Of a stretch of DNA of 64,000 nt, positions 1 to 64,000 are shown piece after piece. The position numbers and the translations under genes were made by a program. The first letter of the stretch is position 1; every line of letters starts with the position of its first letter. Source of the stretch: Candidatus Micrarchaeota archaeon CG10_big_fil_rev_8_21_14_0_10_45_29 (GTDB lineage: Archaea; Micrarchaeota; Micrarchaeia; Anstonellales; Anstonellaceae); the NCBI GenBank assembly GCA_002778455.1, contig PFCD01000005.1:4424-68423 (forward strand). Reading direction: 5' to 3'. Below the pieces are notes generated by a model. The model was not told where the DNA came from. It made no database searches and saw only the letters and a list, made by a program, of their open reading frames with translations.

Positions 1-813
1 AAAAGAAAAAAAGCATCTCCAAAAAGAATTCAAATTCCAAATGGATTCTCCCTGCACAATGCGGGGCATATTTTAGGCTCCACTCAATTATGCGCAGATA
101 CGCAGGAATTCGGAAAATTCGTCTACACGGGCGATTTTAAATTAAGGGACGGTTTGACCGTAAAAAAGGCGCCGATAATAGAGTGCGACACCCTTGTAAT
201 GGAGTGCACCTATGGAAAAACCGGCGTCTCTTTCCCCCCTCCGCAGGAAGTATATGAAAGCATGGAAAAATGGTCGCGCCAAAACAAAAATTCAATCCAA
301 CTATGGGGCGGCTACGCGACAGGAAAGGCGCAGGAGCTTGTAAAATTCATAAACACCTACCTTGATGAGGCGCCAATTGTGCCTGAAAAAGTGGCAAAAA
401 TATGCTCCCACTATAAAAATAACGGCATATCCCTTGACTATGTGCAGGCAGGCACTTATGAGGCGCAGGAAATAATGCGCTCTGCCTTTTGCGCCGTGTT
501 TCCCCCCCACCAGCTAAATTACAATTTCGCATCCCAGCTCTCTCACGCCCACAGGCGGGAGGCAAAAGTCGCAATAGCAACCGGCTGGACAGGCATCAGG
601 CGCATGAGCGCGCACGCCTCCTTTCCACTCTCAGACCATGCGGATTTTGGCGAAATTCTGCGATACGCGCAAGAGAGCGGGGCAAAAAAAGTGTATTTGG
701 CGCACGGCAAAAACGAATCCACCGCAAAAGAGCTGCAAAAAGAGGGAATAAACGCATTTGCAATAGAGGAATTGGGAAAAAAGAAAGAGATGCAGGCAAT
801 ATTGCAAAACTAA
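1..813 (+). CDS. MBL-fold beta-CASP-type nuclease (RNA processing / DNA ligase-associated exonuclease family), 5' truncated by window edge
   Basis: Frame is open from base 1 and reads HNAGHILGS...VYTGDFK...LVMECTYG...LSDHADF...VYLAHG, typical beta-CASP/RMMBL motifs. The ORF track start at 154 is internal. Confidence 0.85.
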   Translation, partial: KRKKASPKRIQIPNGFSLHNAGHILGSTQLCADTQEFGKFVYTGDFKLRDGLTVKKAPIIECDTLVMECTYGKTGVSFPPPQEVYESMEKWSRQNKNSIQLWGGYATGKAQELVKFINTYLDEAPIVPEKVAKICSHYKNNGISLDYVQAGTYEAQEIMRSAFCAVFPPHQLNYNFASQLSHAHRREAKVAIATGWTGIRRMSAHASFPLSDHADFGEILRYAQESGAKKVYLAHGKNESTAKELQKEGINAFAIEELGKKKEMQAILQN

Positions 814-1001
814 AGCAAAACCGCAAAATCAACCTAACTTATACAAAACTATATGTTTGGTTAATTCTGAGAAAAAGTCAGCAAAATAAGCAAAAACAAC
901 AAATATTTGGAAAAATAAGGCAAAAGAGCAACAGCGGGATTTAAGAAAACAAATTGTTTGCGGGCTTGGGAAGAAAAAATAAGGTTAAATTTTAAAATAT
1001 C

Positions 1002-1322
1002 TCAAAGCTCTTTTGGCTCTGCATTCGGGCATTTCTTTTTCAAAACATCATAATGCATGTCATTTAGCCCTACAGCCATGTCATACACCTGCCCCATCTG
1101 GTCAAATACCTTGAAAATAACGCTCACTTTTCCAAGAGGCAATTCGGACACTTTCTCAAGCTTTTTCACATATTCATAAGGCGCGCGAATAAGCTTGTTA
1201 TTATGCTTTATCACAAGCCCCCCCTCGCACAAATAAATCCTGCCCGACTGGTCAAAGCCGTCCTCAAAAATAGGATAGCTCTCAGACACAAGCCCGTATA
1301 TGCTGTCTTTTTGAATTGCCAT
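1002..1322 (-). CDS. Hypothetical protein, 106 aa (possible PH-like beta fold)
   Basis: ATG start with GGGGTTGGTG upstream and normal composition. The pattern GRIYLCEGGLVIK...IRAPYEYVKKLE resembles PH-like domains (inference). Confidence 0.6.
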   Translation of the reverse strand: MAIQKDSIYGLVSESYPIFEDGFDQSGRIYLCEGGLVIKHNNKLIRAPYEYVKKLEKVSELPLGKVSVIFKVFDQMGQVYDMAVGLNDMHYDVLKKKCPNAEPKEL

Positions 1323-1675
1323 AACACCAACCCCGCATTTAGCGCAAATTCCGCCCTGTATCTCCTACGCATATAAAATTTATAACACTTGGCAGGAGTT
1401 TGCCTTCTTTTTCAATTTGTAATTTTCTTTACACTTTTATTAACATTTTTTATATTTTTTGCAAATTTATTTAAAAAGCATGCAAGCACGCTTTCTATTG
1501 CATAAAAAATGCAAACGGGCTTGGAAAATTTTTTCCGGGGGTTTGGAAAATGAAAAAGAAAGCAAAGAAGAAAAAGTAATTGGCAGGGAAAACTTTTTCC
1601 CTCTTTTTTTCCATTTTTTTGCAATTTTTAAAGCCCACCTTCTCTCTTTATATACCTTAAGCCCTTCTCTTTTTT

Positions 1676-2758
1676 ATGGAAAAAAAGGCGCAATCCTCTA
1701 TAGAATACCTTGCCACATACGGCTGGGCGCTTCTTCTCATATTTTTGGTTATCGCATTTTTGGTCGGCTCGGGAGTGTTCAGCCCTTCCCGTTTTGCAAG
1801 CGAGGAGTGCACTTTTCAGCCAAACCTTCCCTGCACCCAGTATTATGCGCAGGCAATAGAGGGGCGAGCGCAGGCAAAAGTCTCATTTAACCTCACAAAC
1901 ACCATGGGTTTTCCAATAGCAATATTAGGGGTAAATTCCGACTCTGAAGGGGTAAAAAGCTCATGCCCGGACTGCACCCGCTATTTATTGCAAGGCGAAT
2001 CCGCCTCCTTCACATTCGAGCCCCTTACAAGCCGGGAATATTATGACAACGAGATGCTAAAGCTTAAATTTTCATTGCAATTTCGCGGGTGCAAGGGAAT
2101 GGATGAAACAACCTGCCTAACTGATGATACGCTTGCATATTACACGACTTCAGGGAGAATTCACGCCGCCCTTAGAGGCACAACAACAGCTGGCGCCTCT
2201 CCTCTCTGCACCTCTGCCGACAACTGGTGCGACGGCACAGTATTCAACTTCTGCTCAGGCGGCTCAATGGTTTCCAAAAATTGCGCGCCTGACGCGTGCA
2301 CAGGAAAAGGCGCAACCGCCGCCTGCGCATCTGCCTCATGCACTCCAGCGGATGAGTTTTGCGACGGTAATGTGCGAAACTTTTGCCAGGGAAACAGCCT
2401 AGTCAGCGAATATTGCGACAATGGCTGCTCATCAACACCTGCCCCTCACTGCAAGCTTTGCAAAGACGGGGAAACACAATGCCTCTCAGAGAGGGAAATA
2501 GCAACCTGCAACGGCGAGGGCTGGGAATCGATTTATTGCCAGGATTTGGATTCAACAAAAGAGTATTGCTCAGACTTTTTGGGAGCGCCCCAGTGCACGC
2601 AATGCATCTCAGGAAAAATAAAATGCATCCCAGGCACCAACATATACCAAACATGCGACGGAGAGCAGTGGATGGCTTACCCCACATATCCCTGCATGGA
2701 CCCGACGCCAATATGCAAAGACGGCGGAGCGCTCGAAGATGATGCGTGCGTCAATTAA
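1676..2758 (+). CDS. Class III signal peptide (archaeal pilin-like) surface protein with Cys-rich C-terminal repeats
   Basis: N-terminus MEKKAQ/SSIEYLATYGWALLLIFLVIAFLVG (basic-A-Q, +5 Glu, hydrophobic helix). The C-terminal half has repeated C-x-x-x-x-x-x-CDG...NFC units. Confidence 0.85.
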   Translation: MEKKAQSSIEYLATYGWALLLIFLVIAFLVGSGVFSPSRFASEECTFQPNLPCTQYYAQAIEGRAQAKVSFNLTNTMGFPIAILGVNSDSEGVKSSCPDCTRYLLQGESASFTFEPLTSREYYDNEMLKLKFSLQFRGCKGMDETTCLTDDTLAYYTTSGRIHAALRGTTTAGASPLCTSADNWCDGTVFNFCSGGSMVSKNCAPDACTGKGATAACASASCTPADEFCDGNVRNFCQGNSLVSEYCDNGCSSTPAPHCKLCKDGETQCLSEREIATCNGEGWESIYCQDLDSTKEYCSDFLGAPQCTQCISGKIKCIPGTNIYQTCDGEQWMAYPTYPCMDPTPICKDGGALEDDACVN

Positions 2759-2891
2759 AACAGGCCAAAACCCCTCTTGCAAATGCCTGTTTTTAGCCGC
2801 CATTATTTCTTTTAAGGGGAAAAGCCCCCTAACCCTTTTTTAATATATCCTCAGTAATTCCCCATGACCAGGGAATAGTTGGGTAGATAAG

Positions 2892-5800
2892 TTGTACCAC
2901 ATCTCCAAAATAAAATTTAGGGGCTTTAAGTCCTTCAAAAGCGCGGAAGCCAGTTTTCCGCAGGGCTTTGTCGCAATAGCAGGGCCAAACGGCTCTGGAA
3001 AAAGCAATGTTGCTGACGCTATTCGCTTCTGCTTTGGCGAGATGGGCACAAAGGCGATTCGCGTAAAGCGCGCCTCAGAGCTTATTTACATAAATTCCTC
3101 AAGGGGAGAAGTTACAATAAACCTCACAGGCAGCGGGGAGGAGGAGCCTAATTTTGAGATAAGGCGCTCAATAAGCGAGGATGGAAAAACATCATACTCA
3201 TTAAATGGAAAGCACCTCACCCGCACAAACGTACTGGAGGCATTGCGCCCCTACGGGCTTGAGATAGGGCACCACAACATAATAGCGCAGGGGCAGGTGC
3301 AAAGAATAGTTGAAATGAATGCAAAGGATAGGCGCACCATCATCGACTCAGTCGCAGGCATCTCCGAATTTGATGAAAAGAAAAAAGAGGCAATGGGAGA
3401 GCTTGGCAAAGTAGAGGCAAAAATTTCAGAATCAAGAATAGTGCTATCCGAGAGGGGCGCGTATTTGCAGGAGCTGGAGGCAGAAAAAAACGCAGCCATC
3501 TCACACAACGAGGCAAAGGCAATGCTTGAGCAGGCAAGGGCAACCCTTCTGCACTCTGAATATGAAAAGCTAAATTCCCAGTTTGACGAGCTTTTAAAAA
3601 AGCGCGCAGAGCTTGGAAAAGAAATAGGCTCTTTTGAGAAAAAGCTTGGGGAAATAACCGCGCAAAAAAATTCCCTTGAGGCGCAAAGAAAAGAGCTTGC
3701 CCAAAAAATGTCTGACGGAGGGAAAAAAGAGAGCCTTCTCTCCCAAATACAGGAGCTAAAGGTGCAAATGGCGCAAAGCCAGGCGCTTTGCGAGGAAAAA
3801 GCAAAAGCCGTGGAAGAGCTTGGCGTAAAAGAGAAAGAGATGGAGGCGCAAAAAGGGGAAACAGAGTCTCAAATAACCCGGCTCTCGGCTCAAATAAAAG
3901 CAAAGCACGCGATGCTCACAAATCTTGCTATACAGGTAAAAAACGCAAAAGAGGCCGCAGGAATAGATGATGAGCGCCAAAGCCCGGGGGAAAAAGAGGC
4001 GGAAGCAATATCGCAAAAACTCTCATCCGTGCGCGAGCAGAAAGCCACTTTTGCCGGGCAAATGCAGGGAATGGAGCATGTGCTTGAGAGCACAACCCAG
4101 CTTCTCAAATCCGCGCAAAGCGAGCTATCTTTGCTAAAAAATGAAAAAGAGGACAACGAGGCAGGAAAGCTCTCCTCCTCAATAGAGCAAATAAACGAGT
4201 CGCTCACCTCTTTATTTGAAAAAGAAAAGGCGCTTAACAAAGACATCCCCTCCCTTGACAGGCAGATGCTTGATGCAAAAGAGAGGGTTGCGGCATTGCG
4301 CGGCTCTGTCTCTCCCGCATCCAGAAATCCTGCGCTAATAGCGGTGCAAGAGCTGAAAAATTCAAAAGGAGGGGAAGGCATTTTCGGAGCCGTGGCAGAC
4401 CTCATAAGCATGGATAGCGATTACCAGGTGGCAATAGAGGCTGCCGCAGGAAGCAGGCTCAACTACGTAGTGGTAGACAGCCTTGACAATGCAAATTCAA
4501 TAATAAAAAAGCTAAAGGCAGGCAAGCAGGGAAGATGCTCGTTTATCCCCCTTGACAAGGTGGTTTTCAACACCCGCAAGCAAAGCACTCCAAGCGGCTC
4601 TTTAGGAAGGCTTATCGACTTTGTGCAATACTCCCCCGCAATAGACAATGCCATGCGCTACCTTTTCGAGGACACTCTGCTTGTGCAAAATGTGGAATCC
4701 GCCAAAAAAATAGGTGTAGGAAGCTGGCGAATGGTTACAATGGGGGGCGAGCTTTTGGAGCGCTCCGGAGTAATAACAGGCGGCTCGCAAAAGTCAAGCC
4801 TTCTCTCCCGTTCATCGCTAAAAAAGGCGGAAGATGAAATTGATAAAATAAAAACAAGGCGCGACTCGCTTTACTCTGATCTGTATTCTGTGCGAGACGA
4901 GATGCAGCGCCTGCGCAAAGAGCGCGCCTCTTTGGAATTAAAGCTGCGCACAAGGGAAGCTGAAGCCGGCTCTGCAACAGAGAAAAAGGCAAGAATAAAA
5001 AAGCTTGAAGAGCAGGCAACCGCCCTGAAGGCGCAGGAAGGGGCAAAGAAAAAAGAGCTTGAAAAAATAAAAGAGAAAATTTCCTCTTTGGAAAAAGAAG
5101 AAAAAGAGCTCTCAAAAGAGCTATATGCGGCAAAAGAGGCCGCGCAAAAGGCGCGCGAGGACGCCAAAAAGAAAAGCGGGGACAAGCAGCAGCACTACCG
5201 CGAGCTTTTTGAAAAGCACGCCTCTCTCTCCTCAGAATTAGATTCTTTGCGCCAGGAGGAGAAAATGCATCTCTCCTCAAAGCAATCCCTCTCAAATGCC
5301 TTCTCCCAAATGCAAAAAGACAAAAAAATAGTGTCGCTTGAGATAAAAACTTTAGAGGAAGCTTCCGCCGCAGCGCGCAAAAAGCTTGAAAAATGCGAGG
5401 ATTCGCTAAGGCATGTGAGCGCAAGCGTGCAAAAATATTACAACCAGATGCAGGAGCTGCAAAGCCGGCTTGACGCGCTGGGGGGAGAGGAAGGGCAAAT
5501 AAAATTCTCATTTGATTCTCAAAACCGGGCGCTAAATGAAATAAACATAAAGCACGCGTCAGTGGAAACAAAGCTTGCGGATGTGAGCGCCGAGTGGGAA
5601 AAATACAAGCAGGCAACGCTTTTGGAAGATTTCACAAAAACCAAGCTTGAGCAAATGATAGGCGAGTGCGAGGCAACAATAAACTCCCTTGGCATGGTAA
5701 ACCTGAAGGCCCCCGAACTTTACGAGGCTAAAAAGCAAGAGCTTGAGGAAATGGGAAAAAGGGTGGAAACTTTGCAAAGCGAGAGGGAAGCCGTAATTTC

Positions 5801-6374
5801 CCTTATGCAGGAAATAGAGAATAAAAAAAGAAAAATTTTCATGGACACATTCACTTCCGTAAACGAGCATTTCATAAAGCTCTTTAGTACAGTTTTCAAA
5901 GGAGAGGGCTCGCTTGTGCTCGACACCCCTGAAAACCCGCTTGATTCAGGGCTTAGCATGCGGGCAAGGGGGCTTAATGAAAAGCGCGACCGCTACCTCG
6001 AATCCATGTCGGGGGGAGAGAAAACTCTTCTTTCCACGATGTTTATTTTCTCATTGCAGATGCGAAAATCCGCCCCCTTCTATATACTTGATGAGGCGGA
6101 AGCCGCCCTTGACAAGGCAAACGCATCCAAAATGGCAGACTTTTTAAAGCAGATGAGCAAAAAGGCGCAATTTATAGTGATAACACACCATGACGCCCTC
6201 CTCTCGGCAGCAGACGTTGTGCTCGGTGTTGCAAAAACAAATGAAGGCTCAAAAATAGTGGGTGTGCAGCTTACCTCCGGCTCCCAATTCACAAAAGGCG
6301 GGGAAGAGGCAGAAGTGCAAGAGGAAGGGCTTCCGGAAAAAATAACTTTTGATGAGGCAGCCTCCAAAAAATAA
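2892..6374 (+). CDS. smc: Chromosome segregation protein SMC
   Basis: FRGFKSF, Walker A GPNGSGKSN, Q-loop IIAQGQV, long coiled coils, hinge GRCSFIPLD...GVITGG, signature MSGGEK, Walker B YILDEAEAALD, QFIVITH. Confidence 0.97.
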   Translation: MYHISKIKFRGFKSFKSAEASFPQGFVAIAGPNGSGKSNVADAIRFCFGEMGTKAIRVKRASELIYINSSRGEVTINLTGSGEEEPNFEIRRSISEDGKTSYSLNGKHLTRTNVLEALRPYGLEIGHHNIIAQGQVQRIVEMNAKDRRTIIDSVAGISEFDEKKKEAMGELGKVEAKISESRIVLSERGAYLQELEAEKNAAISHNEAKAMLEQARATLLHSEYEKLNSQFDELLKKRAELGKEIGSFEKKLGEITAQKNSLEAQRKELAQKMSDGGKKESLLSQIQELKVQMAQSQALCEEKAKAVEELGVKEKEMEAQKGETESQITRLSAQIKAKHAMLTNLAIQVKNAKEAAGIDDERQSPGEKEAEAISQKLSSVREQKATFAGQMQGMEHVLESTTQLLKSAQSELSLLKNEKEDNEAGKLSSSIEQINESLTSLFEKEKALNKDIPSLDRQMLDAKERVAALRGSVSPASRNPALIAVQELKNSKGGEGIFGAVADLISMDSDYQVAIEAAAGSRLNYVVVDSLDNANSIIKKLKAGKQGRCSFIPLDKVVFNTRKQSTPSGSLGRLIDFVQYSPAIDNAMRYLFEDTLLVQNVESAKKIGVGSWRMVTMGGELLERSGVITGGSQKSSLLSRSSLKKAEDEIDKIKTRRDSLYSDLYSVRDEMQRLRKERASLELKLRTREAEAGSATEKKARIKKLEEQATALKAQEGAKKKELEKIKEKISSLEKEEKELSKELYAAKEAAQKAREDAKKKSGDKQQHYRELFEKHASLSSELDSLRQEEKMHLSSKQSLSNAFSQMQKDKKIVSLEIKTLEEASAAARKKLEKCEDSLRHVSASVQKYYNQMQELQSRLDALGGEEGQIKFSFDSQNRALNEINIKHASVETKLADVSAEWEKYKQATLLEDFTKTKLEQMIGECEATINSLGMVNLKAPELYEAKKQELEEMGKRVETLQSEREAVISLMQEIENKKRKIFMDTFTSVNEHFIKLFSTVFKGEGSLVLDTPENPLDSGLSMRARGLNEKRDRYLESMSGGEKTLLSTMFIFSLQMRKSAPFYILDEAEAALDKANASKMADFLKQMSKKAQFIVITHHDALLSAADVVLGVAKTNEGSKIVGVQLTSGSQFTKGGEEAEVQEEGLPEKITFDEAASKK

Positions 6375-6410
6375 CTTAAGGCAATTTGCTAATTTTCTTC
6401 AGGAAAAAAA

Positions 6411-7619
6411 TTAATTCACAAGCTTGTTATATTGCGAAATTGCGCTCAGATTCGCAGGCATTATCTCATAGCTTCCGCCTTTGCTTGCATTTACATATAT
6501 GCTTCCCACAATGTCTGTTCTCCAAATGGCCGCGCCGGAGATGTTTATCCTGTCAATTGTTGTTGGCGAGGGAAGCCCGTCATCATTTTTCCCGACGCTT
6601 ATTATAACATCGTCGGGAGAAACCCTTGCATATAACTGTGAAGGCGTGCTTCTTCCCTCCCCGTGCCCGCTCCATTTGAATACAGGGCATCCATTATCCA
6701 GCCTGCTGACTATAAGCGGCTCCATCTCCTGCTCAAGAGCCGAGGGCAAAAGCATGCAAAATTTCCCGTATTGAACCATCATAACAATAGAATTTGCCGG
6801 GGCATTGTCAACATACTCTTCGTTTTGGGGATTTAGTATTTTTACGCTTATTCCCCCCCGTTTTATCTCATCCCCCGCATTCGGGTGTATTGTGTATATT
6901 TCATGCTGAGCCAAATTCTCTTTTGCATTATCATAAACATTTCCTGCAGGCACCTGCTCGCCAACCCATGCCTCATGCACGGGGAACCTTCGCAATATTT
7001 CGTGCAATCCCCCTATCCTTCCCTCATCCCATGAGGAGATGGCAAGGCTGTCCACGCTTTCTACCCCTGCCTGCGCCAATATTTGCGCAAGAGCGTCCGC
7101 GCCCTGCGCGCTTCCTGCATCAATAAGCACAGTATATCCGTTTGCCATTAAAATGGTGGCATCCCCGTATCCGACGTCTGCAAAAATAATATTAAGATTT
7201 TCATTTACCGGCTCAACCGTGGCATTGCTCGCATTTTGGGCTGCGTTCTCCGCATCACTTCCATTCACCGTCGCATTTATTTGCAAGCTCTCATTTGCCA
7301 GAGTAGAATTTATTCCTGCAACAGCAGAGCCATTGCCGCCGCTTCTATTTATTCCCCCTGTTCCATTCACCTGCATTCCGGCACTCTCATTTGCCGCAGT
7401 TTCATTGTCCCAAAATATGCTTCCATTTTGCGCATTGCTATCATTTAGCGCACCGCTCCCATTTAATAAATTGCTATCATTTTGCGCCTGCGGGGGCTCT
7501 ATGGTCTCATTTTGCGCAACCACCGGAGGCGGTTCAGGCGGGAAAATCTCATCCAAATTTATGCATCCGCTAATAAAAATAAAGGCAACAAGCAAGAGAG
7601 CAATAGCAAAAATTTTCAT
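6411..7619 (-). CDS. ComEC/Rec2-like MBL-fold lipoprotein with degenerate active site and Asn-rich linker
   Basis: Lipobox-like FISGC. The segments IIFADVGYGDATIL, VLIDAG, NSIVMMVQYG, IISVGKN...GLPS and IWRTDIVGSI follow the ComEC C-terminal MBL pattern, but the His ligands are absent. Confidence 0.8.
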   Translation of the reverse strand: MKIFAIALLLVAFIFISGCINLDEIFPPEPPPVVAQNETIEPPQAQNDSNLLNGSGALNDSNAQNGSIFWDNETAANESAGMQVNGTGGINRSGGNGSAVAGINSTLANESLQINATVNGSDAENAAQNASNATVEPVNENLNIIFADVGYGDATILMANGYTVLIDAGSAQGADALAQILAQAGVESVDSLAISSWDEGRIGGLHEILRRFPVHEAWVGEQVPAGNVYDNAKENLAQHEIYTIHPNAGDEIKRGGISVKILNPQNEEYVDNAPANSIVMMVQYGKFCMLLPSALEQEMEPLIVSRLDNGCPVFKWSGHGEGRSTPSQLYARVSPDDVIISVGKNDDGLPSPTTIDRINISGAAIWRTDIVGSIYVNASKGGSYEIMPANLSAISQYNKLVN

Positions 7620-7650
7620 AAAAGAAAAAAGAAGGCTTAATTAAAAAACA

Positions 7651-8217
7651 CTACTGCCACGCGCGCAAAAGCTCGCTTCTTGCCATTTCAACCTGCCCGC
7701 GTGCGACATCCTGCTTTCTCTTAAAATTAGGCAGAACAGAATTCGAGAACCTTACAACAGAAATCTGCTCATAGACTCCATTCATAAGCGAAAAATAATA
7801 TTGCGCATTTGCCTCATTTCCCGCCTTTAGTTCCTCGAGCATCTGCCTGCGAAACTCCCCTATTGCGTCGCAGAGCCCCAAAAGAAAAACCTGCGGGCTA
7901 ACCTTTAATTTTTTATAATCAGGCAAAGGCTTTTTCTCAACAGCCGCCAAAAACAGCTTTGCTTCCACCACTTCCTGCATTATCGGCGAGAGCAAATATT
8001 CCCAGCTCCCCCCTCCCTTCGGAAGCGAGGAAATCCCTTTTTCAAGAGATGCCAATTCCTTTTTGGCATTCTCTATTTCCCCGCAATGGAGCATGCGGAT
8101 GCAATTTGCGCATTTTCTCACAAGCGGCCTTGCCGACGAGATTATTTTGTCATGAGCCTCCTCCTTTTTCTCAAGCTCTTTTATGATTGCGCCTATGCCA
8201 AGCTGTTGTGTTTTCAT
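7651..8217 (-). CDS. Translin family protein
   Basis: All-helical 188 aa with QEVVEA, FLLGLCDAIGEFRR and FKRKQDVAR, typical of archaeal translin/TRAX-like proteins. Confidence 0.85.
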   Translation of the reverse strand: MKTQQLGIGAIIKELEKKEEAHDKIISSARPLVRKCANCIRMLHCGEIENAKKELASLEKGISSLPKGGGSWEYLLSPIMQEVVEAKLFLAAVEKKPLPDYKKLKVSPQVFLLGLCDAIGEFRRQMLEELKAGNEANAQYYFSLMNGVYEQISVVRFSNSVLPNFKRKQDVARGQVEMARSELLRAWQ

Positions 8218-8268
8218 ATTTTATTCTTAACCGCCTGCGTTTAAAAGCATAGCTTCATTTATTGAGGC

Positions 8269-8952
8269 ATGGCAGAGACAAAATGGGTTGCCCTCTCCGT
8301 CGGAGGCTCTCTTCTCAACGACGGAAAGCCCAATGCAAAAATGGCATCCTCGCTTGCAAAAATATTTATGCAAACTAAAATGCGCCTTGCAATAGTGGTG
8401 GGCGGGGGAAAAGAGGCAAGAGAGGCGGCTGACGCGCAGAGAAAAATGGGGAAAAGCGAATTTTATGCGGATATGGCGGGAATAAAGGTCACCCATAAAA
8501 ACGCGGATGCCCTGCGCCAAGCCCTCGGCAAAGAGGCTGGGAAAAAAATATTTAGCGACTTTGAGGGGGCAGCAAAAGCATCCCACACCCAAAAATATGT
8601 AATAATGGGGGGCACAATTCCGGGCATCACAACAGATGCGGACGCCTGCCTTCTTGCAGAAGCGATAGGCGCAAAGCAACTTGTAAATTTAAGCAAAACC
8701 GCCATTTACTCCGGCGACCCTTCAAAAAACAAAAATGCAAAAAAATTCTCCCGCCTCAAATATTCCCAGCTCATTTCTTTGGCAACAAAAGGGGACAAAA
8801 GAAAAGCAGGCACCCATTTTGTCTTTGATTTGCTTGCATGCTCGCTTATTTCCCGCTCAAAAATAAAAGCCCACTTTGTTGATGGCAGAAACTCCTCTGA
8901 TGTAAAAAACGCAATCCTTGGGAAAAAGCATAACGGCACCGTGGTAGGCTAA
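8269..8952 (+). CDS. pyrH: UMP kinase (archaeal type)
   Basis: LSVGGS, IVVGGG, IMGGTIPGITTDADA, IYSGDPSKNKNAKK, GTHFVFDLLA. Confidence 0.9.
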   Translation: MAETKWVALSVGGSLLNDGKPNAKMASSLAKIFMQTKMRLAIVVGGGKEAREAADAQRKMGKSEFYADMAGIKVTHKNADALRQALGKEAGKKIFSDFEGAAKASHTQKYVIMGGTIPGITTDADACLLAEAIGAKQLVNLSKTAIYSGDPSKNKNAKKFSRLKYSQLISLATKGDKRKAGTHFVFDLLACSLISRSKIKAHFVDGRNSSDVKNAILGKKHNGTVVG

Positions 8953-8988
8953 GACATATTTATATTCTTTCTGAAACATAACTATTCT

Positions 8989-9417
8989 ATGGGTTCCACA
9001 TATTCTCTTCTTTACCGGCGTTTTAGTTCAGGCAAAATGCAGGGGAACATACCTGTAGAGCCTGCTAAACTTAGCAAACTCACTAGCTTGGGGAGGCATT
9101 TTCCTTTTGGCAAAACCACCCGCAAGCCGCTAGCAGATACTGCGCCAAAAACCTGCAGCAAATACGACGACTTTCGCCTTATTTTATTCTGCATCGAAAG
9201 CGGATTAGCAGACAAGGACGAGAAGAAAGTAAGGCGCAATCTCTCAAAGCTTCAAAACAGCGGGCTGGGATACTGGCTCAAACAATCCGCCGAAGCGGTT
9301 GAGTATGTGAAAATCTTCTCATTTATAGGAAAGCTTGCCCGCTCAAAGAATGCGGATGCGGCCACAAAAGGGATTTTAAATGCAATTTTGCAACAAGGAA
9401 GAATAAAAATAAATTAA
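8989..9417 (+). CDS. Hypothetical protein, 142 aa
   Basis: ATG about 25 nt after a TTTATA box and fills the gap between pyrH and the glycosyltransferase. No recognisable motif. Confidence 0.5.
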   Translation: MGSTYSLLYRRFSSGKMQGNIPVEPAKLSKLTSLGRHFPFGKTTRKPLADTAPKTCSKYDDFRLILFCIESGLADKDEKKVRRNLSKLQNSGLGYWLKQSAEAVEYVKIFSFIGKLARSKNADAATKGILNAILQQGRIKIN

Positions 9418-10133
9418 ACTTTTGTCCGCACCGCCTCATACCCGCCGGCGGATTTTTTCAAAAAGTGGGAGCTGAAAAAATTCTTTGTATGAAAAAAGAT
9501 ATATTTGGGGTAACCCCAATCCCTTATCCTTCTTAGTGAATATTTTATTTCAGCCTTTGGCACAAACACGACTTTTCCCGCCTTTCGCGCCCTCTTTATC
9601 ACGTCCGTATCCTCTCCGGTAACCAAATTCACGTTAAACCCGCCTATTTTCCAAAACGCCTTGTTTCTTAATGCCATGTTGCTTCCTGCTACATAGTCTA
9701 TTCTTACCAAATTCAGAAATTTCCCTGCCAACAGCGCCCCATATTCAAGAAAAATCCTCTCCATCGGCTTTGCATCATATGGCACAATCCACCCGTATGC
9801 TGCCGAGACTTTTTTGTCCTCAAAGGCGGCTGAGAGGTTTTTTACCCAATATTTATCAACATCTGTATCAGCATCAGTATAAAGAAAAACCTCCCCAGTA
9901 GCAGCTTCGCTTCCTGCCTGCCTTCCGGCAGCTATTGTATTTGTGGTTTCCCTCACCACCTTGTCGCAGTACTTTTTAGCAATTTTTACCGTATTGTCTT
10001 CCGAGCCCCCGTCTGCTACAATAAGCTCTATCTTTCCATCAAACTGCTGCGCCCTTATGGACTTTAGGGTGCTCTCAATAAGCTTTTGCTCGTTTAGCGT
10101 CGGTATAATAACAGATACTTTTTTTATTTTCAT
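9414..10133 (-). CDS. Glycosyltransferase family 2
   Basis: VSVIIPTLNE, IVADGGSED, YTDAD (DxD), GSNMA, GGF...GEDTD. Confidence 0.93.
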   Translation of the reverse strand: MKIKKVSVIIPTLNEQKLIESTLKSIRAQQFDGKIELIVADGGSEDNTVKIAKKYCDKVVRETTNTIAAGRQAGSEAATGEVFLYTDADTDVDKYWVKNLSAAFEDKKVSAAYGWIVPYDAKPMERIFLEYGALLAGKFLNLVRIDYVAGSNMALRNKAFWKIGGFNVNLVTGEDTDVIKRARKAGKVVFVPKAEIKYSLRRIRDWGYPKYIFFHTKNFFSSHFLKKSAGGYEAVRTKV

Positions 10134-10251
10134 TCACTTGCCTCTTGTGAGAAAATACACTGCCAATATGATGACACTTATCAGAAATGCGGAAAATACC
10201 AATTGGTCGCTCATGCATCTAAATATTAATTTGCGCTTAATAAATCTATTC

Positions 10252-11445
10252 ATGAAACTTGCCTTTGTCGCAGACACGCATTTTGGCTATTCCCGCTTTG
10301 AGAATGATGCCAGGTGCCAGGGGGAAGCGGCTCTTCTTGACGCCTCAAAAAAGGCGGACGCAATCCTTTTGGGAGGGGACATATTTGACCAGCGGGTGCC
10401 CCGCCTTGATATATTGGCAGATGTGGCATCCACCCTAAAGGCGGCAAGGCAAAATTTGCCTGAGCGCGGCTTTCCCAAAATTCTGGCAATTCACGGCACC
10501 CACGAAGCCCGCTCAAAGAATTCCATGAATCCGATTTCCCTAATGGAGAGGCTGGGGCTTCTTGAGGATGTGCACAACCGCACGGTGGTGCTTGAAAAAA
10601 AGAAACTTCCCAATCAAAACCCTGCCCAAAAAAATTCAACTTCATCCGCAGAGCCCGCTTGCGAAAAAAAAGAGAAAAATGCAGGAAAAAGCGCAGAAGA
10701 ATATGAAAAGGCGGCGGTTTCAGGCATGGGCGGCATCCCCGATGATTTGGTAAAGCAAATGCTTCCCCGCCTCTCATGCAAGCCCGTGCAAGGCGCAACA
10801 AATTTTTTCATGTTTCACCAGACATTGCAGGAATTTGTGCCGCAGGCAAAAAACGTCGCATCAATTCATGATTTGCCTGCGGGCTATGACTATTATTTGT
10901 GCGGGCACATCCATGCGCGAAAAGAGTATCTGGAAGGAAAATTGCTTATTCCCGGCTCGACCGTAATAACTCAACTCAAAGATGAGGAGCAGGGGCAAAA
11001 AGGCTATTATTTAATAGACACAATTGCAAAAACCCAAGAATTCATTCCCATAAAAACCCGCCCGTTTATAGTGCATGAATTAAAATTTGAAAACGCCTCT
11101 CCCTCACAGGTAAGAATTCAAATAGAAAAAGAGCTCTCCTCCCTCCTGCAAAAGAATTCTGCCGAGCCGCCCATAATAAAATTGCGCCTATGCGGCTCAT
11201 TGCAAAAAGGCGGGGGGGAAATAGACACAACCGGCTTTGGGGAGCAGGGCGCCTTTGTAACAATAGATAATCAGCTTGAGGGAAACTCCCTGCTTGATGA
11301 GATAGAGCGGATAAGGGGCGAGCGTTTGCATCGCACCACTCCCGTGCAGCTTGGCATGGAATTGCTTTTGGAAAACGCAAAAAAAGCCTCACTTGAGCCA
11401 AAAAAAGCAAAAGAATATTTTGAAAAATTCTCAAAAGAGAATTAA
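10252..11445 (+). CDS. mre11: Mre11/SbcD-like DNA repair metallophosphoesterase
   Basis: Start placed at MKLAFVADTHFG. Motifs GGDIFD, IHGTHE, MFHQ, YYLCGHIH, IPGS and KGYYL. Confidence 0.8.
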   Translation: MKLAFVADTHFGYSRFENDARCQGEAALLDASKKADAILLGGDIFDQRVPRLDILADVASTLKAARQNLPERGFPKILAIHGTHEARSKNSMNPISLMERLGLLEDVHNRTVVLEKKKLPNQNPAQKNSTSSAEPACEKKEKNAGKSAEEYEKAAVSGMGGIPDDLVKQMLPRLSCKPVQGATNFFMFHQTLQEFVPQAKNVASIHDLPAGYDYYLCGHIHARKEYLEGKLLIPGSTVITQLKDEEQGQKGYYLIDTIAKTQEFIPIKTRPFIVHELKFENASPSQVRIQIEKELSSLLQKNSAEPPIIKLRLCGSLQKGGGEIDTTGFGEQGAFVTIDNQLEGNSLLDEIERIRGERLHRTTPVQLGMELLLENAKKASLEPKKAKEYFEKFSKEN

Positions 11446-11891
11446 ACATCATATTTTATTTCAAATTCGGCGCGCCTGCCTGATATGTTATCCGGATGAA
11501 AAATTTGCACGCATCTTACTTCCACATCCCTTTTGAATTTCCTTATTTCCCTCACTTCCCCCTCGCCCATATTTTCCATCTTAAATTTTTTCTGCCACTC
11601 CTCTTTTTTGCCGTATTGAAGCTCAATTCCCGCCACTTTTCGCATCTCTTTTCCCTGCGCAAGAAGGCTTACTCCAAGCCCGACAACACGAATTCCGCCA
11701 ATAGTTGCCTCCTCCCCAAGCCCGAGCAAAACTTTTTCTTTTTTGTAAGTTTTTATTGCAGGCGCCGCAGGCTCCTCATCGCATGAAACAAGCTTTGCAG
11801 CAAGCGGGAGAAAAAGGGCTTTGAGCGCAAACGTTGCAGCCTTTCGCCTATTTTGCATAAATTTTGAGTTGCCAACATTTTTCATTTCCAT
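11442..11891 (-). CDS. Hypothetical secreted/lipoprotein-like protein
   Basis: Likely start at MEMKNV (GCAGGT upstream). Basic N-region, hydrophobic stretch and LVSC, then a beta-rich domain. Confidence 0.5.
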   Translation of the reverse strand: MEMKNVGNSKFMQNRRKAATFALKALFLPLAAKLVSCDEEPAAPAIKTYKKEKVLLGLGEEATIGGIRVVGLGVSLLAQGKEMRKVAGIELQYGKKEEWQKKFKMENMGEGEVREIRKFKRDVEVRCVQIFHPDNISGRRAEFEIKYDV

Positions 11892-11980
11892 AAAACCTGC
11901 CGCCTCTTTCAAATTTTTTTCCCAAAAGCAAATATTCTGCAAATCTCCTGATTCAAAATTTTACGTTATTCCCAATATCT

Positions 11981-13393
11981 TTATCCTCTCAACTCCTGCA
12001 TATGCTCAAACCTTTTTTGCAAAAGCGCTTCCGTGCCTATATCATTTCTGCACCAAAGCTTTCCTTTAACAGCTTCGCATCCTTTTCGGGCTGTTTCCTG
12101 CGCCTCATCAATGCTCTCCCCAACACCAAGCACCGCGATGCTTCTTGACTTTCCTGAATACACTTTGCCTTCTCTCTCATTTACAGATGCATAATATATT
12201 TGCGCCCCACTTTTCCCCAGCTTCTCAAAATCAATTTCAATCTCACTTGGCTCAGCGCTTTTGCCAGGATACCCTTGCGGCACCAAATACTTCACAACAG
12301 TTGCCTTCTCCTCCCATCGCAAATTATCCTCCAATTTCCCGCCCGCAACCTTTTGCAAAACATCATTGAGCGGCGTTTTCAAAACAGCAAGCACATTCAT
12401 TGCCTCCGGGTCCCCAAAGCGCGAATTTATCTCTATTACAAGCACCCCGTCTTTGGTTGCAATAAAGCCCCCATACATTATTCCCTTATACTCCGCCCCT
12501 TCCTTCTCTCTCATGCAATCGCAAATTTTTTGCATTATTTTCATCGCATCATCATAATCCTTTTGCATCAAAAATGGCAATACTTTTCCTTTGCCAGAAT
12601 ATGAGCCCATCCCGCCTGTATTCGGCCCCTCGTCTCCCTCATAAGCGCGCTTGTGGTCCTGCACCATGGGCATTCCCACAACTTTTTTCCCGTCGCAAAA
12701 TGCCATTAAAGAAAATTCCTCGCCAATTAACTTTTGCTCTATAATCACTCCAAGCCCGCCGCCATCTTTTCTCTCTATTACCTCTTTTGCATAAGAAATT
12801 GCCTCATCAGCATTTTTGAGCTGAAAGCCTGTTACTTTTACCCCTTTTCCCCCGGTCAACCCGCAGGGCTTTATCGCAACCTCGCCTCCCAGCTCATTTA
12901 CAAATTCTTTTATCTCTTTTTCAACAGCATCTAATTCCTCATTTCCATTCATCGCCCCTTTTTCAATTTCCCCCAAACTCTTCACTCTTTTGTGCAAATT
13001 GAAAAATTTGAATTTCGGGCACCCTTCAATAGAATTTTTTTGCATCAATTCCCTTGCATAATTCTTGTCCCATTCAAGGCGCGCCGCCGCCTTTTTAGGC
13101 GCGGCGCATTTTATCCCTGCATTTTGCAGCTCATCCACAACCCCTGCCGCCAGCACCGCGTCAGGTGAGGGAAAAGCCAACTCAATGCCCCTCTCTTTTG
13201 CCCATTTTGCAATTTCCTCTCCATTCTCAATGTTTCCAATTATAAATTCCCCTCCTGATTCTTTGCACAATTTTACTATTGCCGGGTTTTTGGCACTCAT
13301 ATAAACAAAAAGTTTCACATCTTCCCTGCCGCACACTGCCTTTGCAACCGCATGCTCTCGCGCACCGTTTCCAACAAGCAAAAAATTTGGCAT
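11981..13393 (-). CDS. purD: Phosphoribosylamine--glycine ligase
   Basis: GNGAREHA, AARLEWDK, GLTGGKGV, GEEFS, QDHKRAYEGDEGPNTGGMGSYS, EINSRFGDPE. Confidence 0.97.
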   Translation of the reverse strand: MPNFLLVGNGAREHAVAKAVCGREDVKLFVYMSAKNPAIVKLCKESGGEFIIGNIENGEEIAKWAKERGIELAFPSPDAVLAAGVVDELQNAGIKCAAPKKAAARLEWDKNYARELMQKNSIEGCPKFKFFNLHKRVKSLGEIEKGAMNGNEELDAVEKEIKEFVNELGGEVAIKPCGLTGGKGVKVTGFQLKNADEAISYAKEVIERKDGGGLGVIIEQKLIGEEFSLMAFCDGKKVVGMPMVQDHKRAYEGDEGPNTGGMGSYSGKGKVLPFLMQKDYDDAMKIMQKICDCMREKEGAEYKGIMYGGFIATKDGVLVIEINSRFGDPEAMNVLAVLKTPLNDVLQKVAGGKLEDNLRWEEKATVVKYLVPQGYPGKSAEPSEIEIDFEKLGKSGAQIYYASVNEREGKVYSGKSRSIAVLGVGESIDEAQETARKGCEAVKGKLWCRNDIGTEALLQKRFEHMQELRG

Positions 13394-13454
13394 ATTTTAC
13401 AACTCCTAAAATTCAAATAAAATTTATTCTGCAGCCTTCATCTTCAAATAACCC

Positions 13455-14576
13455 CTATTCCGTTACCGTCTCAACCAATTCCACATGCTTCTCAAAATAT
13501 TTCCTGCAGGGTTCCAGCATTTCAATCAATTCGCGCGCAACCGCATTTTTCAAATCAACGGGGTGCAATTTTCCTTCCATAAACGCCTTTTTCAATTCCG
13601 CCTCATTTGCAAATTCCACATTTCCGCCGAATTTCTCAGGCCTCTCAATTTTTAGCGGCTTATCCCGCAGCACAAATGCCTGCGCATAGTCAATTATCGG
13701 ATTATTTTCAATCTCTTTTTCTGGGCAGTGCGCCTTTTTCATTTTTCTTTGTATTTCCTCAACAGAGTCATGCACAAAAATGCAGGAATCCGGCTTTGAC
13801 TTTGACATTTTATTTTCAAGCATCATTTTGTCTTTGAGTTCCTCATACGAAAATCCCTCTCCTTCCTTTAGTGGCTTCTGCTCTATGGGGAAAATATTTG
13901 CATCCATCCTTTTTGGCCCTTTAAGCCCGCCAAGCAATTTCCCGTGAATAGCAACCGCCTTCTTCTTTTTGTATTTGTCCGCCATCTCGCGCGAGAGCAT
14001 ATGTACTTTTCTCTGGTCCATTCCCGCCTGCATTATGTCAACGTCCAACGCCCAAACGTCCGCCGCCTGCATCGCCGGGTACAAAAATGCGGATGAGGGA
14101 AGCTTCTCGCTCTCATCTCTTCCCATAATGGTGGTGCAGCGAAGCATCCTTGCCATGGAAGTGTCTTTTGCAATCTTCAATACGTCCGCCCAGTAATCGT
14201 TTCCCAATTTTTCATACAGCTTGCTTCCCAGCACATAATTTACTTTTCCCTCCTCAAGCCCCAAAGAAACAAAGCACTGCTTAAAGTATCCTTTTGCAAC
14301 CTCTTGCGCCTTTTGCAAGTCTCCGCCTAATTTGCCGTTTATCCAGCCGTGGTAGTCAGCCAAAAATATGGTCGGTTTAATGCCGGCTTCCATAAAATCC
14401 TTTATCTTTATCGCCGTAAGCAGCCCTGTGCCCAAATGCACAAGCCCGGAAATCTCAAACCCGATATAATGCTTGGGATGCGCCTCCCTCTCAAATAAAG
14501 AGCGAAGCTCATCCTCTGTAATTATCTCCTGAATGCTGCCCTTTTTCACAAGTTCCAGTTTAGAATCAATGTCCAT
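13455..14576 (-). CDS. tyrS: Tyrosine--tRNA ligase (archaeal type)
   Basis: YIGFEISGLVHLGT (HIGH-like), YPAMQAAD, GMDQRKVH, KMSKS, LHPVDLK. Confidence 0.96.
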   Translation of the reverse strand: MDIDSKLELVKKGSIQEIITEDELRSLFEREAHPKHYIGFEISGLVHLGTGLLTAIKIKDFMEAGIKPTIFLADYHGWINGKLGGDLQKAQEVAKGYFKQCFVSLGLEEGKVNYVLGSKLYEKLGNDYWADVLKIAKDTSMARMLRCTTIMGRDESEKLPSSAFLYPAMQAADVWALDVDIMQAGMDQRKVHMLSREMADKYKKKKAVAIHGKLLGGLKGPKRMDANIFPIEQKPLKEGEGFSYEELKDKMMLENKMSKSKPDSCIFVHDSVEEIQRKMKKAHCPEKEIENNPIIDYAQAFVLRDKPLKIERPEKFGGNVEFANEAELKKAFMEGKLHPVDLKNAVARELIEMLEPCRKYFEKHVELVETVTE

Positions 14577-14895
14577 ATGAAAATATAGAAAAAAAGCCTA
14601 ATAATACTGCCTATTTGCATGCCAAACCTTTATTTTATCATGTCAAACCCCTAATTTCATTTTTCCAAAACTCTTTTTGCACAAGATTTTTATACTAGTT
14701 GCCAAAGCTATTTTTTCAGTATCACACCAGTGCCCAAAGCCCACAAAATACTTTTCCCTTTTTAAATTCTCAGCCCATCACTCCTCCTGCACGAATATTT
14801 GGGGGGTAAATCTCTTCGCATTTTCCGTGCATTTTAAAAGCCCTTTTTTGGCTGGGTTTTTATTTGTTTATAATCAATATAGGTGGGGTGTGCAG

Positions 14896-17800
14896 ATGGA
14901 TGGTGAAGCTCAAACGCAGGGTATAAGCTCTCAAACAGGAACCAACGGCGGGCTTAAAATCCAGAGAAAATTCACCAGCGAAGGAGTAGACGTCTTTTCT
15001 CAGTTTGAGTATGAATTGCGCTCATCCACAATAAGAAACCCCGACGGCTCGGTAGTATTCTCATTAACAAACATAGAAGTGCCAAAAAACTGGTCGCAGG
15101 TGGCAACAGATATTCTTGCCCAAAAATATTTTAGAAAAGCCGGCGTGCCCCAAAAGGACGCGGAAGGAAACCCCATAATAGACAAGCAGACAGGCAAAGC
15201 CGTATTGGGAAGCGAAACGTCTGTAAAGCAGATAGTAAAGCGCCTGGCAGGCACCTGGAGGTACTGGGGCGAGCGATACAACTACTTCTCATCGCAGGAG
15301 GATGCAGAAAAATTCGAGGGCGAGCTAATCTTTATGCTTCTTGCCCAAATAGCGGCGCCAAATTCTCCTCAATGGTTTAACAACGGGCTTGCGCGCTCAT
15401 ATGACATCCGCGGCACCTCGCAAGGGCACTATTTTGTAGACCCGCAGACAAAAAAACTCTCCCAATGCGAGGATGCATACACCCACCCGCAGCTTCATGC
15501 ATGCTTTATTCAGTCATTAAAAGACGACCTGGTAAATGAGGGGGGAATTTTTGATTTATTGCGCCGTGAAGCCCTTCTTTTCAAATACGGCTCTGGCACA
15601 GGCACAAACTTCTCTGCATTGCGCGGCAGCGGCGAGGCTCTCTCCGGCGGCGGAAAATCATCCGGGCTTATGTCATTTTTGAAAATATATGACCGCGCCG
15701 CAGGAGCAATAAAATCCGGGGGCACAACGCGCAGAGCCGCAAAAATGGTAATAGTGGACGCAGACCACCCCGACATTTTGGAATTTACCGAATGGAAGGC
15801 AAAAGAGGAGCAAAAGGTAGCCTCCTTAGTGTCCGGCTCGGCGGCAATAAAAAAATCATTAAATAAAATATTAAAAACAGCAAAAGATGAGCACACTACC
15901 GACTTTAAGGCAAGCAAGCGCCTTCGCCAGGCAATCGCATCCGCAATGGCAAGAAATGTTCCCCTTAATCTGGTTACGCGCACCCTGCGCCTTGCAGACC
16001 AGGGATATGCTGCAATAGATTTTCCAATATTTGACACCCATTACGAGGGAGATGCGTATGCCACCGTATCGGGGCAAAATTCCAACAACACCGTGAGAAT
16101 CCCAAATAAATTCATGGATGCTCTCGCGCGCGACGGCGGCTGGGATTTGGTGAACCGCACAGACGGGCAAATATCAAAAACAATAAAAGCCGCCGAGCTT
16201 TGGGACAGAATAGCATATGCGGCATGGGCATGCGCAGACCCCGGCTTGCAGTTTGATGACACCATAAACGAGTGGCATACCTGCCCGATAGACGGCAGGA
16301 TACATGCTTCAAACCCGTGCTCCGAATACATGTTTTTGGATGATACTGCATGCAACTTAGCCTCTTTCAATCTGGCTAAATTTTTGGACGAAGGGAAAGG
16401 CGAATTCAAGACAGATGAATATTTGCATGCAATACGCCTCTGGACAATAGTGCTTGAAGTTTCTGTGCTTATGGCAGGCTATCCTGCAAAAGAGATTGCA
16501 AAGCGCTCATTTGAATTTCGCACCCTCGGGCTTGGGTATGCAAATCTGGGCACTCTTTTGATGGTTTTGGGAATTCCGTATGACAGCCCGCAGGCGCTTG
16601 CAATAGCCGGGGCACTCTCATCAATTCTCACAGGGCAGGCATATGCAACTTCTGCCGAAATGGCAAAAGTGCTTGAGCCATTTGATGCTTATGAGAGAAA
16701 CAAGCACTCAATGCTAAGGGTAATTAGAAACCATAGGCGCGCCGCATACTGTGCGCCTGATGCAGAATATGAGGGGCTTAGCATAAAGCCCATGGGATTA
16801 GAGGCAAAATTCACCCCGGAGAACCTTCTCTCCTCTGCAAGGGAGTGCTGGGACCGCGCACTCTCATGGGGGGAGAAATGGGGCTATAGAAACGCGCAGG
16901 CAACTGTAATTGCCCCGACAGGCACCATCGGGCTTTTGATGGATTGCGACACAACAGGCATAGAGCCTGACTTTGCAATTGTAAAATTCAAAAAATTGGC
17001 AGGGGGCGGCTATTTCAAAATAGTGAATCAATCCGTGAAAAAAGCGCTAAAGCGCCTCGGGTATGCGCCAAGCCAAATAGAAGACATAGAAAAATTTGCA
17101 AAAGGCACAGGCACCCTTGTAGGGTGCCCGAAAATAAACAGAGAATCATTAAAAGAGAAAGGCTTTAGCGACGAGAAAGTGGAAATTGTGGAAATGCAGA
17201 TGCCCGGAGTTTTTGACATAAAATTCGCATTCAATCGCTACGTTCTCGGAGACGAATTTTTGCGCATGCTGGGCGTGAGTGATGCTGACCTGGCAAACCA
17301 GCAGTTTGATTTGCTAAAATTCCTCGGCTTTGGCGCGGATGACATAGAGAAGGCAAATGATTATGTTTGCGGCACCATGAGCTTAGAGGGCGCCCCGCAC
17401 CTAAAAAATGAGCATTACCCAATATTTGACTGCGCCTCCAAGGCGGGGAGAAAAGGGGTGCGCTCAATTCCTTACCAGGCGCACATAAAAATGATGGCGG
17501 TTGTGCAGCCGTTTATTTCAGGCTCAATTTCAAAAACAATAAATATGCCATCAAATTCAACTGTGCAGGATGTTATGCGCGCATATGAGCTCTCGCACAA
17601 ATATATGATAAAGGCAAACGCCATTTACCGCGACGGCTCAAAGCTATCCCAGCCTCTAAGCTCTGCAAGCGGGGTGGAGGAGGAGGCGGCAGAGCTTATG
17701 CTTCTTGCAAAAGAGGCTGAAAAAGCATTTGACTTTGAGGCATTCCAGCCGCAGGTAATTTCCATGCTGCAAAGGCGCAAGCTTCCCTCCCGCCGCCGCG

Positions 17801-18420
17801 GATTTGTGCAGGAGGCGCGAGTGGGGGGGCAAAAAGTATATTTGAAGACAGGCGAATACCCAGACGGCAAATTAGGCGAAATTTTCATAGACATGTATAA
17901 AGAGGGGGCGAGTTATCGCGCTCTTCTCAACTGCTTTGCGGTTGCAGTTTCCAAGGGGTTGCAATACGGAATTCCGCTGGAAGAATTTGTAGAAACCTTC
18001 ACTTACACCCGCTTTGAGCCTGCAGGGCCTGTTTCAGGGCATGAGGCAATCAAAAATTCCACCTCTGTAGTGGACTTTCTTTTCCGCGCCCTTGGCTTTG
18101 AATATCTGGGGCGCACCGACTTTGTGCACATCAAGCCTGAAACAAAAGACGATTCGGTGCAGGAGAAGCTTAACCAAGCAGATGGCGAAGCCGATGAAAA
18201 TTCTGCCCGGGCAGAGGCACAGAAACAGGCAAGGCTTACTGATACATCCCACCAGCCTCAGCCTCCAAAACCAGCATCACCTGAAGGGGATAAGATAAGC
18301 CAGGCAAAGGCGATGGGCTACACCGGCGAGCAATGCGGCACCTGCGGCTCAATGAAAATGAAAAGAAACGGAAGCTGCATGGTATGCATCGACTGCGGAG
18401 AGACGACAGGGTGCTCTTAG
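14896..18420 (+). CDS. nrdJ: Adenosylcobalamin-dependent (class II) ribonucleotide reductase with C-terminal TSCPD and Zn-ribbon domains
   Basis: Start at MDGEAQ after GGTGGGGTG. Motifs NSPQWFN, ACFI, KSGGTTRRAAKM, SNPCSEY, ACNLAS, IAPTGTI, ISKTINMP, YRDGSK, and CGTCGS...CIDCG. Confidence 0.96.
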   Translation: MDGEAQTQGISSQTGTNGGLKIQRKFTSEGVDVFSQFEYELRSSTIRNPDGSVVFSLTNIEVPKNWSQVATDILAQKYFRKAGVPQKDAEGNPIIDKQTGKAVLGSETSVKQIVKRLAGTWRYWGERYNYFSSQEDAEKFEGELIFMLLAQIAAPNSPQWFNNGLARSYDIRGTSQGHYFVDPQTKKLSQCEDAYTHPQLHACFIQSLKDDLVNEGGIFDLLRREALLFKYGSGTGTNFSALRGSGEALSGGGKSSGLMSFLKIYDRAAGAIKSGGTTRRAAKMVIVDADHPDILEFTEWKAKEEQKVASLVSGSAAIKKSLNKILKTAKDEHTTDFKASKRLRQAIASAMARNVPLNLVTRTLRLADQGYAAIDFPIFDTHYEGDAYATVSGQNSNNTVRIPNKFMDALARDGGWDLVNRTDGQISKTIKAAELWDRIAYAAWACADPGLQFDDTINEWHTCPIDGRIHASNPCSEYMFLDDTACNLASFNLAKFLDEGKGEFKTDEYLHAIRLWTIVLEVSVLMAGYPAKEIAKRSFEFRTLGLGYANLGTLLMVLGIPYDSPQALAIAGALSSILTGQAYATSAEMAKVLEPFDAYERNKHSMLRVIRNHRRAAYCAPDAEYEGLSIKPMGLEAKFTPENLLSSARECWDRALSWGEKWGYRNAQATVIAPTGTIGLLMDCDTTGIEPDFAIVKFKKLAGGGYFKIVNQSVKKALKRLGYAPSQIEDIEKFAKGTGTLVGCPKINRESLKEKGFSDEKVEIVEMQMPGVFDIKFAFNRYVLGDEFLRMLGVSDADLANQQFDLLKFLGFGADDIEKANDYVCGTMSLEGAPHLKNEHYPIFDCASKAGRKGVRSIPYQAHIKMMAVVQPFISGSISKTINMPSNSTVQDVMRAYELSHKYMIKANAIYRDGSKLSQPLSSASGVEEEAAELMLLAKEAEKAFDFEAFQPQVISMLQRRKLPSRRRGFVQEARVGGQKVYLKTGEYPDGKLGEIFIDMYKEGASYRALLNCFAVAVSKGLQYGIPLEEFVETFTYTRFEPAGPVSGHEAIKNSTSVVDFLFRALGFEYLGRTDFVHIKPETKDDSVQEKLNQADGEADENSARAEAQKQARLTDTSHQPQPPKPASPEGDKISQAKAMGYTGEQCGTCGSMKMKRNGSCMVCIDCGETTGCS

Positions 18421-18443
18421 AAAATATTTTCAAAATTTTAGCT

Positions 18444-19121
18444 TCATATTTTTTTCACAACTTCGAGCAATTGCACCGGCTTATCAATTTCAAACTCCGC
18501 CTTAGTGCCATCATCCCCAAATACCTGCCCGTATTTTGCAAAGCATGTATGCATGCCGACAAGCTTTGCGCCCCTAATATCTCTTGATAAATTATCCCCT
18601 ACCATAAGGCACTCTTCTGCTTTTACTTCAAGCTTTTTGCAAATATGCAAAAACGGCTCAACACCCGGCTTGTAAATATTTGTGTCATGAAAAGTCCCCA
18701 CCTGCGAGAAATAATTCTGCAAACCAGTGAACGCAAGGCGGGAGTGCGCCTGCTCGCGAGGCGCGTCGGTAAGGACTGCTAAAGAATAATCTTTTTTTAG
18801 CTCATGCAAGGTTGCCTCCATTCCCCCATACGGGCGCAAAATTTCCCCTTTTTTTCTCAAATACGCAGTTATTCCCGCATTTCTTATTTTCTCAAATTTG
18901 TCTTTTTCAAATTTAAATGGCTTTAGCAACTCTGTGAAAGTAAGCTGGTAATCTATCCCGTGCGTCTCATATATCTTGAAAATAAGCCTCTCGCACGCGC
19001 CCGCGCTCATCTCAAGCCCTGCCCCCACCATGGCTTTTGCTGCTTCTTTTGACGATTCCTGCTTAAACTCCCAGAAATTCACAAGCGTATTGTCAAGGTC
19101 AAATATAACTGCTTTTAGCAT
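18444..19121 (-). CDS. HAD-superfamily hydrolase (subfamily IA)
   Basis: Start at MLKAVIFDLDNTL (motif I), VLTD, YKP, MVGDNLSRDIRGA. Confidence 0.92.
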   Translation of the reverse strand: MLKAVIFDLDNTLVNFWEFKQESSKEAAKAMVGAGLEMSAGACERLIFKIYETHGIDYQLTFTELLKPFKFEKDKFEKIRNAGITAYLRKKGEILRPYGGMEATLHELKKDYSLAVLTDAPREQAHSRLAFTGLQNYFSQVGTFHDTNIYKPGVEPFLHICKKLEVKAEECLMVGDNLSRDIRGAKLVGMHTCFAKYGQVFGDDGTKAEFEIDKPVQLLEVVKKI

Positions 19122-19164
19122 AATGGAATATTGCCTATCAAACAATAAAAACATAACATCCCTT

Positions 19165-19310
19165 TCTTCCAAAACAAAACCAACCACCCAGCAAGATTCG
19201 CAAACACTGCATCAAACCTAGCAAAAACACCGCAAACAGCAAACACGCAAAAACAAAGCCCACAAAAACAAAGCCCGCAAACACGCAAAAACAAAACACC
19301 GCAAATGCAG
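19165..19310. repeat. A/C-rich low-complexity intergenic repeats (e.g. gcaaacacgcaaaaacaaa, caaaaacaaagccc)
   Basis: Short imperfect direct repeats are visible between the divergent HAD and GTPase genes. Confidence 0.6.
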
Positions 19311-19374
19311 GCGCGCATTTTCCTCCAGCACAATGCCCAAATAGTTTCTTAAACAACAAAATGCAGTTATCTTC

Positions 19375-20208
19375 ATGGTGCGCTCAAATTTCAAGCTAAG
19401 GAGCTGGTCATCCGTGCTTGGCATGCTAAAGCAATGCTCTCTTCTCATAGAGGTAGTGGACGCAAGAAACATCCAAGGCACCAGAATCCCCCGCCTTGAG
19501 TCCGGCTTTGGAGGCAAGCTTGTGCTGGCTGCAACAAAGGCGGATTTGCTTCCAACTATTCCATCAAATACTCCTGCGCATTTTGGCTCAAAAAAAGAGG
19601 AGGGAAAACCCTCGCTTAATGCAAAAGGGGAAATTTCTCCTCCCACTTACTACTGCTCCTCAAGAACAAGAAAAGGGGTAGATAAATTAAAATCCCTTAT
19701 AAAAAAAATAGCCGCACAAAAAATAGCTGCCAAAAAAAGGCTGCCAATAAGAATATTTATTTTCGGAATTCCCAATGTGGGAAAAAGCTCTCTCATAAAT
19801 GCTATTAGCGGGCGCTCATCCGCAAAAGCCGGATTTCGCTCAGGCATAACCCGGGGGCTGCAAAACATCCGCCTTGATGAGAATATCATGCTTGTGGATG
19901 CGCCCGGAGTGGTAGATTTGGCAACAGGGGAGGAATATCTGGCGCTCAACGCCGCAATAGACGCGCAAAGGCTGAAAAACCCCTACTCTGTGGCGCAAAA
20001 AGTATTGGCAAAATTCATAGCAGCGGATGATGATTCTATTTTTGCCTTTTACAAAATAAAAAAATCAATGGATATAGAAGAAGTTCTTGCGTTGATAGCA
20101 ATCTCGCGCGGGCTTTTGCTAAAAGGAGGGGAGCCGAATTGCGACGAGGCTGCCAAAATTTTAATACGCGATTTTCAGAAGGGAAAAATACTTGCAAAAG
20201 AAAAATAA
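19375..20208 (+). CDS. Circularly permuted ribosome biogenesis GTPase (YlqF/RbgA family)
   Basis: EVVDAR, TKADL (G4) precedes GIPNVGKSS (G1), GIT (G2), DAPG (G3), C-terminal ILIRDFQKGK. Confidence 0.9.
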   Translation: MVRSNFKLRSWSSVLGMLKQCSLLIEVVDARNIQGTRIPRLESGFGGKLVLAATKADLLPTIPSNTPAHFGSKKEEGKPSLNAKGEISPPTYYCSSRTRKGVDKLKSLIKKIAAQKIAAKKRLPIRIFIFGIPNVGKSSLINAISGRSSAKAGFRSGITRGLQNIRLDENIMLVDAPGVVDLATGEEYLALNAAIDAQRLKNPYSVAQKVLAKFIAADDDSIFAFYKIKKSMDIEEVLALIAISRGLLLKGGEPNCDEAAKILIRDFQKGKILAKEK

Positions 20209-20261
20209 GAATTCTAATTTTTCAAGCAATTACCGCCTCTTTAGCAAGCCCAATTCTTCTC

Positions 20262-20663
20262 TCAAGCAACCATGGCTCTTCTATTTTGCCCCTTTCCCGC
20301 CTCAACAAGATAGCCCCTCTCCTTTAGCGCGTTTGCCGCCTCCTCGCTAATAACATCCCCCTTTTGAAATATTGGCGCTAATCCCCCGCTCATCTCATAA
20401 AATGAAAATTCCCCTTTTTTTGCCTTCTCATAAAAAAGATACCTTTTGTTGTCAAGGGGCATGATATATTTTTGCCATTTCTCCTCATTTCCCTTTTTGC
20501 CAAGCACATCTTTCCCTTTCATGCCTATTTTTTCCATCCGCTTTGCTATATTCTCGTCAATTCTTGCAATTTTATACGCGTCCTCCTCTTCAAAAACAGA
20601 AAATCTCACAAGATTATATTTCGCGCCGGGAAAAACCGCATCAGCATAATATGCAAGCGCCAT
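20262..20663 (-). CDS. Hypothetical protein, 133 aa
   Basis: ATG with GAGGGTTGG upstream and normal composition. No recognised motif. Confidence 0.55.
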   Translation of the reverse strand: MALAYYADAVFPGAKYNLVRFSVFEEEDAYKIARIDENIAKRMEKIGMKGKDVLGKKGNEEKWQKYIMPLDNKRYLFYEKAKKGEFSFYEMSGGLAPIFQKGDVISEEAANALKERGYLVEAGKGQNRRAMVA

Positions 20664-20699
20664 GCTTTAGCCAACCCTCGCAACTTTTATAACCTTAGT

Positions 20700-20825
20700 C
20701 AAAACCAAAAAACCCGAGCCAGCAAACCCGCAACACGAATTTGCAGCCCGCCGAGCCAAACTTTCTGCCAAAACCAAAAAACCCGCCAAAGCAAGCCGGC
20801 CCTGTGCATTTTAGCCAGCCCGCAC
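20700..20825. repeat. Imperfect intergenic direct repeat, about 69-bp period (caaaaccaaaaaacccg at 20700 and 20769)
   Basis: A 17-bp identical core occurs twice, with degenerate flanks. Confidence 0.65.
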
Positions 20826-20896
20826 AGCGCATGCTTTTTATAACCTGCCCAAACTTTTCATATTTGTTTATAATCTTTCAATTCCTCTCTATTTTC

Positions 20897-22519
20897 ATGG
20901 GAGAATTCAGCAAAGAGGAGGCAACAATCCTCTCAAGGTATTTTACAAATACGGATAAAAACGTCTTTGGCTTAATCAACCTTCCGCAGGTGGTGGCAGG
21001 GTGCCTTTTCTCAAGATATTCCCGCTCCAAAAAAAGCGCAAGAAAAATCCTTTTGGAAGATTTTATACAAGACCCGAACATGCAGTTTGAGCAGATAGTA
21101 GGGGCACAAAAAGAGGGGGCGCAAAGCCAGTTTATCGCAACAAAGAGGGCGGAGGAATTTTACGAGAGGGTACTTGTCGGATTTGGGGACGACTCTGTGG
21201 CAGAATTAGGCGGGGCGCATGTTGCATTAGAGCAAATATCAATTCTGGCAACAAAGTTTATACAGGATTCGCGAATAGGCGCCTCCCCGCTTGAGAAATC
21301 CACCCGTTACGTGTATTTTGATGAGAAAGTTGATGGCAAATACAAATATTACCGCGGAGAGGAATTAATTTCCTCTCCCGCAGGGGAAGAATACCTAAAA
21401 ATATGCGACAAGCTCTTTGATGCTTATTGCGATTTGCAGCCAAAAGTGATAGCTTATCTGCAAAAAAAATACTCCAAAGAGGAGAATGTTTCCGAGCGCG
21501 CCTACACTTCCACAATAAGGGCAAAAACATGCGACCTTTTGCGCGGGCTTCTTCCCGCCTCCACACTCACCAACATGGGAGTTTATGCAAACGGGCGCGC
21601 ATTCGAGTATCTGCTTACAAAAATGTATGCCTCAAATTTGCCTGAAATAAATTCCCTTGCCTCGCAGGCGCAAAGCGAGCTTTCCATAATAATCCCCTCA
21701 TTTGTAAAGCGCGCAAACGACAAATACGGCATTTCAATGCAGGAATATATGAAAGACTGCCGCCAAAAAACAAGCTCGCTTGCAAAAGAGAAATTCCTGC
21801 CCCAGGCGCAAAAAGACGCGCAAGAGGTTCAGCTTGTGGATTATGACAAAGATGCAGAACAAAAAATAATTTCAGCAATTTTATTTGAATGCGGCATGGA
21901 TTATGAAGAGGCAATAAAAAAAGCATCTCAAATGCAGGGGGGGGAGAGAAAGCAACTGCTTGACGCATATGTTGGCGGGCGCCTCAACCGCCGCCACAAG
22001 CCCGGCCGCGCATTCGAGCATCCGTATTATACTTTCGCATTTTGCGCCAACTTCGGGCAATACCGCGATTTGCACAGGCACCGCATGCTCACACAGGCAA
22101 GGCAGCTTCTCTCATGCGATTTTGGCTATGATGTGCCTGCAGAAATTATAGCGGCAGGGCTTGATGCAGAATTCAAATCAGCGCTTGAGGATGCAAAATC
22201 AGCATATGAGAAAATAAATCGGCAAACCAACCCCTTTCTGGCGCAATATGCGGTGCCGATGGCATATAAGCTAAAATGGCATATGCGCATGAATTTGAGG
22301 GAGGCGTTTCATTTCATAGAATTGCGCTCCACCCCGCAGGGGCATGAGGACTATAGAAGGGTAACCATAAAGATGCTAAAGGAAATAGAAAAAGTGCACC
22401 CCTCTCTTGCAAATTATATAAAATTCGCAAACACAAAAGATGTTGAGCTTGAGCGCCTTGAGGCAGAGAAAAACATAGATAAAAAGCTTGAGCGCCTCAA
22501 CGCCGAAAAAAAGCAATAA
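20897..22519 (+). CDS. thyX: FAD-dependent thymidylate synthase, tandem-domain ThyX
   Basis: Start at MGEFSKEE. Motifs FSRYSRS, GFGDDSVAELG, LEKSTRYV, RGLLPAS, and a second domain with RDLHRHRM and FHFIELRSTPQGHEDYR. Confidence 0.93.
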   Translation: MGEFSKEEATILSRYFTNTDKNVFGLINLPQVVAGCLFSRYSRSKKSARKILLEDFIQDPNMQFEQIVGAQKEGAQSQFIATKRAEEFYERVLVGFGDDSVAELGGAHVALEQISILATKFIQDSRIGASPLEKSTRYVYFDEKVDGKYKYYRGEELISSPAGEEYLKICDKLFDAYCDLQPKVIAYLQKKYSKEENVSERAYTSTIRAKTCDLLRGLLPASTLTNMGVYANGRAFEYLLTKMYASNLPEINSLASQAQSELSIIIPSFVKRANDKYGISMQEYMKDCRQKTSSLAKEKFLPQAQKDAQEVQLVDYDKDAEQKIISAILFECGMDYEEAIKKASQMQGGERKQLLDAYVGGRLNRRHKPGRAFEHPYYTFAFCANFGQYRDLHRHRMLTQARQLLSCDFGYDVPAEIIAAGLDAEFKSALEDAKSAYEKINRQTNPFLAQYAVPMAYKLKWHMRMNLREAFHFIELRSTPQGHEDYRRVTIKMLKEIEKVHPSLANYIKFANTKDVELERLEAEKNIDKKLERLNAEKKQ

Positions 22520-22662
22520 TTTTTTCCTGCCACACGCATTTAAAATATTATCTAGCCGAACATTTGGGTAAAGGATTATAAAGAGCGCAAATACAGTTGA
22601 AAATAATAAACATTTTTTCGCGCATCTGCCGAAAAAAACAGCATATTTGAGGTGTTATTAAA

Positions 22663-23463
22663 ATGAGCGAACATGTAACAGTTGCAAAAGGCGATGAGGG
22701 GGCCTCATCCGCACTTTATGCAATAGCATTGGCGGTCCTTGTAGGATGCGCGGTGATAGCTTCTGCGGTATGGTTCTCTGCAGGCGGAATATCCGGCGCC
22801 CTCTCAAGCCTTGACCAGACAATTATGGCAAAGAATTTAGTTGTGGGCACAGGAACCGCTGCAGCGGCGGCGCAAAACCCAACCCCAACGCAGCAGCAGC
22901 CATCAGCGGCCCAGCCTTCAGCCGCACAGCCATCTGCGCCAAACACGGTTGATGTTAGCGGAAGGGACATACTCGGCTCAGCAGATGCCCAAATCACCAT
23001 GGTGGAATTCTCAGAATTTCAGTGCCCGTATTGCACAAGGGCGCACCCGACAGTGAAACAGCTTCTCTCCGATTATGACGGAAAGCTAAACCTTGTGCAC
23101 ATGAATTTCATAGTGCACCCGACAGCGACGACCTCTTCGGTATCTGTGGAATGCGCAGGAGACCAGGACAAATATTATGAAATGCATGACAAGATATTTA
23201 CCACCCAAATAACTGATGCGGACGGGCTCAAAGGGCTTGCCGCCGAAGTCGGGCTTGACATGGCAACATATAATGCATGCATGTCTGCAGGCAAGAGCGC
23301 GGAACTTGCGGCACAGCAGTCAGCCGCCTCGGCGATCGGGGTGCGCGGAACCCCGACATTTCTTATCGGAAAAATGCAAAACGGAAAAGTCGTGGGGGAG
23401 ATTCTTGTAGGCGCCCAGCCGATAGAGAATTTCAAGGCATTAATAGACGCACAAATGGGATAA
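22663..23463 (+). CDS. Membrane-anchored DsbA-family thioredoxin-fold protein
   Basis: GAGGTG RBS, N-terminal TM helix, EFSEFQCPYC, GVRGTPTF, GAQP. Confidence 0.92.
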   Translation: MSEHVTVAKGDEGASSALYAIALAVLVGCAVIASAVWFSAGGISGALSSLDQTIMAKNLVVGTGTAAAAAQNPTPTQQQPSAAQPSAAQPSAPNTVDVSGRDILGSADAQITMVEFSEFQCPYCTRAHPTVKQLLSDYDGKLNLVHMNFIVHPTATTSSVSVECAGDQDKYYEMHDKIFTTQITDADGLKGLAAEVGLDMATYNACMSAGKSAELAAQQSAASAIGVRGTPTFLIGKMQNGKVVGEILVGAQPIENFKALIDAQMG

Positions 23464-23469
23464 AAATCC

Positions 23470-23530
23470 CATTTTTTCCTTTTTTCTTTTTATTTTCATT
23501 TTCTTCTTCTTTCCACAACCTTTTTATTAA
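23470..23530 (+). terminator. Oligo-T tract after the DsbA-family gene (archaeal-type terminator candidate)
   Basis: Long T-rich run (ttttttcctttttttctttttattttcattttcttc) directly after the stop codon. Confidence 0.45.
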
Positions 23531-23573
23531 ATATTGCCGCTTACTCTAACCTGCAGCAAGGGAAAGGATTTTT

Positions 23574-25829
23574 ATGAAGCTTATAATTTCAGAGAAGCCA
23601 AAAGTGGCGCAAAAGATAGCCGAGGCGCTTGCTGACGGAAAAGTTGAGCGCAAGAAAGGCAAAGGGCAGGCATATTATTTTGAATTTGAGAGAAACGGGG
23701 AACGGGTGGCAGTCTCACCCGCTGTAGGGCACATCTACTCTTTAGAGGAGAAAACAAAGAGCAACACTTACCCCTCATTTGAAATAGAATGGCGCCCTGC
23801 ATATGAAACTTCAAAAGACGCGGATTACACAAAAGGATATATACAGACAATAGAGATGCTCTCAAAAGATGCTGATGAGATAATAATTGCATGCGACTAT
23901 GATGTGGAAGGCTCTCTTATAGGCTATAATGCATTGCGCTATGCCGCGCACCGCGATGTCGGCACGCGCATGAAATTCTCGGCGCTCACAAAAAACGATT
24001 TGCAGCAGGCATATATGGACCGCTCAAACCTTGACATAGAAAACGCCCTGGCAGGCGAATCCCGCCATATGCTTGACTGGTATTATGGCATAAACCTCTC
24101 CCGCGCCCTGATGTCCTCAATAAAGGCGGTTGGAAAATTTCAGATTATGAGCATAGGGCGCGTGCAGGGCCCCGCCCTCAAGCTTCTCTCAGACAAGGAA
24201 AAAAGCATATTGGCATTTGTTCCAACCCCTTATTGGGAGCTCACATGCGAAATAGATAAAACTCTTTTCAAGCACGAGTGCAAAAAATTCACAGGCAAAA
24301 ATGAGGCGGAGAAGGCGTTTGCCTCCTCCAAGCCAAAGCCGCACAAAATAATTAAAATAACAAAAAAGCCCTTTGAGCAAAACCCAAGCCCCCCATTCGA
24401 CTTAACTTCCTTGCAGGTGGAGGCATACCGGCAATTCAAATTTTCCCCAAAGCAGACTCAATCTCTTGCACAAACACTTTATGAGAGCTCACTTATCTCT
24501 TACCCGCGCACCTCATCGCAAAAGCTTCCTGCAAAGCTGGGGCTTGAAAAAATAATTATGGCTCTCTCCGCGCAGGCTGAATACACTTCTCTTTGCAAAA
24601 AGCTTTCCCAGGCGCGCATGTTCAAGCCGCTGGAGGGGAAAAAGCAGGACCCGGCGCATCCGGCAATTCATCCCACCGGGCAATTTACGCAAACCGGAAT
24701 AAAAGAGAAAAAGCTCTATGACTTGATTGTGCGCCGCTTTTTGGCATGCTTCGCGCCTCCCGCGAAAAGGGAAGGGCAAAAAGTAGTTGCTCTTTGCAGC
24801 ACCCAAAATTATACTACAGCCGGCGCAAGGACAATTTTTGCAGGCTGGCACGAATTTTACAAGCCATATGTGAAATTGGATGAGATTACTTTGCCCGAAT
24901 GGAAAGAGGGGCAGGATGCAGATGCGCAAAATTTCAAAATGGAGGAGAAAATGACACAGCCTCCAAAAAGATTTACTCCAGCCTCAATAATCTCGGAGCT
25001 GGAAAACCGCAACCTCGGCACAAAGTCGACGCGCGCAACCGTGGTAGACACTCTTTTCAAGCGCGGCTATCTTAGCGGCACAAAGTCCATAGAAGTAACC
25101 CAATTCGGGATGCAGGTTGCAGACACTATGCAAAAATATGCGCCAGATATTTTAAGCGAGGAGATGACGCGCGATATTGAGAAGGAAATGGAAGCGATAA
25201 AAGAGGACCATGTGCATGCAAAAAACGTTGTGGAAAACGGCAAAAAAATCCTTATAAAAACCCTTGAAAATTACAAAAAGCATGAAAAAGACGTCGGAGA
25301 GGAGCTCTCCTCCGCGCTTGCGGGCGCCCGCGCGGCAGCCTCAATAATAGGCCCATGCCCAAAATGCGGCAAGGATTTGAAAAAATTAATCTCCCGTTTC
25401 AAAAAGCAGTTTGTAGGATGCTCAGGCTACCCTGACTGCACCCAAACTTACCCCCTGCCGCAAATGGCTCTCATAGAGGCAACAGGGCGCACCTGCCCCA
25501 AATGCTCCACCCCCATAATAAAAGTAATAAGGCGCGCAAAGCGCCCGTTTGAGATGTGCGTGTTTCCAGAGTGCGAAACAAAAGCCAACTGGGGCAAATA
25601 CCCGAAAAAAACAGCCGCCAAAAAATTTCCCGCGCAGGCAAAATCCGCCGCCCCAACTTCTGCTCTCCCCGCCAAAAAAACCAAAACCCAATCCGCCGCC
25701 TCCAAACCCGCCAAAAAATCTCCTGCTCCCAAAAAGCTCAAAAAGCTTGCAGAAAAAGAAAGCACGCCAAAAACCCCTAGAAAAAGAAAGCTTTCTGCAA
25801 AAAAGCAAAAAACCGCCGAAGAAAAATAA
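23574..25829 (+). CDS. topA: DNA topoisomerase I (type IA) with Zn ribbons and Lys/Ala/Pro-rich tail
   Basis: IISEKP, GHI, ACDYDVEG (Toprim), SIGRVQ, ISYPRTSS (catalytic Tyr), AHPAIHPT, LGTKSTR, and CPKC repeats. Confidence 0.96.
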   Translation: MKLIISEKPKVAQKIAEALADGKVERKKGKGQAYYFEFERNGERVAVSPAVGHIYSLEEKTKSNTYPSFEIEWRPAYETSKDADYTKGYIQTIEMLSKDADEIIIACDYDVEGSLIGYNALRYAAHRDVGTRMKFSALTKNDLQQAYMDRSNLDIENALAGESRHMLDWYYGINLSRALMSSIKAVGKFQIMSIGRVQGPALKLLSDKEKSILAFVPTPYWELTCEIDKTLFKHECKKFTGKNEAEKAFASSKPKPHKIIKITKKPFEQNPSPPFDLTSLQVEAYRQFKFSPKQTQSLAQTLYESSLISYPRTSSQKLPAKLGLEKIIMALSAQAEYTSLCKKLSQARMFKPLEGKKQDPAHPAIHPTGQFTQTGIKEKKLYDLIVRRFLACFAPPAKREGQKVVALCSTQNYTTAGARTIFAGWHEFYKPYVKLDEITLPEWKEGQDADAQNFKMEEKMTQPPKRFTPASIISELENRNLGTKSTRATVVDTLFKRGYLSGTKSIEVTQFGMQVADTMQKYAPDILSEEMTRDIEKEMEAIKEDHVHAKNVVENGKKILIKTLENYKKHEKDVGEELSSALAGARAAASIIGPCPKCGKDLKKLISRFKKQFVGCSGYPDCTQTYPLPQMALIEATGRTCPKCSTPIIKVIRRAKRPFEMCVFPECETKANWGKYPKKTAAKKFPAQAKSAAPTSALPAKKTKTQSAASKPAKKSPAPKKLKKLAEKESTPKTPRKRKLSAKKQKTAEEK

Positions 25830-25927
25830 AAAATAAAATGCCAAAAATGAGCAAAAAAGCGCATTTAAATTTTTCATCTCTTTGCAAAAAATAGGTTTAT
25901 AAGCACCAGTTATCCAAAATAATTAAC

Positions 25928-27481
25928 GTGAGAATAAAAAGAGCCCTTATTTCCGTCTATGACAAAAAAGGTTTGCTTGATTTAGCGCATGCTTTGCATA
26001 GAAAAGGGGTGAAAATCCTCTCTTCCGGGGGCACTGCCAAAGCCTTGCGAAAGGCGGACATCCCTGTAACAGATGTTTCAAAATACACCGGGGCGCCGGA
26101 AATGTTTGACGGGCGGGTAAAAACTTTGCACCCAAAAATACACGGCGGAATACTTTTCAGGCGGGACAACAAGAACGACAGCGAAGAATTGCGCAAAAAC
26201 AACATTCTCCCCATAGATTTGGTTGTGGTAAACCTTTACCCTTTTGAGAAGGTGGTAAAGCAAAAAGGAATAAGCGAGGACAGGGCCGTGGAATTCATAG
26301 ATATCGGGGGCATCTCGCTGATTCGCGCGGCTGCAAAAAACTACAAATTCACAAGCGTGCTTGTAGACCCGGAGGATTATCCGAAATTTATTCAGGAATT
26401 TGAGGAGAGAAACGGCTCAATAAGCGATGCAAAAAGGCATAACCTGATGATAAAAGCCTTCGAGCGCTCATCTCACTACGACTGGGCAATTTCGCGCTTT
26501 TTCGGGGGGGAGGGAGATGAGAAATTCCCATACCGAATGAAAATGATATTTGAGCGCGCCTATCCTTTGCGCTACGGGGAGAACCCGCACCAGAGGGCAA
26601 CCGCATACCGGCTTGTGGGGCAGCGTTCACTCTTTGATGCAAGAATATATTCGGGCAAGGCAATGAGCTACAACAACTTTTTGGATGCAGATTCAGCGTT
26701 GCACTTAATACGCGAATTTTACGGCAAAACCGCATGCGTCATATTAAAGCACAACAACCCGTGCGGCGTGGCGTTTGCAAAAACTTTGAAAGGGGCATTT
26801 GAGAGGGCGCTTGCAACCGACCCCCTCTCCGCATTCGGCGGAATAATGGCGTTTTCCCAGCGCCTTGACGTGCAGACAGCAAATTCCATAGGGAACAAAT
26901 TTTTGGAAGTGGTGCTTGCGCCAGGATACGAGCCGGAAGCTCTTGAAATTCTCAAAAGAAAGCCATCAAGGCGCATTTTAGACATCACAGATTTCTTTTT
27001 CCCGGTGCACCCCGGCGACGTTACTTTCAGGCACATCTCAGGGGGAATGCTATACCAGCACGAGGACCCCTCCATCTATGATTTGCGCACCGCGCAGGTA
27101 ATGACAAGAAAAAAGCCAAAAGACGAGAACTGGCGGGACATGCATTTTGCAATGGCTGTTGCAAAGCACACAAAGTCAAACGCAGTAATCATCTCAAAAA
27201 ACGAGCAAATACTTGGAATTGGCGCAGGGCAGATGTCCCGCATAGATTCCACAAAAATCGCAATAAGAAAAGCAAAAGCAAACAAGTTTAATCTGAAAGG
27301 CTCTGTAGCCGCATCGGATGCTTTCCTTCCCTTCCCGGACACTTTGGAGGAGCTTGCAGCAGCCGGTGTTGGCGTGCTTGTGCAGCCCGGCGGCTCAATA
27401 AAAGACGAGGAAGTAATTTCGGCAGCAGACAGGCTTGGCATGGTAATGGCGTTTACAGGAATAAGGCATTTCAAGCACTAA
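25928..27481 (+). CDS. purH: Bifunctional AICAR transformylase/IMP cyclohydrolase
   Basis: RALISVYDK, GRVKTLHP, IDIGG, LRYGENPHQ, SYNN, KHNNPCG, GAGQMSR, ASDAF, QPGGS, TGIRHFKH. Confidence 0.97.
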   Translation: MRIKRALISVYDKKGLLDLAHALHRKGVKILSSGGTAKALRKADIPVTDVSKYTGAPEMFDGRVKTLHPKIHGGILFRRDNKNDSEELRKNNILPIDLVVVNLYPFEKVVKQKGISEDRAVEFIDIGGISLIRAAAKNYKFTSVLVDPEDYPKFIQEFEERNGSISDAKRHNLMIKAFERSSHYDWAISRFFGGEGDEKFPYRMKMIFERAYPLRYGENPHQRATAYRLVGQRSLFDARIYSGKAMSYNNFLDADSALHLIREFYGKTACVILKHNNPCGVAFAKTLKGAFERALATDPLSAFGGIMAFSQRLDVQTANSIGNKFLEVVLAPGYEPEALEILKRKPSRRILDITDFFFPVHPGDVTFRHISGGMLYQHEDPSIYDLRTAQVMTRKKPKDENWRDMHFAMAVAKHTKSNAVIISKNEQILGIGAGQMSRIDSTKIAIRKAKANKFNLKGSVAASDAFLPFPDTLEELAAAGVGVLVQPGGSIKDEEVISAADRLGMVMAFTGIRHFKH

Positions 27482-27626
27482 GCCTTTTTATGAATCAGAG
27501 CTTAAACGAACGGTGAAAAAGGCTTAAGTTAACCCAAAAACTTCTGTCAGCCAAGTAAACTGTTTTTCATAAATCCAAGAAAATAAAAAATAGAAATAAA
27601 ATAAAAAAAGAAAAAACTCAAGGAAA

Positions 27627-28397
27627 CTACTTTTTCCCCTTCTCGCCCATCGTCTGGAAATATTTTAAAATTTCCATCGGAATCGGCATTATTATCTTTG
27701 AGTTGGGGTCTGTAGAGATGTCTGTGAGCGTCTTGAGGATTCTCAATTGCATCGCAGCCGGGCTCTTTGATATTATCTCCGCAGCCTGCCTCAAATTGTC
27801 CGCGGCCGCAACCTCTCCTGTGGAGAGAATTATTGTGGCCCTCTTCTCCCTCTCAGCTTCTGCCTGCCGCGCCATCACCCTTTTCATATTCTCAGGCAAT
27901 TCCACGTCCTGCAATTTTATGTTTGTGATATCCACTCCCCACTCGTCCGTCTCCTTGTCAACTATTGCCTCTATCTGCTTTGCAATTTCCTCCCTTTTTG
28001 TAAGAAGCTGGTCAAGCTCAATCTCGCCGATTATGTCCCTTAGCGCCGTCTGGGCATACTGGGACACCGCATAGCGGTAATTGTCTATTTTCAATATGGC
28101 TTTTGTTGAATTTTCCACGCGCATATATACTACTGCGTTTACCATCACCGGCACGTTATCCCTCGTCATCACTTCCTGCTTTGGTATGTCTATTGTCGTA
28201 ATCCTTGTGTCCACCTTTATCAAATTCTCAATTACAGGGATAATTATGTTAAGCCCGGGCGTGGCTTCGCGGGAGAATTTTCCAAGAGTAAGTATAACCC
28301 CCCTCTCCCATTGATTCACAATTCTTACTGTCATCAAAAATATGGGAACCCCGAATATTGCCAGCGGAATTATGCATGCTATAATATCAGTTGCCAT
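27627..28397 (-). CDS. SPFH/band 7 (stomatin/slipin) family protein
   Basis: N-terminal TM, IPKQEVMTRDNV, AQTALR, WGV, MARQAEAEREKRA, AMQLR. Confidence 0.94.
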   Translation of the reverse strand: MATDIIACIIPLAIFGVPIFLMTVRIVNQWERGVILTLGKFSREATPGLNIIIPVIENLIKVDTRITTIDIPKQEVMTRDNVPVMVNAVVYMRVENSTKAILKIDNYRYAVSQYAQTALRDIIGEIELDQLLTKREEIAKQIEAIVDKETDEWGVDITNIKLQDVELPENMKRVMARQAEAEREKRATIILSTGEVAAADNLRQAAEIISKSPAAMQLRILKTLTDISTDPNSKIIMPIPMEILKYFQTMGEKGKK

Positions 28398-28518
28398 AAG
28401 AAAACCTCCCTAAATATTTTTCTCTCCTCCTGCTTATAAAACATGTCCTCTTCCAAAAAACCCGTTTGCGCCCGCCGCATCAATTATATTATAAAATATG
28501 GCTATTTTTCATTATTGC

Positions 28519-29037
28519 ATGCCTTCCAAAACATATGAAAAAACCGCCATTTTAATAGGGCGCTTCCAGCCCCCGCACAAAGGGCATGAGGGGCTGATTC
28601 TCTCTTTGCTAAAAACACACAAAAAATTAACGGTGGCAATAGGCTCCTCTTGCAAAAAAAGGCAAAAAGAAAATCCATTTTCCGCAAAAGAGCGCCTTTT
28701 CATGCTAAAAAAGCTTTTTTCGCAAAAAAAAGCAAAAGAAAAAATAAAATTCACATTTTTGCCCGACAATCCCTCAAATAAAAAATGGGCGCAAATTTTC
28801 TGCAAAAAATTTCCAAAAGAAAAATATATCATCTACTCCGCAAACCCGCTTGTGCGCAAGCTTCTTGCAACTTATGAATTCGGCAAATTTCTCCTAGTGA
28901 GGCGAAAAAGCTGGCAAGGAAAAGCAATAAGAAAAAAAATAATTGAAAAAAAGCCATACCTCTCAAGCATCCCTGCAAAATTGAGAAATTGGATGAAAGG
29001 CAAGGGGGAGAAAATAATGCTAAATTGCCAAAAATAG
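28519..29037 (+). CDS. Nicotinamide-nucleotide adenylyltransferase-like cytidylyltransferase family protein
   Basis: IGRFQPPHKGH, AIGSS, NPFSAKER, SANPLV. An alternative start is at 28498. Confidence 0.85.
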   Translation: MPSKTYEKTAILIGRFQPPHKGHEGLILSLLKTHKKLTVAIGSSCKKRQKENPFSAKERLFMLKKLFSQKKAKEKIKFTFLPDNPSNKKWAQIFCKKFPKEKYIIYSANPLVRKLLATYEFGKFLLVRRKSWQGKAIRKKIIEKKPYLSSIPAKLRNWMKGKGEKIMLNCQK

Positions 29038-29096
29038 TTTAAGCCAAAACAGAAAAATATTAAGAAATTGCCAAAGGCAAGGCAATAATAAGAAAT

Positions 29097-29738
29097 TCAG
29101 GCATATCCTATTTTCGCCCATTCTCCCAAAGAGGCTTTAAGAGCCGCTTCAAGCCCTTTTCTTTTTGATGCCTCAACATCTTTTGGAAGAATAACGCTTA
29201 TTCCCTTGCCTTCCCCCTCAACTTTCACATCGCAGCCAAATTGAGCCGCAAGCTCATGCGCCTTTTTTTCAGGCTCGCTTATTATTTCAAGCAATTTAAT
29301 TTTATATTTAAGGTCCTGCCCCGCCAGCGGGTGGTTGAAATCCAGCATGATTCTTCCCGAAGATGCCGATTTCACCATTGCAGGCACTCCGTCAATTGTT
29401 ACCATAAGCCCGGCTTGCGCCCTCACTCCATGGCTTGCAAATTCTTTCTCAGGCATGACGCGCACAAGCTCCTGGTGCTTTTCTCCAAATGCCTTGGAGG
29501 CAGGCACAATTATTTCGACTTCTTTTCCAACCTCAATTTTTGAGAGTTCTTCCTCAATGCCTGCAATCATCGCCCCTTTGCCAAATATCACAAGGCGGGG
29601 GCCGTACTTTGATGCATTTGACCATATGCCGGCATCTTTTGCTTCCTTCTCATCCGTGCTCTCAAATAACGAGCCGTCTGAGACAAGCGAGCCGCTAAGC
29701 TCTATCTTTACAAGGTCCCCTTTTTGCAGCTTATTCAT
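29097..29738 (-). CDS. FKBP-type peptidyl-prolyl isomerase (archaeal SlyD-like)
   Basis: KGDLVKI, FEST, GIEEEL, AFG, LDFNHPLAGQDL. Confidence 0.92.
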   Translation of the reverse strand: MNKLQKGDLVKIELSGSLVSDGSLFESTDEKEAKDAGIWSNASKYGPRLVIFGKGAMIAGIEEELSKIEVGKEVEIIVPASKAFGEKHQELVRVMPEKEFASHGVRAQAGLMVTIDGVPAMVKSASSGRIMLDFNHPLAGQDLKYKIKLLEIISEPEKKAHELAAQFGCDVKVEGEGKGISVILPKDVEASKRKGLEAALKASLGEWAKIGYA

Positions 29739-29801
29739 ATAAATCAATTAATACATTTATGCCCAATTCATTTTTTAAACATGGTTATTCATATTTTTTC
29801 C

Positions 29802-31262
29802 ATGCTTGGAATAAAAAAAGAGGATGAGCTAAAGCTTGGCACAATAGCGTTAATAGCAATTTTCATGCTTTCCACAGTCGCAGTATATATGGGCGGATAT
29901 TTTAGCGGAAGCGGGGAAAATGCGCCCGAGCAGATTACCTCTTCATTCACAGGGCTTGCGCATGCAAATGCATCAATAGCCTCATGGGACCCTTCCCTAT
30001 ACATTATAGGCGGGGGCGAGCGCCTCTCAGAAAAAATAAAACAGCTAAAGGGCGAGGGGCTCATATTATATGACACAAAAACCTCTGACGGGCGCCTTAT
30101 TATGCTCACAAGCACGGATGAAATAGTGCGCGTATCTCAGGAGATTGAAGCCGCGGGCGCAACCGCATATTCGGACGCCACTATTTACACCGGCAACCCC
30201 CTGCAGGTAACCGACGGGCAGGGAAAAATTGTTGAAATTGAAGGGCAAAACCTCAAGCAGAGAATGATTCCCGTATTAAGCGAAGGTGAAAAATTCCCCG
30301 CAGAATTTCAGGTGCAGGTTGTAAACTCAAAAATATATGCTTACGGGGAAATTCTTGCGGTGCCCGACGGCCCGTTTTCCGCAATAGCAACCCCGATAAA
30401 CGCCACTGTTCTCTCCTATTCCCTAAACATTTTAATCCCGTGGGAGCAGAGGGGAAAGAATTATTCAACTTTATCAAATTCCCTTTCGGGCGCAACAATA
30501 AATTATACTCCTAAATCCTATGTTACATTCAATCCCCCTCTTGCGCGCGAAACCCTTGTGGCTCTCTCCGCTCAAAAGCCCGCTTATGCCCTAAGCATAC
30601 AATCCTCCATAATGGCGGTGAGCCCGAAATTTTTTGAAAAAGAAACAATAGTGCAGGAGTTTGAGGCGCTTGGCATCTCCCCGGTTTTCCCTGATTCTGT
30701 GCTAAGCATTTTCCCCGGCAACGGCACGCAAATAACTTCCGCCGCCGCATCCGCAGCTTTTGAAAAAGAATTTGAAAACACCCCTGCGCAAATAACCCCT
30801 GCGTATGTGCTTGAGCTAACCCTTCCAAAATATTTGGAGCATGAGGGGAAAAATTACAGCATAGGGGAAGGGAGAAAAATTGAATTAATATCGCAAATTC
30901 CTCCTGTAGATGAGGGGGCAGTAGAGCTTCAGTTCCGCTCAATAGGCGCCATGGTGGTTGACCTTTCAGCAGGAAAATACGCAAGCGCGCCAGAGCTTGA
31001 AGGCGAAGTAATCAACATAGATGACCTTATCGAGCAAATTTCACAAAACCAAACAAATGAAAATTCGGGGAGCGAAAGCGGGGAAGATGGCTCCGAAACG
31101 ATATCCGGCGAGCCGAAAAATCTCTCGGAAATAACGCCTCCATACACGCAAGAGCAGATAAATGAAATACAATCAGTTTTCTGGGAAAAGGCGGCGGGAA
31201 TAGTCGCCTACCCGCCGGCAAATTCGGCTGAGGGCAATCAAACTGCCCCGGACGGGCAGTAA
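29802..31262 (+). CDS. Hypothetical membrane-anchored protein
   Basis: Start at MLGIKKED. One N-terminal TM helix, then a long beta-rich acidic ectodomain with N-x-S/T sequons. Confidence 0.7.
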   Translation: MLGIKKEDELKLGTIALIAIFMLSTVAVYMGGYFSGSGENAPEQITSSFTGLAHANASIASWDPSLYIIGGGERLSEKIKQLKGEGLILYDTKTSDGRLIMLTSTDEIVRVSQEIEAAGATAYSDATIYTGNPLQVTDGQGKIVEIEGQNLKQRMIPVLSEGEKFPAEFQVQVVNSKIYAYGEILAVPDGPFSAIATPINATVLSYSLNILIPWEQRGKNYSTLSNSLSGATINYTPKSYVTFNPPLARETLVALSAQKPAYALSIQSSIMAVSPKFFEKETIVQEFEALGISPVFPDSVLSIFPGNGTQITSAAASAAFEKEFENTPAQITPAYVLELTLPKYLEHEGKNYSIGEGRKIELISQIPPVDEGAVELQFRSIGAMVVDLSAGKYASAPELEGEVINIDDLIEQISQNQTNENSGSESGEDGSETISGEPKNLSEITPPYTQEQINEIQSVFWEKAAGIVAYPPANSAEGNQTAPDGQ

Positions 31263-31320
31263 TTGCGTTTTTAAGCTTTAATCCCCCTACACTTAATTGT
31301 TTTTTAGAGGTGAATTTTTT

Positions 31321-31548
31321 ATGCCAGAGCAAAAAAGACCGTTTGATGTGCTTAACGCATCATTAAACAACACAGTAATAATCGGAATGAAAGGAAACTA
31401 CGAGATGCGCGGAAAAATGATAAGCTATGATGTTCACATGAACATAGTGCTTGAAAAGGCCGAGCAGCTTGTAAACGGCGAGGTAAAGCGCGGAATAGGC
31501 ATGGTTCTTCTTCGCGGCGACTCAGTCGTCTACATTTCTCCCTCCTAA
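31321..31548 (+). CDS. Sm-like (LSm) RNA-binding protein
   Basis: GAGGTGA RBS. RPFDVL, GKMISYDVHMNIVL (Sm1), LLRGDSVVYISP (Sm2). Confidence 0.95.
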   Translation: MPEQKRPFDVLNASLNNTVIIGMKGNYEMRGKMISYDVHMNIVLEKAEQLVNGEVKRGIGMVLLRGDSVVYISPS

Positions 31549-31632
31549 ATTTCTTATCTTAAGCGCCGAGAAAAAATACCTTTTCGGCTAAGGATTTTTT
31601 GAAATTTCTTTTTTTATTTTTATTCTTTTTCT

Positions 31633-31704
31633 GGGCGCGTGGCGCAACGGTAGCGCGCCTGCATGGCATGCAGGAGGCTGGGGGTTCGAATCCCCCCGTG
31701 TCCA
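31633..31704 (+). tRNA. tRNA-Ala (GGC), no intron, CCA not encoded
   Basis: Acceptor GGGCGCG/CGTGTCC with G3:U70, D-arm GCGC/GCGC, anticodon stem CCTGC/GCAGG with loop ATGGCAT, T-arm GGGGG-TTCGAAT-CCCCC, discriminator A. Confidence 0.95.
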
Positions 31705-31746
31705 TTAGAAGGGGCCAACCGCCAACACTCACTTGCCCCTTTCTAA
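31705..31746 (+). other. Imperfect inverted repeat immediately 3' of tRNA-Ala
   Basis: TTAGAAGGGGC (31705-31715) pairs with GCCCCTTTCTAA (31735-31746) with one bulge. Confidence 0.4.
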
Positions 31747-32040
31747 ACCCCTCTCAAAACACCCGTGTTCGCACATAATGCTCGCGGTTGCCCGCTCGCA
31801 TTATGCGCTCACCTTCTTTACGCATATCACCAGAACAAGGCGCAGCCCCTTATCCAATTATGCCAAGCTTCCCCAAAACCCAATCCTTATTCTGGCAAAT
31901 TTTCGGTAAAATTCTGGCAAATGTTAAAAAAGGGCGGATTTGTTCTATCTCTATGGCAGTGTTTGGGGATGCTGCCGCCATTTGCGAATAAAAAGCATCC
32001 TCATAATTTTTATGTTGTTTTTGTTTTACAGGTATTTTAT

Positions 32041-32769
32041 ATGGCATCTATTGCAATCCCAATTTCTTTTATTGCGGGAATCCTCTCGTTTCTCTCGCCA
32101 TGCGTTCTTCCCCTTGTGCCCGGATTTGTGGGGTATCTGGGCGGGCTCTCCTCATCAATAAAAACAGAAAAAGAGGGCAGGCTTCACCTTTTCCTAAATT
32201 CAGTTTTCTTTGTGCTCGGATTCACGGCAGGCTTTGCGGCGATCGGAATTCTGCTTACCGGGCTTCTCTCAGCGGCAAGCTATGACATCCGCCTCTGGCT
32301 CTCAAGAGTTGGCGGGCTTTTGATAATATTCTTCGGGCTTTTCATACTCGGGCTTGTGAAAATTCCATTCCTAAGTTCAGAGCACAAGCTAAAGCCGATA
32401 CAAACAAAATACCAGTACCTGACATCCGCCGCGTTCGGGCTTACTTTCGCGGTAGGTTGGTCCCCGTGCGTGGGCGCGGTGCTTGGCTCAATACTCACTT
32501 TGGCGGCAACAGACCCTACAGGCGCGCTTTTCCCGATGCTCGCATATGCAATCGGATTGGGAATTCCTTTCCTGATAATCGGGGCTTTGGGGGCGCAGGC
32601 AATCTCTCTCCTAAGAAAATTCAGGTGGATTATGCCGCACTTCAACAAAATTACCGGGGGATTGCTCATAATTCTTGGCCTGCTTGTGGCAACCGGAGAG
32701 ATTGCAAAAGTTGCAAACATACTCACCCCGATGGAGCTTCTTCCCTTTTTGCAGGGAGGGGGGCTATAG
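32041..32769 (+). CDS. ccdA: Cytochrome c biogenesis/DsbD-like transmembrane electron transporter CcdA
   Basis: Start at MASIAIP. AGILSFLSPCVLPLVP and FAVGWSPCVGAVL, about 6 TM helices. Confidence 0.93.
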   Translation: MASIAIPISFIAGILSFLSPCVLPLVPGFVGYLGGLSSSIKTEKEGRLHLFLNSVFFVLGFTAGFAAIGILLTGLLSAASYDIRLWLSRVGGLLIIFFGLFILGLVKIPFLSSEHKLKPIQTKYQYLTSAAFGLTFAVGWSPCVGAVLGSILTLAATDPTGALFPMLAYAIGLGIPFLIIGALGAQAISLLRKFRWIMPHFNKITGGLLIILGLLVATGEIAKVANILTPMELLPFLQGGGL

Positions 32770-32778
32770 GTGATTTTT

Positions 32779-33936
32779 ATGCAAAAATGGATTTGGCAGC
32801 TTGCAATTGTGATGATTGCCGGAATTTTTCTTTTTGCGGCTTTTGACGCAATAAGCGCAGGTGCAAACAAGGAAGGAAAAACCGGGGCAGAGCCTTCCCA
32901 ATACGGCTTGCCTCCAGCAAGCGCGGGGGCGGGGGGAAAAGATTCTGGCATGGATGAAAAAGAAAGCGAAGCCTTCAACCCCAAATCGCTCATGTATCAA
33001 AAGGCTCCGGAGTTTGAGAGCTATGCCGGAGTAATAAACGACCAAAACGGAGACGATTTTCTCTCCTCCTCAGAGCTTAAGGGGAAAGTGGTGCTTGTCG
33101 ACATCTGGACATATTCCTGCATAAACTGCATACGCACTCTTCCATATATTCAGGCATGGCATGAAAAATATGCCGATAGCGGGCTTGTAATTGTAGGCGT
33201 GCACTCACCAGAATTTGAATTTGAAAAGAAAAGGGAAAATATTGAGGATGCCGCAAAGCGAAACAACCTCACCTATCCTACAATAATAGACAATGACAGA
33301 AAAATATGGAACGCTTTCAAAAATTCATATTGGCCGCGAAAATACTTGATAGACGCGGACGGATATATTCGCTATGACCACATAGGGGAGGGGGGCTATG
33401 ATGAAACCGAGAGGCAGATACAGTCCCTTCTAAAAGAGCTTAACCCTGATATAAAAAGCGAAATGGCAAACGTCAGCGCAGAAGGCGTGGATTTTTCGCA
33501 AATACAAACCCCTGAGCTTTATTTCGGCTCCTCTTTCAGAAGAGTGCCGCTTGGAAACCAAAAAGCCCCGATATTGGAATCAATTGCTCAAAATTATACT
33601 CTGCCCGGGTTGCTTGCGCCAAACATAATTTACCTTGAGGGGGAGTGGAAAAACAACGGGGAGACCATGGAGCTTGCCTCAAATGAGGGCGCAATAGAGA
33701 TAAACTACGGCTCGCAATCCGTGCATCTTGTAGCAGAATCTGCACGTGGTTCAACCGCGTCCGCATTTCTGGGCGAAGAATTGCACATCGGCCCGGAGGC
33801 AAACGGGCAAGGTGAAATTGCAATAGGCGGCTCAAGGCTTTACCGCATCGTAAAAACCGATGAATACGCGCGCAACAGCCTTAAAATTAAAATAAAGGGC
33901 GCAGGCTTCAAAGCATATGCATTTACTTTCGGCTGA
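32779..33936 (+). CDS. Membrane-anchored thioredoxin with DipZ-like C-terminal domain
   Basis: KGKVVLVDIWTYSCINC, GVHSPEF, YWPRKYLID, HIGEG, TPELYFG, C-terminal AYAFTFG. Confidence 0.9.
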   Translation: MQKWIWQLAIVMIAGIFLFAAFDAISAGANKEGKTGAEPSQYGLPPASAGAGGKDSGMDEKESEAFNPKSLMYQKAPEFESYAGVINDQNGDDFLSSSELKGKVVLVDIWTYSCINCIRTLPYIQAWHEKYADSGLVIVGVHSPEFEFEKKRENIEDAAKRNNLTYPTIIDNDRKIWNAFKNSYWPRKYLIDADGYIRYDHIGEGGYDETERQIQSLLKELNPDIKSEMANVSAEGVDFSQIQTPELYFGSSFRRVPLGNQKAPILESIAQNYTLPGLLAPNIIYLEGEWKNNGETMELASNEGAIEINYGSQSVHLVAESARGSTASAFLGEELHIGPEANGQGEIAIGGSRLYRIVKTDEYARNSLKIKIKGAGFKAYAFTFG

Positions 33937-34042
33937 AATTTTTTAAACATGCGGAGCCAAGGATAAATGAGAATTCTCCCACTTCTGGCGCTGCAAGCAT
34001 TTTTCGGAAAATTTAATAAACTCCGCCCAAGTGTAGTTGTAT

Positions 34043-34726
34043 ATGGCAACTCCGGCTCAGCTGCTCGCATCAATTCTTCTTCCTCTTCAGCAGGCGGCAA
34101 ATTCAATGGACCCTCTGGAGATGCGCGCACTCATCACAATCTGCGCAATAACGCTTTATGCAATATTTGCAGGAAGCTTTTACGAAACCCTCTCAAAGCG
34201 CGCGATATTTCGCCTTCAGATGCCAAAGCCCCTGCTTTTCGGGCAGGAGGACATACACATTGGCCTGCGTGACATTATTGTATTCATATTCGAATACACC
34301 ATAATATTTCCGTTAATAACTCTCATCTGGGTGTCTGCGCTCACAATATTTTTGCTTGCTCTCTCAAGCGCCCCTGTGGCGGATGTGGCAATCCTTTCCC
34401 TGTCCATAGTTGCCGCAACGCGAATATGCGCGTATTATGACGAGCAGATCGCGGTGGATGTCGCAAAGCTTCTCCCCATAGCGCTTCTGGCGCTTGTTGT
34501 GGCAGACCCCGGCTCCCTCTCGCAAAACATAATAATCGAGCGCAGCAGCGAACTTCTTGCAAGCGCAAACCGCTTTTTCACCGTATTTGCGTTTCTCATA
34601 GCGATGGAATGGTCCCTGCGGCTTCTTCTTGAGGCAAAATACATAATTTTCGGCAAGCCGGAGAGCGATGACAGCGAGCTTGACAAGCTTCTTGCCCACT
34701 ATTCTCCAAAAAAGAAAAAGAAATAA
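34043..34726 (+). CDS. Hypothetical polytopic membrane protein
   Basis: About 5-6 hydrophobic segments, with RICAYYDEQIAVDVAKLLP between helices. Confidence 0.75.
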   Translation: MATPAQLLASILLPLQQAANSMDPLEMRALITICAITLYAIFAGSFYETLSKRAIFRLQMPKPLLFGQEDIHIGLRDIIVFIFEYTIIFPLITLIWVSALTIFLLALSSAPVADVAILSLSIVAATRICAYYDEQIAVDVAKLLPIALLALVVADPGSLSQNIIIERSSELLASANRFFTVFAFLIAMEWSLRLLLEAKYIIFGKPESDDSELDKLLAHYSPKKKKK

Positions 34727-34757
34727 AATTAAATACTTCCCATGCGCCCTCACTTAT

Positions 34758-35915
34758 ATGCAACCGGGGAAAAATGAAAGCGATTTGTGCATGCTGGCCG
34801 CAGCCGGCTCAATTCTTATCCTTATTATGGCAACCGCGTTTTTCCTTCTATACACCTATGACACGCAAAACAAGAATGATGCAAGCATTTCTGCCCTTAA
34901 CTCCGCCCTCGAGAAAACAACAAACCAGCTGAATATTTTGCAGGCGAATTACAATTCCCTCTCGCAAAAGCTTTTGCAGCGGGAGGCTCAGCTTGAAAAA
35001 ACACAGGAAGAGCTCTCAGGCGCATTGCAAACGCTCAATTCCACAAAAAGCGAGCTGAATAAAACAAAGGCTGCCCTCGCGCAGGCAAACTCCGAATTAA
35101 ACGGCACAATGCAAAAAATACAAAATGCAAAAAAAGAAATAGAATCCCTCGGGGAGAGCGTAAATTCCTCTATGCAATGGTTTAGCGACAACTCGCGCCT
35201 GCCGCAAAATTATTCATGGGGTGTGGATATTTTCCTCGAGAGGATAGGAACCGACTGCATATGGGAGGGGGAGCTAAACCTTGCATGCATAAATTATTTG
35301 ACAGACAGGACTGTAGTCAAACTTGATTATGCCTCAGACATTGAGGCAGACCATCTGCAGTCAATAAAGCAGACTCTTAAGAAAAAAACCGGCGACTGCG
35401 AGGATTACGCGCTTTTCTTCAAGGCGATATTAAACTCTCTAAAAGATTCTGGAAAAAAAGAAAAAATAAAGGCATGGGCGCCGGTTAATGCTAATTCCGA
35501 GTTTCGCGTCTGGCCAAAAGGAGACGACACCGCCACTTATCTTTATTATCCCAACGCCGGAAAAGCCATTTTAGCAGAGCTTGATAGCACATATCCCTAT
35601 GTCATCTGCTATTCAACCAGCCAGACAAGCGGGCATTGCACAATTGCACTAAGCCCAAATAAAATAAATTCTTCTTCGCAGATTTACTTAATTGAAAACT
35701 CAACAGTGTTCGAGCCGCAGAACGGAAGGTTTCTTGGAAAAATTGCGCAGCAATTCCACATCTGCTCTACCGACGAGAATAACTGCTACATGTCATCAAA
35801 CAACATTGTTGTAATAATTTCCGATGATGACATTTACAGAATTTCCGGATCAAAATGGGAATCGTATTCCGATTATTTGCAAAAATTATCGCAAATTGGC
35901 GCAGAAATGGGCTAA
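34758..35915 (+). CDS. Membrane-anchored coiled-coil protein with transglutaminase-like cysteine peptidase domain
   Basis: TM helix, about 100-aa heptad coiled coil, then GDCEDYA ... SGHCTIA ... VFEPQNG (Cys-His-acidic triad pattern). Confidence 0.75.
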   Translation: MQPGKNESDLCMLAAAGSILILIMATAFFLLYTYDTQNKNDASISALNSALEKTTNQLNILQANYNSLSQKLLQREAQLEKTQEELSGALQTLNSTKSELNKTKAALAQANSELNGTMQKIQNAKKEIESLGESVNSSMQWFSDNSRLPQNYSWGVDIFLERIGTDCIWEGELNLACINYLTDRTVVKLDYASDIEADHLQSIKQTLKKKTGDCEDYALFFKAILNSLKDSGKKEKIKAWAPVNANSEFRVWPKGDDTATYLYYPNAGKAILAELDSTYPYVICYSTSQTSGHCTIALSPNKINSSSQIYLIENSTVFEPQNGRFLGKIAQQFHICSTDENNCYMSSNNIVVIISDDDIYRISGSKWESYSDYLQKLSQIGAEMG

Positions 35916-35933
35916 AAGAGGCAAAACTCACAA

Positions 35934-35946
35934 AAGGTTTTTATAT
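35934..35946 (+). promoter_or_regulatory. Putative BRE/TATA promoter for the small basic ORFs
   Basis: aaaaggTTTTTATAT about 45 nt upstream of a GAGGTGG RBS and TTG start. Confidence 0.45.
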
Positions 35947-35987
35947 GTCACGTGTTTTTTCAATTATGAAAAGTTGAGGTGGTTTGT

Positions 35988-36077
35988 TTGGTAGCAAAAA
36001 AGAAAGGAAAGAAAGTAAAGAAGAAAGGCAAGAAAAGAACCGTGAAGAAGAAGGCAAAGAAGAAAAAAAGGAGATAG
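35988..36077 (+). CDS. Tiny Lys-rich peptide MVAKKKGKKVKKKGKKRTVKKKAKKKKRR (29 aa)
   Basis: Manually translated. GAGGTGG RBS 5 nt upstream of TTG, 20 of 29 residues K/R. Below the ORF-track cutoff. Confidence 0.6.
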   Translation: MVAKKKGKKVKKKGKKRTVKKKAKKKKRR

Positions 36078-36086
36078 GTGGATTCT

Positions 36087-36206
36087 TTGAAGAAATCAGG
36101 TAACGCCAAGCGTTCAATGTCCCGAAAAAAAACGGCAAAGGCACTCGCCAAAGCCAAAAAATCAAGGGGGAAGGCGCAATCACGGCGTTGCCGATCCACA
36201 AATTAG
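36087..36206 (+). CDS. Tiny basic peptide MKKSGNAKRSMSRKKTAKALAKAKKSRGKAQSRRCRSTN (39 aa)
   Basis: Manually translated. The AGGTGG RBS overlaps the upstream stop, and a long oligo-T tract follows (36208-36246). Confidence 0.5.
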   Translation: MKKSGNAKRSMSRKKTAKALAKAKKSRGKAQSRRCRSTN

Positions 36207-36249
36207 TATTTTTTCCTTTTGTTCTTCTTCTTATTTTTTTATTTTCCCC

Positions 36250-38502
36250 TTAATTTAAAATCTTCTCAATCGCTTTCTGCGCAAGCCTTGCCGCCCCATC
36301 CTTGTCAAGATGCATATTGCTGTTTCCGCATTGGGGGCTAAAAATGCATTTGGGGCACCCCTCCTTGCATCCGCATTTTCTCAGGCGCTCAAGCGACATC
36401 TTTACAACCTGCGCATACCTTGGCATTATTATTTGCGCAAGCCCGCTTCCGCCTTCGCTTCCCTCATAATAAAATATTCTCCCCGAAGGGTATGATATCC
36501 CCCCTATCTCGGAAGGGTCTGACCCGCTTATTGCAGGCATCATGGATATGCTCACATGCTCAAGCGCATGAAGCGCATCGGCAAATTCCCCGCCGCAGGC
36601 AAATTCATCCCAATCCGCCCAAAAAGCCATTGTATCAAACTCGTGCACAAGCGGCTCATCAATTTCTTTTTTGTATATCACTTCGCCGGTATAAGAGTCC
36701 TTTAGCATATACCCGTAAACCTCGTTGGTGATATGCACCTCTCCCATATGCAATTTTACATCTCCCATTTTTCCCTCCCCGTGCATTTTCAGCACCTCTG
36801 CCCCCTTTCTTCTGAGCGCCTGCGTATAATACTGCGAATCATCCTCAATTCTTCTCACTTTCGCAACCCCCTCTTGCGCATCAATTCCAAGGGAGGAGTA
36901 TCTTTTCCCCCCAAGCAAATATATTGCACCCGCATAAAGTTCGCCTATTGCTATGGAAAATTCCCGCTCCCCCAAAACTTTCCCTCCCTTCGCATCAATT
37001 ATGCGTATGCTTCTTCCCGCTCCGCGCAGGCTCATCTTTCTTGCAAATATTGTTCCCTCTCGCGTGGGCATAAATACTCCCGAGAATTCGCGAAGCAGCC
37101 CCTCTTCCACAAGCTTTTTGCAGATTTTCAAATCATTTTTCCCAATCTCTTCCTGCTCAAGCGCAAAATCCCGCGCAGCGCACAGAAGATGAACCCTTCG
37201 TATATATTCATTGTCTTTGTTGGCATAGCAGCTCTCCGCTTCCCCTTCAAGGTAATTTTTAGGGTTTTGCGCATAATATGCATCAAGCGCATTGTTTTTT
37301 GCAACAAGAATGGCATAAGCATCCTGCCCTTTTCTCCCAACCCTTCCAATTCTCTGCCTCATGCGCGTAACCGTGCCCGCAAATCCGCACATTATTGCGC
37401 AATCCGCATCCCCGACATCCATCCCAAGCTCCAGCGCGCTTGTAGCCGCCATTGTCCTTATCCTTCCGCTGCGAAATCCTGCCTCAATATCCCGCCTCTC
37501 CTCCGCCGGCAGGCCGGAGCGGTATACTGCCAATTCCATATCCATATTCTGCGCAACCAAGGCAAGCCTCTCCGCAACGTTGTGCGAATTTGCAAAAATA
37601 ATCGTCTTTTTCCCGATTTGCTTTGCCGCCTTTAAGCTTATCCCGACAATTCCTCCCTCCCCTTCCTCCAAAACCGCGTGCATAACTTTTCCGGTCGGCG
37701 CACTCTCCCCCTTCACAACATGAAATTCCTCTCCGCATATTTTTTGCGCAAATTCATGCGCATTAAAAACCGTTGCGCTTGATGCGATAAACCGCACCTC
37801 ATTCCCCATCAACCCGCCTTTTTTTATCTTTTTCAAGCCCGCCCCCCTCTCATCAAGCTCAACCCCTGCCCCAACTTCAAGAAGGCTTTTTTGCGCCCTG
37901 TCTTTTTTCTTTGCAGCTCTTTTGCTGTTTTTGAGCACCCGCTTCATTCTCCACATTAAATTTGCCACATGGCTTCCAAGGTTTCCCGAATAAGCGTGTA
38001 TTTCATCAACCACAACGTATTTTAGCCTGGAAAAAAAATCCTCCCACAGGCGGCTGTGGCAAAGCATGAAGTGAAGCATGTCAACATTTGTGATTATCAC
38101 ATGCGGCATGTCTGCCCTTATTCTCGCCCTCTTTGAAGCGGGAGTGTCCCCGTCATATACTTCAGAGCGCACTCCAAGCATTGAAAATTCTCGAATTCTT
38201 GCCCACTGGTCGCGCGAGAGCGCCTTTGTAGGAAAAAGAAGAAGCGAGCATTTTCCCTGCAACGCCGCCTCAACAACAGGCACCATGTAGCATTCGGTTT
38301 TGCCGGAAGCAGTAGGCGCCATAAGCACAATATTTTTCCCCTCCCTCACCTTTCTTATCGCTTCCGCCTGATGCAAATACAATTTCTTTATCCCCCTTCC
38401 CTTCAGCACTTCATGCAGCGCACCTCTCACCTCAAAATTCTCCTCATATTTTGCGGTGCGCGCCTTTTGCACAACCCATTTTGCGCCAAATTCCTCAAGC
38501 AT
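36250..38502 (-). CDS. DEAD/DEAH-box helicase with C-terminal DUF1998 Zn-binding domain (Hrq1/MrfA-like)
   Basis: LYLHQ, APTASGKT, PTKALSRDQ, VVDEIH, SSAT, ATSALELGMDVG, QRIGRVGR, HALEH, CGCKEGCPKC...C. Confidence 0.93.
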   Translation of the reverse strand: MLEEFGAKWVVQKARTAKYEENFEVRGALHEVLKGRGIKKLYLHQAEAIRKVREGKNIVLMAPTASGKTECYMVPVVEAALQGKCSLLLFPTKALSRDQWARIREFSMLGVRSEVYDGDTPASKRARIRADMPHVIITNVDMLHFMLCHSRLWEDFFSRLKYVVVDEIHAYSGNLGSHVANLMWRMKRVLKNSKRAAKKKDRAQKSLLEVGAGVELDERGAGLKKIKKGGLMGNEVRFIASSATVFNAHEFAQKICGEEFHVVKGESAPTGKVMHAVLEEGEGGIVGISLKAAKQIGKKTIIFANSHNVAERLALVAQNMDMELAVYRSGLPAEERRDIEAGFRSGRIRTMAATSALELGMDVGDADCAIMCGFAGTVTRMRQRIGRVGRKGQDAYAILVAKNNALDAYYAQNPKNYLEGEAESCYANKDNEYIRRVHLLCAARDFALEQEEIGKNDLKICKKLVEEGLLREFSGVFMPTREGTIFARKMSLRGAGRSIRIIDAKGGKVLGEREFSIAIGELYAGAIYLLGGKRYSSLGIDAQEGVAKVRRIEDDSQYYTQALRRKGAEVLKMHGEGKMGDVKLHMGEVHITNEVYGYMLKDSYTGEVIYKKEIDEPLVHEFDTMAFWADWDEFACGGEFADALHALEHVSISMMPAISGSDPSEIGGISYPSGRIFYYEGSEGGSGLAQIIMPRYAQVVKMSLERLRKCGCKEGCPKCIFSPQCGNSNMHLDKDGAARLAQKAIEKILN

Positions 38503-38559
38503 AAAAAATCCACTTTCCTCAAAATTAAATAGGGGTGGCAGGGTGGTTTTCCGCCAAAA

Positions 38560-40308
38560 TTAATTTGAAATATAAATAAACCGCAAAACATCCCCACTCT
38601 TATCAAGGGTTACAAAGCCGAACCTCTCAAACTGGCAAGCCTGCCCCTCGGCCATCTTTGCACACTCTCTCTCGCACCATCCCCAGATTTCCTGCAAAGA
38701 ATTCTCATTATATTTTCCATCAATTAGCAAATCCCCGCCCTTTAGCACTTTGGCAGGAATTTTTGCAACATCGCTTACCCATTGCACCTTTTTCTCAACT
38801 TTTCCCTCATCAGAGGCAAAATTGCACAAGAGGGTGCGCACCGCCCCTTCCTCCCCGCTCGGAAGTATTCCGCGAGCCTCCTCTTTTGATACCAGCTTTA
38901 AATTGCACCAGTCTTTTAGCCTGAAAACTTCCCCCTCCTGCAAAGCATCCGCGTCCGAGCCGCTTATGTAAGCAACACTTGAGGTCTGCACAGCCCTTTT
39001 TCCCAGCCCGTCGTTTTGCGGATGGTTTTTTATCTCAATTTCCCCCGCACTCACTCCATCTATTTTTATTCTTGCCGGCTCTGCTACAAAAAACCGCCTT
39101 GGCGCATCAGCATCAATTAATTTTCTGTTCTCTGAGAGCAATTTTTCCCATCCCGGCTCGCTCTCCACCTTGCTCAAGCCAAATGACAAAACAAATTTTC
39201 TTATGGCTTCGGGCAATATTCCCCTCCTTCGCAAGGCGCTCAGGGTAGGCAGGCGCGGGTCATCATATCCGCTCACTTTCCCCTCCTCGATAAGCGGGCG
39301 TATGAGCCTTTTTGAGACCGGCGCTCCCTTTATCGCAAGGCGGGAGAATGAAATCAATTTCGGCTCCCTCATCTCAAGAATTTTTAAAATTTCAAAATAA
39401 AGCTTATCTCTCAATTCATATTCCTTTGAGCGCATGGCATGGCTCACTCCCTCAAGAGAATCAAGTATAGGCGCCGCAAAATCATATGATGGCCAGCATG
39501 AATATTTCCTCCCCTGCCTGAAATGCTCCCCTGCCACAATCCTAAACAAAGTGGGGTCCCGCATCACGGTGTTCTCATCTTTCATATCTCCCTTAAAGCG
39601 CAATATCGCCCCCCCTTCTTCAATATCCCCGCCGCGCATTTTTGAAAAATCAGCCCCGTTCTCCCCAACATCCTTGGCGGCGCAAACGCATCTTTCCCCG
39701 CTCTCGCGCCCTGCCTTTATTTTTTCAGGGGCGCAGGTGCACACATACGCTTTTCCAAGCATTATCATCTCATTTGCCAATTTATAAAATTCATCCATAT
39801 AATCAGAAGAATAAGTCACCTGCCCTTTCCACTTCACGCCAAGCCATTTCAAATCCTCCATTATGGCATCAACAAATTTTTGTGAAGATTTTGCAGGGTT
39901 TGTCTCATCAAAGCGCAGACGCATATGCCCTTTGTGCGCATTTGCCCCCTCATAATTTAAAAATACGGCTTTTGCATGCCCTATATGCAAATACCCCGAA
40001 GGCTCGGGGGGGAAGCGGGTAACAACTTTTCCCTCAACCGCATCCGGCAAACTTATTCCCTTCTCTTCCTCTTTTTGCTTCTCCTCATAAGTAAATTCAA
40101 GCATCTCTTTTTCAATCTCCTTCTTTTCCAACGAGTTTACTCTCTCGCACTCCTCTCTTGCCATTTGCATAAGCCCTTTGGCATTCTTCCTCTCTTCAGG
40201 AAAAGCCGCAATTGCCCTTCCCATCACTTTGCCCGCATCCGCCTTGCCATAATCATGCGCGTTTTTTAGCGCCCATTTTTTTATCGTCTCTTCAATTTCT
40301 TTTTCCAT
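38560..40308 (-). CDS. gltX: Glutamate--tRNA ligase (archaeal type)
   Basis: TRFPPEPSGYLHIGH, LRFDETNP, YVCTC, RDPTLFR, WPSYDF, SKR, DDPRLPT, QFERFGF. Confidence 0.96.
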   Translation of the reverse strand: MEKEIEETIKKWALKNAHDYGKADAGKVMGRAIAAFPEERKNAKGLMQMAREECERVNSLEKKEIEKEMLEFTYEEKQKEEEKGISLPDAVEGKVVTRFPPEPSGYLHIGHAKAVFLNYEGANAHKGHMRLRFDETNPAKSSQKFVDAIMEDLKWLGVKWKGQVTYSSDYMDEFYKLANEMIMLGKAYVCTCAPEKIKAGRESGERCVCAAKDVGENGADFSKMRGGDIEEGGAILRFKGDMKDENTVMRDPTLFRIVAGEHFRQGRKYSCWPSYDFAAPILDSLEGVSHAMRSKEYELRDKLYFEILKILEMREPKLISFSRLAIKGAPVSKRLIRPLIEEGKVSGYDDPRLPTLSALRRRGILPEAIRKFVLSFGLSKVESEPGWEKLLSENRKLIDADAPRRFFVAEPARIKIDGVSAGEIEIKNHPQNDGLGKRAVQTSSVAYISGSDADALQEGEVFRLKDWCNLKLVSKEEARGILPSGEEGAVRTLLCNFASDEGKVEKKVQWVSDVAKIPAKVLKGGDLLIDGKYNENSLQEIWGWCERECAKMAEGQACQFERFGFVTLDKSGDVLRFIYISN

Positions 40309-40385
40309 AAAACCAACTTTCCTATCTGATGCAAGGGGCGCTATCCCAGCCCCTCATTCTGCTCTCCTGCCCCTCTTCCAAGCGT

Positions 40386-40640
40386 TTACTCATAAATTTG
40401 CGTCCCTTCGCTAAAGTCCGAATATTTTTCCATTTCATCTGCCAACTGCGCCTCATCCATATTGTTTATTTTGGTGCAAACCTCGCGCGCCATGGCAATT
40501 ATTTTCTTGCGCTCCTCGCGGGGGATAGAGAGCTCTTGCATCACCCTGTCCGCAACTTTTGCAGGTATTGCAAGCTTCACCTCTGCAGTCATTTTCAGCG
40601 CCCATTTCCTGATGCATGCAATTACAACATCCTCATCCAT
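40386..40640 (-). CDS. Small helical protein paralogous to the N-terminal domain of the adjacent GluRS
   Basis: IRKWALK...AKV...MAREVCTKINNM...EM aligns by eye with GluRS IKKWALK...GKV...MAREECERVNSL...EM. Confidence 0.75.
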   Translation of the reverse strand: MDEDVVIACIRKWALKMTAEVKLAIPAKVADRVMQELSIPREERKKIIAMAREVCTKINNMDEAQLADEMEKYSDFSEGTQIYE

Positions 40641-40648
40641 AAAACCAA

Positions 40649-41731
40649 CTACAAATAATGGGTGGGGTTTTTTTTATTTTTCTTCTTCTCCTCAACGCTT
40701 CTTTGCGCAAAGCCTGCCGGGTCAATGCCGCGCAACCTTAGAATTTGCGCCGTTCTTCCCATAACAAGCGCAGGCGCTCGGGAGAGCTCATCCAAATCCT
40801 TTGCCCCGCACAAAAACATCGCGGTTTTAAGCTGGTTTTTCCATTTCTCCACGTTTTCGCGCGCCTTCTCAGCACGCAAAAACGGCATGGCGGCAGCGCC
40901 CATTTTTGCCCCAAGGCATATTCCTTTTGCAACATCGATTCCGCTTCTCAATCCTCCAGATGCAATGCAGTTCCCAAGAGGGGAAATTTCGGCAATAGCC
41001 GCAGAGGACAAATAGCCCCACTCCTCAAACCCTTCCACTCTTCCCCCTCTCTTATATTCAACCTTGCTCCAGGAAGAGCCGCCGGCGCCGGAGGATTCAA
41101 CATATTTTGCGCCTGCCTCAAATAATTTTTGAGCAACCCCTGCATGAATTCCTGCGCCTGTCTCTTTTAAAATTACAGGTTTTCCCATTTTTTTGCAAAC
41201 ATTTGAAATATTTGAAAACACACCTGCAAAATCTCTCTCCCCTTCCCCCTGCACGCACTCTTGCAAGGCATTAAGATGCACCGCAAGCGCGTCCGCGCCT
41301 ATTTCATCAAGCATTTCCCTTAATTTTTTTGCATCATATTGCCCAAGCTGCGCCGCCCCGACATTTGCAATAATGGGGATATCAGGGGCAATATCCCTTA
41401 ATTTGTAATATTTGCTTTTTTCCTTATCCTCAAGCATCGGGCGAGAGGAGCCAAGCTGCAATGCAATATTTTCCTCCTGCGCGGCTTTTGCAAGCTTTTT
41501 GTTTATCTCATGCCCGCGCGAAGTTCCGCCCGTCATGGCAGAGAAAATAAATGGGGCATCCAAGGTTTTTCCCAAAAACTTTATTTGAGTATTTACCTCA
41601 TCCATATTTATTTCAGGCAATGCATTGTGCAAAAGCTCAATATCCTCAAAGCCGGCGCCACTCTTATATTGCACATCTTCCTCAAGGCATATGTCAATAT
41701 GGGCATCTTTTCTTTTGTCTATCTTTTCCAT
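40649..41731 (-). CDS. fni: Type 2 isopentenyl-diphosphate delta-isomerase
   Basis: RKDAHI, HNALPE, AMTGG, GSSR, ANVG, HLNALQE, KETGAG, GAGGSSW, ASGGLR. Confidence 0.96.
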   Translation of the reverse strand: MEKIDKRKDAHIDICLEEDVQYKSGAGFEDIELLHNALPEINMDEVNTQIKFLGKTLDAPFIFSAMTGGTSRGHEINKKLAKAAQEENIALQLGSSRPMLEDKEKSKYYKLRDIAPDIPIIANVGAAQLGQYDAKKLREMLDEIGADALAVHLNALQECVQGEGERDFAGVFSNISNVCKKMGKPVILKETGAGIHAGVAQKLFEAGAKYVESSGAGGSSWSKVEYKRGGRVEGFEEWGYLSSAAIAEISPLGNCIASGGLRSGIDVAKGICLGAKMGAAAMPFLRAEKARENVEKWKNQLKTAMFLCGAKDLDELSRAPALVMGRTAQILRLRGIDPAGFAQRSVEEKKKNKKNPTHYL

Positions 41732-41893
41732 CAGCTTTGCCTCCTCATTTCATTCGTAGTCAAAGTCTCGCCAACCGACGATTCGGTTGCCGATCAGCTT
41801 TGCCTCCTCATTTCATTCGTAGTCAAAGTCTCGCCAACCGACGATTCGGTTGCCGATCAGCTTTGCCTCCTCATTCTTTATAGTCAAAGTCTG
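41730..41893. repeat. 63-bp tandem repeat (2 identical units plus a degenerate partial third) in the fni 5' leader
   Basis: Units begin at 41730, 41793 and 41856. Each carries a GAGGAGG RBS on the minus strand, and the two full units have a CAACCGA-n4-TCGGTTG hairpin. Confidence 0.92.
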
Positions 41894-42024
41894 GCAAAAA
41901 TGCATTCTGCATTTTTTCCATACCCTCAATTTGGCATTTTCAGTTTAAAAAGAGTGCTATGCCGTCAATAAGCGAAAAAGGAAAAAACTCTATTCTCCTC
42001 ACCAAACCGGATTTTTTCCTTATT

Positions 42025-42969
42025 TTATGCTATTGCAAATGAAGAATAAGCCACAACTTTTTCCTCACTCCCACCAATTTGCTGCCCAGAGTTGGTATAT
42101 TTAAGCAATTTAGCCCTCCTTCCACCAGCCAATTTCGCATATTCAATACCCGCACAAATAGCCCCATAACCACAAATGCTCAAATTCTTTAGCTCAACTT
42201 CACGCGCCAACCCATCATTATCCATGTTTTTTATCATCTCTATTGGCTTTTTATCCAGCATTTTAGCCCTCTCCCCACTCTCATAATGGGTAAAATCACT
42301 TGATGCCACAAACACAAAATTCTTATCCTTAAATTCACTCATCTTCACTGCCTCAAAAGCCGCCCTTCCCACATCTTTTGCAACCTCAATTGTTTGCATT
42401 CCCAAATTAACCGCAACAATTTTTATTTTCGGGTTTATCTTCTGCAAAAAGGGAAGCTGCACCTCCAAAGAGTGCTCGCGCATATGCGCAGTTTCATTTT
42501 TTTCGCAAAATTTACTTCTCTTAATAATTTCCCCGGCAACCCTCAAATCAGTTTCGCTTTTTCCAAGCGGGGTTTTCCATTCCTCAAAAGAAACATTTGC
42601 CAACCCGCCCACCCCGGTATGGTTCGGCCCTGCCATTATAACCGTGGTATTTTCTTTTTTCAGGATGCTTTCCGCCGCAGCATAAGAGTATGCCGCGCAT
42701 TGCCCGGAATACACAAGCCCTGCATGAGGCACAACTATTGCCTTAATATTTTTTTCAAAATCCTTCGCACCAAACTCTTCTTTTTCCTTCCCATCCAAAT
42801 CCAAAATATCTTTTTTTTCCCGCCCGCTTTTCTTTAAGGGCGCCTTTGCCATTTCATTTTTCACATTTTTCAATTCATCCCTTGCTTTTCGCAAATAAGC
42901 ATCCACCATCCTCTCAAGCGCCTGAGCGCTTGCAGGGTAAAAAGTTCCTGCAACAGCCGGATATCTCAT
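42025..42969 (-). CDS. amrB: MEMO1-family protein (AmmeMemoRadiSam system protein B)
   Basis: MRYPAVAGTFYP, VPHAGLVYSG, GPNHTG, EHSLEVQLPFLQ, ASSDFTHY, ICGYG, YTNSG. Confidence 0.93.
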   Translation of the reverse strand: MRYPAVAGTFYPASAQALERMVDAYLRKARDELKNVKNEMAKAPLKKSGREKKDILDLDGKEKEEFGAKDFEKNIKAIVVPHAGLVYSGQCAAYSYAAAESILKKENTTVIMAGPNHTGVGGLANVSFEEWKTPLGKSETDLRVAGEIIKRSKFCEKNETAHMREHSLEVQLPFLQKINPKIKIVAVNLGMQTIEVAKDVGRAAFEAVKMSEFKDKNFVFVASSDFTHYESGERAKMLDKKPIEMIKNMDNDGLAREVELKNLSICGYGAICAGIEYAKLAGGRRAKLLKYTNSGQQIGGSEEKVVAYSSFAIA

Positions 42970-43090
42970 AAAAACTCCTCCAAACCCAAAACCACGCCTG
43001 CCATTTCAAACCCGCCAAAGCCATAAAAATCCTTGCCGAAAATCCAATTCATTGCAGGCAAAACTCTTTGCAGGCGGCAGAATTTTTCCC

Positions 43091-43873
43091 TCAATCCACC
43101 AAAATGGTGTATTTGCTGATATAAATTTGCGCCAGCATAACAATCAAATAAGGCAATATAATAAGCGAATTGAATGCAAGCACAATCCATGATGCAACAA
43201 AGTGCACGTTAAAGGGCAACACATTGTCAAGCAGCCCGAACACAAAAAACAAAATAAAGTCAAGCACGCTCAGAAGAATAAGCGCAACCACAATCCATTC
43301 AAAGACAGCGCGCGGGCTTTTTGCAACCACTCTCAAGCCCCTTTGCAACGCCCTAAAGGCCCTCACATCATCCATCACAAGCGCCGCAGGCATCAAAAGA
43401 AGCCCAAGCCCGACAACAAAATTAAGAATCGGCGCAAGCACTGCCTGCGCATTATATTCATACGCAACAACCTGGATAATGAGCAAAATCATCGTAGCGC
43501 TCAAAAACACCACAAACACCGAATTCGTCATCTGTGCAATGGATTTTATTACTTCCATCTCCAATCTGCGCAAAGTCCTCTGCCTTTTCACAACCAAATT
43601 TATGCCGACAATTGCAAAGCTCATCAAATAAAGAGAAATCAAAAATGACACTCCCATCACAACCACGTCGATTGTGGAGAGGTCCACAATGCTCATGGTG
43701 CGCAAATAAGTGGCGCCAAGTGAAATATATATGGGGTCCGCAGTATTGAGGGCGCTCACAATAAGGGGTATCACAAGCCCCAAAAGCCCGGGCACAGCCG
43801 CAAGCACCAAAAGAGCGAAATTTTTGCGGTAAATGTCCCACGTGTATTTTAAAAGGGATTTTCTTTTATCCAT
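43091..43873 (-). CDS. Hypothetical polytopic membrane protein
   Basis: About 6 hydrophobic helices, with GAGGGG upstream. Confidence 0.75.
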   Translation of the reverse strand: MDKRKSLLKYTWDIYRKNFALLVLAAVPGLLGLVIPLIVSALNTADPIYISLGATYLRTMSIVDLSTIDVVVMGVSFLISLYLMSFAIVGINLVVKRQRTLRRLEMEVIKSIAQMTNSVFVVFLSATMILLIIQVVAYEYNAQAVLAPILNFVVGLGLLLMPAALVMDDVRAFRALQRGLRVVAKSPRAVFEWIVVALILLSVLDFILFFVFGLLDNVLPFNVHFVASWIVLAFNSLIILPYLIVMLAQIYISKYTILVD

Positions 43874-44126
43874 GTTTTCCCCTCAGCCCTCTACTGCTTA
43901 TTACTAATACGCAATAGATTTTAAACCTCACTTGCGCGCAAGTTTTCTCCATTTTCCGGCTTATAACCAAAGCAAGAGCCCAAAACCAAAAAAACAAACA
44001 ACGCTCCTCGCCCGCCCTCCTCTCCCGCCAAGCCAAAACCCGGCTAAAAAGAAAAGCTTTTTTTTGCAAGAAATTAGTTTTCGCGCGCCGGCTCAAGCTT
44101 AAATTCTTCCTTTTCCTATTTTTATT

Positions 44127-44510
44127 ATGGAAAAAATATCCAAAATAAGCATAACCACCATAAAAGAGGCGCAAGAGGCAATAAGGCAAACCGGCGCGTG
44201 CGAGCAGAGCATCCCCATAATGGCTCCAAAGCTTATTTTCATCACCTTAAAGATAAGCGGCATCAGGTGCCCTGTTGCCAACATATTAAAGCAGGAAGCG
44301 CTCTCACTTGGCGCAGACGCCTCAGTGTCTGCCCACGCGGTCAATTGCTCAAAGCCAACAACAGACGCGGTGCTTGCAGGCACCCTCAAGCAACTGAGGC
44401 AATTGGCAGTAAAGCTCAAAATGCAGGGCTACGGAATCCCAAAGCCCGCATCAGATGATTATGCCGCCCTTGCGCAAGAGCTCTCGGCAATGCTTTCAAA
44501 ATACAAATAA
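44127..44510 (+). CDS. Free-standing domain resembling the N-terminal extension of long-form dihydropteroate synthases
   Basis: IMAPK...ANILKQEALSLGADA...TDAVLAGTLKQL..L..KLKMQGYG, recalled from the N-termini of long FolP proteins. No pterin-binding barrel is present. Confidence 0.6.
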   Translation: MEKISKISITTIKEAQEAIRQTGACEQSIPIMAPKLIFITLKISGIRCPVANILKQEALSLGADASVSAHAVNCSKPTTDAVLAGTLKQLRQLAVKLKMQGYGIPKPASDDYAALAQELSAMLSKYK

Positions 44511-44582
44511 AAAAATAAAATTTACCATGCGCTTTATTAATATTGGCAAGCAACATCAATTTGCTGGTTTGAGGTATTTTTC

Positions 44583-45317
44583 ATGAGCAAGAGCGAAAAA
44601 AACTTTGCCAAAGAGCATGCTTTGCTCTTTACAATACTTTTTGCAATAGTTGCCATACTTGCCTCATTTGTGCACCTCTCAAAGCTTTGGGGCGCCGAGG
44701 GGCAGACATTCACCCTCTTCGAATTCATAGGCCCCCTGCCGGCTGCAATTTTGGGCCCGTTTCTTGGAATACTCGCCATTCTGGTGGCAAAAATAGCAAC
44801 AACCATATATTCCGGGGCTCCGCTTGATTATGTCACCTTCCTGCGCTTTTTGCCGGTTCTTTTTGCAGCATACTTTTTCGCCAAATACAAGGACTCTTCC
44901 AAATATTCCAATTTTCTGCAGGCATCAATCCCACTCCTCTGCATCCTTCTCTTCGCAATCCACCCCGTGGGCTCTCAGGCGTGGTTGTTTTCACTTTACT
45001 GGCTAATACCTCCCATAACAATACTTTTGCTTCCAAGAAACCTTTTTTTCCGCAGCCTTTCAGCCACCTTTACCCAGCACGCGATAGGGGGGGTGATATG
45101 GATATATTTTGTAAACCCCGGCACCCCAGAGAGCTGGCTTCTCCTTATTCCGTTGGTGGCGATAGAGCGCCTTGTTTTCGCAGTAGGCATAGCGCTCAGC
45201 TATATGGGTTCAATGAAAACTTTGCACCTTCTGAAAAATTCCGCAATATTTCGCCTGCGCACAGATGCGCCCCTGCCCTCTCACCAGCCACATCCGGGCA
45301 AAAAAGAAAAACACTAG
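44583..45317 (+). CDS. Membrane protein resembling an ECF transporter S-component
   Basis: GAGGT RBS, 6-8 TM helices, FIGPLPAAILGPFLGILA. Confidence 0.55.
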   Translation: MSKSEKNFAKEHALLFTILFAIVAILASFVHLSKLWGAEGQTFTLFEFIGPLPAAILGPFLGILAILVAKIATTIYSGAPLDYVTFLRFLPVLFAAYFFAKYKDSSKYSNFLQASIPLLCILLFAIHPVGSQAWLFSLYWLIPPITILLLPRNLFFRSLSATFTQHAIGGVIWIYFVNPGTPESWLLLIPLVAIERLVFAVGIALSYMGSMKTLHLLKNSAIFRLRTDAPLPSHQPHPGKKEKH

Positions 45318-45357
45318 CCCATCAAAAAATCAAAAAACCCCCCCTCCACAACTCCTG

Positions 45358-45521
45358 CAAATTTTGCAAAGCCCGCAATAAAAACCAGCCAGCCAAAATT
45401 TGCAAAGCCCGCAATAAAAACCAGCCAGCCAAATTTTGCAAAGCCCGCAATAAAAACCAGCCAGCCAAATTTTGCAAAGCCCGCAATAAACAACAGCCAG
45501 CCAAAATTTGCAAAGCCCGCA
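45358..45521. repeat. 36-bp tandem repeat, about 4.5 copies (caaa[a/t]tttgcaaagcccgcaataaaaaccagccagc)
   Basis: Units at 45358, 45394, 45430, 45466 and a partial unit at 45502. Contiguous, no spacers. Confidence 0.93.
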
Positions 45522-45631
45522 CAAAAAAAGAAAAAGAATAAGCCCGCAAATTAAAAATTATTTTTTTTAGGAGTTTTCAGGTTTTTCCCTCTCTTAAAAA
45601 GTTTTATAAATTACCCCTGTGTCCCAACTTC

Positions 45632-47740
45632 ATGGAGCCTTATCTGATAGAAGTATCCTCTGAAGCCGGAAGAAAAGTGGGGGGCATATACACCGTATTG
45701 CGAAGCAAAGCCCGCTATTCTGCGATGAATTTTACAAACCGCTACATGTTTATCGGCTTTTATGACGAGAGATGCGCGCACGACGTAAAATTCTCTTCCC
45801 CTCCAAAGGAGATGGCGCTAATTTTCGAATCCCTTGCAAAAAAAGGCATTTTCTGCCATTACGGAAACTGGATATATGGCGCAAACACCCCTATAATTTT
45901 GGTGGATGCAAAAAATTTCTCCCAAAAAAACGTGCAATACGAGGACGGAGGGTTTACTAAGAACGATTTGCAGGTAAATTATATCAAATTCATATTATGG
46001 AAAGAATTCGGAATAGACTCCCTTATGGAGCGCTCGTATGACTTTGGCGAAAACGTTGCCTGGGGCTGGGCTGTGGGCATGCTGCTTGAGCAGCTTTGCA
46101 AAATCCCCCCCTTCTCCTCATCAAAAGCAATAGCTCATTTTCATGAATGGATATGCGGCTCGGCTCTTCTTTATGCCTGCCTCAAAAACATTCCCTGCTC
46201 CACCGTATTCACCACGCACGCGACCGTATTGGGGCGCAGCCTCTGCGCAAGCGGGGCGGATGTGCTAAAAAAGGCGCAAGAATCATCCGAGCCTATAGAA
46301 ATTTCAGAGGCTTACCGCCTCAAAGTCGAGGGAAAGCACCAGCTTGAGATGGCGGCTGCAAAAAAATGCCACGTCTTCTCAACAGTCTCGGAATCTGTGG
46401 CGCAAGAGGTGCGCTACATACTTGGAAAATACCCTGACGCAATCCTTCTTAACGGCCTTGACCTTGAGGATGCAAAAAAGGAATTTCAGGTGCGCAACAT
46501 CTCAAAATATGTGCGAGAGGAGCTTTTGCAGTTTGCCCAGTCTCTTTTTGCCCCATACTACCAGTCACGCTTTGACAACGCACTGCTTGTTTTCACTTCG
46601 GGAAGATACGAATTTACCAATAAGGGCTTTGACATCTTCATAAGCGCACTTGGCAAATTAAATTCCCAGCTAAAAAAAGAGGGGCAAAAAAAGCAAAAGC
46701 AGGTAATAGCATTCATATTCGCCCCATCAGCAACACGCGGGCCGAAAATTTCAATTATAAAAAATTACCTTTTGCTTGATAAAATAACCGAAATATTAAA
46801 TTCAGTGCCTTCCGCAAGCCAGCAGCCCCATTACCCGAACGCACTCTCCCGCATAGAAGATGTAAAAAGCTCGCTAAAGCGGGAGCTTCTTGCAATGCAT
46901 TCTGCCCTCATAAAAGACGGCCCCCTTCCCCCGGCATGCGCCTTTGAGCTCAACTATTCGCACGATGAAGTTTTATCCGCATGCAAAAGAGCCGGGCTTG
47001 ATAATAAAGAAGAGGATGCGGTAAAAATAATATTCTATCCCTCCTACCTAAAGCCCAACGACGGGCTTCTAAACCTGCCATATGATGACGTTATTTCCGG
47101 CATGGATGCCGGAATTTTCCCCTCCCGCTACGAGCCGTTCGGCTACACTCCGCTTGAAGCAGGATTGCGCCTGAACATCGCAGTATCAACAGATGCCGCA
47201 GGATTCGGGCGCTACCTCCTCTCAAAGCAAAACCTTGAGAAAAGGGGCGTAAAAATCCTAAAGCTTTCAGGCGGGGCTTCCCACTCATCAGATGAGCTTG
47301 CGCAATATGTGAAAATGCTTTATACGGCAGAGCCGAGCGAGCTTGAGAGCCTGAAGCAGGATTCTTTCCAGCTTATGCACCTCTTTGACTGGAAAATATT
47401 AATTTCAAATTACCTAAAGGCTTATGATTTGGCATCCGAGCGCTTTTCGCACCCTGGCAAAAGCTCCCCCTCTCTCCAGCCCCCCCGCCCCCTGCTCGCA
47501 GGCTCAAAAAAAATGGCAATAGCCGCATCTGCGCACCATGGGCTTGTGCCATATAAAGAAAAATCACACGCCCTGCAAATAAGCGCAAGCATAAAAATTC
47601 CGGCAAAAAATAAAAAGCCCGCAATAGCAAATTTGAAGAAAAAGCTCTCCTCATCAAAAGTTTCCCCTCTTGCAAAAGCGCGCAAAAAGCCAGCAAAGAA
47701 AAGAAACTCTTCCAAAAAGAAAAGCCGCAAAAAGAACTAA
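45632..47740 (+). CDS. Glycogen synthase, GT3 family, with Lys-rich C-terminal tail
   Basis: EVSSEAGRKVGGIYTVL, AHFHEW, VFTTHATVLGR, FSTVSE, NGL, FTSGRYEFTNKGFD, FPSRYEPFGYTPLEA. Confidence 0.9.
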   Translation: MEPYLIEVSSEAGRKVGGIYTVLRSKARYSAMNFTNRYMFIGFYDERCAHDVKFSSPPKEMALIFESLAKKGIFCHYGNWIYGANTPIILVDAKNFSQKNVQYEDGGFTKNDLQVNYIKFILWKEFGIDSLMERSYDFGENVAWGWAVGMLLEQLCKIPPFSSSKAIAHFHEWICGSALLYACLKNIPCSTVFTTHATVLGRSLCASGADVLKKAQESSEPIEISEAYRLKVEGKHQLEMAAAKKCHVFSTVSESVAQEVRYILGKYPDAILLNGLDLEDAKKEFQVRNISKYVREELLQFAQSLFAPYYQSRFDNALLVFTSGRYEFTNKGFDIFISALGKLNSQLKKEGQKKQKQVIAFIFAPSATRGPKISIIKNYLLLDKITEILNSVPSASQQPHYPNALSRIEDVKSSLKRELLAMHSALIKDGPLPPACAFELNYSHDEVLSACKRAGLDNKEEDAVKIIFYPSYLKPNDGLLNLPYDDVISGMDAGIFPSRYEPFGYTPLEAGLRLNIAVSTDAAGFGRYLLSKQNLEKRGVKILKLSGGASHSSDELAQYVKMLYTAEPSELESLKQDSFQLMHLFDWKILISNYLKAYDLASERFSHPGKSSPSLQPPRPLLAGSKKMAIAASAHHGLVPYKEKSHALQISASIKIPAKNKKPAIANLKKKLSSSKVSPLAKARKKPAKKRNSSKKKSRKKN

Positions 47741-47779
47741 CCGGGCAAAAGAAAAAGAGATGCGGGAAAGGAAAAAAAA

Positions 47780-48181
47780 TTATTGCACTATTCCCTTAAC
47801 AGGGCTTTTCATGCTGTCTTTTGAGGCAACCGCTTCCAAATCCCTCTCAACAACCTCTATTTTCTCTTTCGCCTTAAGCAGCTCGCTTTGCAGGGCGCCT
47901 GTATCTGCATTCTCATAATTCGCTCCCTTCACATTTTCAATATGTGTCTGCGCCTTGCTTAATTTGGTTATTATATTTTTTTCAACATCTGCATCAGCAA
48001 CTTTTCCCATCTTTACCTCTTTCACAAGCGAGTCCGCCCTCTTCTCGCACATCGTTGCCTCAACAAGTATCTTCCCCTTAAGCTCGTTAGGGACCCTTTT
48101 GGTGCAACCGTTGCTTCCAAAAACAGAAAATCCAACCATTGTCCCGATAACAACCTTTGCCATTATATTTGAACCTTTCAT
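47780..48181 (-). CDS. Hypothetical lipoprotein-like helical protein
   Basis: GGTGGGAG RBS, hydrophobic N-terminus ending GSNGC, then an amphipathic helical region. Confidence 0.55.
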   Translation of the reverse strand: MKGSNIMAKVVIGTMVGFSVFGSNGCTKRVPNELKGKILVEATMCEKRADSLVKEVKMGKVADADVEKNIITKLSKAQTHIENVKGANYENADTGALQSELLKAKEKIEVVERDLEAVASKDSMKSPVKGIVQ

Positions 48182-48223
48182 GCTCCCACCTTGTTTCTCT
48201 TATGCTCTTTAATGCTTTTAACC

Positions 48224-48805
48224 CTAAGTTTCCCTCAAAAGGGTTGCCAACTGCCAGTCATTCTCAAACATTTGCGCATATTCGCGCACCGCCTCCCCCT
48301 CTATAACCGCCCCGGCTTCCCTATTGCTATCAACCGCCGATTTTGAGAAATTAATCGAGCCCACAAGCGCCCTCTTCCCGTCCAAGAGCATCATCTTGGA
48401 ATGCGTAAGCTTAAACCCGGCAGATGCCCACCTCACAAGCACCCCTCCCTCAACAAGCGCCCCTGAAATTTCATCCAAATTATAAGAATTAACCCTTCCT
48501 TCCAAAATAACCCTCACTCTCACTCCCCTGCCGGCAGCCGTCACAAGCTCGCGCGCAATTTCCTCATTTGTAAATACATACATCTGGACATCTATGCTCT
48601 CTTGCGCAGAGCGTATCATTCCTATTATTTCCCCAGAGCTTCCGGGGGAAAAAACAGGCTCCACCTGCGCGCATCCCTCATTTTCAAAAAAAGAAACCCC
48701 TTGCCCGGAAAAAGAAAATTCCTGAGGAAAAAAAGAGGCTATAAAAAGAAAAATAATGGCACATGCGGCAATTCCGCCAAAAAACCCCCTCATCAAATCC
48801 TGCAT
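48224..48805 (-). CDS. Membrane-anchored phospholipase D-family protein with one HKD motif (Nuc endonuclease-like)
   Basis: N-terminal TM, AQESIDVQMYVFT, RGVRVRVI, THSKMMLLDG (HxKxxxxD), GSINFS, NRE. Confidence 0.88.
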   Translation of the reverse strand: MQDLMRGFFGGIAACAIIFLFIASFFPQEFSFSGQGVSFFENEGCAQVEPVFSPGSSGEIIGMIRSAQESIDVQMYVFTNEEIARELVTAAGRGVRVRVILEGRVNSYNLDEISGALVEGGVLVRWASAGFKLTHSKMMLLDGKRALVGSINFSKSAVDSNREAGAVIEGEAVREYAQMFENDWQLATLLRET

Positions 48806-48901
48806 AATCCGCCCACCATTTTTTTACGGCTTTTATGAAAAATAAATGCGCCGCCTATTTCCCTATTTGCCGCAAAATGCAAAAATTTTATTTCCGGCAA
48901 A

Positions 48902-49942
48902 TTATATGAGCTTTATAAGCCCCCGCCCCACCTCATTCAAATCCGCCCCAAAGAGGGCGCCTGTCTGGCGTATGAAAGTAAATGTAATAATAAGCGAGAC
49001 CATCGGCAAAAACAGCGCCTGCATATAAAAGAGGGGCAAAAAGTTTTTTGCCTTCTCTATAAATTCACTGATTTCCCCAGAGCTTCCCTGCACGCTTGCA
49101 GAAGCTATTATCATATCCGCCGAATCAAAGCCCCCCTCATACCTCTCAACATCCAAAAGAGCCGGGGGGGCAAATGTTGTGCAAAAAGAGCTTCCCGGAG
49201 GCTGAAGCGTCATCAGCATTGCAATTGTAATCGGATATACTGCAAAAAACCCGAATCCCATTGCAAGCAGCATTCCGCCCGCGCCTCTTGTAAATGGCAG
49301 TATTCTTAGCACAAGCCCAAGCTGTATAAGCACCGGCCCGACATACTTTATCAAAGAGAGAAAATTTATCTGCAGCCAGTGAAGAAGCAGCAGGAAATTT
49401 ATATGCCCTGCCAAATATTCCAAAAAGCTTGAATAAACCGTGCTATACCATCCGCCAACCATCTCCACTCCCAGCGTTTCGGTCTTTAGCGCCCCGATAA
49501 ACTTATAGAAAAAGTTTATGGCATACGCCACCCTGTAAATTATTATCTCACAGTCAATCATCGTCTCCTTCAAAAACACCTGCGCAAAAACAAATGGGTC
49601 AAAGCGCGCCCCCGCGCTATGCCCTGCGGCAAACGCGGGATAAGCCAAATACATCTCAGATGCCACATCCACCATCGTATTCCATGCCAAATTCATAAGA
49701 AGCACAAGCGCCCAAACAAGCAGAAACGTCACTATTACCTGCATGTATTCCCCTCTTGCCCATGCGCGCAAAGAAGGAATGTTAAATGAAATTCCTGCCA
49801 TATGCACAAGCACGACAATAAATAGCGCGGCAAGCCCCAGCACAGGTATGTTATTGCTCCACGCAACCCAGCTTTGGCTGTTCATAATCTGCTGCAAGAA
49901 AGCATCGTTTGCAACCACACTAGCCGTTGAATACATTAGCAA
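48902..49942 (-). CDS. Polytopic membrane protein, paralog 6 of 6 in the array (CedA/VirB6-like core)
   Basis: AWARGEYMQ; LGLVLRILPFTRGAGGMLLAMGFGFFAVYP; C-terminal FLPMVSL...FGADL...LIKLI. Confidence 0.8.
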   Translation of the reverse strand: MLMYSTASVVANDAFLQQIMNSQSWVAWSNNIPVLGLAALFIVVLVHMAGISFNIPSLRAWARGEYMQVIVTFLLVWALVLLMNLAWNTMVDVASEMYLAYPAFAAGHSAGARFDPFVFAQVFLKETMIDCEIIIYRVAYAINFFYKFIGALKTETLGVEMVGGWYSTVYSSFLEYLAGHINFLLLLHWLQINFLSLIKYVGPVLIQLGLVLRILPFTRGAGGMLLAMGFGFFAVYPITIAMLMTLQPPGSSFCTTFAPPALLDVERYEGGFDSADMIIASASVQGSSGEISEFIEKAKNFLPLFYMQALFLPMVSLIITFTFIRQTGALFGADLNEVGRGLIKLI

Positions 49943-49989
49943 ATTCCCCCCGCATTTTCCTCATCATTATTTATTATAAGCATACCCAC

Positions 49990-51225
49990 TCAAACCATCC
50001 TCGTCAAATTCGTCAAATCCATCTGCGTTCCCAGCGCGTGCGTAAGCTCTCTTGCAATCTCAATATATACTATAAAATTAATTATAGGCAAAAGCACTCC
50101 CGCAATCATATACATCATAACCGCCTGATAAGGCCAAATAACAACCGCGCCAAGCCTGTCTATGCCGCCTGATGCAAAATTTGTAAGCGGGTTTTCCCCG
50201 GGCTTGCTTTCAGTGAAATATTTTGCCACTTTTGCAGGGTCTGTATCAGCACTCTGTTGCAGCTGCCCGTCCGCACCTGCCTTCGGATCATAAAGCTTCC
50301 CAAACCCCTCACTTATGTTTGTAGCAGTTGCGGAAGGATATATTGTCTGCCCCTCAATCTGCGCCGCAGTTTGCGAATTGCTATCTATTAAATTAATCTG
50401 CTGCCCCCCCACCTGCCGGGTTATCCCCTCAAGCGAGGAATAAACTATCGCATCATTTAGCATGAGGGTTATGGGAAAGAAAAACATCGAGGCTATCGCA
50501 AGCCCCATCACCGCGCCCCCGAATTCGCGGGTAGGCAGAAAAGTGCGCAAAAGAAGCCCAAGCGGCAAAAAGAAATATGGCATGGAAAGAAAAAAGAAAT
50601 CCAGCACCCTCATCTGCACCAATATGCTCAAATAAGAGAGGGTAAAAGCGCTTATGGCAACCATAAAAATATTCATAAGCTGCTGAAAGCCTGCCAGCGG
50701 CTCAAGCGCGTAGCCTATTCCCATCGGGCTTGAATTCCAAGTCACCTTAAATATGTATGAGAGCGCATAATTTATGGCAATTAGCGCCTGGTATATATCA
50801 TCTCCTCTGGTTTTGACTTTTTTCAAATACCCCTGCGCAACGCAATAAGGGCTCACTTCCGCCGTTCCGGCAGAGGCAACATTAGTGGCATCCATGCAGT
50901 TTTGCATTATTTCCTGCCCGTGCGCCCCTCCATAATAATCCGGCGCAAGAAAAGAGACGTCCCAGTGGCACATGCCCCACATCCAGCCCATCACAAACAT
51001 CGCAAGAATTGCGGTCGCAACAATCTGGAAAAACTCAAAGCGCGCCCATGCCTGCAATTTGGGGATTCTTAGCGCGTTTGCGGCCATAAACACCGCAACC
51101 ACTCCCAAAGACATTGCAAAAAGGGATATAAACACAAGATAAAACCAGTTTCCGCCCACTATGTTATTCAGGCTCCAGTCGCTAAGAGCCGAGTCCAGCG
51201 AAATGCAATAATTTGGTATGTCCAT
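49990..51225 (-). CDS. Polytopic membrane protein, paralog 5 of 6 (CedA/VirB6-like core)
   Basis: AWARFEFFQ; LPLGLLLRTFLPTREFGGAVMGLAIASMFFFP; C-terminal LLPIIN...LGTQMDLTNLTRMV. Confidence 0.8.
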   Translation of the reverse strand: MDIPNYCISLDSALSDWSLNNIVGGNWFYLVFISLFAMSLGVVAVFMAANALRIPKLQAWARFEFFQIVATAILAMFVMGWMWGMCHWDVSFLAPDYYGGAHGQEIMQNCMDATNVASAGTAEVSPYCVAQGYLKKVKTRGDDIYQALIAINYALSYIFKVTWNSSPMGIGYALEPLAGFQQLMNIFMVAISAFTLSYLSILVQMRVLDFFFLSMPYFFLPLGLLLRTFLPTREFGGAVMGLAIASMFFFPITLMLNDAIVYSSLEGITRQVGGQQINLIDSNSQTAAQIEGQTIYPSATATNISEGFGKLYDPKAGADGQLQQSADTDPAKVAKYFTESKPGENPLTNFASGGIDRLGAVVIWPYQAVMMYMIAGVLLPIINFIVYIEIARELTHALGTQMDLTNLTRMV

Positions 51226-51234
51226 TTTTTATCC

Positions 51235-52503
51235 CTAAAATATTTTCTCAAAGGCGCTAAGGTCAATCTCGGTGCCAAGGAATTTCGTAATCTCCTTTAT
51301 TGCCGTCAGCGTAATAAATATGTTGAAAAGCGGCATTATTACAGACACTATAAGCGTGTAAAATAAAGTGGCTTTTAGCAATGAGAGGAAAAACACTATT
51401 ATAAACACAAAAATAAACGTGGAAGGAATAGAGCCTGTAAGAAATGTAAGCCCGCCCAATAATAGCAGGCTTCCAACTCCTGAATTATTGATGCTTTTCT
51501 CAATAAAATTAAGGCTCTCAACCCCTATGAGCCTGAAAAAGCATTTTATGCTCTCCCCCTGCCCGGCGGTGGAATCTGTGCATGAGCGCATATCTGTAAA
51601 TTCCGAGCCCAAATTGTTTGCATACACCCCTCCTCCTGCGAAAGTGGCCTCAAGGTAATTCTCAAAAGCAATCGCATTCAAATTAAGCACAAACGGGTAA
51701 ACAAAGTAAAACCCAATCGCTATTGCTATGAGCACATTGCCAAGCCTTGCATAGCCAAACGCCTTCATCAAAAGCCCTGGGGGCATAAGGGTTGCCATAA
51801 GCCGCTGCTGCACAAACAAAAGTATCCACAATTGCGCAAACCATGTGCCCACCGACACCGCCAGCATGGATAGCATTATTCCAAGCGAGTCAAATACGGG
51901 GCGAAACGCGGGCGCAAGAGAAAACGAAATTCCGATAACTCCGGCAGGCCTAAAATACGGTGTAATATTCCCTACAGTGGACAATATTGCAGTCAGCGTA
52001 GTCATGCTCAAAAATTCATAAATAATAGTGTTTCTCACGGTTTCTGCAAAATTTATCGCGTTTGTTATCTGCAAAAACCCTATTCCCATAAAGCTTGATG
52101 GCGCATTCTCAATTAACACAAAAGCCGCGGCAGAAATCGCAAGTATTATAGCCGACTGCCCCGCTCCGTTCATAAGCCCCCTTCCCCACGTGCTTATCCT
52201 TGGCCCAAAAAGCCCTGCAAACATTTCCGAGAGCCCGCCCAGCAGAAAGACGATAAAAAGCGCGATAAATGAGAGCACCACCCATCCATAATCCGGAGCC
52301 CTCACATCCCCGGCATCAATTCCCGGAGTAGGCGCCCAGAAATCCTTGAAAAGCAAATCAGGCACAAGCCAGCCCATAATTCCCTCATCGGCTGCGGCAT
52401 GCACAGGGGGCGCAAGAAACATCGGCACAATTAAAACAGCCAAAACAATAACCGCTGAGGCAACCGCCCCCGCCCTATTAATATGCAATTTATTTTCTTT
52501 CAT
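51235..52503 (-). CDS. Polytopic membrane protein, paralog 4 of 6 (CedA/VirB6-like core)
   Basis: Signal-like N-terminus; TWGRG; MPPGLLMKAFGYARLGNVLIAIAIGFYFVYP; C-terminal IMPLFN...LGTEIDLSAFEKIF. Confidence 0.8.
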   Translation of the reverse strand: MKENKLHINRAGAVASAVIVLAVLIVPMFLAPPVHAAADEGIMGWLVPDLLFKDFWAPTPGIDAGDVRAPDYGWVVLSFIALFIVFLLGGLSEMFAGLFGPRISTWGRGLMNGAGQSAIILAISAAAFVLIENAPSSFMGIGFLQITNAINFAETVRNTIIYEFLSMTTLTAILSTVGNITPYFRPAGVIGISFSLAPAFRPVFDSLGIMLSMLAVSVGTWFAQLWILLFVQQRLMATLMPPGLLMKAFGYARLGNVLIAIAIGFYFVYPFVLNLNAIAFENYLEATFAGGGVYANNLGSEFTDMRSCTDSTAGQGESIKCFFRLIGVESLNFIEKSINNSGVGSLLLLGGLTFLTGSIPSTFIFVFIIVFFLSLLKATLFYTLIVSVIMPLFNIFITLTAIKEITKFLGTEIDLSAFEKIF

Positions 52504-54084
52504 CTATATCAACCTGCTAAGCCCTGCAATCTCAATATCTCCCCCAAGCGTTGGCGAGAGAACCTTTATTGAAGATAATGTAACCATCAACGAAATAAAG
52601 GGCGCAAGAAGGCTGAACATAAAAAGCTTAGACATATTATCTATTGTCCCGTTTTTTCCAAGCAGCTCGTCCGTTGCAAATGCGCGCGATATTCCTCCCC
52701 TATAAGCCTCAATAAGCCTGTTATACCATGCATCCCTCTGCTTTGAGAGGATTGCGGCAGATTCCTCATCTGTCCCTGTTTTCTCAAAGCACACGCCTGC
52801 GATAACCTGCGCTTCCCTCGCAATTCTCTCTTCCCCGTTTGCGCTGCTTGCCAAATACTTCCTAAACTCATTCCCGAACGCCCCGTAATAATCATCAACG
52901 CAAACACAGTTGTTTGTGTCGCACACCTTTCCTACAGAACATGAGAAAGAGCCATTATGCGCGCTCATGCTATTTGCAACAACAGGCGCATCCGCATTTT
53001 CATTGCATTGCTCCCACGGCTCAATTTTCCCGTTCGCGCAATAATCAATCATCTTTTGCCCGTCATAGCCCTGCCCCCAGCCGCTTATTGTTTTTCCAAT
53101 CCCTGAAATATTCACCGGCCGCACCACTGCAGGCGTCACGCCCTCAAAATTCACATCTGTTTGCATAATGGACAGCCCTATTTGCGTTGCATCTGCCCCA
53201 ACCCACGGGCCTGTGAAAGAGAAAAGCACCGATGCCCAAAACACATACATCATCGGAAACACCAAATAAAAGCAAATGCCAATCGCTATTAAAAGCCCGC
53301 CCAGCTTTCGCGTGAAATAAAACATCCTAAAGAAAATTCCGGCGCACAAAAAGAACGGGAAAAACGCAAGATGCCAAAAATCAATCAAAAATTGCTGCGC
53401 CCGTATCACAAGCAAATTTTTCATAAGCAAATCAAATGCAAAGCTTAGCGTTTCCACAACAGGCGTAAGCCCCGCAAACGGGGACACCGAGAGCGCCCCG
53501 CCCGGCGCAGGAGTGCCTTTGAACCCAAGCCCCATGCTTGAGAGCACATACAAGAAAGACTCATACCTTACAATAGATGTTGCCTGCCCCTGCGTCGCCT
53601 TTGCAAGTATTTGCAGATAATCCTCGGCAATTCTTATGTGGCAGGGCCTATCCACTCCCGGCACATTGCAGCTTAAATCAACCCACGCGCCCCATGCCTG
53701 CCCTTCATTTCCCGCAAAAGTAATTGCAGGCAAAGTTGCGCTAAGCATTTGCACCTGCGATATCAAAATCGCGACACACACGAAAATAATTGCAGAATAC
53801 GCAATCTGCAAAAGCTCTGCCTTTACCCAAACCTTAATTTTGTCATCTGTTGCAAAGCTTGCATACAGCCAGGCAAGCACATAAATTCCTATCCCTATCC
53901 CGAATGCTGAGAGCATGGGCGCCTGCCATGCGCCCCACCACTCGCTAAATTTACTCATTATCCCCCCATAATCCGAAGCTCCCGCGCTTCCAACGCACCC
54001 TGAGAGGAAAATAAATGGCAATATTAGCACTAATGCAAATGCGCGCAACGCAAAACCTTTTTCCTGTTTATTTTCCACCGTCAT
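52504..54084 (-). CDS. Polytopic membrane protein, paralog 3 of 6, with lipobox-like N-terminus and Cys-rich loop
   Basis: FLSGC; VWVKAELLQ; AGIFFRMFYFTRKLGGLLIAIGICFYLVFP; CANGKIEPWEQC...CSVGKVCDTNNCVC; C-terminal LGGDIEIAGLSRLI. Confidence 0.8.
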   Translation of the reverse strand: MTVENKQEKGFALRAFALVLILPFIFLSGCVGSAGASDYGGIMSKFSEWWGAWQAPMLSAFGIGIGIYVLAWLYASFATDDKIKVWVKAELLQIAYSAIIFVCVAILISQVQMLSATLPAITFAGNEGQAWGAWVDLSCNVPGVDRPCHIRIAEDYLQILAKATQGQATSIVRYESFLYVLSSMGLGFKGTPAPGGALSVSPFAGLTPVVETLSFAFDLLMKNLLVIRAQQFLIDFWHLAFFPFFLCAGIFFRMFYFTRKLGGLLIAIGICFYLVFPMMYVFWASVLFSFTGPWVGADATQIGLSIMQTDVNFEGVTPAVVRPVNISGIGKTISGWGQGYDGQKMIDYCANGKIEPWEQCNENADAPVVANSMSAHNGSFSCSVGKVCDTNNCVCVDDYYGAFGNEFRKYLASSANGEERIAREAQVIAGVCFEKTGTDEESAAILSKQRDAWYNRLIEAYRGGISRAFATDELLGKNGTIDNMSKLFMFSLLAPFISLMVTLSSIKVLSPTLGGDIEIAGLSRLI

Positions 54085-54090
54085 ATTAAC

Positions 54091-55164
54091 CTATTCCAAT
54101 TTATTTGAGAAAAACTTTGTTCCGGCTTTTACAAACGTCACCACAAGCACCATGTTAAGCGCCGGCAAAAATACCGACTGCATCACAATATATGAAAGAT
54201 GCTTTGTAAACCCTCCCGCGCCTATGAAATCCTCTTTTAATTTGGGAAGAAGCTGCAATGATATGCTATCATACACCGCCCCCGCCCCGAAAACATAATC
54301 TGCCCTGTCCCAATTTTCTTTTCCGCTGCACATGGGATACCCGAAATCATCCTGATACATCTTATACATCACCTGCGCGTTTATCATATATGAGAAAGGC
54401 AAAATAAAATAAAACGCAAACGCAGTTGCAATCAAAAATCCCCCGGCATCGCGCGTGGGCGCAAACACCCTCATCAAAATTCCGGCAGGCAGCACAAGTG
54501 CAAGCGCAGTTGCATGCACTATCTCAAGCCCCACCTGCTGTGCAAAAAGGCTTGCGGTAAAGGGGGTAATAAACATAAGTATCAAATCAATCGAGCGCTC
54601 AATAACATCAAAACCCGGAAACGCTGGAAACGAGAAGCCCCAGCCGTATGTGGCTGCATAAAACCTTGCCTTCATCCCTGCAAGGTATTGCGCCCCCATT
54701 TTCATTCCCTCAAGCTTTAGCGTAGTGGCGCTTGAGACGCAAATCATCCTGTTAAGGTAATTGTGGGTAACATCAAACGCCCCCATCCCCCCGACGCCGG
54801 TAGTTTTTTGCACATAGTCGCCCACAACAGCATCTGCCGCAACCGCGCCAGCAAACAAAAGAAGCCCTATAAGCACGCTGATTATTCCCTGAAAAATTTC
54901 CGTCTTTGCAAACGCCTCCCATTCCGGGTTTTTTAGCGCCTGGGACGCCATATACACAAGCGAGGCGGCAAAAGCCATCATCGCAAGCCCAAGCGTAATA
55001 ATGTTTATTATCGGCGTATATTCGCTAATCGCAAATATATTTCCTCCCGCAATGGGCGCAATGCCCGCATCCTGCGCAAACAAAAAGCCGCAAAGCGCCA
55101 AGGCTGGCAAAACAAGCGCAAAGCACAACAATGCAAATTTTTTATTTTCCATTTCTTCTGCCAT
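54091..55164 (-). CDS. Polytopic membrane protein, paralog 2 of 6 (CedA/VirB6-like core)
   Basis: AFAKTEIFQ; LPAGILMRVFAPTRDAGGFLIATAFAFYFILP; C-terminal FLPALN. Confidence 0.8.
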   Translation of the reverse strand: MAEEMENKKFALLCFALVLPALALCGFLFAQDAGIAPIAGGNIFAISEYTPIINIITLGLAMMAFAASLVYMASQALKNPEWEAFAKTEIFQGIISVLIGLLLFAGAVAADAVVGDYVQKTTGVGGMGAFDVTHNYLNRMICVSSATTLKLEGMKMGAQYLAGMKARFYAATYGWGFSFPAFPGFDVIERSIDLILMFITPFTASLFAQQVGLEIVHATALALVLPAGILMRVFAPTRDAGGFLIATAFAFYFILPFSYMINAQVMYKMYQDDFGYPMCSGKENWDRADYVFGAGAVYDSISLQLLPKLKEDFIGAGGFTKHLSYIVMQSVFLPALNMVLVVTFVKAGTKFFSNKLE

Positions 55165-55195
55165 TTTTTATTTTTTCATACTTTTTCCCGCCGCA

Positions 55196-56662
55196 TCATA
55201 TCAATTTGCTCATTCCAAACACCCTCGGCTCCCCGCCTATTGCCAAACTGATGTCTTTGAACATTGTAATAGAAATAACTATTGAATTTGCCAAAAACAG
55301 CAAATTAAGCACAAACCAGCTCATGCTTGCGGTAAACTCATCAACCATCGCCTCAAAAAAATACTCTGTAGGCAAAATAGGGCCGGTAATCCCTTCAAAA
55401 TTAATCATATATTTTGCAACAATAGGCACGTTTTTCCCAAATGCATCCGCAAGCGCATTTCCCTGGCTTGCAGGAAGCTGCACATCAACGCTATACTTTG
55501 AATTCGGGTCGCTCCCGTCCCATGCCCCCAGCACAACCCCTGTTGTCTCTTTTGTTTCCTGCTCAAATTCAATAAGCTGCCCCTTTACTCTCTCAACATA
55601 TTCGCTCTGGCTCTCCCCCGCTCCCGGCTTGCAAATATCAAGCAGTGAATGGTAATTTGTCCAGTTTATCAGCTCATCCGCGCCAATGCTAAAGTAAATC
55701 TGCTCATTTATCCATATGCTCATAGGATACACAAAATACATCACAAGCGCTATTGCGATAAGGGTGGCGCCCGTCTTTCTCAAAAAAGGTATTGCCCTAA
55801 AGCCCACTCCAAGAGGCAAAAATACCGCCAACGCGCTAGTGTAGACAAATTGAAGCAGCACCTTTTGCGCAACAATAGAGCCAACTCCCATTCCCACCAA
55901 ATCCGTAATCATAATCATTGCCTCGGAAATCGGCGTCAGCCCCGCATTTGGCGCCATGTCAAGGGAAATTGAGCTGATAAGCGGCTCAGGCAAATAGGCG
56001 CTTACCCCGAAAGTGGAAAGCGTGCCAAGCATAAACTCAAGAGAGAAAAGCCCCACATAAATATTCATCATATGCCCAAGCATCACGCCAGAACTTCTCC
56101 CCGTGTCCTTGTCATCCCATTGAAGCTCATACAGGCTTGCCACATCCTCATCAGGCCCTGCTTCCATAAGATTTTTCACATATTTGTCTTTCTCAAGCGG
56201 CATGCAGCCCAAGAACCAGTCAACATTTGCAAAAAGAAGGGTTTGAGGCCGCTCATTTATCGTATTCATCTTATACACTGTGGCACTGTCCTCGCAAATC
56301 ATTATAGGCACATTAGGCTGGCTGTCCAAAAGCTTTGAGGTTGCAACGTTTTTTGCAAATTCCCCGTATGCCGCCAATCCTCCGGCTATTAGCACCACTA
56401 TAATTATGGTGGCGGCAAGCTCATACAACTCCTGCTTTGCAAACGCCTTTATGGCAGGAATATTTGTCACTTCTCCAGCCATAAAAGAAAAGGCAACAAA
56501 AAGCACCCCTATCATAAGCCCTGCAAAAACCAGCGTAGCATCCTTTGCAAGCGAAAAAGAGGCGCTTGAGCCTGCGCTCGCGGACCAAACAGATGCAGTT
56601 ATGGCAACAATCGCAACTAAAGCAATAAATGCCCTAAAATTTTGCCCCACCATCACATTCAC
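55196..56662 (-). CDS. Polytopic membrane protein, paralog 1 of 6 (CedA/VirB6-like core)
   Basis: AFAKQELYE; LPLGVGFRAIPFLRKTGATLIAIALVMYFVYP; C-terminal IGGEPRVFGMSKLI. Confidence 0.8.
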   Translation of the reverse strand: MNVMVGQNFRAFIALVAIVAITASVWSASAGSSASFSLAKDATLVFAGLMIGVLFVAFSFMAGEVTNIPAIKAFAKQELYELAATIIIVVLIAGGLAAYGEFAKNVATSKLLDSQPNVPIMICEDSATVYKMNTINERPQTLLFANVDWFLGCMPLEKDKYVKNLMEAGPDEDVASLYELQWDDKDTGRSSGVMLGHMMNIYVGLFSLEFMLGTLSTFGVSAYLPEPLISSISLDMAPNAGLTPISEAMIMITDLVGMGVGSIVAQKVLLQFVYTSALAVFLPLGVGFRAIPFLRKTGATLIAIALVMYFVYPMSIWINEQIYFSIGADELINWTNYHSLLDICKPGAGESQSEYVERVKGQLIEFEQETKETTGVVLGAWDGSDPNSKYSVDVQLPASQGNALADAFGKNVPIVAKYMINFEGITGPILPTEYFFEAMVDEFTASMSWFVLNLLFLANSIVISITMFKDISLAIGGEPRVFGMSKLI

Positions 56663-56794
56663 TTAACCTCTGTTTGCTTTTAAATCATTCCGAACCGCGG
56701 AAAGAGGGAGTTTTACCCCCTCTTTTATTTATGTTTCACCCTTATTTTTCATCACTTAAAATCATTTATAAATACCCTGCCCCTAAATTCTAAC
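56663..56794. promoter_or_regulatory. Divergent promoter region
   Basis: 132-bp AT-rich gap with TTTATAAA (56765-56772) about 25 nt before the GTG at 56795, TTTTAAA near 56678, and an inverted repeat AAAGAGGGAG/CCCCCTCTTT at 56701-56725. Confidence 0.5.
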
Positions 56795-59700
56795 GTGAAA
56801 GCGCAAATACTTGCACTGGCATGCCTACTGATATTGCTATCTCCCCTCTACGCCCAAGCCGCGCAAGACACAACATCCGCCGCCTCCCAAGCGCTCTCAA
56901 CAAATTTTCTGGACGACCAATATTCCTCCAACATACAATTTGACCTCTCCAATTTTGCAATCGGGGGCGATATGGCAATAAACGCAACCTATAAGGAAAT
57001 AAGCTTATACAATACCGGAGGAATAATAGACAACAAGCAAAGCATCACCACTATAAAAATAGCAAAAAAAGCATTGGTAAGCTTTTACATAGACAACGAA
57101 ACAATCCCCATAACCGACTCAACAGGAAAGCCGATTTGCCAAAACCTTCTCACAGACAAGAATGGGCGCGCCTCATGCAATATCGCCTATGCCAAAAACC
57201 CCTCCGGCGCAGGCGCGCTTGCAATCCAAAGCTGGCCGCATCCGCGCCCGATTTTAATAGCAAAGCTTCACTCCTCGCTTGAAAACCAGAAAATAAAGCC
57301 ATCTATGGCATCAATTCCCCTCTGGACAAAGGACTCCTACAACCCGGTAATATTTCGCGCATTCTCAAGCGCGATAAACGGGCAAAGCATTTTCCTCTGC
57401 ATTCCCATCATCGTGGTATTCGGACTGCTTCTTGCCTCAATGCAATACCACGGGCACAACCCCCTATCGCTCTTTGACATCACCGTGCCGCGCATGCCAA
57501 ACATAAAAAAAGTAAGAATGAAATCCCCCGCCGTGCCTGTGCACCTTGCAATGAAGGGGCGCCTCTCCGCCCGCCTCATGGGGCGCACCGAGAAAGGAAT
57601 ATCCTCGCAGATAACCTCGCTTTACAAAAAAAACAAAAAAGATTCGCGCAACATAAAAAAGGAAATAGACGCGCTTTTCCCAAGAAGAAAAATAGTAAGA
57701 AAAGCCGGCGCGTTCGGCAAGGAAGAGGCATATCAGGCAGCGCTCGCCCGCCTCAAAAAACTAATAGATGAATCCGGAGCATCCGAGAAGGACCGCAACC
57801 GCGCATATGCAAACGCCCGACGCCTTATGGAAGTGCGCGAGGTGCTGGCGCTCGATGACAAGGTAACCGGCGCGGCAAGAGGGGGGCAATACAAGCACCC
57901 AGGCAAAATAAACCCTGTAATAGATTACGCAGCAACCCGCCTTGCAAAGCCCTGGAAGCTTATACCATCAATCGCAAAGCAGGAATGGGCAGACAACCTG
58001 CCCGGGCTTCCCTATGTTGAGCGCGCGGGGATTGTTGCGCAAGGATGGCTTGCAGGGCGCGCGGGAAACTTAAGGATGCGCCGCTCGCTCTACAAATCTT
58101 TGGCAGCAGAATCCGCCCTGGCGCTCGGGCTTGCAAGCCGAGAGAGCAAATTCATAAAAGCAAATATTTTCGAGGAAAAAAAGCTTGGCGAAATTCCGAG
58201 AATAGTTGAGAAGATGCGCCAGGAATCCTACCAGCTTGCGCGCGCTCTCATGGATGAGCATCTGCGCACCCTAACATTAGGCATAGTGCTAAGGCAAAAA
58301 AACAAGGACGGCGCGCCCGAGCTTTTAATGGATAAAAAAAGCCTGGAATATGTAAAAAAGCTTGAGCAGCAAATTCGCGCAGAAATAGAGCGGAAAGTCG
58401 CTTCAGGGCAAATACTAAAGGAATTCGCAGAATATTATTTTAAAGAGAAAATGATGATTCAGCTTGCAGATTATATAAAGAAAAACAACATCTCTTTGCA
58501 AGACGTAACCGGGCAAGCGCTTAGCAAGCAGGAGCTTCAGGATTTCCTTGTCTCTGCAAAGCTTTACGCGACAAAAGTGCGCGAGCTTCTTGTAGAGGAC
58601 GGCTTGAGCGCCGGGGGCGGGCGCTACCCCGACCTTACGTCCGAGCAGGCAAAAAGAATGGACCCAAACCAGGTTTACAGGCGCTACACAGAATTAATAG
58701 GAATACTCGACAATATCTCAAAAGACACTTTGGGGAAAGGAAGGCTCCCCCTTGTGATGCTTGGGCATGATTTGGCAGAAATTTTCGGCAAAGCCGTGGA
58801 TATGCGCCGCCTGCGCGGGGAAATCTCCGCAGACGATGCAACAAAAATGCAGCTTATTCGCGTATATATGGAAACCGAGCTTGTGAAAAAGCAACTCTAT
58901 GACTATATAATATCCAACCGCTCGCTTGCAAGCATGGATAAGCCGCAGCTGGAACCCCTGCTTGGCAGCGGGCTTCTCAACTCCAAATGGCTCAAAGCGC
59001 TTGAGGATGCCACCAAAATGCAAAAAGTGCTTGAGCCGCTTAACTACACTTTGCGAGGCGAAGCCGCATCAAGAAATTTCCTAACCTCTTTTTATGCCCA
59101 CGACACTCCGTATGCAGTAGAGCTTGAGAAAAACAAAATAAGGGTGTTGCGCGAGCTTTTCACCTACCAATTTGACCGCGGGTTTGAAGACCTTTTCAAA
59201 AATTATGATTTGCAGGTAAGCAAAAATTTAATGACTTACCATTCAATGAAATCCCTTATCTCCCATTACATGGACGGGGCGCAATGGAATGCAGAAAATT
59301 ACAACGCATGGCTCAAAAAAGGCGCGACATACGGGGACATAAGAAAAGGGGTATGGATAATAGACGCCAACCACAACATCCTGCCATTTGCATCAGGCTT
59401 CAAATTCGACGGGCAGGGGCGGGCGGCGGAGGCGTATGCAAAATTCAAAAACGGGCATCTTACATATGATCACACCACCTTCGGCCTTATGGGCTCCGAC
59501 TATGCACAGCGCCCAATAAACGCAACTTTAATGTTCAAAAACCCGCAAGGCAACTGGAAGGCAGGCACCTCCGCAGACGCGCAAACAGACAAAATATTAA
59601 CTCAGCTAAAGCAATACCATTTTGCCCTCTCCTCCTCCACCTATGGCGGAAAGCTTCTTTTCTCAGGCTATTCTTCTGACGGGAAAACCCCTGCAGGCAT

Positions 59701-62275
59701 TCAGGAGGCAGGGCTCTCAAGAAAAGACATCATGAAAAACATAGAAACTTTGCAAAAATCCTTAGGAGAGAGAATGCGCCTTGTCACCCGCGCATCGCTT
59801 GAGGATGACCCCTCGCACAACTCGCTTTTGCGCTCATGGTATAAGGCAACAAACTTTGTAGAAAGGGTAACGCGCGGAGGCATAAACGACCTTGACATGC
59901 GGTTGCAGGAATGGTATGCGTCCCAAACATATGCGCGCATGGTTCTCTCAACATATGAGAGCGACATGAAAAAAGGCATATTCTACTCTGATGAGACGCA
60001 AAAATCCCTCACCTCAAAAGAAGAGCTAAATGAAATGCGCAAACAGCAGATAGAGCTTATGAAAAACCCGCACCTGGGCGCGGATGAGCGCGCACGCCTC
60101 TCCCGCCTCACCAATGTGGAAATTCCGGCGCAAATTACCGCTGTGCGCACAAATGAGCAGATGGCAAGAAAAATGCAGCGCGAACTTGGATGGGTTGACA
60201 GGCATCTTAAAAGCCTTGAGGTTTATGGCATGTTTTACAATGTGGCGGAAAACACCGTCATGAGAGACCCGCGCATCACATTCGGAAATTCATGGGGGCT
60301 GGGCCCTGCGCTGCAATCCGGTTACCACTCAGGGCAATTCGTAGGCGAGCACCCCCAGATGTGGGCAGGCTACCATCTTCTTCCAGGGGACAGATTAATG
60401 AATTTCTTTGCGCGCCCCTCTTACTGGGCAGCATCCGCCTTTGCTCTTCACACCCGCACATTTTTCACAAAGATGACCGGCTATGCAACGGTTTATCACC
60501 AAGACCCTGAATACGGCTTTGACAAGCAGGGCGCCCCAAGCTCGCACGAGCCATCCGTAGTGGAAGCAATACAATCCCTTTTCAAGCCAACCACAAGCTT
60601 TGACTGGCTATCGCGCACCTTTTTGCGCCCAATGGTGCGCCGCCCCTCCGACTACACCGATGAATTCGGCGTGCGCCTGCGCGAGGACAGTGTTGTGGGA
60701 ATGCGCTATAGAATGCCCCTCTCATTCAAATTCTCTGACATTCAGGGAAAGAACGCCGATTCCTTTGGAATAGATGATGCGCGCTTTAAGCAAATTGGCA
60801 CAGGCGCCGCAGATGAGATGAGGCGAAGAAAATTCGGGCTCACATTCCGCGAGGAATTCATGATGTGGAATAAGCGCTATGACGCGCAAATGCAGACAAG
60901 CTCGCACGAGATGATGGATTCGCTAAAATCCCACCTCGCATCCGCCACAAGTGCGCAGGAGAGGCAGATGATACGCGCGCAAATGCAGGAAGTGCGCGAC
61001 ATTTACCACACAGCAGAGAGGGCGGCGTGGAAAATTCCTATTGTGCGCGACTTTGCGCGCCAAGGGTATTATGCTGTGGAAAACCGCTCAGGCTATGACA
61101 TAAACACAATCGGAGGAGTGCACCGTGGCTATGAATTATCAGGCCCATGGCACAAAACAATTGCAAAAGCGCCGATTCCGGGAATGATTTGGACTGATTG
61201 GGAAGGGCGCGCACAGCCATACGGCTATGTAACAAACACAATTTTCAACAATTTGCAGGATTCCGGAAAAATAAAAGACAGCGGGCTTGCGCAAATGCTT
61301 CGCAACATCTCTCCTGAGAGGCGCGAGCTTGCATCAGCCTCATTTAGCGAGGAGGATGCAAACGATTATATGCTAAAAAGCGGGCTGGGGCGCCACCTTG
61401 CCTCAGACTCCTTGCGAGACCTATACAAAAACGAAACCCCTGTCATCCTTGAGTTTGAAAAAGTTGAGCGGCAAAAGCAGCAATTCCAGTATTCAAACTC
61501 ACCTTATATTTTCCCAATAGCCCCGGCGTATGTGCTTGCATACCAGATGTTTAAAAAATCCGCATATGGAAGAAGCCAGCCATGGTCATCAACTCAGGCG
61601 CGCCCCACAGACAGCGCAATAACTCCCCAGCAGGATGCAGAGCATGCGCAAATGATGCATGCAAGGCAAATGGCTATCGCCTCTGCTTCACAAACCTACT
61701 CCTGCCCGGCGCACGGCATAACTTTGCAAACAGGGCAGCAATGCCCGCTTTGCGCAAGCAGCGAGGAAAGAAAGCTTCATGCCCAGGATTCGCGCCTAAA
61801 GCAGTCCGCAAGAAAATCCTACGAGCTTGCAAAAAACTGGGCTCTCTCTGCCGCCTCTTTGGGTGGCACTATTCCCATCGGAAATTATAACCAATATTTC
61901 AACTCAGCCCGCTGCCCCCATCACGGCATTCCCTTTGAGAGGGGCACAGTATGCCCCATGTGCCTTGAAAACCAGGTAAAAACAGTTGAGGGCTTCAGCC
62001 ACGAGGCTGCGCGCGAATACCAGCGCAAGCTAAAAGATTATATGCGCGAGATAAACCGCACTGCCCGCGACCGCCACCTTGATGAAGAGCAAAGAAACAA
62101 GGAAATATTGCGCCTTATGCGCGAGCGCGATGAATATGACAAATTCCAGCAAGGGCAAATAAGCCGCGACAAGCGCCTTGGCTACAGCGAATCCTATGTC
62201 TTTTTGCAAAACCAGATAAAAACGATTGCAGAGAACGACAAAAAATACCGCTACACTCTAAAATTTGAAAAATAA
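56795..62275 (+). CDS. Giant (1826 aa) single-pass membrane protein of unknown function with two C-terminal CPxHG...CPxC motifs
   Basis: Signal peptide, about 180-aa beta-rich ectodomain, TM IFLCIPIIVVFGLLLASM, basic helical remainder, CPAHG...CPLC and CPHHG...CPMC. Confidence 0.85.
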   Translation: MKAQILALACLLILLSPLYAQAAQDTTSAASQALSTNFLDDQYSSNIQFDLSNFAIGGDMAINATYKEISLYNTGGIIDNKQSITTIKIAKKALVSFYIDNETIPITDSTGKPICQNLLTDKNGRASCNIAYAKNPSGAGALAIQSWPHPRPILIAKLHSSLENQKIKPSMASIPLWTKDSYNPVIFRAFSSAINGQSIFLCIPIIVVFGLLLASMQYHGHNPLSLFDITVPRMPNIKKVRMKSPAVPVHLAMKGRLSARLMGRTEKGISSQITSLYKKNKKDSRNIKKEIDALFPRRKIVRKAGAFGKEEAYQAALARLKKLIDESGASEKDRNRAYANARRLMEVREVLALDDKVTGAARGGQYKHPGKINPVIDYAATRLAKPWKLIPSIAKQEWADNLPGLPYVERAGIVAQGWLAGRAGNLRMRRSLYKSLAAESALALGLASRESKFIKANIFEEKKLGEIPRIVEKMRQESYQLARALMDEHLRTLTLGIVLRQKNKDGAPELLMDKKSLEYVKKLEQQIRAEIERKVASGQILKEFAEYYFKEKMMIQLADYIKKNNISLQDVTGQALSKQELQDFLVSAKLYATKVRELLVEDGLSAGGGRYPDLTSEQAKRMDPNQVYRRYTELIGILDNISKDTLGKGRLPLVMLGHDLAEIFGKAVDMRRLRGEISADDATKMQLIRVYMETELVKKQLYDYIISNRSLASMDKPQLEPLLGSGLLNSKWLKALEDATKMQKVLEPLNYTLRGEAASRNFLTSFYAHDTPYAVELEKNKIRVLRELFTYQFDRGFEDLFKNYDLQVSKNLMTYHSMKSLISHYMDGAQWNAENYNAWLKKGATYGDIRKGVWIIDANHNILPFASGFKFDGQGRAAEAYAKFKNGHLTYDHTTFGLMGSDYAQRPINATLMFKNPQGNWKAGTSADAQTDKILTQLKQYHFALSSSTYGGKLLFSGYSSDGKTPAGIQEAGLSRKDIMKNIETLQKSLGERMRLVTRASLEDDPSHNSLLRSWYKATNFVERVTRGGINDLDMRLQEWYASQTYARMVLSTYESDMKKGIFYSDETQKSLTSKEELNEMRKQQIELMKNPHLGADERARLSRLTNVEIPAQITAVRTNEQMARKMQRELGWVDRHLKSLEVYGMFYNVAENTVMRDPRITFGNSWGLGPALQSGYHSGQFVGEHPQMWAGYHLLPGDRLMNFFARPSYWAASAFALHTRTFFTKMTGYATVYHQDPEYGFDKQGAPSSHEPSVVEAIQSLFKPTTSFDWLSRTFLRPMVRRPSDYTDEFGVRLREDSVVGMRYRMPLSFKFSDIQGKNADSFGIDDARFKQIGTGAADEMRRRKFGLTFREEFMMWNKRYDAQMQTSSHEMMDSLKSHLASATSAQERQMIRAQMQEVRDIYHTAERAAWKIPIVRDFARQGYYAVENRSGYDINTIGGVHRGYELSGPWHKTIAKAPIPGMIWTDWEGRAQPYGYVTNTIFNNLQDSGKIKDSGLAQMLRNISPERRELASASFSEEDANDYMLKSGLGRHLASDSLRDLYKNETPVILEFEKVERQKQQFQYSNSPYIFPIAPAYVLAYQMFKKSAYGRSQPWSSTQARPTDSAITPQQDAEHAQMMHARQMAIASASQTYSCPAHGITLQTGQQCPLCASSEERKLHAQDSRLKQSARKSYELAKNWALSAASLGGTIPIGNYNQYFNSARCPHHGIPFERGTVCPMCLENQVKTVEGFSHEAAREYQRKLKDYMREINRTARDRHLDEEQRNKEILRLMRERDEYDKFQQGQISRDKRLGYSESYVFLQNQIKTIAENDKKYRYTLKFEK

Positions 62276-62307
62276 GCTTAATAAAAGCCAACCGCCAAAC
62301 TTTTTAC

Positions 62308-64000
62308 ATGAAAAACGCGCTATTTATAGCTTTGGCATTGTTTTGCATTATCCTTCTTTTCGGATGCATACATCCGGGCACACTGGGCGCCCAAGACCGC
62401 TTTAATTCCAAAACAACAATTAATGTCTCGCAAAAAACAAATCTTGAGCCTGCATCAGATTCCGCCACACCCTGCACCTGCATGATATGCTCTCAGGAAG
62501 AGCCATCTATTTTTGATGAGATTTGGTATGCATTAGGAATACAGGATAAATTAATAGAAAATGATTTGCAGGGCGCCAACTGCTATTTTGAAGCATGCAA
62601 CTCCTCAATTTACGCCTCTCTTCTCTCAGAATTTGATGCGGGAAAAGGGGTATGGGCGCAGTGCCCGCAAGACGCCTCCTCTTCCTCTTCAGGCAATTCG
62701 CAAAACAAATATGATGATAAGGTATGCGCCCCCCGCTACTTTATGCTGGGGCAGGGCGCCTCTTCCGCAGAATTTTCCCTTGCACAAAGATATTGCTCAG
62801 GACGGCTTAACATGCCGATAATTTGGGCATATTCCAAGGACGGCAAGGAGCCGCCCAAGCCCCCCTCTCCCCAAACCTTAATGTGCCATCTCTCAAAAAG
62901 CCAGATGCCTTTTGTAATATGGTATAGCAACGCCGAGCATATTGATGATGAGGCATACAAAAAAATGGTTGACTCTTACAATGATGCAACAGATGACCCG
63001 CCAACAGAAGGGCCGATAATGCTAAGCACAGAGGCTTTGCTTGAGCCTTACAAAACAAACGCAAAAGGCGAGAAATTCCTTAACATTCAAATGCTTGAGA
63101 AAGTGCGCGCGCAAATAGATTACACTGCCCTCAACTGCCCCTCCTGCATTCCCGTGCTTGCCCTCAAGCCAACCTTTACAACCGACGGCTTGCCTGATTT
63201 GTGCCCAATAGACTATTTCCTGCGCTTTAACACCTCTCTTGCGGATTTGGGGGGAGACCCGCTCAACTGCTCATCAAAATACGAGAACCCGTCCCAATAT
63301 TCCTCACGCCCCGCAACCCGCGAGAATTACCTAAAAAAAATAGGGGCAATCGGAATAGCTTTTATTGCAAATGAAAACGCAAACCTCACCACCTGCACCC
63401 CTATGTATGATATCGCGCGCCATCTGCGCTATTCTGATGAGCTTTTATTGCATTACCACTCTCCTTCTGTTTGGTATGCAGTCGGAATTTCCCCAGGCGC
63501 CACAAACACCCCCAACTGCGCATTTAGCGAGGCGGAAGTGGCGGATGCGTATAGCTTTTTGATGGCAGGAATACCCGGCTTTGTCGCAAGCGGGGTAATA
63601 GGCGTCTCGCCCTACACATTTCTTTCCTCAACCGCGCCTCTTCCATGCAAAAGCCAGCTCTCTTACGGCTCTTTAGACTATGCCGCTTTCTCCTCAATAG
63701 GGGCAAATAAAAAATTCACCACTTTGCAAGGGGCTCAAATAAACTCAACAAAAGTATTTTTCAAAAACGACACACACCTCTCTTTTCAGGATGAATTTTC
63801 AAACTACTATATCGCATATTATGATGAGCCAACATTCTCCTTTATGCTCAACCTCACAGGATGCAACTTCGGCTTTAGGCAAACTGACGGCTCTATGCAA
63901 AACCTCACCTCTTTCTCCTGGTTTTCTGCCTGCCAGCTATACTTTACAAACAACGCGCCCCTATTTGAGGCAGACATATCCTCAATTTCGCAAATTCGCG
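62308..64000 (+). CDS. Large Cys-rich lipoprotein of unknown function, 3' truncated by window edge (more than 564 aa)
   Basis: Manually translated from MKNALFIALALFCIILLFGC (lipobox-like FGC). The frame has no stop to the window end, so the ORF track missed it. Confidence 0.85.
   Translation, partial: MKNALFIALALFCIILLFGCIHPGTLGAQDRFNSKTTINVSQKTNLEPASDSATPCTCMICSQEEPSIFDEIWYALGIQDKLIENDLQGANCYFEACNSSIYASLLSEFDAGKGVWAQCPQDASSSSSGNSQNKYDDKVCAPRYFMLGQGASSAEFSLAQRYCSGRLNMPIIWAYSKDGKEPPKPPSPQTLMCHLSKSQMPFVIWYSNAEHIDDEAYKKMVDSYNDATDDPPTEGPIMLSTEALLEPYKTNAKGEKFLNIQMLEKVRAQIDYTALNCPSCIPVLALKPTFTTDGLPDLCPIDYFLRFNTSLADLGGDPLNCSSKYENPSQYSSRPATRENYLKKIGAIGIAFIANENANLTTCTPMYDIARHLRYSDELLLHYHSPSVWYAVGISPGATNTPNCAFSEAEVADAYSFLMAGIPGFVASGVIGVSPYTFLSSTAPLPCKSQLSYGSLDYAAFSSIGANKKFTTLQGAQINSTKVFFKNDTHLSFQDEFSNYYIAYYDEPTFSFMLNLTGCNFGFRQTDGSMQNLTSFSWFSACQLYFTNNAPLFEADISSISQIR

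Follow-up and report, generated by a model that had tools for sequence, protein, structure and literature searches.

The locus described here extends from position 48224 to the end of the window, by which we mean the whole stretch of 64,000 nucleotides that was analyzed. The DNA belongs to a very small Micrarchaeota archaeon from groundwater, that is, to an organism of the DPANN type, as had been supposed in a preliminary description made from the sequence alone. All ORF coordinates given there were confirmed. Six tandem genes on the minus strand encode proteins of 346-526 amino acids; starting with the first gene of the array, these are position 1 (488 aa, 55196-56662), position 2 (357 aa, 54091-55164), position 3 (526 aa, 52504-54084), position 4 (422 aa, 51235-52503), position 5 (411 aa, 49990-51225), and position 6 (346 aa, 48902-49942). 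The gaps between them, from position 6 to position 1, comprise 47, 9, 0, 6, and 31 bp, and co-transcription of the six genes is predicted from this layout. On the same strand, the array is followed by the gene of a 193-aa protein of the PLD family (48224-48805). On the other side, a spacer of 132 bp (56663-56794), the length of which had been reported correctly, separates the array from two genes on the plus strand. The first encodes a bitopic protein of 1826 aa (56795-62275), as judged from translation and hydropathy, and the second encodes a Cys-rich lipoprotein, the first 564 aa of which lie at 62308-64000, while the gene continues past the window end. Its full translation yielded 975 aa, in accordance with the earlier minimum of more than 564 aa. 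The spacer contains A/T-rich TATA-like elements about 15-30 nt 5' of each start codon, as read from the sequence, and an 8-bp inverted repeat at 56701-56725, and it is a candidate divergent promoter region.

Six ancient subfamilies in a fixed gene order

Pairwise phmmer comparisons against all 5049 ORFs of the genome bore out the view that the six proteins are genuine, strongly diverged paralogs. Most pairs were linked with E values of 1e-12 to 1e-3, and none of the six matched an ORF outside of the family at E<1e-3. The 422-aa paralog at position 4 is the most diverged, with pairwise links only to positions 1, 2, and 5. The 526-aa paralog carries a lipobox-like LSGC close to its N-terminus, and the 346-aa paralog contains five hydrophobic segments. 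The proteins at positions 1, 3, 4, 5, and 6 matched the family profile, and the protein at position 2 was modelled with AlphaFold2. A profile of the six paralogs retrieved 8 further members on contigs C7 and C12 of the same genome (E 1.8e-35 to 7.4e-8), and contig C7 contains a second array. The array is frequently duplicated, and two copies are present in this genome.

In a tree built from 71 family members of 11 genomes, six clades corresponding to the array positions were obtained, with SH-aLRT values of 96, 97, 84, 82, 98, and 95 for positions 1-6, and each of the six genes belonged to the clade of its own position. The tree required 18 label changes compared with 46.6 for shuffled labels, a value that was matched in 0 of 200 shuffles. 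All 168 of 168 database relatives were assignable to the six subfamilies, the proteins of which range from 310 to 650 aa across relatives, and the subfamily trees track genome relatedness. All 31 genomes examined for the order (including G000) contained family matches, as did 111 of the 121 genomes sampled across the phylum (including G000 and the unpublished G051). Each of the six genes represents an ancient orthologous subfamily, and the six subfamilies share a single fixed order, which is reported here for the first time. As had been surmised, the array appears to be undescribed: no account of an array of six VirB6-like paralogs was found in the literature searched. Because six orthologous subfamilies are kept in a fixed order, it is plausible that the six paralogs form a hetero-oligomer.

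Proteins encoded next to the array

A survey of synteny, which had been suggested at the outset, revealed that the layout of array, giant gene, and lipoprotein gene is kept in four relatives (G001, G010, G005, and G024). In all four, the gene of the 1826-aa protein is divergent to the array, and the lipoprotein gene is syntenic with it. The position of the PLD gene beside the array is shared by only two of these four relatives (G001 and G010).

The 1826-aa protein had been proposed to be a giant single-pass surface protein for host contact. Translation and hydropathy yielded a signal peptide, an ectodomain of about 170 residues, one TM helix (about 198-216), and a helical region of about 1600 residues. 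With this predicted topology, the latter must be cytoplasmic; the single-pass character therefore stands, but the protein is mostly cytoplasmic and not a surface giant. Two zinc-ribbon-like motifs, CPxHG...CPxC, are located toward the C-terminus. No family match was found in Pfam, NCBIfam, PHROG, or PDB, and the 18 homologues besides the protein itself are all unnamed and lack Pfam domains. Conserved motifs comprise residues 201-235, 1147-1190, and 1423-1465. An ATPase domain was not detectable, and a Walker-like GYSSDGKT is not kept in the orthologues.

The 975-aa lipoprotein has the lipobox LLFGC, and its C-terminal domain lies past the window end. SLT enzymes have catalytic blocks of the types Glu-Ser, GLMQ, and AYNxG. 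Across four full-length orthologues of the lipoprotein, the blocks GE(G)S, GLMQ, and YNPFNP could be aligned. The SLT family PF01464 matched two of five orthologues (best E 2.2e-5); the lipoprotein of the window itself had no match at E<=10, and a profile of the five orthologues retrieved nothing from the PDB sequences. The C-terminal domain is thus putatively SLT-like, i.e., it might represent a VirB1-like lytic transglycosylase.

The assignment of the 193-aa protein to the PLD family was borne out (PF13091, E 1.6e-29, 102.9 bits versus a cut-off of 27). Its translation contains a single HKD motif, HSKMMLLD, the one HxK(x)4D in the PLDc_2 domain, and an N-terminal hydrophobic anchor, and the catalytic domain is predicted to reside outside of the cell. 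Among the NCBIfam models, DrmC (1.5e-16) and NucT (6.6e-15) matched below their cut-offs; the NucT models reached 34-55 bits versus cut-offs of 211-351. The best solved relatives were the pKM101 endonuclease Nuc (1byr, 2.3e-12) and then NucT (6ehi, 8.2e-10). The proposed link to Nuc thus holds in so far as Nuc is the closest solved relative, but the kinship is only family-deep. Chains of mitochondrial cardiolipin hydrolase and phospholipase scored nearly as well as Nuc and NucT, and therefore the substrate assignment is Nuc-like by family only. The protein is best described as a Nuc/NucT-like, putative nuclease. Nuc and NucT are tied to T4SS or competence loci.

Resemblance of the paralogs to VirB6 and CedA

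The paralogs had been likened to VirB6 and CedA. For none of the six was a Pfam family found at E<=1. The 526-aa paralog matched the NCBIfam family CedA (NF041796) with residues 199-329, corresponding to profile positions 103-234 of 259, at E 0.0099; this best CedA match of the window reached 15.5 bits compared with a curated equivalog cut-off of 330. The same protein matched CedE (NF053657) at E 0.047 and with 12.3 bits versus a cut-off of 400. Among 115 family members, CedA was matched by 5 (best E 4.5e-4) and CedE by 3 (best E 1.2e-5), all far under the curated cut-offs, and membership in either family is not supported by its own threshold. Nevertheless, CedA and CedE were the sole NCBIfam families matched by more than two of the 115 members. 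CedE has been described as a CedA paralog and a structural homologue of VirB6 (PMC11868833). TrbL (PF04610) had no match in the genome at E<=1 and was absent from the best 25 of 52 Pfam families for the 115 members (E<=1). A profile of the 115 sequences retrieved nothing from the PDB sequences at E<=10, and when the family was compared by hhalign with a single putative channel protein of monoderms, the probability was 0.15. Matches to T4SS_pilin and to the Mbov_0395 pilin-like family were located on the N-terminal hairpin of members.

The AlphaFold2 model of the 357-aa paralog (pLDDT 85.2, pTM 0.76) contains helices at 47-77, 80-122, 184-233, 235-274, and 319-352 around a helix/beta-hairpin domain at 129-180. 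According to hydropathy, most members have a signal/anchor segment and five TM segments. Proteins of the TrbL/VirB6 type have about five TM helices, an N-out/C-in orientation, and a large extracytoplasmic loop after TM2. Hydropathy and model agree with a polytopic topology of this type, and the paralogs would be oriented N-out/C-in, their TM2 and TM3 being separated by a helical-hairpin domain on the extracytoplasmic side.

In a Foldseek search of 350,542 PDB chains, ranks 1, 2, and 5 were occupied by R388 TrwI/VirB6 (probabilities 0.98, 0.99, and 0.69), the first two being 8rtd_L and 8rt9_F with E of about 0.03. The TrwI matches had E values of 0.027-0.12 and TM-scores of 0.23-0.40, and no match reached E<=1e-3. 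A VIA alignment of the model with TrwI/VirB6 resulted in Z 9.1, an rmsd of 6.4, and 242 of 272 aligned residues, and it was the sole match spanning nearly the whole model. However, in a VIA-wide search independent of Foldseek, 205 chains had Z>=8, mainly helical hairpins on residues 127-219, and VirB6 was outside of the top 50; therefore, the VirB6 fold match is not specific by Z alone.

These results would also fit a lineage-specific polytopic family that is unrelated to T4SS and serves envelope biogenesis, S-layer anchoring, or transport, the likeness to VirB6 being that of a generic helical bundle. The lack of a Pfam family, TrbL match, or PDB sequence match, the hhalign probability, and the VIA-wide result argue in this direction. 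On the other hand, the recurrence of CedA and CedE, the Foldseek ranks, and the near-full-length match to VirB6 alone speak against it, as does the genomic linkage described below, and we regard such an unrelated family as improbable.

VirB4-like ATPases and their linkage to the array

The search for VirB4-type ATPases that had been recommended was successful: two VirB4-like ATPases are encoded at C5:3469-5040 and C8:62535-64073, unlinked to the array in this genome. Both matched CedD, VirB4_plasma, CedB, TraC, and the VirB4 model TIGR00929 with E values of 3e-22 to 1e-10, all below the equivalog cut-offs. In Pfam, the C5 and C8 proteins scored above the cut-offs for DUF87 (59.6 and 53.5 bits) and AAA_10 (54.6 and 33.3 bits); for P-loop_TraG, the scores were 43.8 and 25.0 bits, the latter being slightly below the cut-off of 25.8. 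Both ATPases thus contain an FtsK/HerA-type P-loop domain of the VirB4/TraC/TraG type. The N-terminal domain of VirB4 (PF03135, CagE_TrbE_VirB) had no match at E<=0.1 in the genome, which is 84.65% complete. A VirD4/TrwB-like ATPase is encoded at C6:87237-88982; coupling ATPases of this type are usually associated with substrate delivery.

In 6 of 15 relatives, the array is physically linked to a VirB4-like ATPase module. In G123, G033, and G098, genes for two 270-aa bitopic proteins, a VirB4-like ATPase, a Zn-ribbon membrane protein, and a 255-aa protein lie 3' of the array on the same strand, and G059, G128, and G039 have the same arrangement. In four of five complete genomes of other families, a lone paralog adjoins a divergent VirB4-like ATPase gene, forming a minimal pair. 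No ATPase gene adjoins the array in this genome or in the other 9 of the 15 relatives, which would suit an unrelated family, but the linkage in the six relatives counts against it. VirB6/CedA kinship is the best assignment available, although membership in CedA or TrbL is not supported by their own thresholds, and it rests on three independent, individually weak lines: the NCBIfam matches, the Foldseek result for the model, and the linkage to VirB4/CedB-like genes.

The presence of VirB4-like and VirD4-like ATPases could indicate that the locus belongs to an integrated conjugative element and provides its module for mating-pair formation. Tblastn led to plasmid TraC and CD1110 VirB4-like genes, and with the ATPase as query 299 plasmid records were matched, 146 of which are typed conjugative. 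However, the relaxase families PF03432 and PF08751 had no match at E<=0.1 in the genome (84.65% complete), the paralog family is spread over nearly the whole sampled phylum, and its subfamily trees follow the genomes. In addition, chromosomal neighbours, e.g., glycogen synthase, are kept in G001 and G010, and the G+C content of the locus (0.46-0.48) resembles that of the remaining window. A conjugative element is therefore very improbable, and the initial view of a chromosomal locus was upheld by the lack of matches to these two relaxase families and by the conserved synteny.

A search for VirB2/CedA1-like pilins was only partly successful. In G123, G033, and G039, the array is immediately preceded by genes of small pilin-like proteins, which combine a signal peptide with two hydrophobic helices and have five homologues in G000. 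However, only one of seven, a G000 homologue, matched VirB2/TrwL, and this weakly (E 5.9e-3). These proteins, together with the pilin-like matches on the N-terminal hairpin of the paralogs, raise the question of whether the T4SS-like hardware mainly builds an adhesive conjugative-type pilus, as in Ced/Ted, that attaches to the host, with no substrate passing through the platform. The CedA1 pilus resembles T4SS pili structurally (PMC11868833). Against a mere pilus, the pilin assignments are weak, the genome encodes the VirD4/TrwB-like ATPase, and the outward-facing Nuc-like PLD protein and the SLT-like hydrolase suit transfer as well as adhesion. A purely adhesive function is unlikely in our view, but the formation of a pilus and the transfer of substrates do not exclude each other.

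Comparison with known systems

A close parallel is the crenarchaeal Ced/Ted DNA-import system with its VirB6-like CedA/CedE, VirB4/HerA-like CedB/CedD, and pilin CedA1. It is likewise archaeal, chromosomal, relaxase-less, and T4SS-like; CedA/CedE were the best recurrent matches of the paralogs, and CedD/CedB were matched by the ATPases. The five TM helices of CedE (PMC11868833) equal the five TM segments of the paralogs, and the minimal pairs in other families resemble Ced in composition. In contrast, the VirB6-like proteins of Ced number only one or two and measure about 260 aa, compared with six subfamilies of larger proteins in a fixed array here, and the present system additionally has the two 270-aa bitopic proteins, the giant bitopic proteins, the SLT-like lipoprotein, and the PLD protein. 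All scores were far under the Ced equivalog cut-offs, and a UV or Ups link is not known here.

TrwI/VirB6 of R388, which is contained in the solved T4SS stalk (PDB 8rt9, 8rtd, 7o3v), was the top structural match, yet identity was only 10-14%, HMM-level similarity was lacking, and VirB5 was not identified here. TrwI is a single gene product that forms a homo-oligomer with VirB5. The PLD protein shares single-HKD kinship with Nuc of pKM101 and NucT of H. pylori, but differs from NucT by its scores below the equivalog cut-offs and by its N-terminal membrane anchor.

The rvh system of Rickettsiales has a duplicated VirB4, genes scattered in islets, and vertical inheritance (PMC2653234). The likeness to rvh, which likewise belongs to host-dependent organisms with reduced genomes, is one of gene organization: six tandem paralogs, two VirB4-like genes, and scattered modules. 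However, rvh is bacterial, diderm, and P-type with VirB8-11, whereas the archaeal arrays, of which this genome has two, comprise six subfamilies instead of five. Chromosomal T4SS of Patescibacteria (CPR) and the nanohaloarchaeal SPEARE/VirB4-TraG giants are relaxase-less T4SS-like genes of ultra-small episymbionts that have been proposed to act in host interaction; in the available portions of these accounts, an array of six VirB6-like paralogs is not described (PMC12102498; PMC10266531). In contrast to the SPEARE/VirB4-TraG giants, the 1826-aa protein has no detectable ATPase domain.

A probable T4SS-like apparatus of Micrarchaeota

With a probability of roughly two thirds (0.68), we interpret the locus as one half of a chromosomal, vertically inherited T4SS-like (Ced/Ted/monoderm-MPF-like) apparatus of Micrarchaeota. 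The six paralogs, probably in one copy each, would assemble into a hetero-oligomeric platform or channel in the membrane. It would be powered by a VirB4/CedB-like ATPase module, which in other families of the phylum is encoded immediately 3' of the array and would have been relocated to C5 and C8 here. The SLT-like lipoprotein could open the wall in the manner of VirB1, while the Nuc-like PLD protein with its membrane anchor could serve as an accessory extracellular nuclease and the 1826-aa bitopic protein as a cytoplasmic scaffold or substrate receptor. Such a machine might mediate contact-dependent transfer between the archaeon and host or partner cells, with DNA, nucleotides, or proteins as candidate cargo; uptake of DNA or nucleotides through the array is pure conjecture.

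A more specific proposal, which we consider possible but doubtful, is that the array and the VirB4-like module constitute a contact conduit between Micrarchaeota and their hosts: a hetero-hexameric, T4SS-derived translocon that was fixed in the ancestor of the phylum, is inherited vertically, and serves these biosynthetically poor archaea either for uptake of DNA or nucleotides, with processing by the surface Nuc-like PLD protein, or for injection of effectors. If true, such a translocon would be the archaeal counterpart of the rvh system of Rickettsiales and of the T4SS that Saccharimonadia reportedly require to grow as epibionts, and the presence of SLT-like and YkuD-like wall enzymes at the locus would suggest that the partners have a murein-type wall. 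The array may then explain how material is exchanged between host-dependent Micrarchaeota and their hosts.

Gene content of the locus and paralogy of the array

The positions of all open reading frames in the preliminary description were confirmed exactly. On the minus strand of the window, the gene for a 193-aa PLD protein (48224-48805) lies next to six array genes encoding proteins of 346, 411, 422, 526, 357 and 488 aa (48902-56662), which are separated by intergenic gaps of 47, 9, 0, 6 and 31 bp. A 132-bp divergent spacer lies between the array and the plus-strand gene of a giant protein of 1826 aa (56795-62275). The plus-strand gene of a lipoprotein starts at 62308, continues past the window end and encodes 975 aa in full. 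In the middle of the spacer, at 56701-56725, an 8-bp inverted repeat (AAAGAGGG ... CCCTCTTT, 9-nt loop) is flanked by two TATA-like A/T-rich elements; judged from its sequence, it could be a candidate operator for a shared regulator. Elsewhere in the window (36250-38502, minus strand), a DEAD/Helicase_C protein of 750 aa, whose C-terminus carries an MrfA Zn-binding domain, is encoded beside GluRS and has no relation to the array.

Both pairwise phmmer comparisons and a profile search of the genome (G000; 1.146 Mb, 20 contigs, 84.65% complete) verified that the six array genes are true paralogs. In this genome, the window spans positions 4424-68423 of contig C19. When each paralog was searched against the complete set of 5049 ORFs, E values of 1e-12 to 1e-3 were obtained for most paralog pairs, and no unrelated ORF matched any paralog at E<1e-3. 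The array paralogs were 19-24% identical to the first sequence of their alignment. A profile built from the six paralogs alone recovered eight further members in the genome, one of them lone on contig C12 and seven on contig C7, where the array includes one fragment and two fusions. Organism names of the database relatives were Candidatus Micrarchaeota, Micrarchaeia, Anstonellaceae and 'Microcaldota'. Among the sequencing runs listed as containing the locus, seven were DNA runs (groundwater/aquifer metagenomes) and none was an RNA run.

Six subfamilies in a fixed order

The family consists of six conserved subfamilies, each of which occupies its own position in the array. A tree was calculated from 71 members of 11 genomes, with arrays taken from ten relatives of several families, and it contained six clades that corresponded to the array positions p1 to p6 (SH-aLRT 96, 97, 84, 82, 98 and 95). 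The position labels required 18 changes on the tree versus 46.6 for shuffled labels, a value matched by 0 of 200 shuffles. Three arrays that seemed to be shifted, those of the relatives G060 and G098 and the C7 array, which holds an additional fragment, were collinear after a missing or extra gene was allowed for. The C7 array clustered, position by position, with the array of the relative G009, and therefore the two arrays of G000 represent a whole-array duplication. Together, these two loci of 18-19 kb make up about 3% of the 1.15-Mb genome.

All 168 database relatives in hand fell into the six subfamilies (61, 32, 24, 20, 19 and 12 members). All 31 genomes of the order contained family matches (8-19 per genome), and in the phylum these were nearly universal (111 of 121 sampled genomes, a tally that counts G000 and the unpublished genome G051). 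Families f16, f17, f20, f22 and f23 accounted for the ten sampled genomes that lacked them. The retention of six non-interchangeable paralogs per operon would be best explained by a hetero-oligomer containing one copy of each. A complex prediction for p5 and p6 with subfamily alignments yielded a score of 0.15 (mark 0.32) and was evidence in neither direction.

Several members deviate from the typical gene structure. On C7, a fusion lengthens the subfamily-3 member (L013:2550-6422, plus strand; 1290 aa in total) by at least about 450 aa at its C-terminus, and the subfamily-5 member (L013:8247-10187, plus strand; 646 aa in total) is extended by about 270 aa at its N-terminus; similar fusions were found in G009, G033 and G123. 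Two family matches in other relatives (G045:C11:123134-124201 and G117:C50:10022-11143) contain two to three in-frame TGA codons, and could be pseudogenes or reflect TGA reassignment in those lineages.

Probable relationship of the paralogs to VirB6 and CedA

The paralogs had initially been described as CedA/VirB6-like. None of the six window paralogs matched any Pfam family at E<=1. The family is large: a profile of 11 paralogs retrieved 3162 cluster representatives at E<=1e-3, and 755 at E<=1e-30, from 1.84 billion proteins. The 526-aa paralog matched the NCBIfam model of CedA with an E value of 0.0099. When 115 members were scanned singly, CedA was matched by five (best E 4.5e-4) and CedE by three (best E 1.2e-5), and these were the only families matched by more than two members, with every score far under the curated cut-off. 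According to PMC11868833, CedE has five TM helices, is paralogous to CedA and is structurally homologous to VirB6. TrbL (PF04610) had no match in the genome and was absent among the 25 families listed of the 52 found for the 115 members. Searches of the PDB sequences with the profile of the six paralogs returned LSm14 chains only, at chance level (E 0.69-1.4), and nothing was found with the 115-member profile. An hhalign comparison of the family with a 779-aa hypothetical protein of a Pontibacillus VirB4 cluster, itself a candidate VirB6-like protein, gave a probability of 0.15.

An AlphaFold2 model of the 357-aa paralog (115-sequence alignment; pLDDT 85.2, pTM 0.76) was compared with 350,542 PDB chains using Foldseek. 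Ranks 1, 2 and 5 were TrwI/VirB6 of the R388 T4SS (probabilities 0.98, 0.99 and 0.69); TM-scores were 0.32-0.40, and no Foldseek match reached E<=1e-3. VIA-align of the model with chain 8rt9_F resulted in a Z score of 9.1 and an rmsd of 6.4 Å over 242 of 272 residues, and this chain was the only match that spanned almost the whole model. In a VIA search independent of Foldseek, 205 chains had Z>=8, and VirB6 was outside the top 50, which were helical hairpins aligned to residues 127-219. The rival possibility that the paralogs adopt an ABC-permease or TadB/C fold was unsupported by the VIA matches listed: ABC exporters appeared only via helical hairpins of 70-85 residues, and no GspF/TadB chain was among them. 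The fold evidence by itself would not carry a claim of VirB6 identity. Three independent lines, i.e., sequence, modelled structure and genomic context, point to VirB6/CedA, and from these we infer that the paralogs are homologous to VirB6.

Linkage of the array to VirB4-like ATPases

G000 was searched for VirB4/HerA-type ATPases, and four DUF87-type ATPases were found. The copy on contig C3 is HerA-like. The proteins encoded at C5:3469-5040 (523 aa) and C8:62535-64073 (512 aa) matched CedD, VirB4_plasma, CedB, TraC, CD1110 VirB4-like and TIGR00929 VirB4 with E values of 3e-22 to 1e-10, under the equivalog cut-offs. Both passed the Pfam cut-offs for DUF87 and AAA_10, and the C5 ATPase also that for P-loop_TraG. 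A tblastn search of plasmids with the C5 ATPase yielded TraC and CD1110-type VirB4 genes with 25-28% identity in 299 records. The VirB4 N-terminal domain PF03135 was not found in G000.

In several relatives of other families, the array is linked to a VirB4-like ATPase module. In the relatives G123, G033 and G098, five genes lie downstream of the six-gene array on the same strand and encode two homologues of the 270-aa bitopic protein of C5, an ATPase, a Zn-ribbon membrane protein and a 255-aa protein. The linked ATPase is orthologous to that of C5 (E 1e-219 to 1e-232). The same order, extended by an approximately 800-aa homologue of the 863-aa protein of C5, was present in three of five complete genomes from two further families (G059, G128 and G039). 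Thus, the linkage was found in 6 of 15 relatives; no linked ATPase accompanied the array in G063, G054, G060, G113 or the five arrays taken from the taxonomic order of G000 (G001, G010, G005, G024 and G009). In G000, the ancestral cluster is broken after p6, and the order 270/ATPase/Zn-ribbon/255/863 is retained on C5. A second, diverged module (260/512/283) is located on C8, so that two modules match the two arrays.

Further ATPase genes were observed apart from the six-gene arrays. In four of the five complete genomes of other families (G063, G128, G039 and G059), a lone family member adjoins a second, diverged VirB4-like ATPase with 25-38% identity to the C5 ATPase, forming a minimal CedA+CedB-like pair in addition to the array. 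The lone C12 paralog of G000 has no ATPase; its 498-aa neighbour was considered and ruled out as one, and it is accompanied by a pilin-like 81-aa protein. A minus-strand run on C3 (36177-41698; L050) contains genes for a pilin-like 149-aa protein, membrane proteins of 445 and 693 aa, and the HerA-like ATPase of 501 aa, which matched the HerA models with an E value of 3e-54, under the cut-off; this run may represent a third membrane-associated ATPase system and not a repair HerA. A 581-aa protein encoded at C6:87237-88982 (L019), unlinked to the arrays, is a VirD4/TrwB-like coupling-protein homologue because it contains TrwB_AAD_bind (4.3e-11) and T4SS-DNA_transf (5e-5) domains.

In G123, G033 and G039, the region directly upstream of p1 encodes small proteins that combine a signal peptide with two hydrophobic helices linked by a basic loop. 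Five homologues exist in G000, and one is encoded 1.2 kb away from the lone paralog on C12. Only one of seven small proteins matched VirB2/TrwL, and weakly (E 5.9e-3). Therefore, the pilin assignment is a lead and not a finding. Relaxases (PF03432, PF08751) were not found in the 84.65% complete genome.

Proteins flanking the array

The PLD protein contains a PF13091 domain with one HKD motif and an N-terminal anchor, and was the only protein with a PHROGs match. Its best solved relatives were Nuc of pKM101 (1byr, E 2.3e-12), a phospholipase, mitochondrial cardiolipin hydrolases and NucT (8.2e-10). In G001 and G010 the gene adjoins the array, whereas in G005 and G024 it does not, and therefore it is a recent accessory.

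Hydropathy revealed only two hydrophobic segments in the giant protein, one at residue 5 and the other at residue 198. Taken as a signal peptide and a single TM helix, they lead to a predicted topology with the approximately 1600 C-terminal residues in the cytoplasm. The C-terminal region is helical and carries two CPxHG...CPxC motifs. No Pfam, NCBIfam, PHROGs or PDB family matched the giant, the ESM Atlas gave no usable match, and single-query searches of the PDB sequences with the giant (1826 aa) and the lipoprotein (975 aa) returned chance-level results only. Besides itself, 18 homologues were found, none with a Pfam domain, and blocks at residues 201-235, 1147-1190 and 1423-1465 are conserved. 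A possible Walker A motif, GYSSDGKT at residue 958, was rejected, as it is not conserved in four orthologues. An AlphaFold model of residues 1001-1600 (19 sequences) was unusable (pLDDT 55.9, pTM 0.36).

The lipoprotein has a lipobox (LLFGC), is Cys-rich and is predicted to be extracellular. The SLT domain PF01464 was matched by two of five orthologues (best E 2.2e-5), and not by the window lipoprotein itself. GE(G)S, GLMQ and YNPFNP blocks align among the orthologues; a profile search of the PDB sequences found nothing. A VirB1-like role is plausible from these sequence features. Synteny of the array with both divergent partners held within the order, where they accompany four of the five arrays examined (G001, G010, G005 and G024; the fifth, G009, is of the C7 type). 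It was not detected beside the arrays of other families, which are flanked by different large proteins.

Directly after the lipoprotein gene, a short distance past the window end, L009:9692-10750 (G000:C19:69691-70749, plus strand) encodes a protein of 352 aa that carries the catalytic domain of a YkuD_2 L,D-transpeptidase (E 1.8e-15). Finding two murein-type wall enzymes at a single archaeal locus hints that the partner may have a peptidoglycan-like wall. Further along, L009:13732-16822 (G000:C19:73731-76821, minus strand) contains four tandem paralogs of 252, 253, 259 and 269 aa with mutual identities of 24-45% and no convincing Pfam family; an adjacent 221-aa gene did not match them.

A proposed T4SS-like transfer machine

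Most likely, the locus works like the inner-membrane platform of a T4SS, although it falls under the CedA and TrbL thresholds. The six VirB6-like paralogs would form a hetero-oligomeric membrane platform, onto which the VirB4-like ATPase would dock through the 270-aa proteins. The SLT-like lipoprotein may help to open the wall, and the machine would mediate contact-dependent transfer.

Among the closest systems are the archaeal, relaxase-less Ced/Ted systems, which are made of CedA/CedE and CedB/CedD. The Rickettsiales rvh T4SS also belongs here, with five tandem VirB6 paralogs, a duplicated VirB4 and scattered islets according to PMC2653234, as do the chromosomal T4SS of Patescibacteria reported in PMC12102498 and the VirB4/TraG-bearing giants of nanohaloarchaea reported in PMC10266531. 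In the literature on T4SS-like genes of DPANN archaea and Micrarchaeota, covered mostly as open-access text, no description of such an array was found. To our knowledge, a dedicated transfer machine is yet to be defined for Micrarchaeota; by which routes DPANN archaea acquire nucleotides, lipids and other building blocks from host cells is an open question.

The results turn 'hypothetical proteins' into a concrete gene set of six VirB6-like subfamilies, two 270-aa bitopic proteins, a VirB4-like ATPase, a Zn-ribbon membrane protein, pilin-like proteins and an SLT-like lipoprotein. In existing co-cultures of Micrarchaeota, these can be targeted directly by cryo-ET, proteomics and antibody localisation. 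If true, the fixed array of six VirB6 paralogs would be a natural experiment in the transition of a T4SS channel from homo-oligomeric to hetero-oligomeric.

Follow-up and report, generated by a model that had tools for sequence, protein, structure and literature searches.

A giant bitopic protein with a conserved membrane-juxtamembrane module in Micrarchaeota, a possible coupler of a T4SS/Ced-related envelope machine

The window, a stretch of 64,000 nucleotides of contig PFCD01000005.1, belongs to a 1.15-Mb groundwater Micrarchaeota genome (DPANN). An intact gene at 56795..62275 (+ strand), the sole long frame at this site, has a GTG start, ends with a stop codon within this range and encodes a giant protein of 1826 aa. 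A TATA-like box (TTTATAAATA, 56765-56774, + strand) was located 20 nt 5' of the GTG, a spacing which we take, by the archaeal promoter rule, to fit a leaderless transcript with GTG as the start. The hydropathy scan (window of 19 residues) revealed two peaks only, 5-23 and 198-216. The first is part of a signal peptide or N-terminal hydrophobic segment (residues 1-23, 56795..56863, + strand) with an AQA-type site, YAQA/AQ, directly after the peak. The second corresponds to a single transmembrane (TM) helix (residues 198-220, 57386..57454, + strand), in which C202, G210, L211/L212, A214, M216 and Y218 are conserved in the alignment. An Ig-like or macroglobulin-like beta-sandwich ectodomain of ~140 aa with the conserved pair C115/C128 lies in between (residues 41-181, 56915..57337, + strand). 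Directly C-terminal of the TM helix follows GHNPLSLFDITVPRMP, and the juxtamembrane (JM) motif G-x-NPLSLFDITxPRxP..KKVRMK (residues 220-245, 57452..57529, + strand) contains residues invariant in the alignment. A preliminary description of this DNA had proposed the same order of signal peptide, ectodomain with a cysteine pair, one TM helix and JM segment in a frame of 1826 aa; hydropathy and an alignment of 11 homologues confirmed it. The predicted cytoplasmic body starts with an all-alpha region (residues 246-850, 57530..59344, + strand; AF2 model m143f04735174, blocks mostly with pLDDT 80-98), continues with a small beta-rich domain (residues 854-923, 59354..59563, + strand), recognised by AF2 strands and the invariant residues W854, I856, P864, S901, Y903, R906 and N909, and includes a conserved core (residues 1141-1480, 60215..61234, + strand) defined by the alignments and modelled with a pLDDT of about 75-95. 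Landmarks of the core are E1152, MRDPR 1156-1160, GYxxGQFVxE 1176-1185, RSGYD 1431-1435 and HR 1443-1444. Two zinc-knuckle-like motifs follow, C1637-x2-H1640-x9-C1650-x2-C1653 (61703..61753, + strand) and C1707-x2-H1710-x9-C1720-x2-C1723 (61913..61963, + strand). The twin CPxHG-x8-CPxC pattern reported earlier is exact, with CPAHG-x8-CPLC at 1637 and CPHHG-x8-CPMC at 1707; each site presents four Cys/His ligands in two knuckles, and the model has short strand pairs or a beta-hairpin at both of these putative Zn sites. The protein ends in charged helices (residues 1736-1817, 62000..62245, + strand; AF2 helices 776-798, 804-824 and 837-857 of the second modelled piece). With 24 K+R and 19 D+E in the last 101 residues and long helices in the model, the anticipated charged coiled coil at the C-terminus was found as well.

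The predicted topology is the reverse of that of typical giant adhesins, as had been suggested. Signal peptide, cysteine distribution and positive-inside rule all favour a small part outside and a huge part inside, and the Ig-like fold of the single ectodomain, recognised by VIA-align on the model of the N-terminal half, agrees with this orientation. Residues 201-300 contain 20 K+R versus 5 D+E and the whole part after the TM helix 241 K+R versus 189 D+E; on this excess and the positive-inside rule, the post-TM part is assigned to the cytoplasm. Cysteines are present at positions 10, 115, 128, 202, 1637, 1650, 1653, 1707, 1720 and 1723, thus the 1400 residues from the TM helix to the first Zn motif are free of cysteine. 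The predicted extracellular part comprises residues 24-197 only, with the one Ig-like domain and without repeats, which are absent from the entire protein, and about 88 % of the protein (residues 221-1826 of 1826) is predicted to be cytoplasmic.

AlphaFold provided confident models of both halves (pLDDT 81; pTM 0.67 and 0.73) with compact folds, while pLDDT was below 50 at JM residues 225-240. By fold, nothing beyond generic elements was obtained. Foldseek, with each half as one model, had no hit in the PDB at E<=0.001, and the best match in BFVD had an E of 8.3e-3 and a TM of 0.10. In the N-terminal half, VIA-align recognised only the Ig-like ectodomain, with Ig domains of adhesins among its structural neighbours, and a helical bundle; residues 246-850, searched within this half model, matched no fold beyond helical bundles. 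ESM Atlas contained no usable match to residues 1130-1600. The only Pfam match was VPS51_Exo84_N (E 0.039, below its cut-off), NCBIfam and PHROGs had none, and a profile search of the PDB with an alignment of 45 sequences (A3) gave nothing below E 0.13. None of the Pfam, NCBIfam, PDB and fold searches of the halves revealed a fold of DNA-binding or enzymatic type in the body. The preliminary description had seen no Walker motif. One match to [AG]x4GK[ST], GYSSDGKT at 958, is present; it is read as chance because the alignment is variable and gapped at this linker and the pLDDT there is below 50.

The family is restricted to one lineage, with 76 representatives among 1.84 billion proteins, and homologues occurred in 41/41 genomes of the order in one or two copies per genome. 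Among 11 homologues with 32-49 % identity (alignment A1), C128, C202 and the JM residues G220, P223, L226, D228, I229, T230, P232 and P235 are invariant. Conservation across relatives argues against a chance origin of the sequence features. The segment 198-960, which includes the TM helix and the JM peptide, matched 74 of 79 collected relatives, the core segment 1141-1320 matched 45 and the ectodomain 26; in distant relatives, the match was located at about residues 190-300. Conservation reaches furthest across the family in the module of TM helix and JM peptide, and the core 1141-1480 is next. R1157 and Y1177 of the core are invariant in the 45 sequences of A3, where conservation amounts to 90 % or more at E1152, D1158, R1160, Q1181, E1185 and R1444. 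All eight ligands of the Zn motifs are invariant in 11/11 homologues of A1. Both motifs were detected in 17 of 58 full-length relatives and were missing from 39, thus they are not central to the function of the family and, on sequence comparison, are a trait of a subfamily. A second carrier of the TM-JM module, detected with a TM-JM HMM, adjoins the other array of this genome. The gene was present, whole or in part, in five public groundwater or aquifer DNA runs, one of which may be the source sample; no RNA run carrying it was found among the public runs.

A large Cys-rich secreted protein adjoins the giant gene in 16/16 loci, and 11 of these proteins are homologues of the window's own, a Cys-rich secreted lipobox protein encoded at 62308..63999 (+ strand). 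The frame runs off the window; the full protein of 975 aa is located at G000:C19, L011:132-3059. This Cys-rich SLT-type lipoprotein is the invariant neighbour of the giant gene, and the only one; the preliminary description had not drawn attention to it. Full-length members of its family have 834-975 aa, an invariant G19-C20 in the lipobox and a conserved N-terminal domain of ~300 aa to which no fold was assigned. Pfam SLT was detected in 4/10 members, with a best E of 2.2e-5, but at E<=1 not in the copy of the window. The family profile retrieved EtgA from the PDB (E 0.0044), and the motifs GxMQ and [YF]NPF[ND] are present in 8/10 members, including the window's copy. With SLT/EtgA-like lytic-transglycosylase motifs in its C-terminal part, the neighbour is, by sequence, a putative specialised cell-wall hydrolase.

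Divergent from the giant gene, an array of six paralogous polytopic proteins occupies 48902..56662 (- strand): mp6 (48902-49942), mp5 (49990-51225), mp4 (51235-52503), mp3 (52504-54084), mp2 (54091-55164) and mp1 (55196-56662). The proteins have ~5 TM helices according to a crude topology, their orthologues in related genomes correspond one-to-one in the same order, and the array family is present in 135/151 genomes of the phylum. The pair of giant gene and lipoprotein gene adjoins an array of paralogous ~5-TM proteins in 12/16 loci, whereas four genomes of one family possess the pair with no array gene within the 20-kb locus. The earlier proposal to follow homologues and their gene neighbourhoods thus yielded a lineage-restricted family with an invariant lipoprotein partner and a frequent array; the suggested scaffold for a neighbouring channel is consistent with the gene context of the 12 loci and finds no counterpart in the other four. 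Pfam gave no family common to more than one of 33 array proteins. One array protein incidentally gave a weak match (E 0.013) to a pilin-like mycoplasma-ICE family. CedA and CedE each matched one of the 33 proteins weakly (E 0.0099), a search of the genome for TrbL (PF04610)/VirB6 retrieved nothing at E<=1, the array profile retrieved nothing from the PDB, and ESM Atlas returned for mp3 only its own family; the link of the array to VirB6/CedA is a weak one. Further genes accompany the cluster. A Nuc-like nuclease of the PLD family (48224..48805, - strand; PLDc_2 E 1.6e-29), hydrophobic in an N-terminal segment, recurs, with a homologue adjoining the cluster in locus L013 and others in the vicinity of the giant gene (L041, L042). 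A multi-TM protein of 260 aa (43091..43873, - strand) is a homologue of the protein preceding the arrays in sister orders (tblastn of L038:609-1373 against G000:C19:47523-48287, corresponding to window positions 43100-43864, E 2e-32).

Two genes for VirB4/CedB-like ATPases are present in the genome (C5:3469-5040; C8, L040:6536-8074), neither module near the giant gene. The best NCBIfam matches were CedD (3.4e-22), VirB4_plasma (3.7e-21) and CedB (6.2e-20), compared with HerA (2.4e-12), with all scores far below the curated family cut-offs; against PDB sequences, HerA (6.1e-12) scored better than VirB4 (1.5e-7). In sister orders the array is directly upstream of a VirB4/CedB-like ATPase gene in an operonic arrangement in 6/8 genomes, and in the other two the ATPase gene is 76-130 kb distant from the array. 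The TM-JM region of the giant protein had no match in the sister orders with array and ATPase (0/45, 0/25 and 0/6 genomes), thus the machine evidently works without the giant protein there. A bitopic protein of ~800 aa comes after the ATPase in the sister orders. Its JM segment (PLYTIDVPDFPP / MFALDIPDFPP) resembles NPLSLFDITVPRMP by eye; this likeness was dropped as evidence, since the TM-JM HMM gave no match at E<=10 and BLAST an E of 36.

The giant protein may be the inner part of a cell-envelope transport machine that has not been described before. Tentatively, with a probability of roughly 0.4, it serves both as transmembrane coupler and as cytoplasmic platform in a Micrarchaeota-specific envelope machine related to type IV secretion systems (T4SS) as well as to Ced. 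We infer this role from the gene context, and with it each physical contact, the likeness of the array to VirB6, the cargo and the direction in which it would travel. A cleavable signal peptide would direct a small, disulfide-bonded Ig-like domain to the outside, followed by one TM helix and a proline-rich JM peptide, and the remaining ~1600 residues would form a compact, basic cytoplasmic body. Outside, the Ig-like domain may associate with the Cys-rich lipoprotein encoded next to it; the SLT-type domain of this lipoprotein would cleave a wall of glycan, with the wall of a partner cell as the most plausible target. In the membrane, the TM-JM module may dock onto the ~5-TM array proteins as candidate VirB6/CedA-like channel subunits. 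Inside, the cargo, a macromolecule and most likely DNA, would be received or arranged by the large body, which in this subfamily carries the two Zn-knuckle-like motifs, and energy would be provided by the VirB4/CedB-like ATPase encoded elsewhere in the genome. A nucleic-acid receptor, one of the functions considered in the preliminary description, is possible: the basic body and the link of array and ATPase in sister orders are consistent with it, but no nucleic-acid-binding fold was recognised and the Zn motifs are confined to 17/58 relatives.

The giant protein may alternatively serve only as an anchor that positions the SLT-type lipoprotein, e.g., at a site of host contact, and ties it to cytoplasmic structures; it would have no role in a channel, and the adjacency of the array would reflect co-regulation of envelope genes. 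The lipoprotein as sole invariant neighbour in 16/16 loci fits this explanation, as do the four loci without array genes and a large, mostly helical, compact body in which neither an enzyme domain nor a nucleic-acid domain could be recognised. However, the TM helix and JM peptide are best conserved and not the ectodomain (26/79 relatives), which points to a conserved partner in the membrane or cytoplasm, and the second TM-JM carrier adjoins the second array of the genome. We regard a mere anchor as somewhat unlikely. An enzymatic function of the cytoplasmic body is less probable still: the core 1141-1480, with E1152, R1157, D1158, R1160, E1185, D1435, H1443 and R1444, would be a catalytic domain of a type not yet described, with a substrate close to the membrane such as nucleic acid, lipid or a glycan precursor. 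Its conservation in 45/79 relatives, second only to the TM-JM module, its charged residues that are invariant or at least 90 % conserved across 45 sequences, and the confident model would suit an active site, but conserved charges equally fit an interface with protein or DNA, and the core had no match to a Pfam, NCBIfam or PDB family or to a known fold, nor a usable one in ESM Atlas. It is highly improbable that the neighbouring system uses this large, helix-rich protein as a tape-measure-like ruler or as a delivered effector, both proposed initially, or as a secreted one, since the phage tape-measure and ejection proteins among the Foldseek rows are at noise level (E 0.2-0.5; E>=0.3), the predicted folds are compact (pTM 0.67 and 0.73) in contrast to phage tape-measure proteins, neither the giant protein nor its neighbours, which are cellular genes, belong to a PHROG family, and a protein with signal peptide and TM anchor has one or two gene copies per genome throughout the order (41/41).

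According to 10.1101/2024.09.27.615246, CedA and CedE are VirB6-like and CedB and CedD VirB4-like. The system that surrounds the giant gene resembles the archaeal Ced/Ted systems of DNA transfer and the monoderm-type (MPF-FATA) T4SS in its ~5-TM paralogues with weak CedA/CedE matches, in an ATPase of the HerA/VirB4 clade with its best scores against CedD, VirB4, CedB and TraC, and in a specialised lytic-transglycosylase-like protein at the locus. It differs in six distinct paralogues in a fixed order versus one VirB6 or CedA, and in an ATPase which in this genome is unlinked to the giant locus and scores far below the family cut-offs; among the matches obtained, no pilin, relaxase or coupling protein was identified. 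To our knowledge, no T4SS or Ced component is bitopic with a cytoplasmic body of ~1600 aa; none appeared among the matches to T4SS-related models or in the consulted parts of the literature. VirB1 is the lytic transglycosylase of T4SS. With VirB1 and with EtgA of the EPEC T3SS, the partner lipoprotein, and not the giant protein, shares E-S, GLMQ and YNPFN-type SLT motifs, but it is archaeal, much larger, Cys-rich and lipobox-anchored, and has the additional N-terminal domain of ~300 aa. Giant surface proteins of DPANN and bacteria, such as SPEARE proteins and SiiE/Bap-type adhesins, are likewise very large, lineage-restricted orphans with an Ig-like extracellular domain; the giant protein is reversed, with one such domain and no repeats. 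The Patescibacteria, ultra-small episymbionts as well, have a chromosomal, lineage-wide and divergent VirB4-centred system that was apparently co-opted for symbiosis; this T4SS is bacterial, has recognisable VirB4, VirB6, VirB3 and VirB8 homologues, and is presented in the consulted sections without a giant cytoplasmic bitopic subunit (PMC12102498). The relation of the two would be one of lifestyle and analogy only.

These genes bear on the question how DPANN archaea attach to, breach and exchange material with their hosts. In the study of a cultured Micrarchaeon, the sections on cryo-ET and proteomics name no symbiont-encoded machinery for attachment, breach or exchange (PMC11329633), and full-text literature searches met with no account of the giant-protein family or of the gene set. 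A conserved set is now defined, consisting of the giant protein, the SLT-type lipoprotein, the six-paralogue arrays and the VirB4/CedB-like ATPase module. With confident models and with sequence handles in the TM-JM peptide, the core region and the two Zn motifs, the set can be looked for in tomograms and proteomes and is amenable to biochemistry. More speculatively, and in our estimate rather doubtful in its full extent, Micrarchaeota may carry a chromosomal, nearly phylum-wide machine of T4SS/Ced lineage whose rebuilding centred on a ring of six VirB6-like subunits, all different from one another. One large order would have added the giant bitopic protein, whose cytoplasmic body would form its own class of fold and function, and a lipid-anchored wall-cutting enzyme; jointly they would breach the envelope of the partner to import or export DNA or other macromolecules, a DPANN counterpart of the T4SS that Patescibacteria need for their epibiotic life. 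If the link to T4SS/Ced is true, T4SS-type machines would reach a second radiation of ultra-small symbionts, with a new kind of cytoplasmic subunit.

The giant gene is a single open frame of 1826 codons with a GTG start (window 56795-62275, plus strand). The TATA-like sequence TTTATAAATA has its 3' edge 20 nt before this GTG, a distance that would fit a leaderless archaeal mRNA. In the 132-bp intergenic region towards the divergent gene mp1, an inverted repeat AGAGGG-n9-CCCTCT with a T-rich run behind it (56700-56733) may serve as operator or as a terminator-like element. The window lies within the 106-kb contig C19 of a genome (G000) of 1.15 Mb in 20 contigs, estimated to be 84.65 % complete; archaeal ribosomal and tRNA-ligase genes located nearby, and the names that databases give its closest homologues, assign it to Micrarchaeota (DPANN). 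The public runs containing the giant gene come from groundwater or aquifer metagenomes. All elements listed from the sequence in the preliminary description were found in the protein. Hydropathy revealed hydrophobic segments only at residues 5-23, signal-peptide-like and followed by YAQA/AQ, and at 198-216. The cysteines are at position 10 in the signal peptide, 115 and 128 in the ectodomain, 202 in the transmembrane (TM) helix and otherwise in two motifs, CPAHG-x8-CPLC (1637-1653) and CPHHG-x8-CPMC (1707-1723). Lysine and arginine outnumber aspartate and glutamate by 20 to 5 in the 100 residues past the TM helix and by 241 to 189 in the entire part behind it. Charge bias, signal peptide and cysteine distribution thus back the proposed topology of a small part outside and about 1600 residues inside. 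The sole Walker-A-like string, GYSSDGKT at 958, falls within a variable linker whose pLDDT is below 50 and was taken as chance.

A whole-genome search found a match in every one of the 41 genomes that belong to the order, G000 counted. Twelve proteins of similar length were retrieved from 5.8 billion proteins, all unnamed or 'hypothetical', their sources being Micrarchaeota or uncultured archaea. With residues 160-1359 as query, an exhaustive HMMER run over 1.84 billion cluster representatives yielded 76 proteins at E<=0.001, of which 43 also passed E<=1e-10 and 21 passed E<=1e-30; they are mostly 1400-2400 aa long, and the match begins near residue 160-250. C128, C202, the residues of the juxtamembrane (JM) peptide and all eight Zn-motif ligands were invariant in an alignment of 11 sequences with 32-49 % identity. 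The protein was also cut into segments, each run against 79 collected relatives: the part from TM helix to linker (198-960) matched 74 and the first part of the conserved core (1141-1320) 45, followed by residues 1321-1600 (28), the ectodomain (1-197; 26), residues 961-1140 (22) and the Zn/coiled-coil end (1601-1826; 20). Of 58 full-length relatives, 17 carry both Zn motifs, 2 have a single one and 39 lack them. By these counts, TM helix, JM peptide and block 1141-1480 form the family core, and the Zn motifs are a trait of the subfamily containing this protein. The TM-JM region occurs in 55 of 151 genomes of the phylum, in all or most families of the order and in three others; as query it had no match in the families f13 (0/45), f14 (0/25) and f15 (0/6).

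Sixteen loci with a giant-family member showed three arrangements. Seven (G000, G001, G010, G030, G005, G032, G012) have the order of the window, mp array, giant gene and a gene for a Cys-rich secreted protein; the six mp orthologues were retained one-to-one and in order in 4 of the 6 related loci fetched. Five loci (G030, G005, G039, G033, G082) have three to four mp-like genes, a Cys-rich gene and then the giant gene, the Cys-rich protein being larger (66-92 Cys) and the giants, of 1400-2030 aa, carrying the same TM-JM module as that of the window. Four loci of one family (G102, G088, G133, G114) have only the giant gene followed by the Cys-rich homologue, with no mp gene in the 20-kb stretch. 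The invariant neighbour is therefore a Cys-rich secreted protein, which adjoins the giant in 16/16 loci and in 11 of them is detectably homologous to that of the window; mp arrays are neighbours in 12/16. In G030, an ORF of 920 aa without TM segments lies between giant gene and mp1 (L015:12574-15336).

The Cys-rich protein of the window, encoded downstream of the giant gene, has 975 aa in full and extends past the window end. A ten-member alignment revealed an invariant, lipobox-like G-C past the N-terminal hydrophobic stretch, a conserved N-terminal domain and C-terminal E-S, G[LM]MQ and [YF]NPF[ND] motifs. Pfam SLT was matched by 4 of the 10 members (best E 2.2e-5), the window's own protein having no SLT match at E<=1, and the best PDB match of the family profile was EtgA (E 0.0044), the lytic transglycosylase that accompanies the type III system of EPEC. 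We read the partner as a putative lipid-anchored wall hydrolase of the secretion-system type. A YkuD_2 L,D-transpeptidase-like protein (E 1.8e-15; L011:3092-4150, on C19 shortly beyond the end of the window), a second murein-type enzyme in an archaeon, is encoded directly 3' of the lipoprotein gene; none was seen beside the pair in the other loci listed. The evidence supports a functional tie of the giant protein to the SLT-type lipoprotein and, usually, to polytopic paralogues in arrays.

These paralogues, mp1-mp6 (48902-56662, minus strand), are six membrane proteins sharing the motif LP.G..LR.F..TR..GG.LIA.A...YFVYP and the C-terminal tail LG......GL.KLI. A crude topology gives a core of five TM helices; the tail shares one side with two short K/R-rich loops, and on the opposite side are two long acidic loops that contain Cys. 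Of 151 genomes sampled from the phylum, the unpublished G060 included, 135 have members of the family, typically in 7-15 copies. After mp6 follows a Nuc-like nuclease of the PLD family (48224-48805, minus strand) that begins with a hydrophobic segment at its N-terminus; homologues lie near the giant gene also in G001, G102 and G088. G000 has a second array outside the window (C7:32152-50887) with six mp-like genes; in one of these, a domain of about 1290 aa containing 75 Cys is either a fusion or an interruption, and a run of N is at 41393. After this array comes a protein of 1507 aa and 79 Cys, and directly upstream an 846-aa bitopic protein is the second-best match of the TM-JM HMM (E 0.0022; 7,840 ORFs), its TM helix and subsequent G-x-NP motif aligning by eye with those of the giant. 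Further genes of the window code for a DsbA-like thioredoxin, a DsbD-type membrane protein and a thioredoxin/AhpC-like protein (22663-23463, 31765-32769, 32770-33936); an extracytoplasmic disulfide system is in keeping with the many Cys-rich secreted proteins of G000. A class II ribonucleotide reductase (1247 aa), its barrel matched in two stretches spanning 275-823 and possibly carrying an insertion, and a ThyX (592 aa), its Thy1 domain also matched in two stretches, are encoded at 14677-18420 and 20741-22519. A glycogen synthase (Glycogen_syn PF05693, E 5e-97; 45632-47740) was present in this 1.15-Mb DPANN genome.

In f13, f14 and f15 the six-gene array is followed by two bitopic proteins of about 275 aa, a P-loop ATPase of about 510 aa (DUF87, AAA_10 and TraG domains), a coiled-coil protein and a bitopic protein of about 800 aa. 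The array-ATPase order holds in 6 of 8 genomes (G049, G068, G130, G135, G127, G042) and is broken in G072 and G063, with the ATPase 130 and 76 kb off. G000 has two ATPase modules unlinked to either array (C5:2639-9168, L039; C8, L040:5788-8866), in both of which a VirB4/CedB-like ATPase is accompanied by a bitopic and a coiled-coil protein. The C5 module additionally encodes an 863-aa bitopic protein and a 203-aa protein with a weak 'mobilome CxxCx11CxxC' match (E 0.002); it adjoins a fragmentary BREX PglX-like methyltransferase at the end of the contig. For the C5 ATPase the best scores, all well short of the curated cut-offs, were with CedD (3.4e-22), a mycoplasma-ICE VirB4 family (3.7e-21), CedB (6.2e-20) and TraC (1.5e-18), above that with HerA (2.4e-12); among PDB sequences HerA (6.1e-12, about 100 residues) ranked above VirB4 (1.5e-7, about 275 residues). 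CedA and CedE are VirB6-like with 5-7 TM helices, CedB and CedD VirB4-like, according to the parts covered of 10.1101/2024.09.27.615246. At E about 0.01, single members of 33 scanned mp proteins matched CedA, CedE and a pilin-like family of mycoplasma ICEs; the TrbL Pfam model had no match in G000, and the mp profile none in PDB. The Ced, pilin-like and ATPase matches are mutually consistent, though each is weak. The evidence supports that in much of the phylum mp arrays belong with an ATPase of the VirB4/CedB clade.

The most economical model, with a probability of about 0.4, is an envelope-spanning machine related to T4SS, that is, type IV secretion systems, and to the archaeal DNA-transfer system Ced. 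The giant protein would act as coupler between the hydrolase on the outside, the array in the membrane and the cytoplasm, and its basic body, with Zn knuckles in the subfamily of the window, would handle the cargo. Against this stand the four array-less loci, the unlinked ATPase, the weak VirB6 signal and lineages with array and ATPase but without the giant. That the giant serves as anchor for the hydrolase only is rather unlikely.

Two pieces were modelled, the alignments comprising 37 and 45 relatives: residues 1-960 with a mean pLDDT of 81.1 and a pTM of 0.67, and residues 961-1826 with 81.3 and 0.73. Such pTM values over 860-960 residues indicate compact predicted folds, not a fibre. The modelled cytoplasmic order starts with an all-alpha part (246-850) and a small beta domain (854-923); next come a long helical hairpin (about 1010-1131) and the conserved core, which is mixed, then two short hairpins where the Zn motifs lie and, at the end, helices. 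Foldseek searches of PDB and BFVD and VIA-align, with the long two-piece models as queries, matched only generic helical elements, and PDB sequence profiles and the ESM Atlas gave nothing past these. An undescribed enzyme in the conserved core is improbable. A ruler or an effector, as suggested in the preliminary description, is hardly credible; the remaining probability falls to functions beyond those named. The JM peptide may be a segment that folds on a partner, in which case its modelled pLDDT below 50 would be expected. Overall, the evidence supports a real, conserved and confidently folded protein, small outside and large inside. Full-text literature searches and the passages covered of PMC11329633, PMC8975820, PMC12102498, 10.1101/2024.09.27.615246 and PMC11823120 yielded no account of the giant family or of the gene set. 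The giant protein itself is without known counterpart, and we file the gene system as T4SS/Ced-related.
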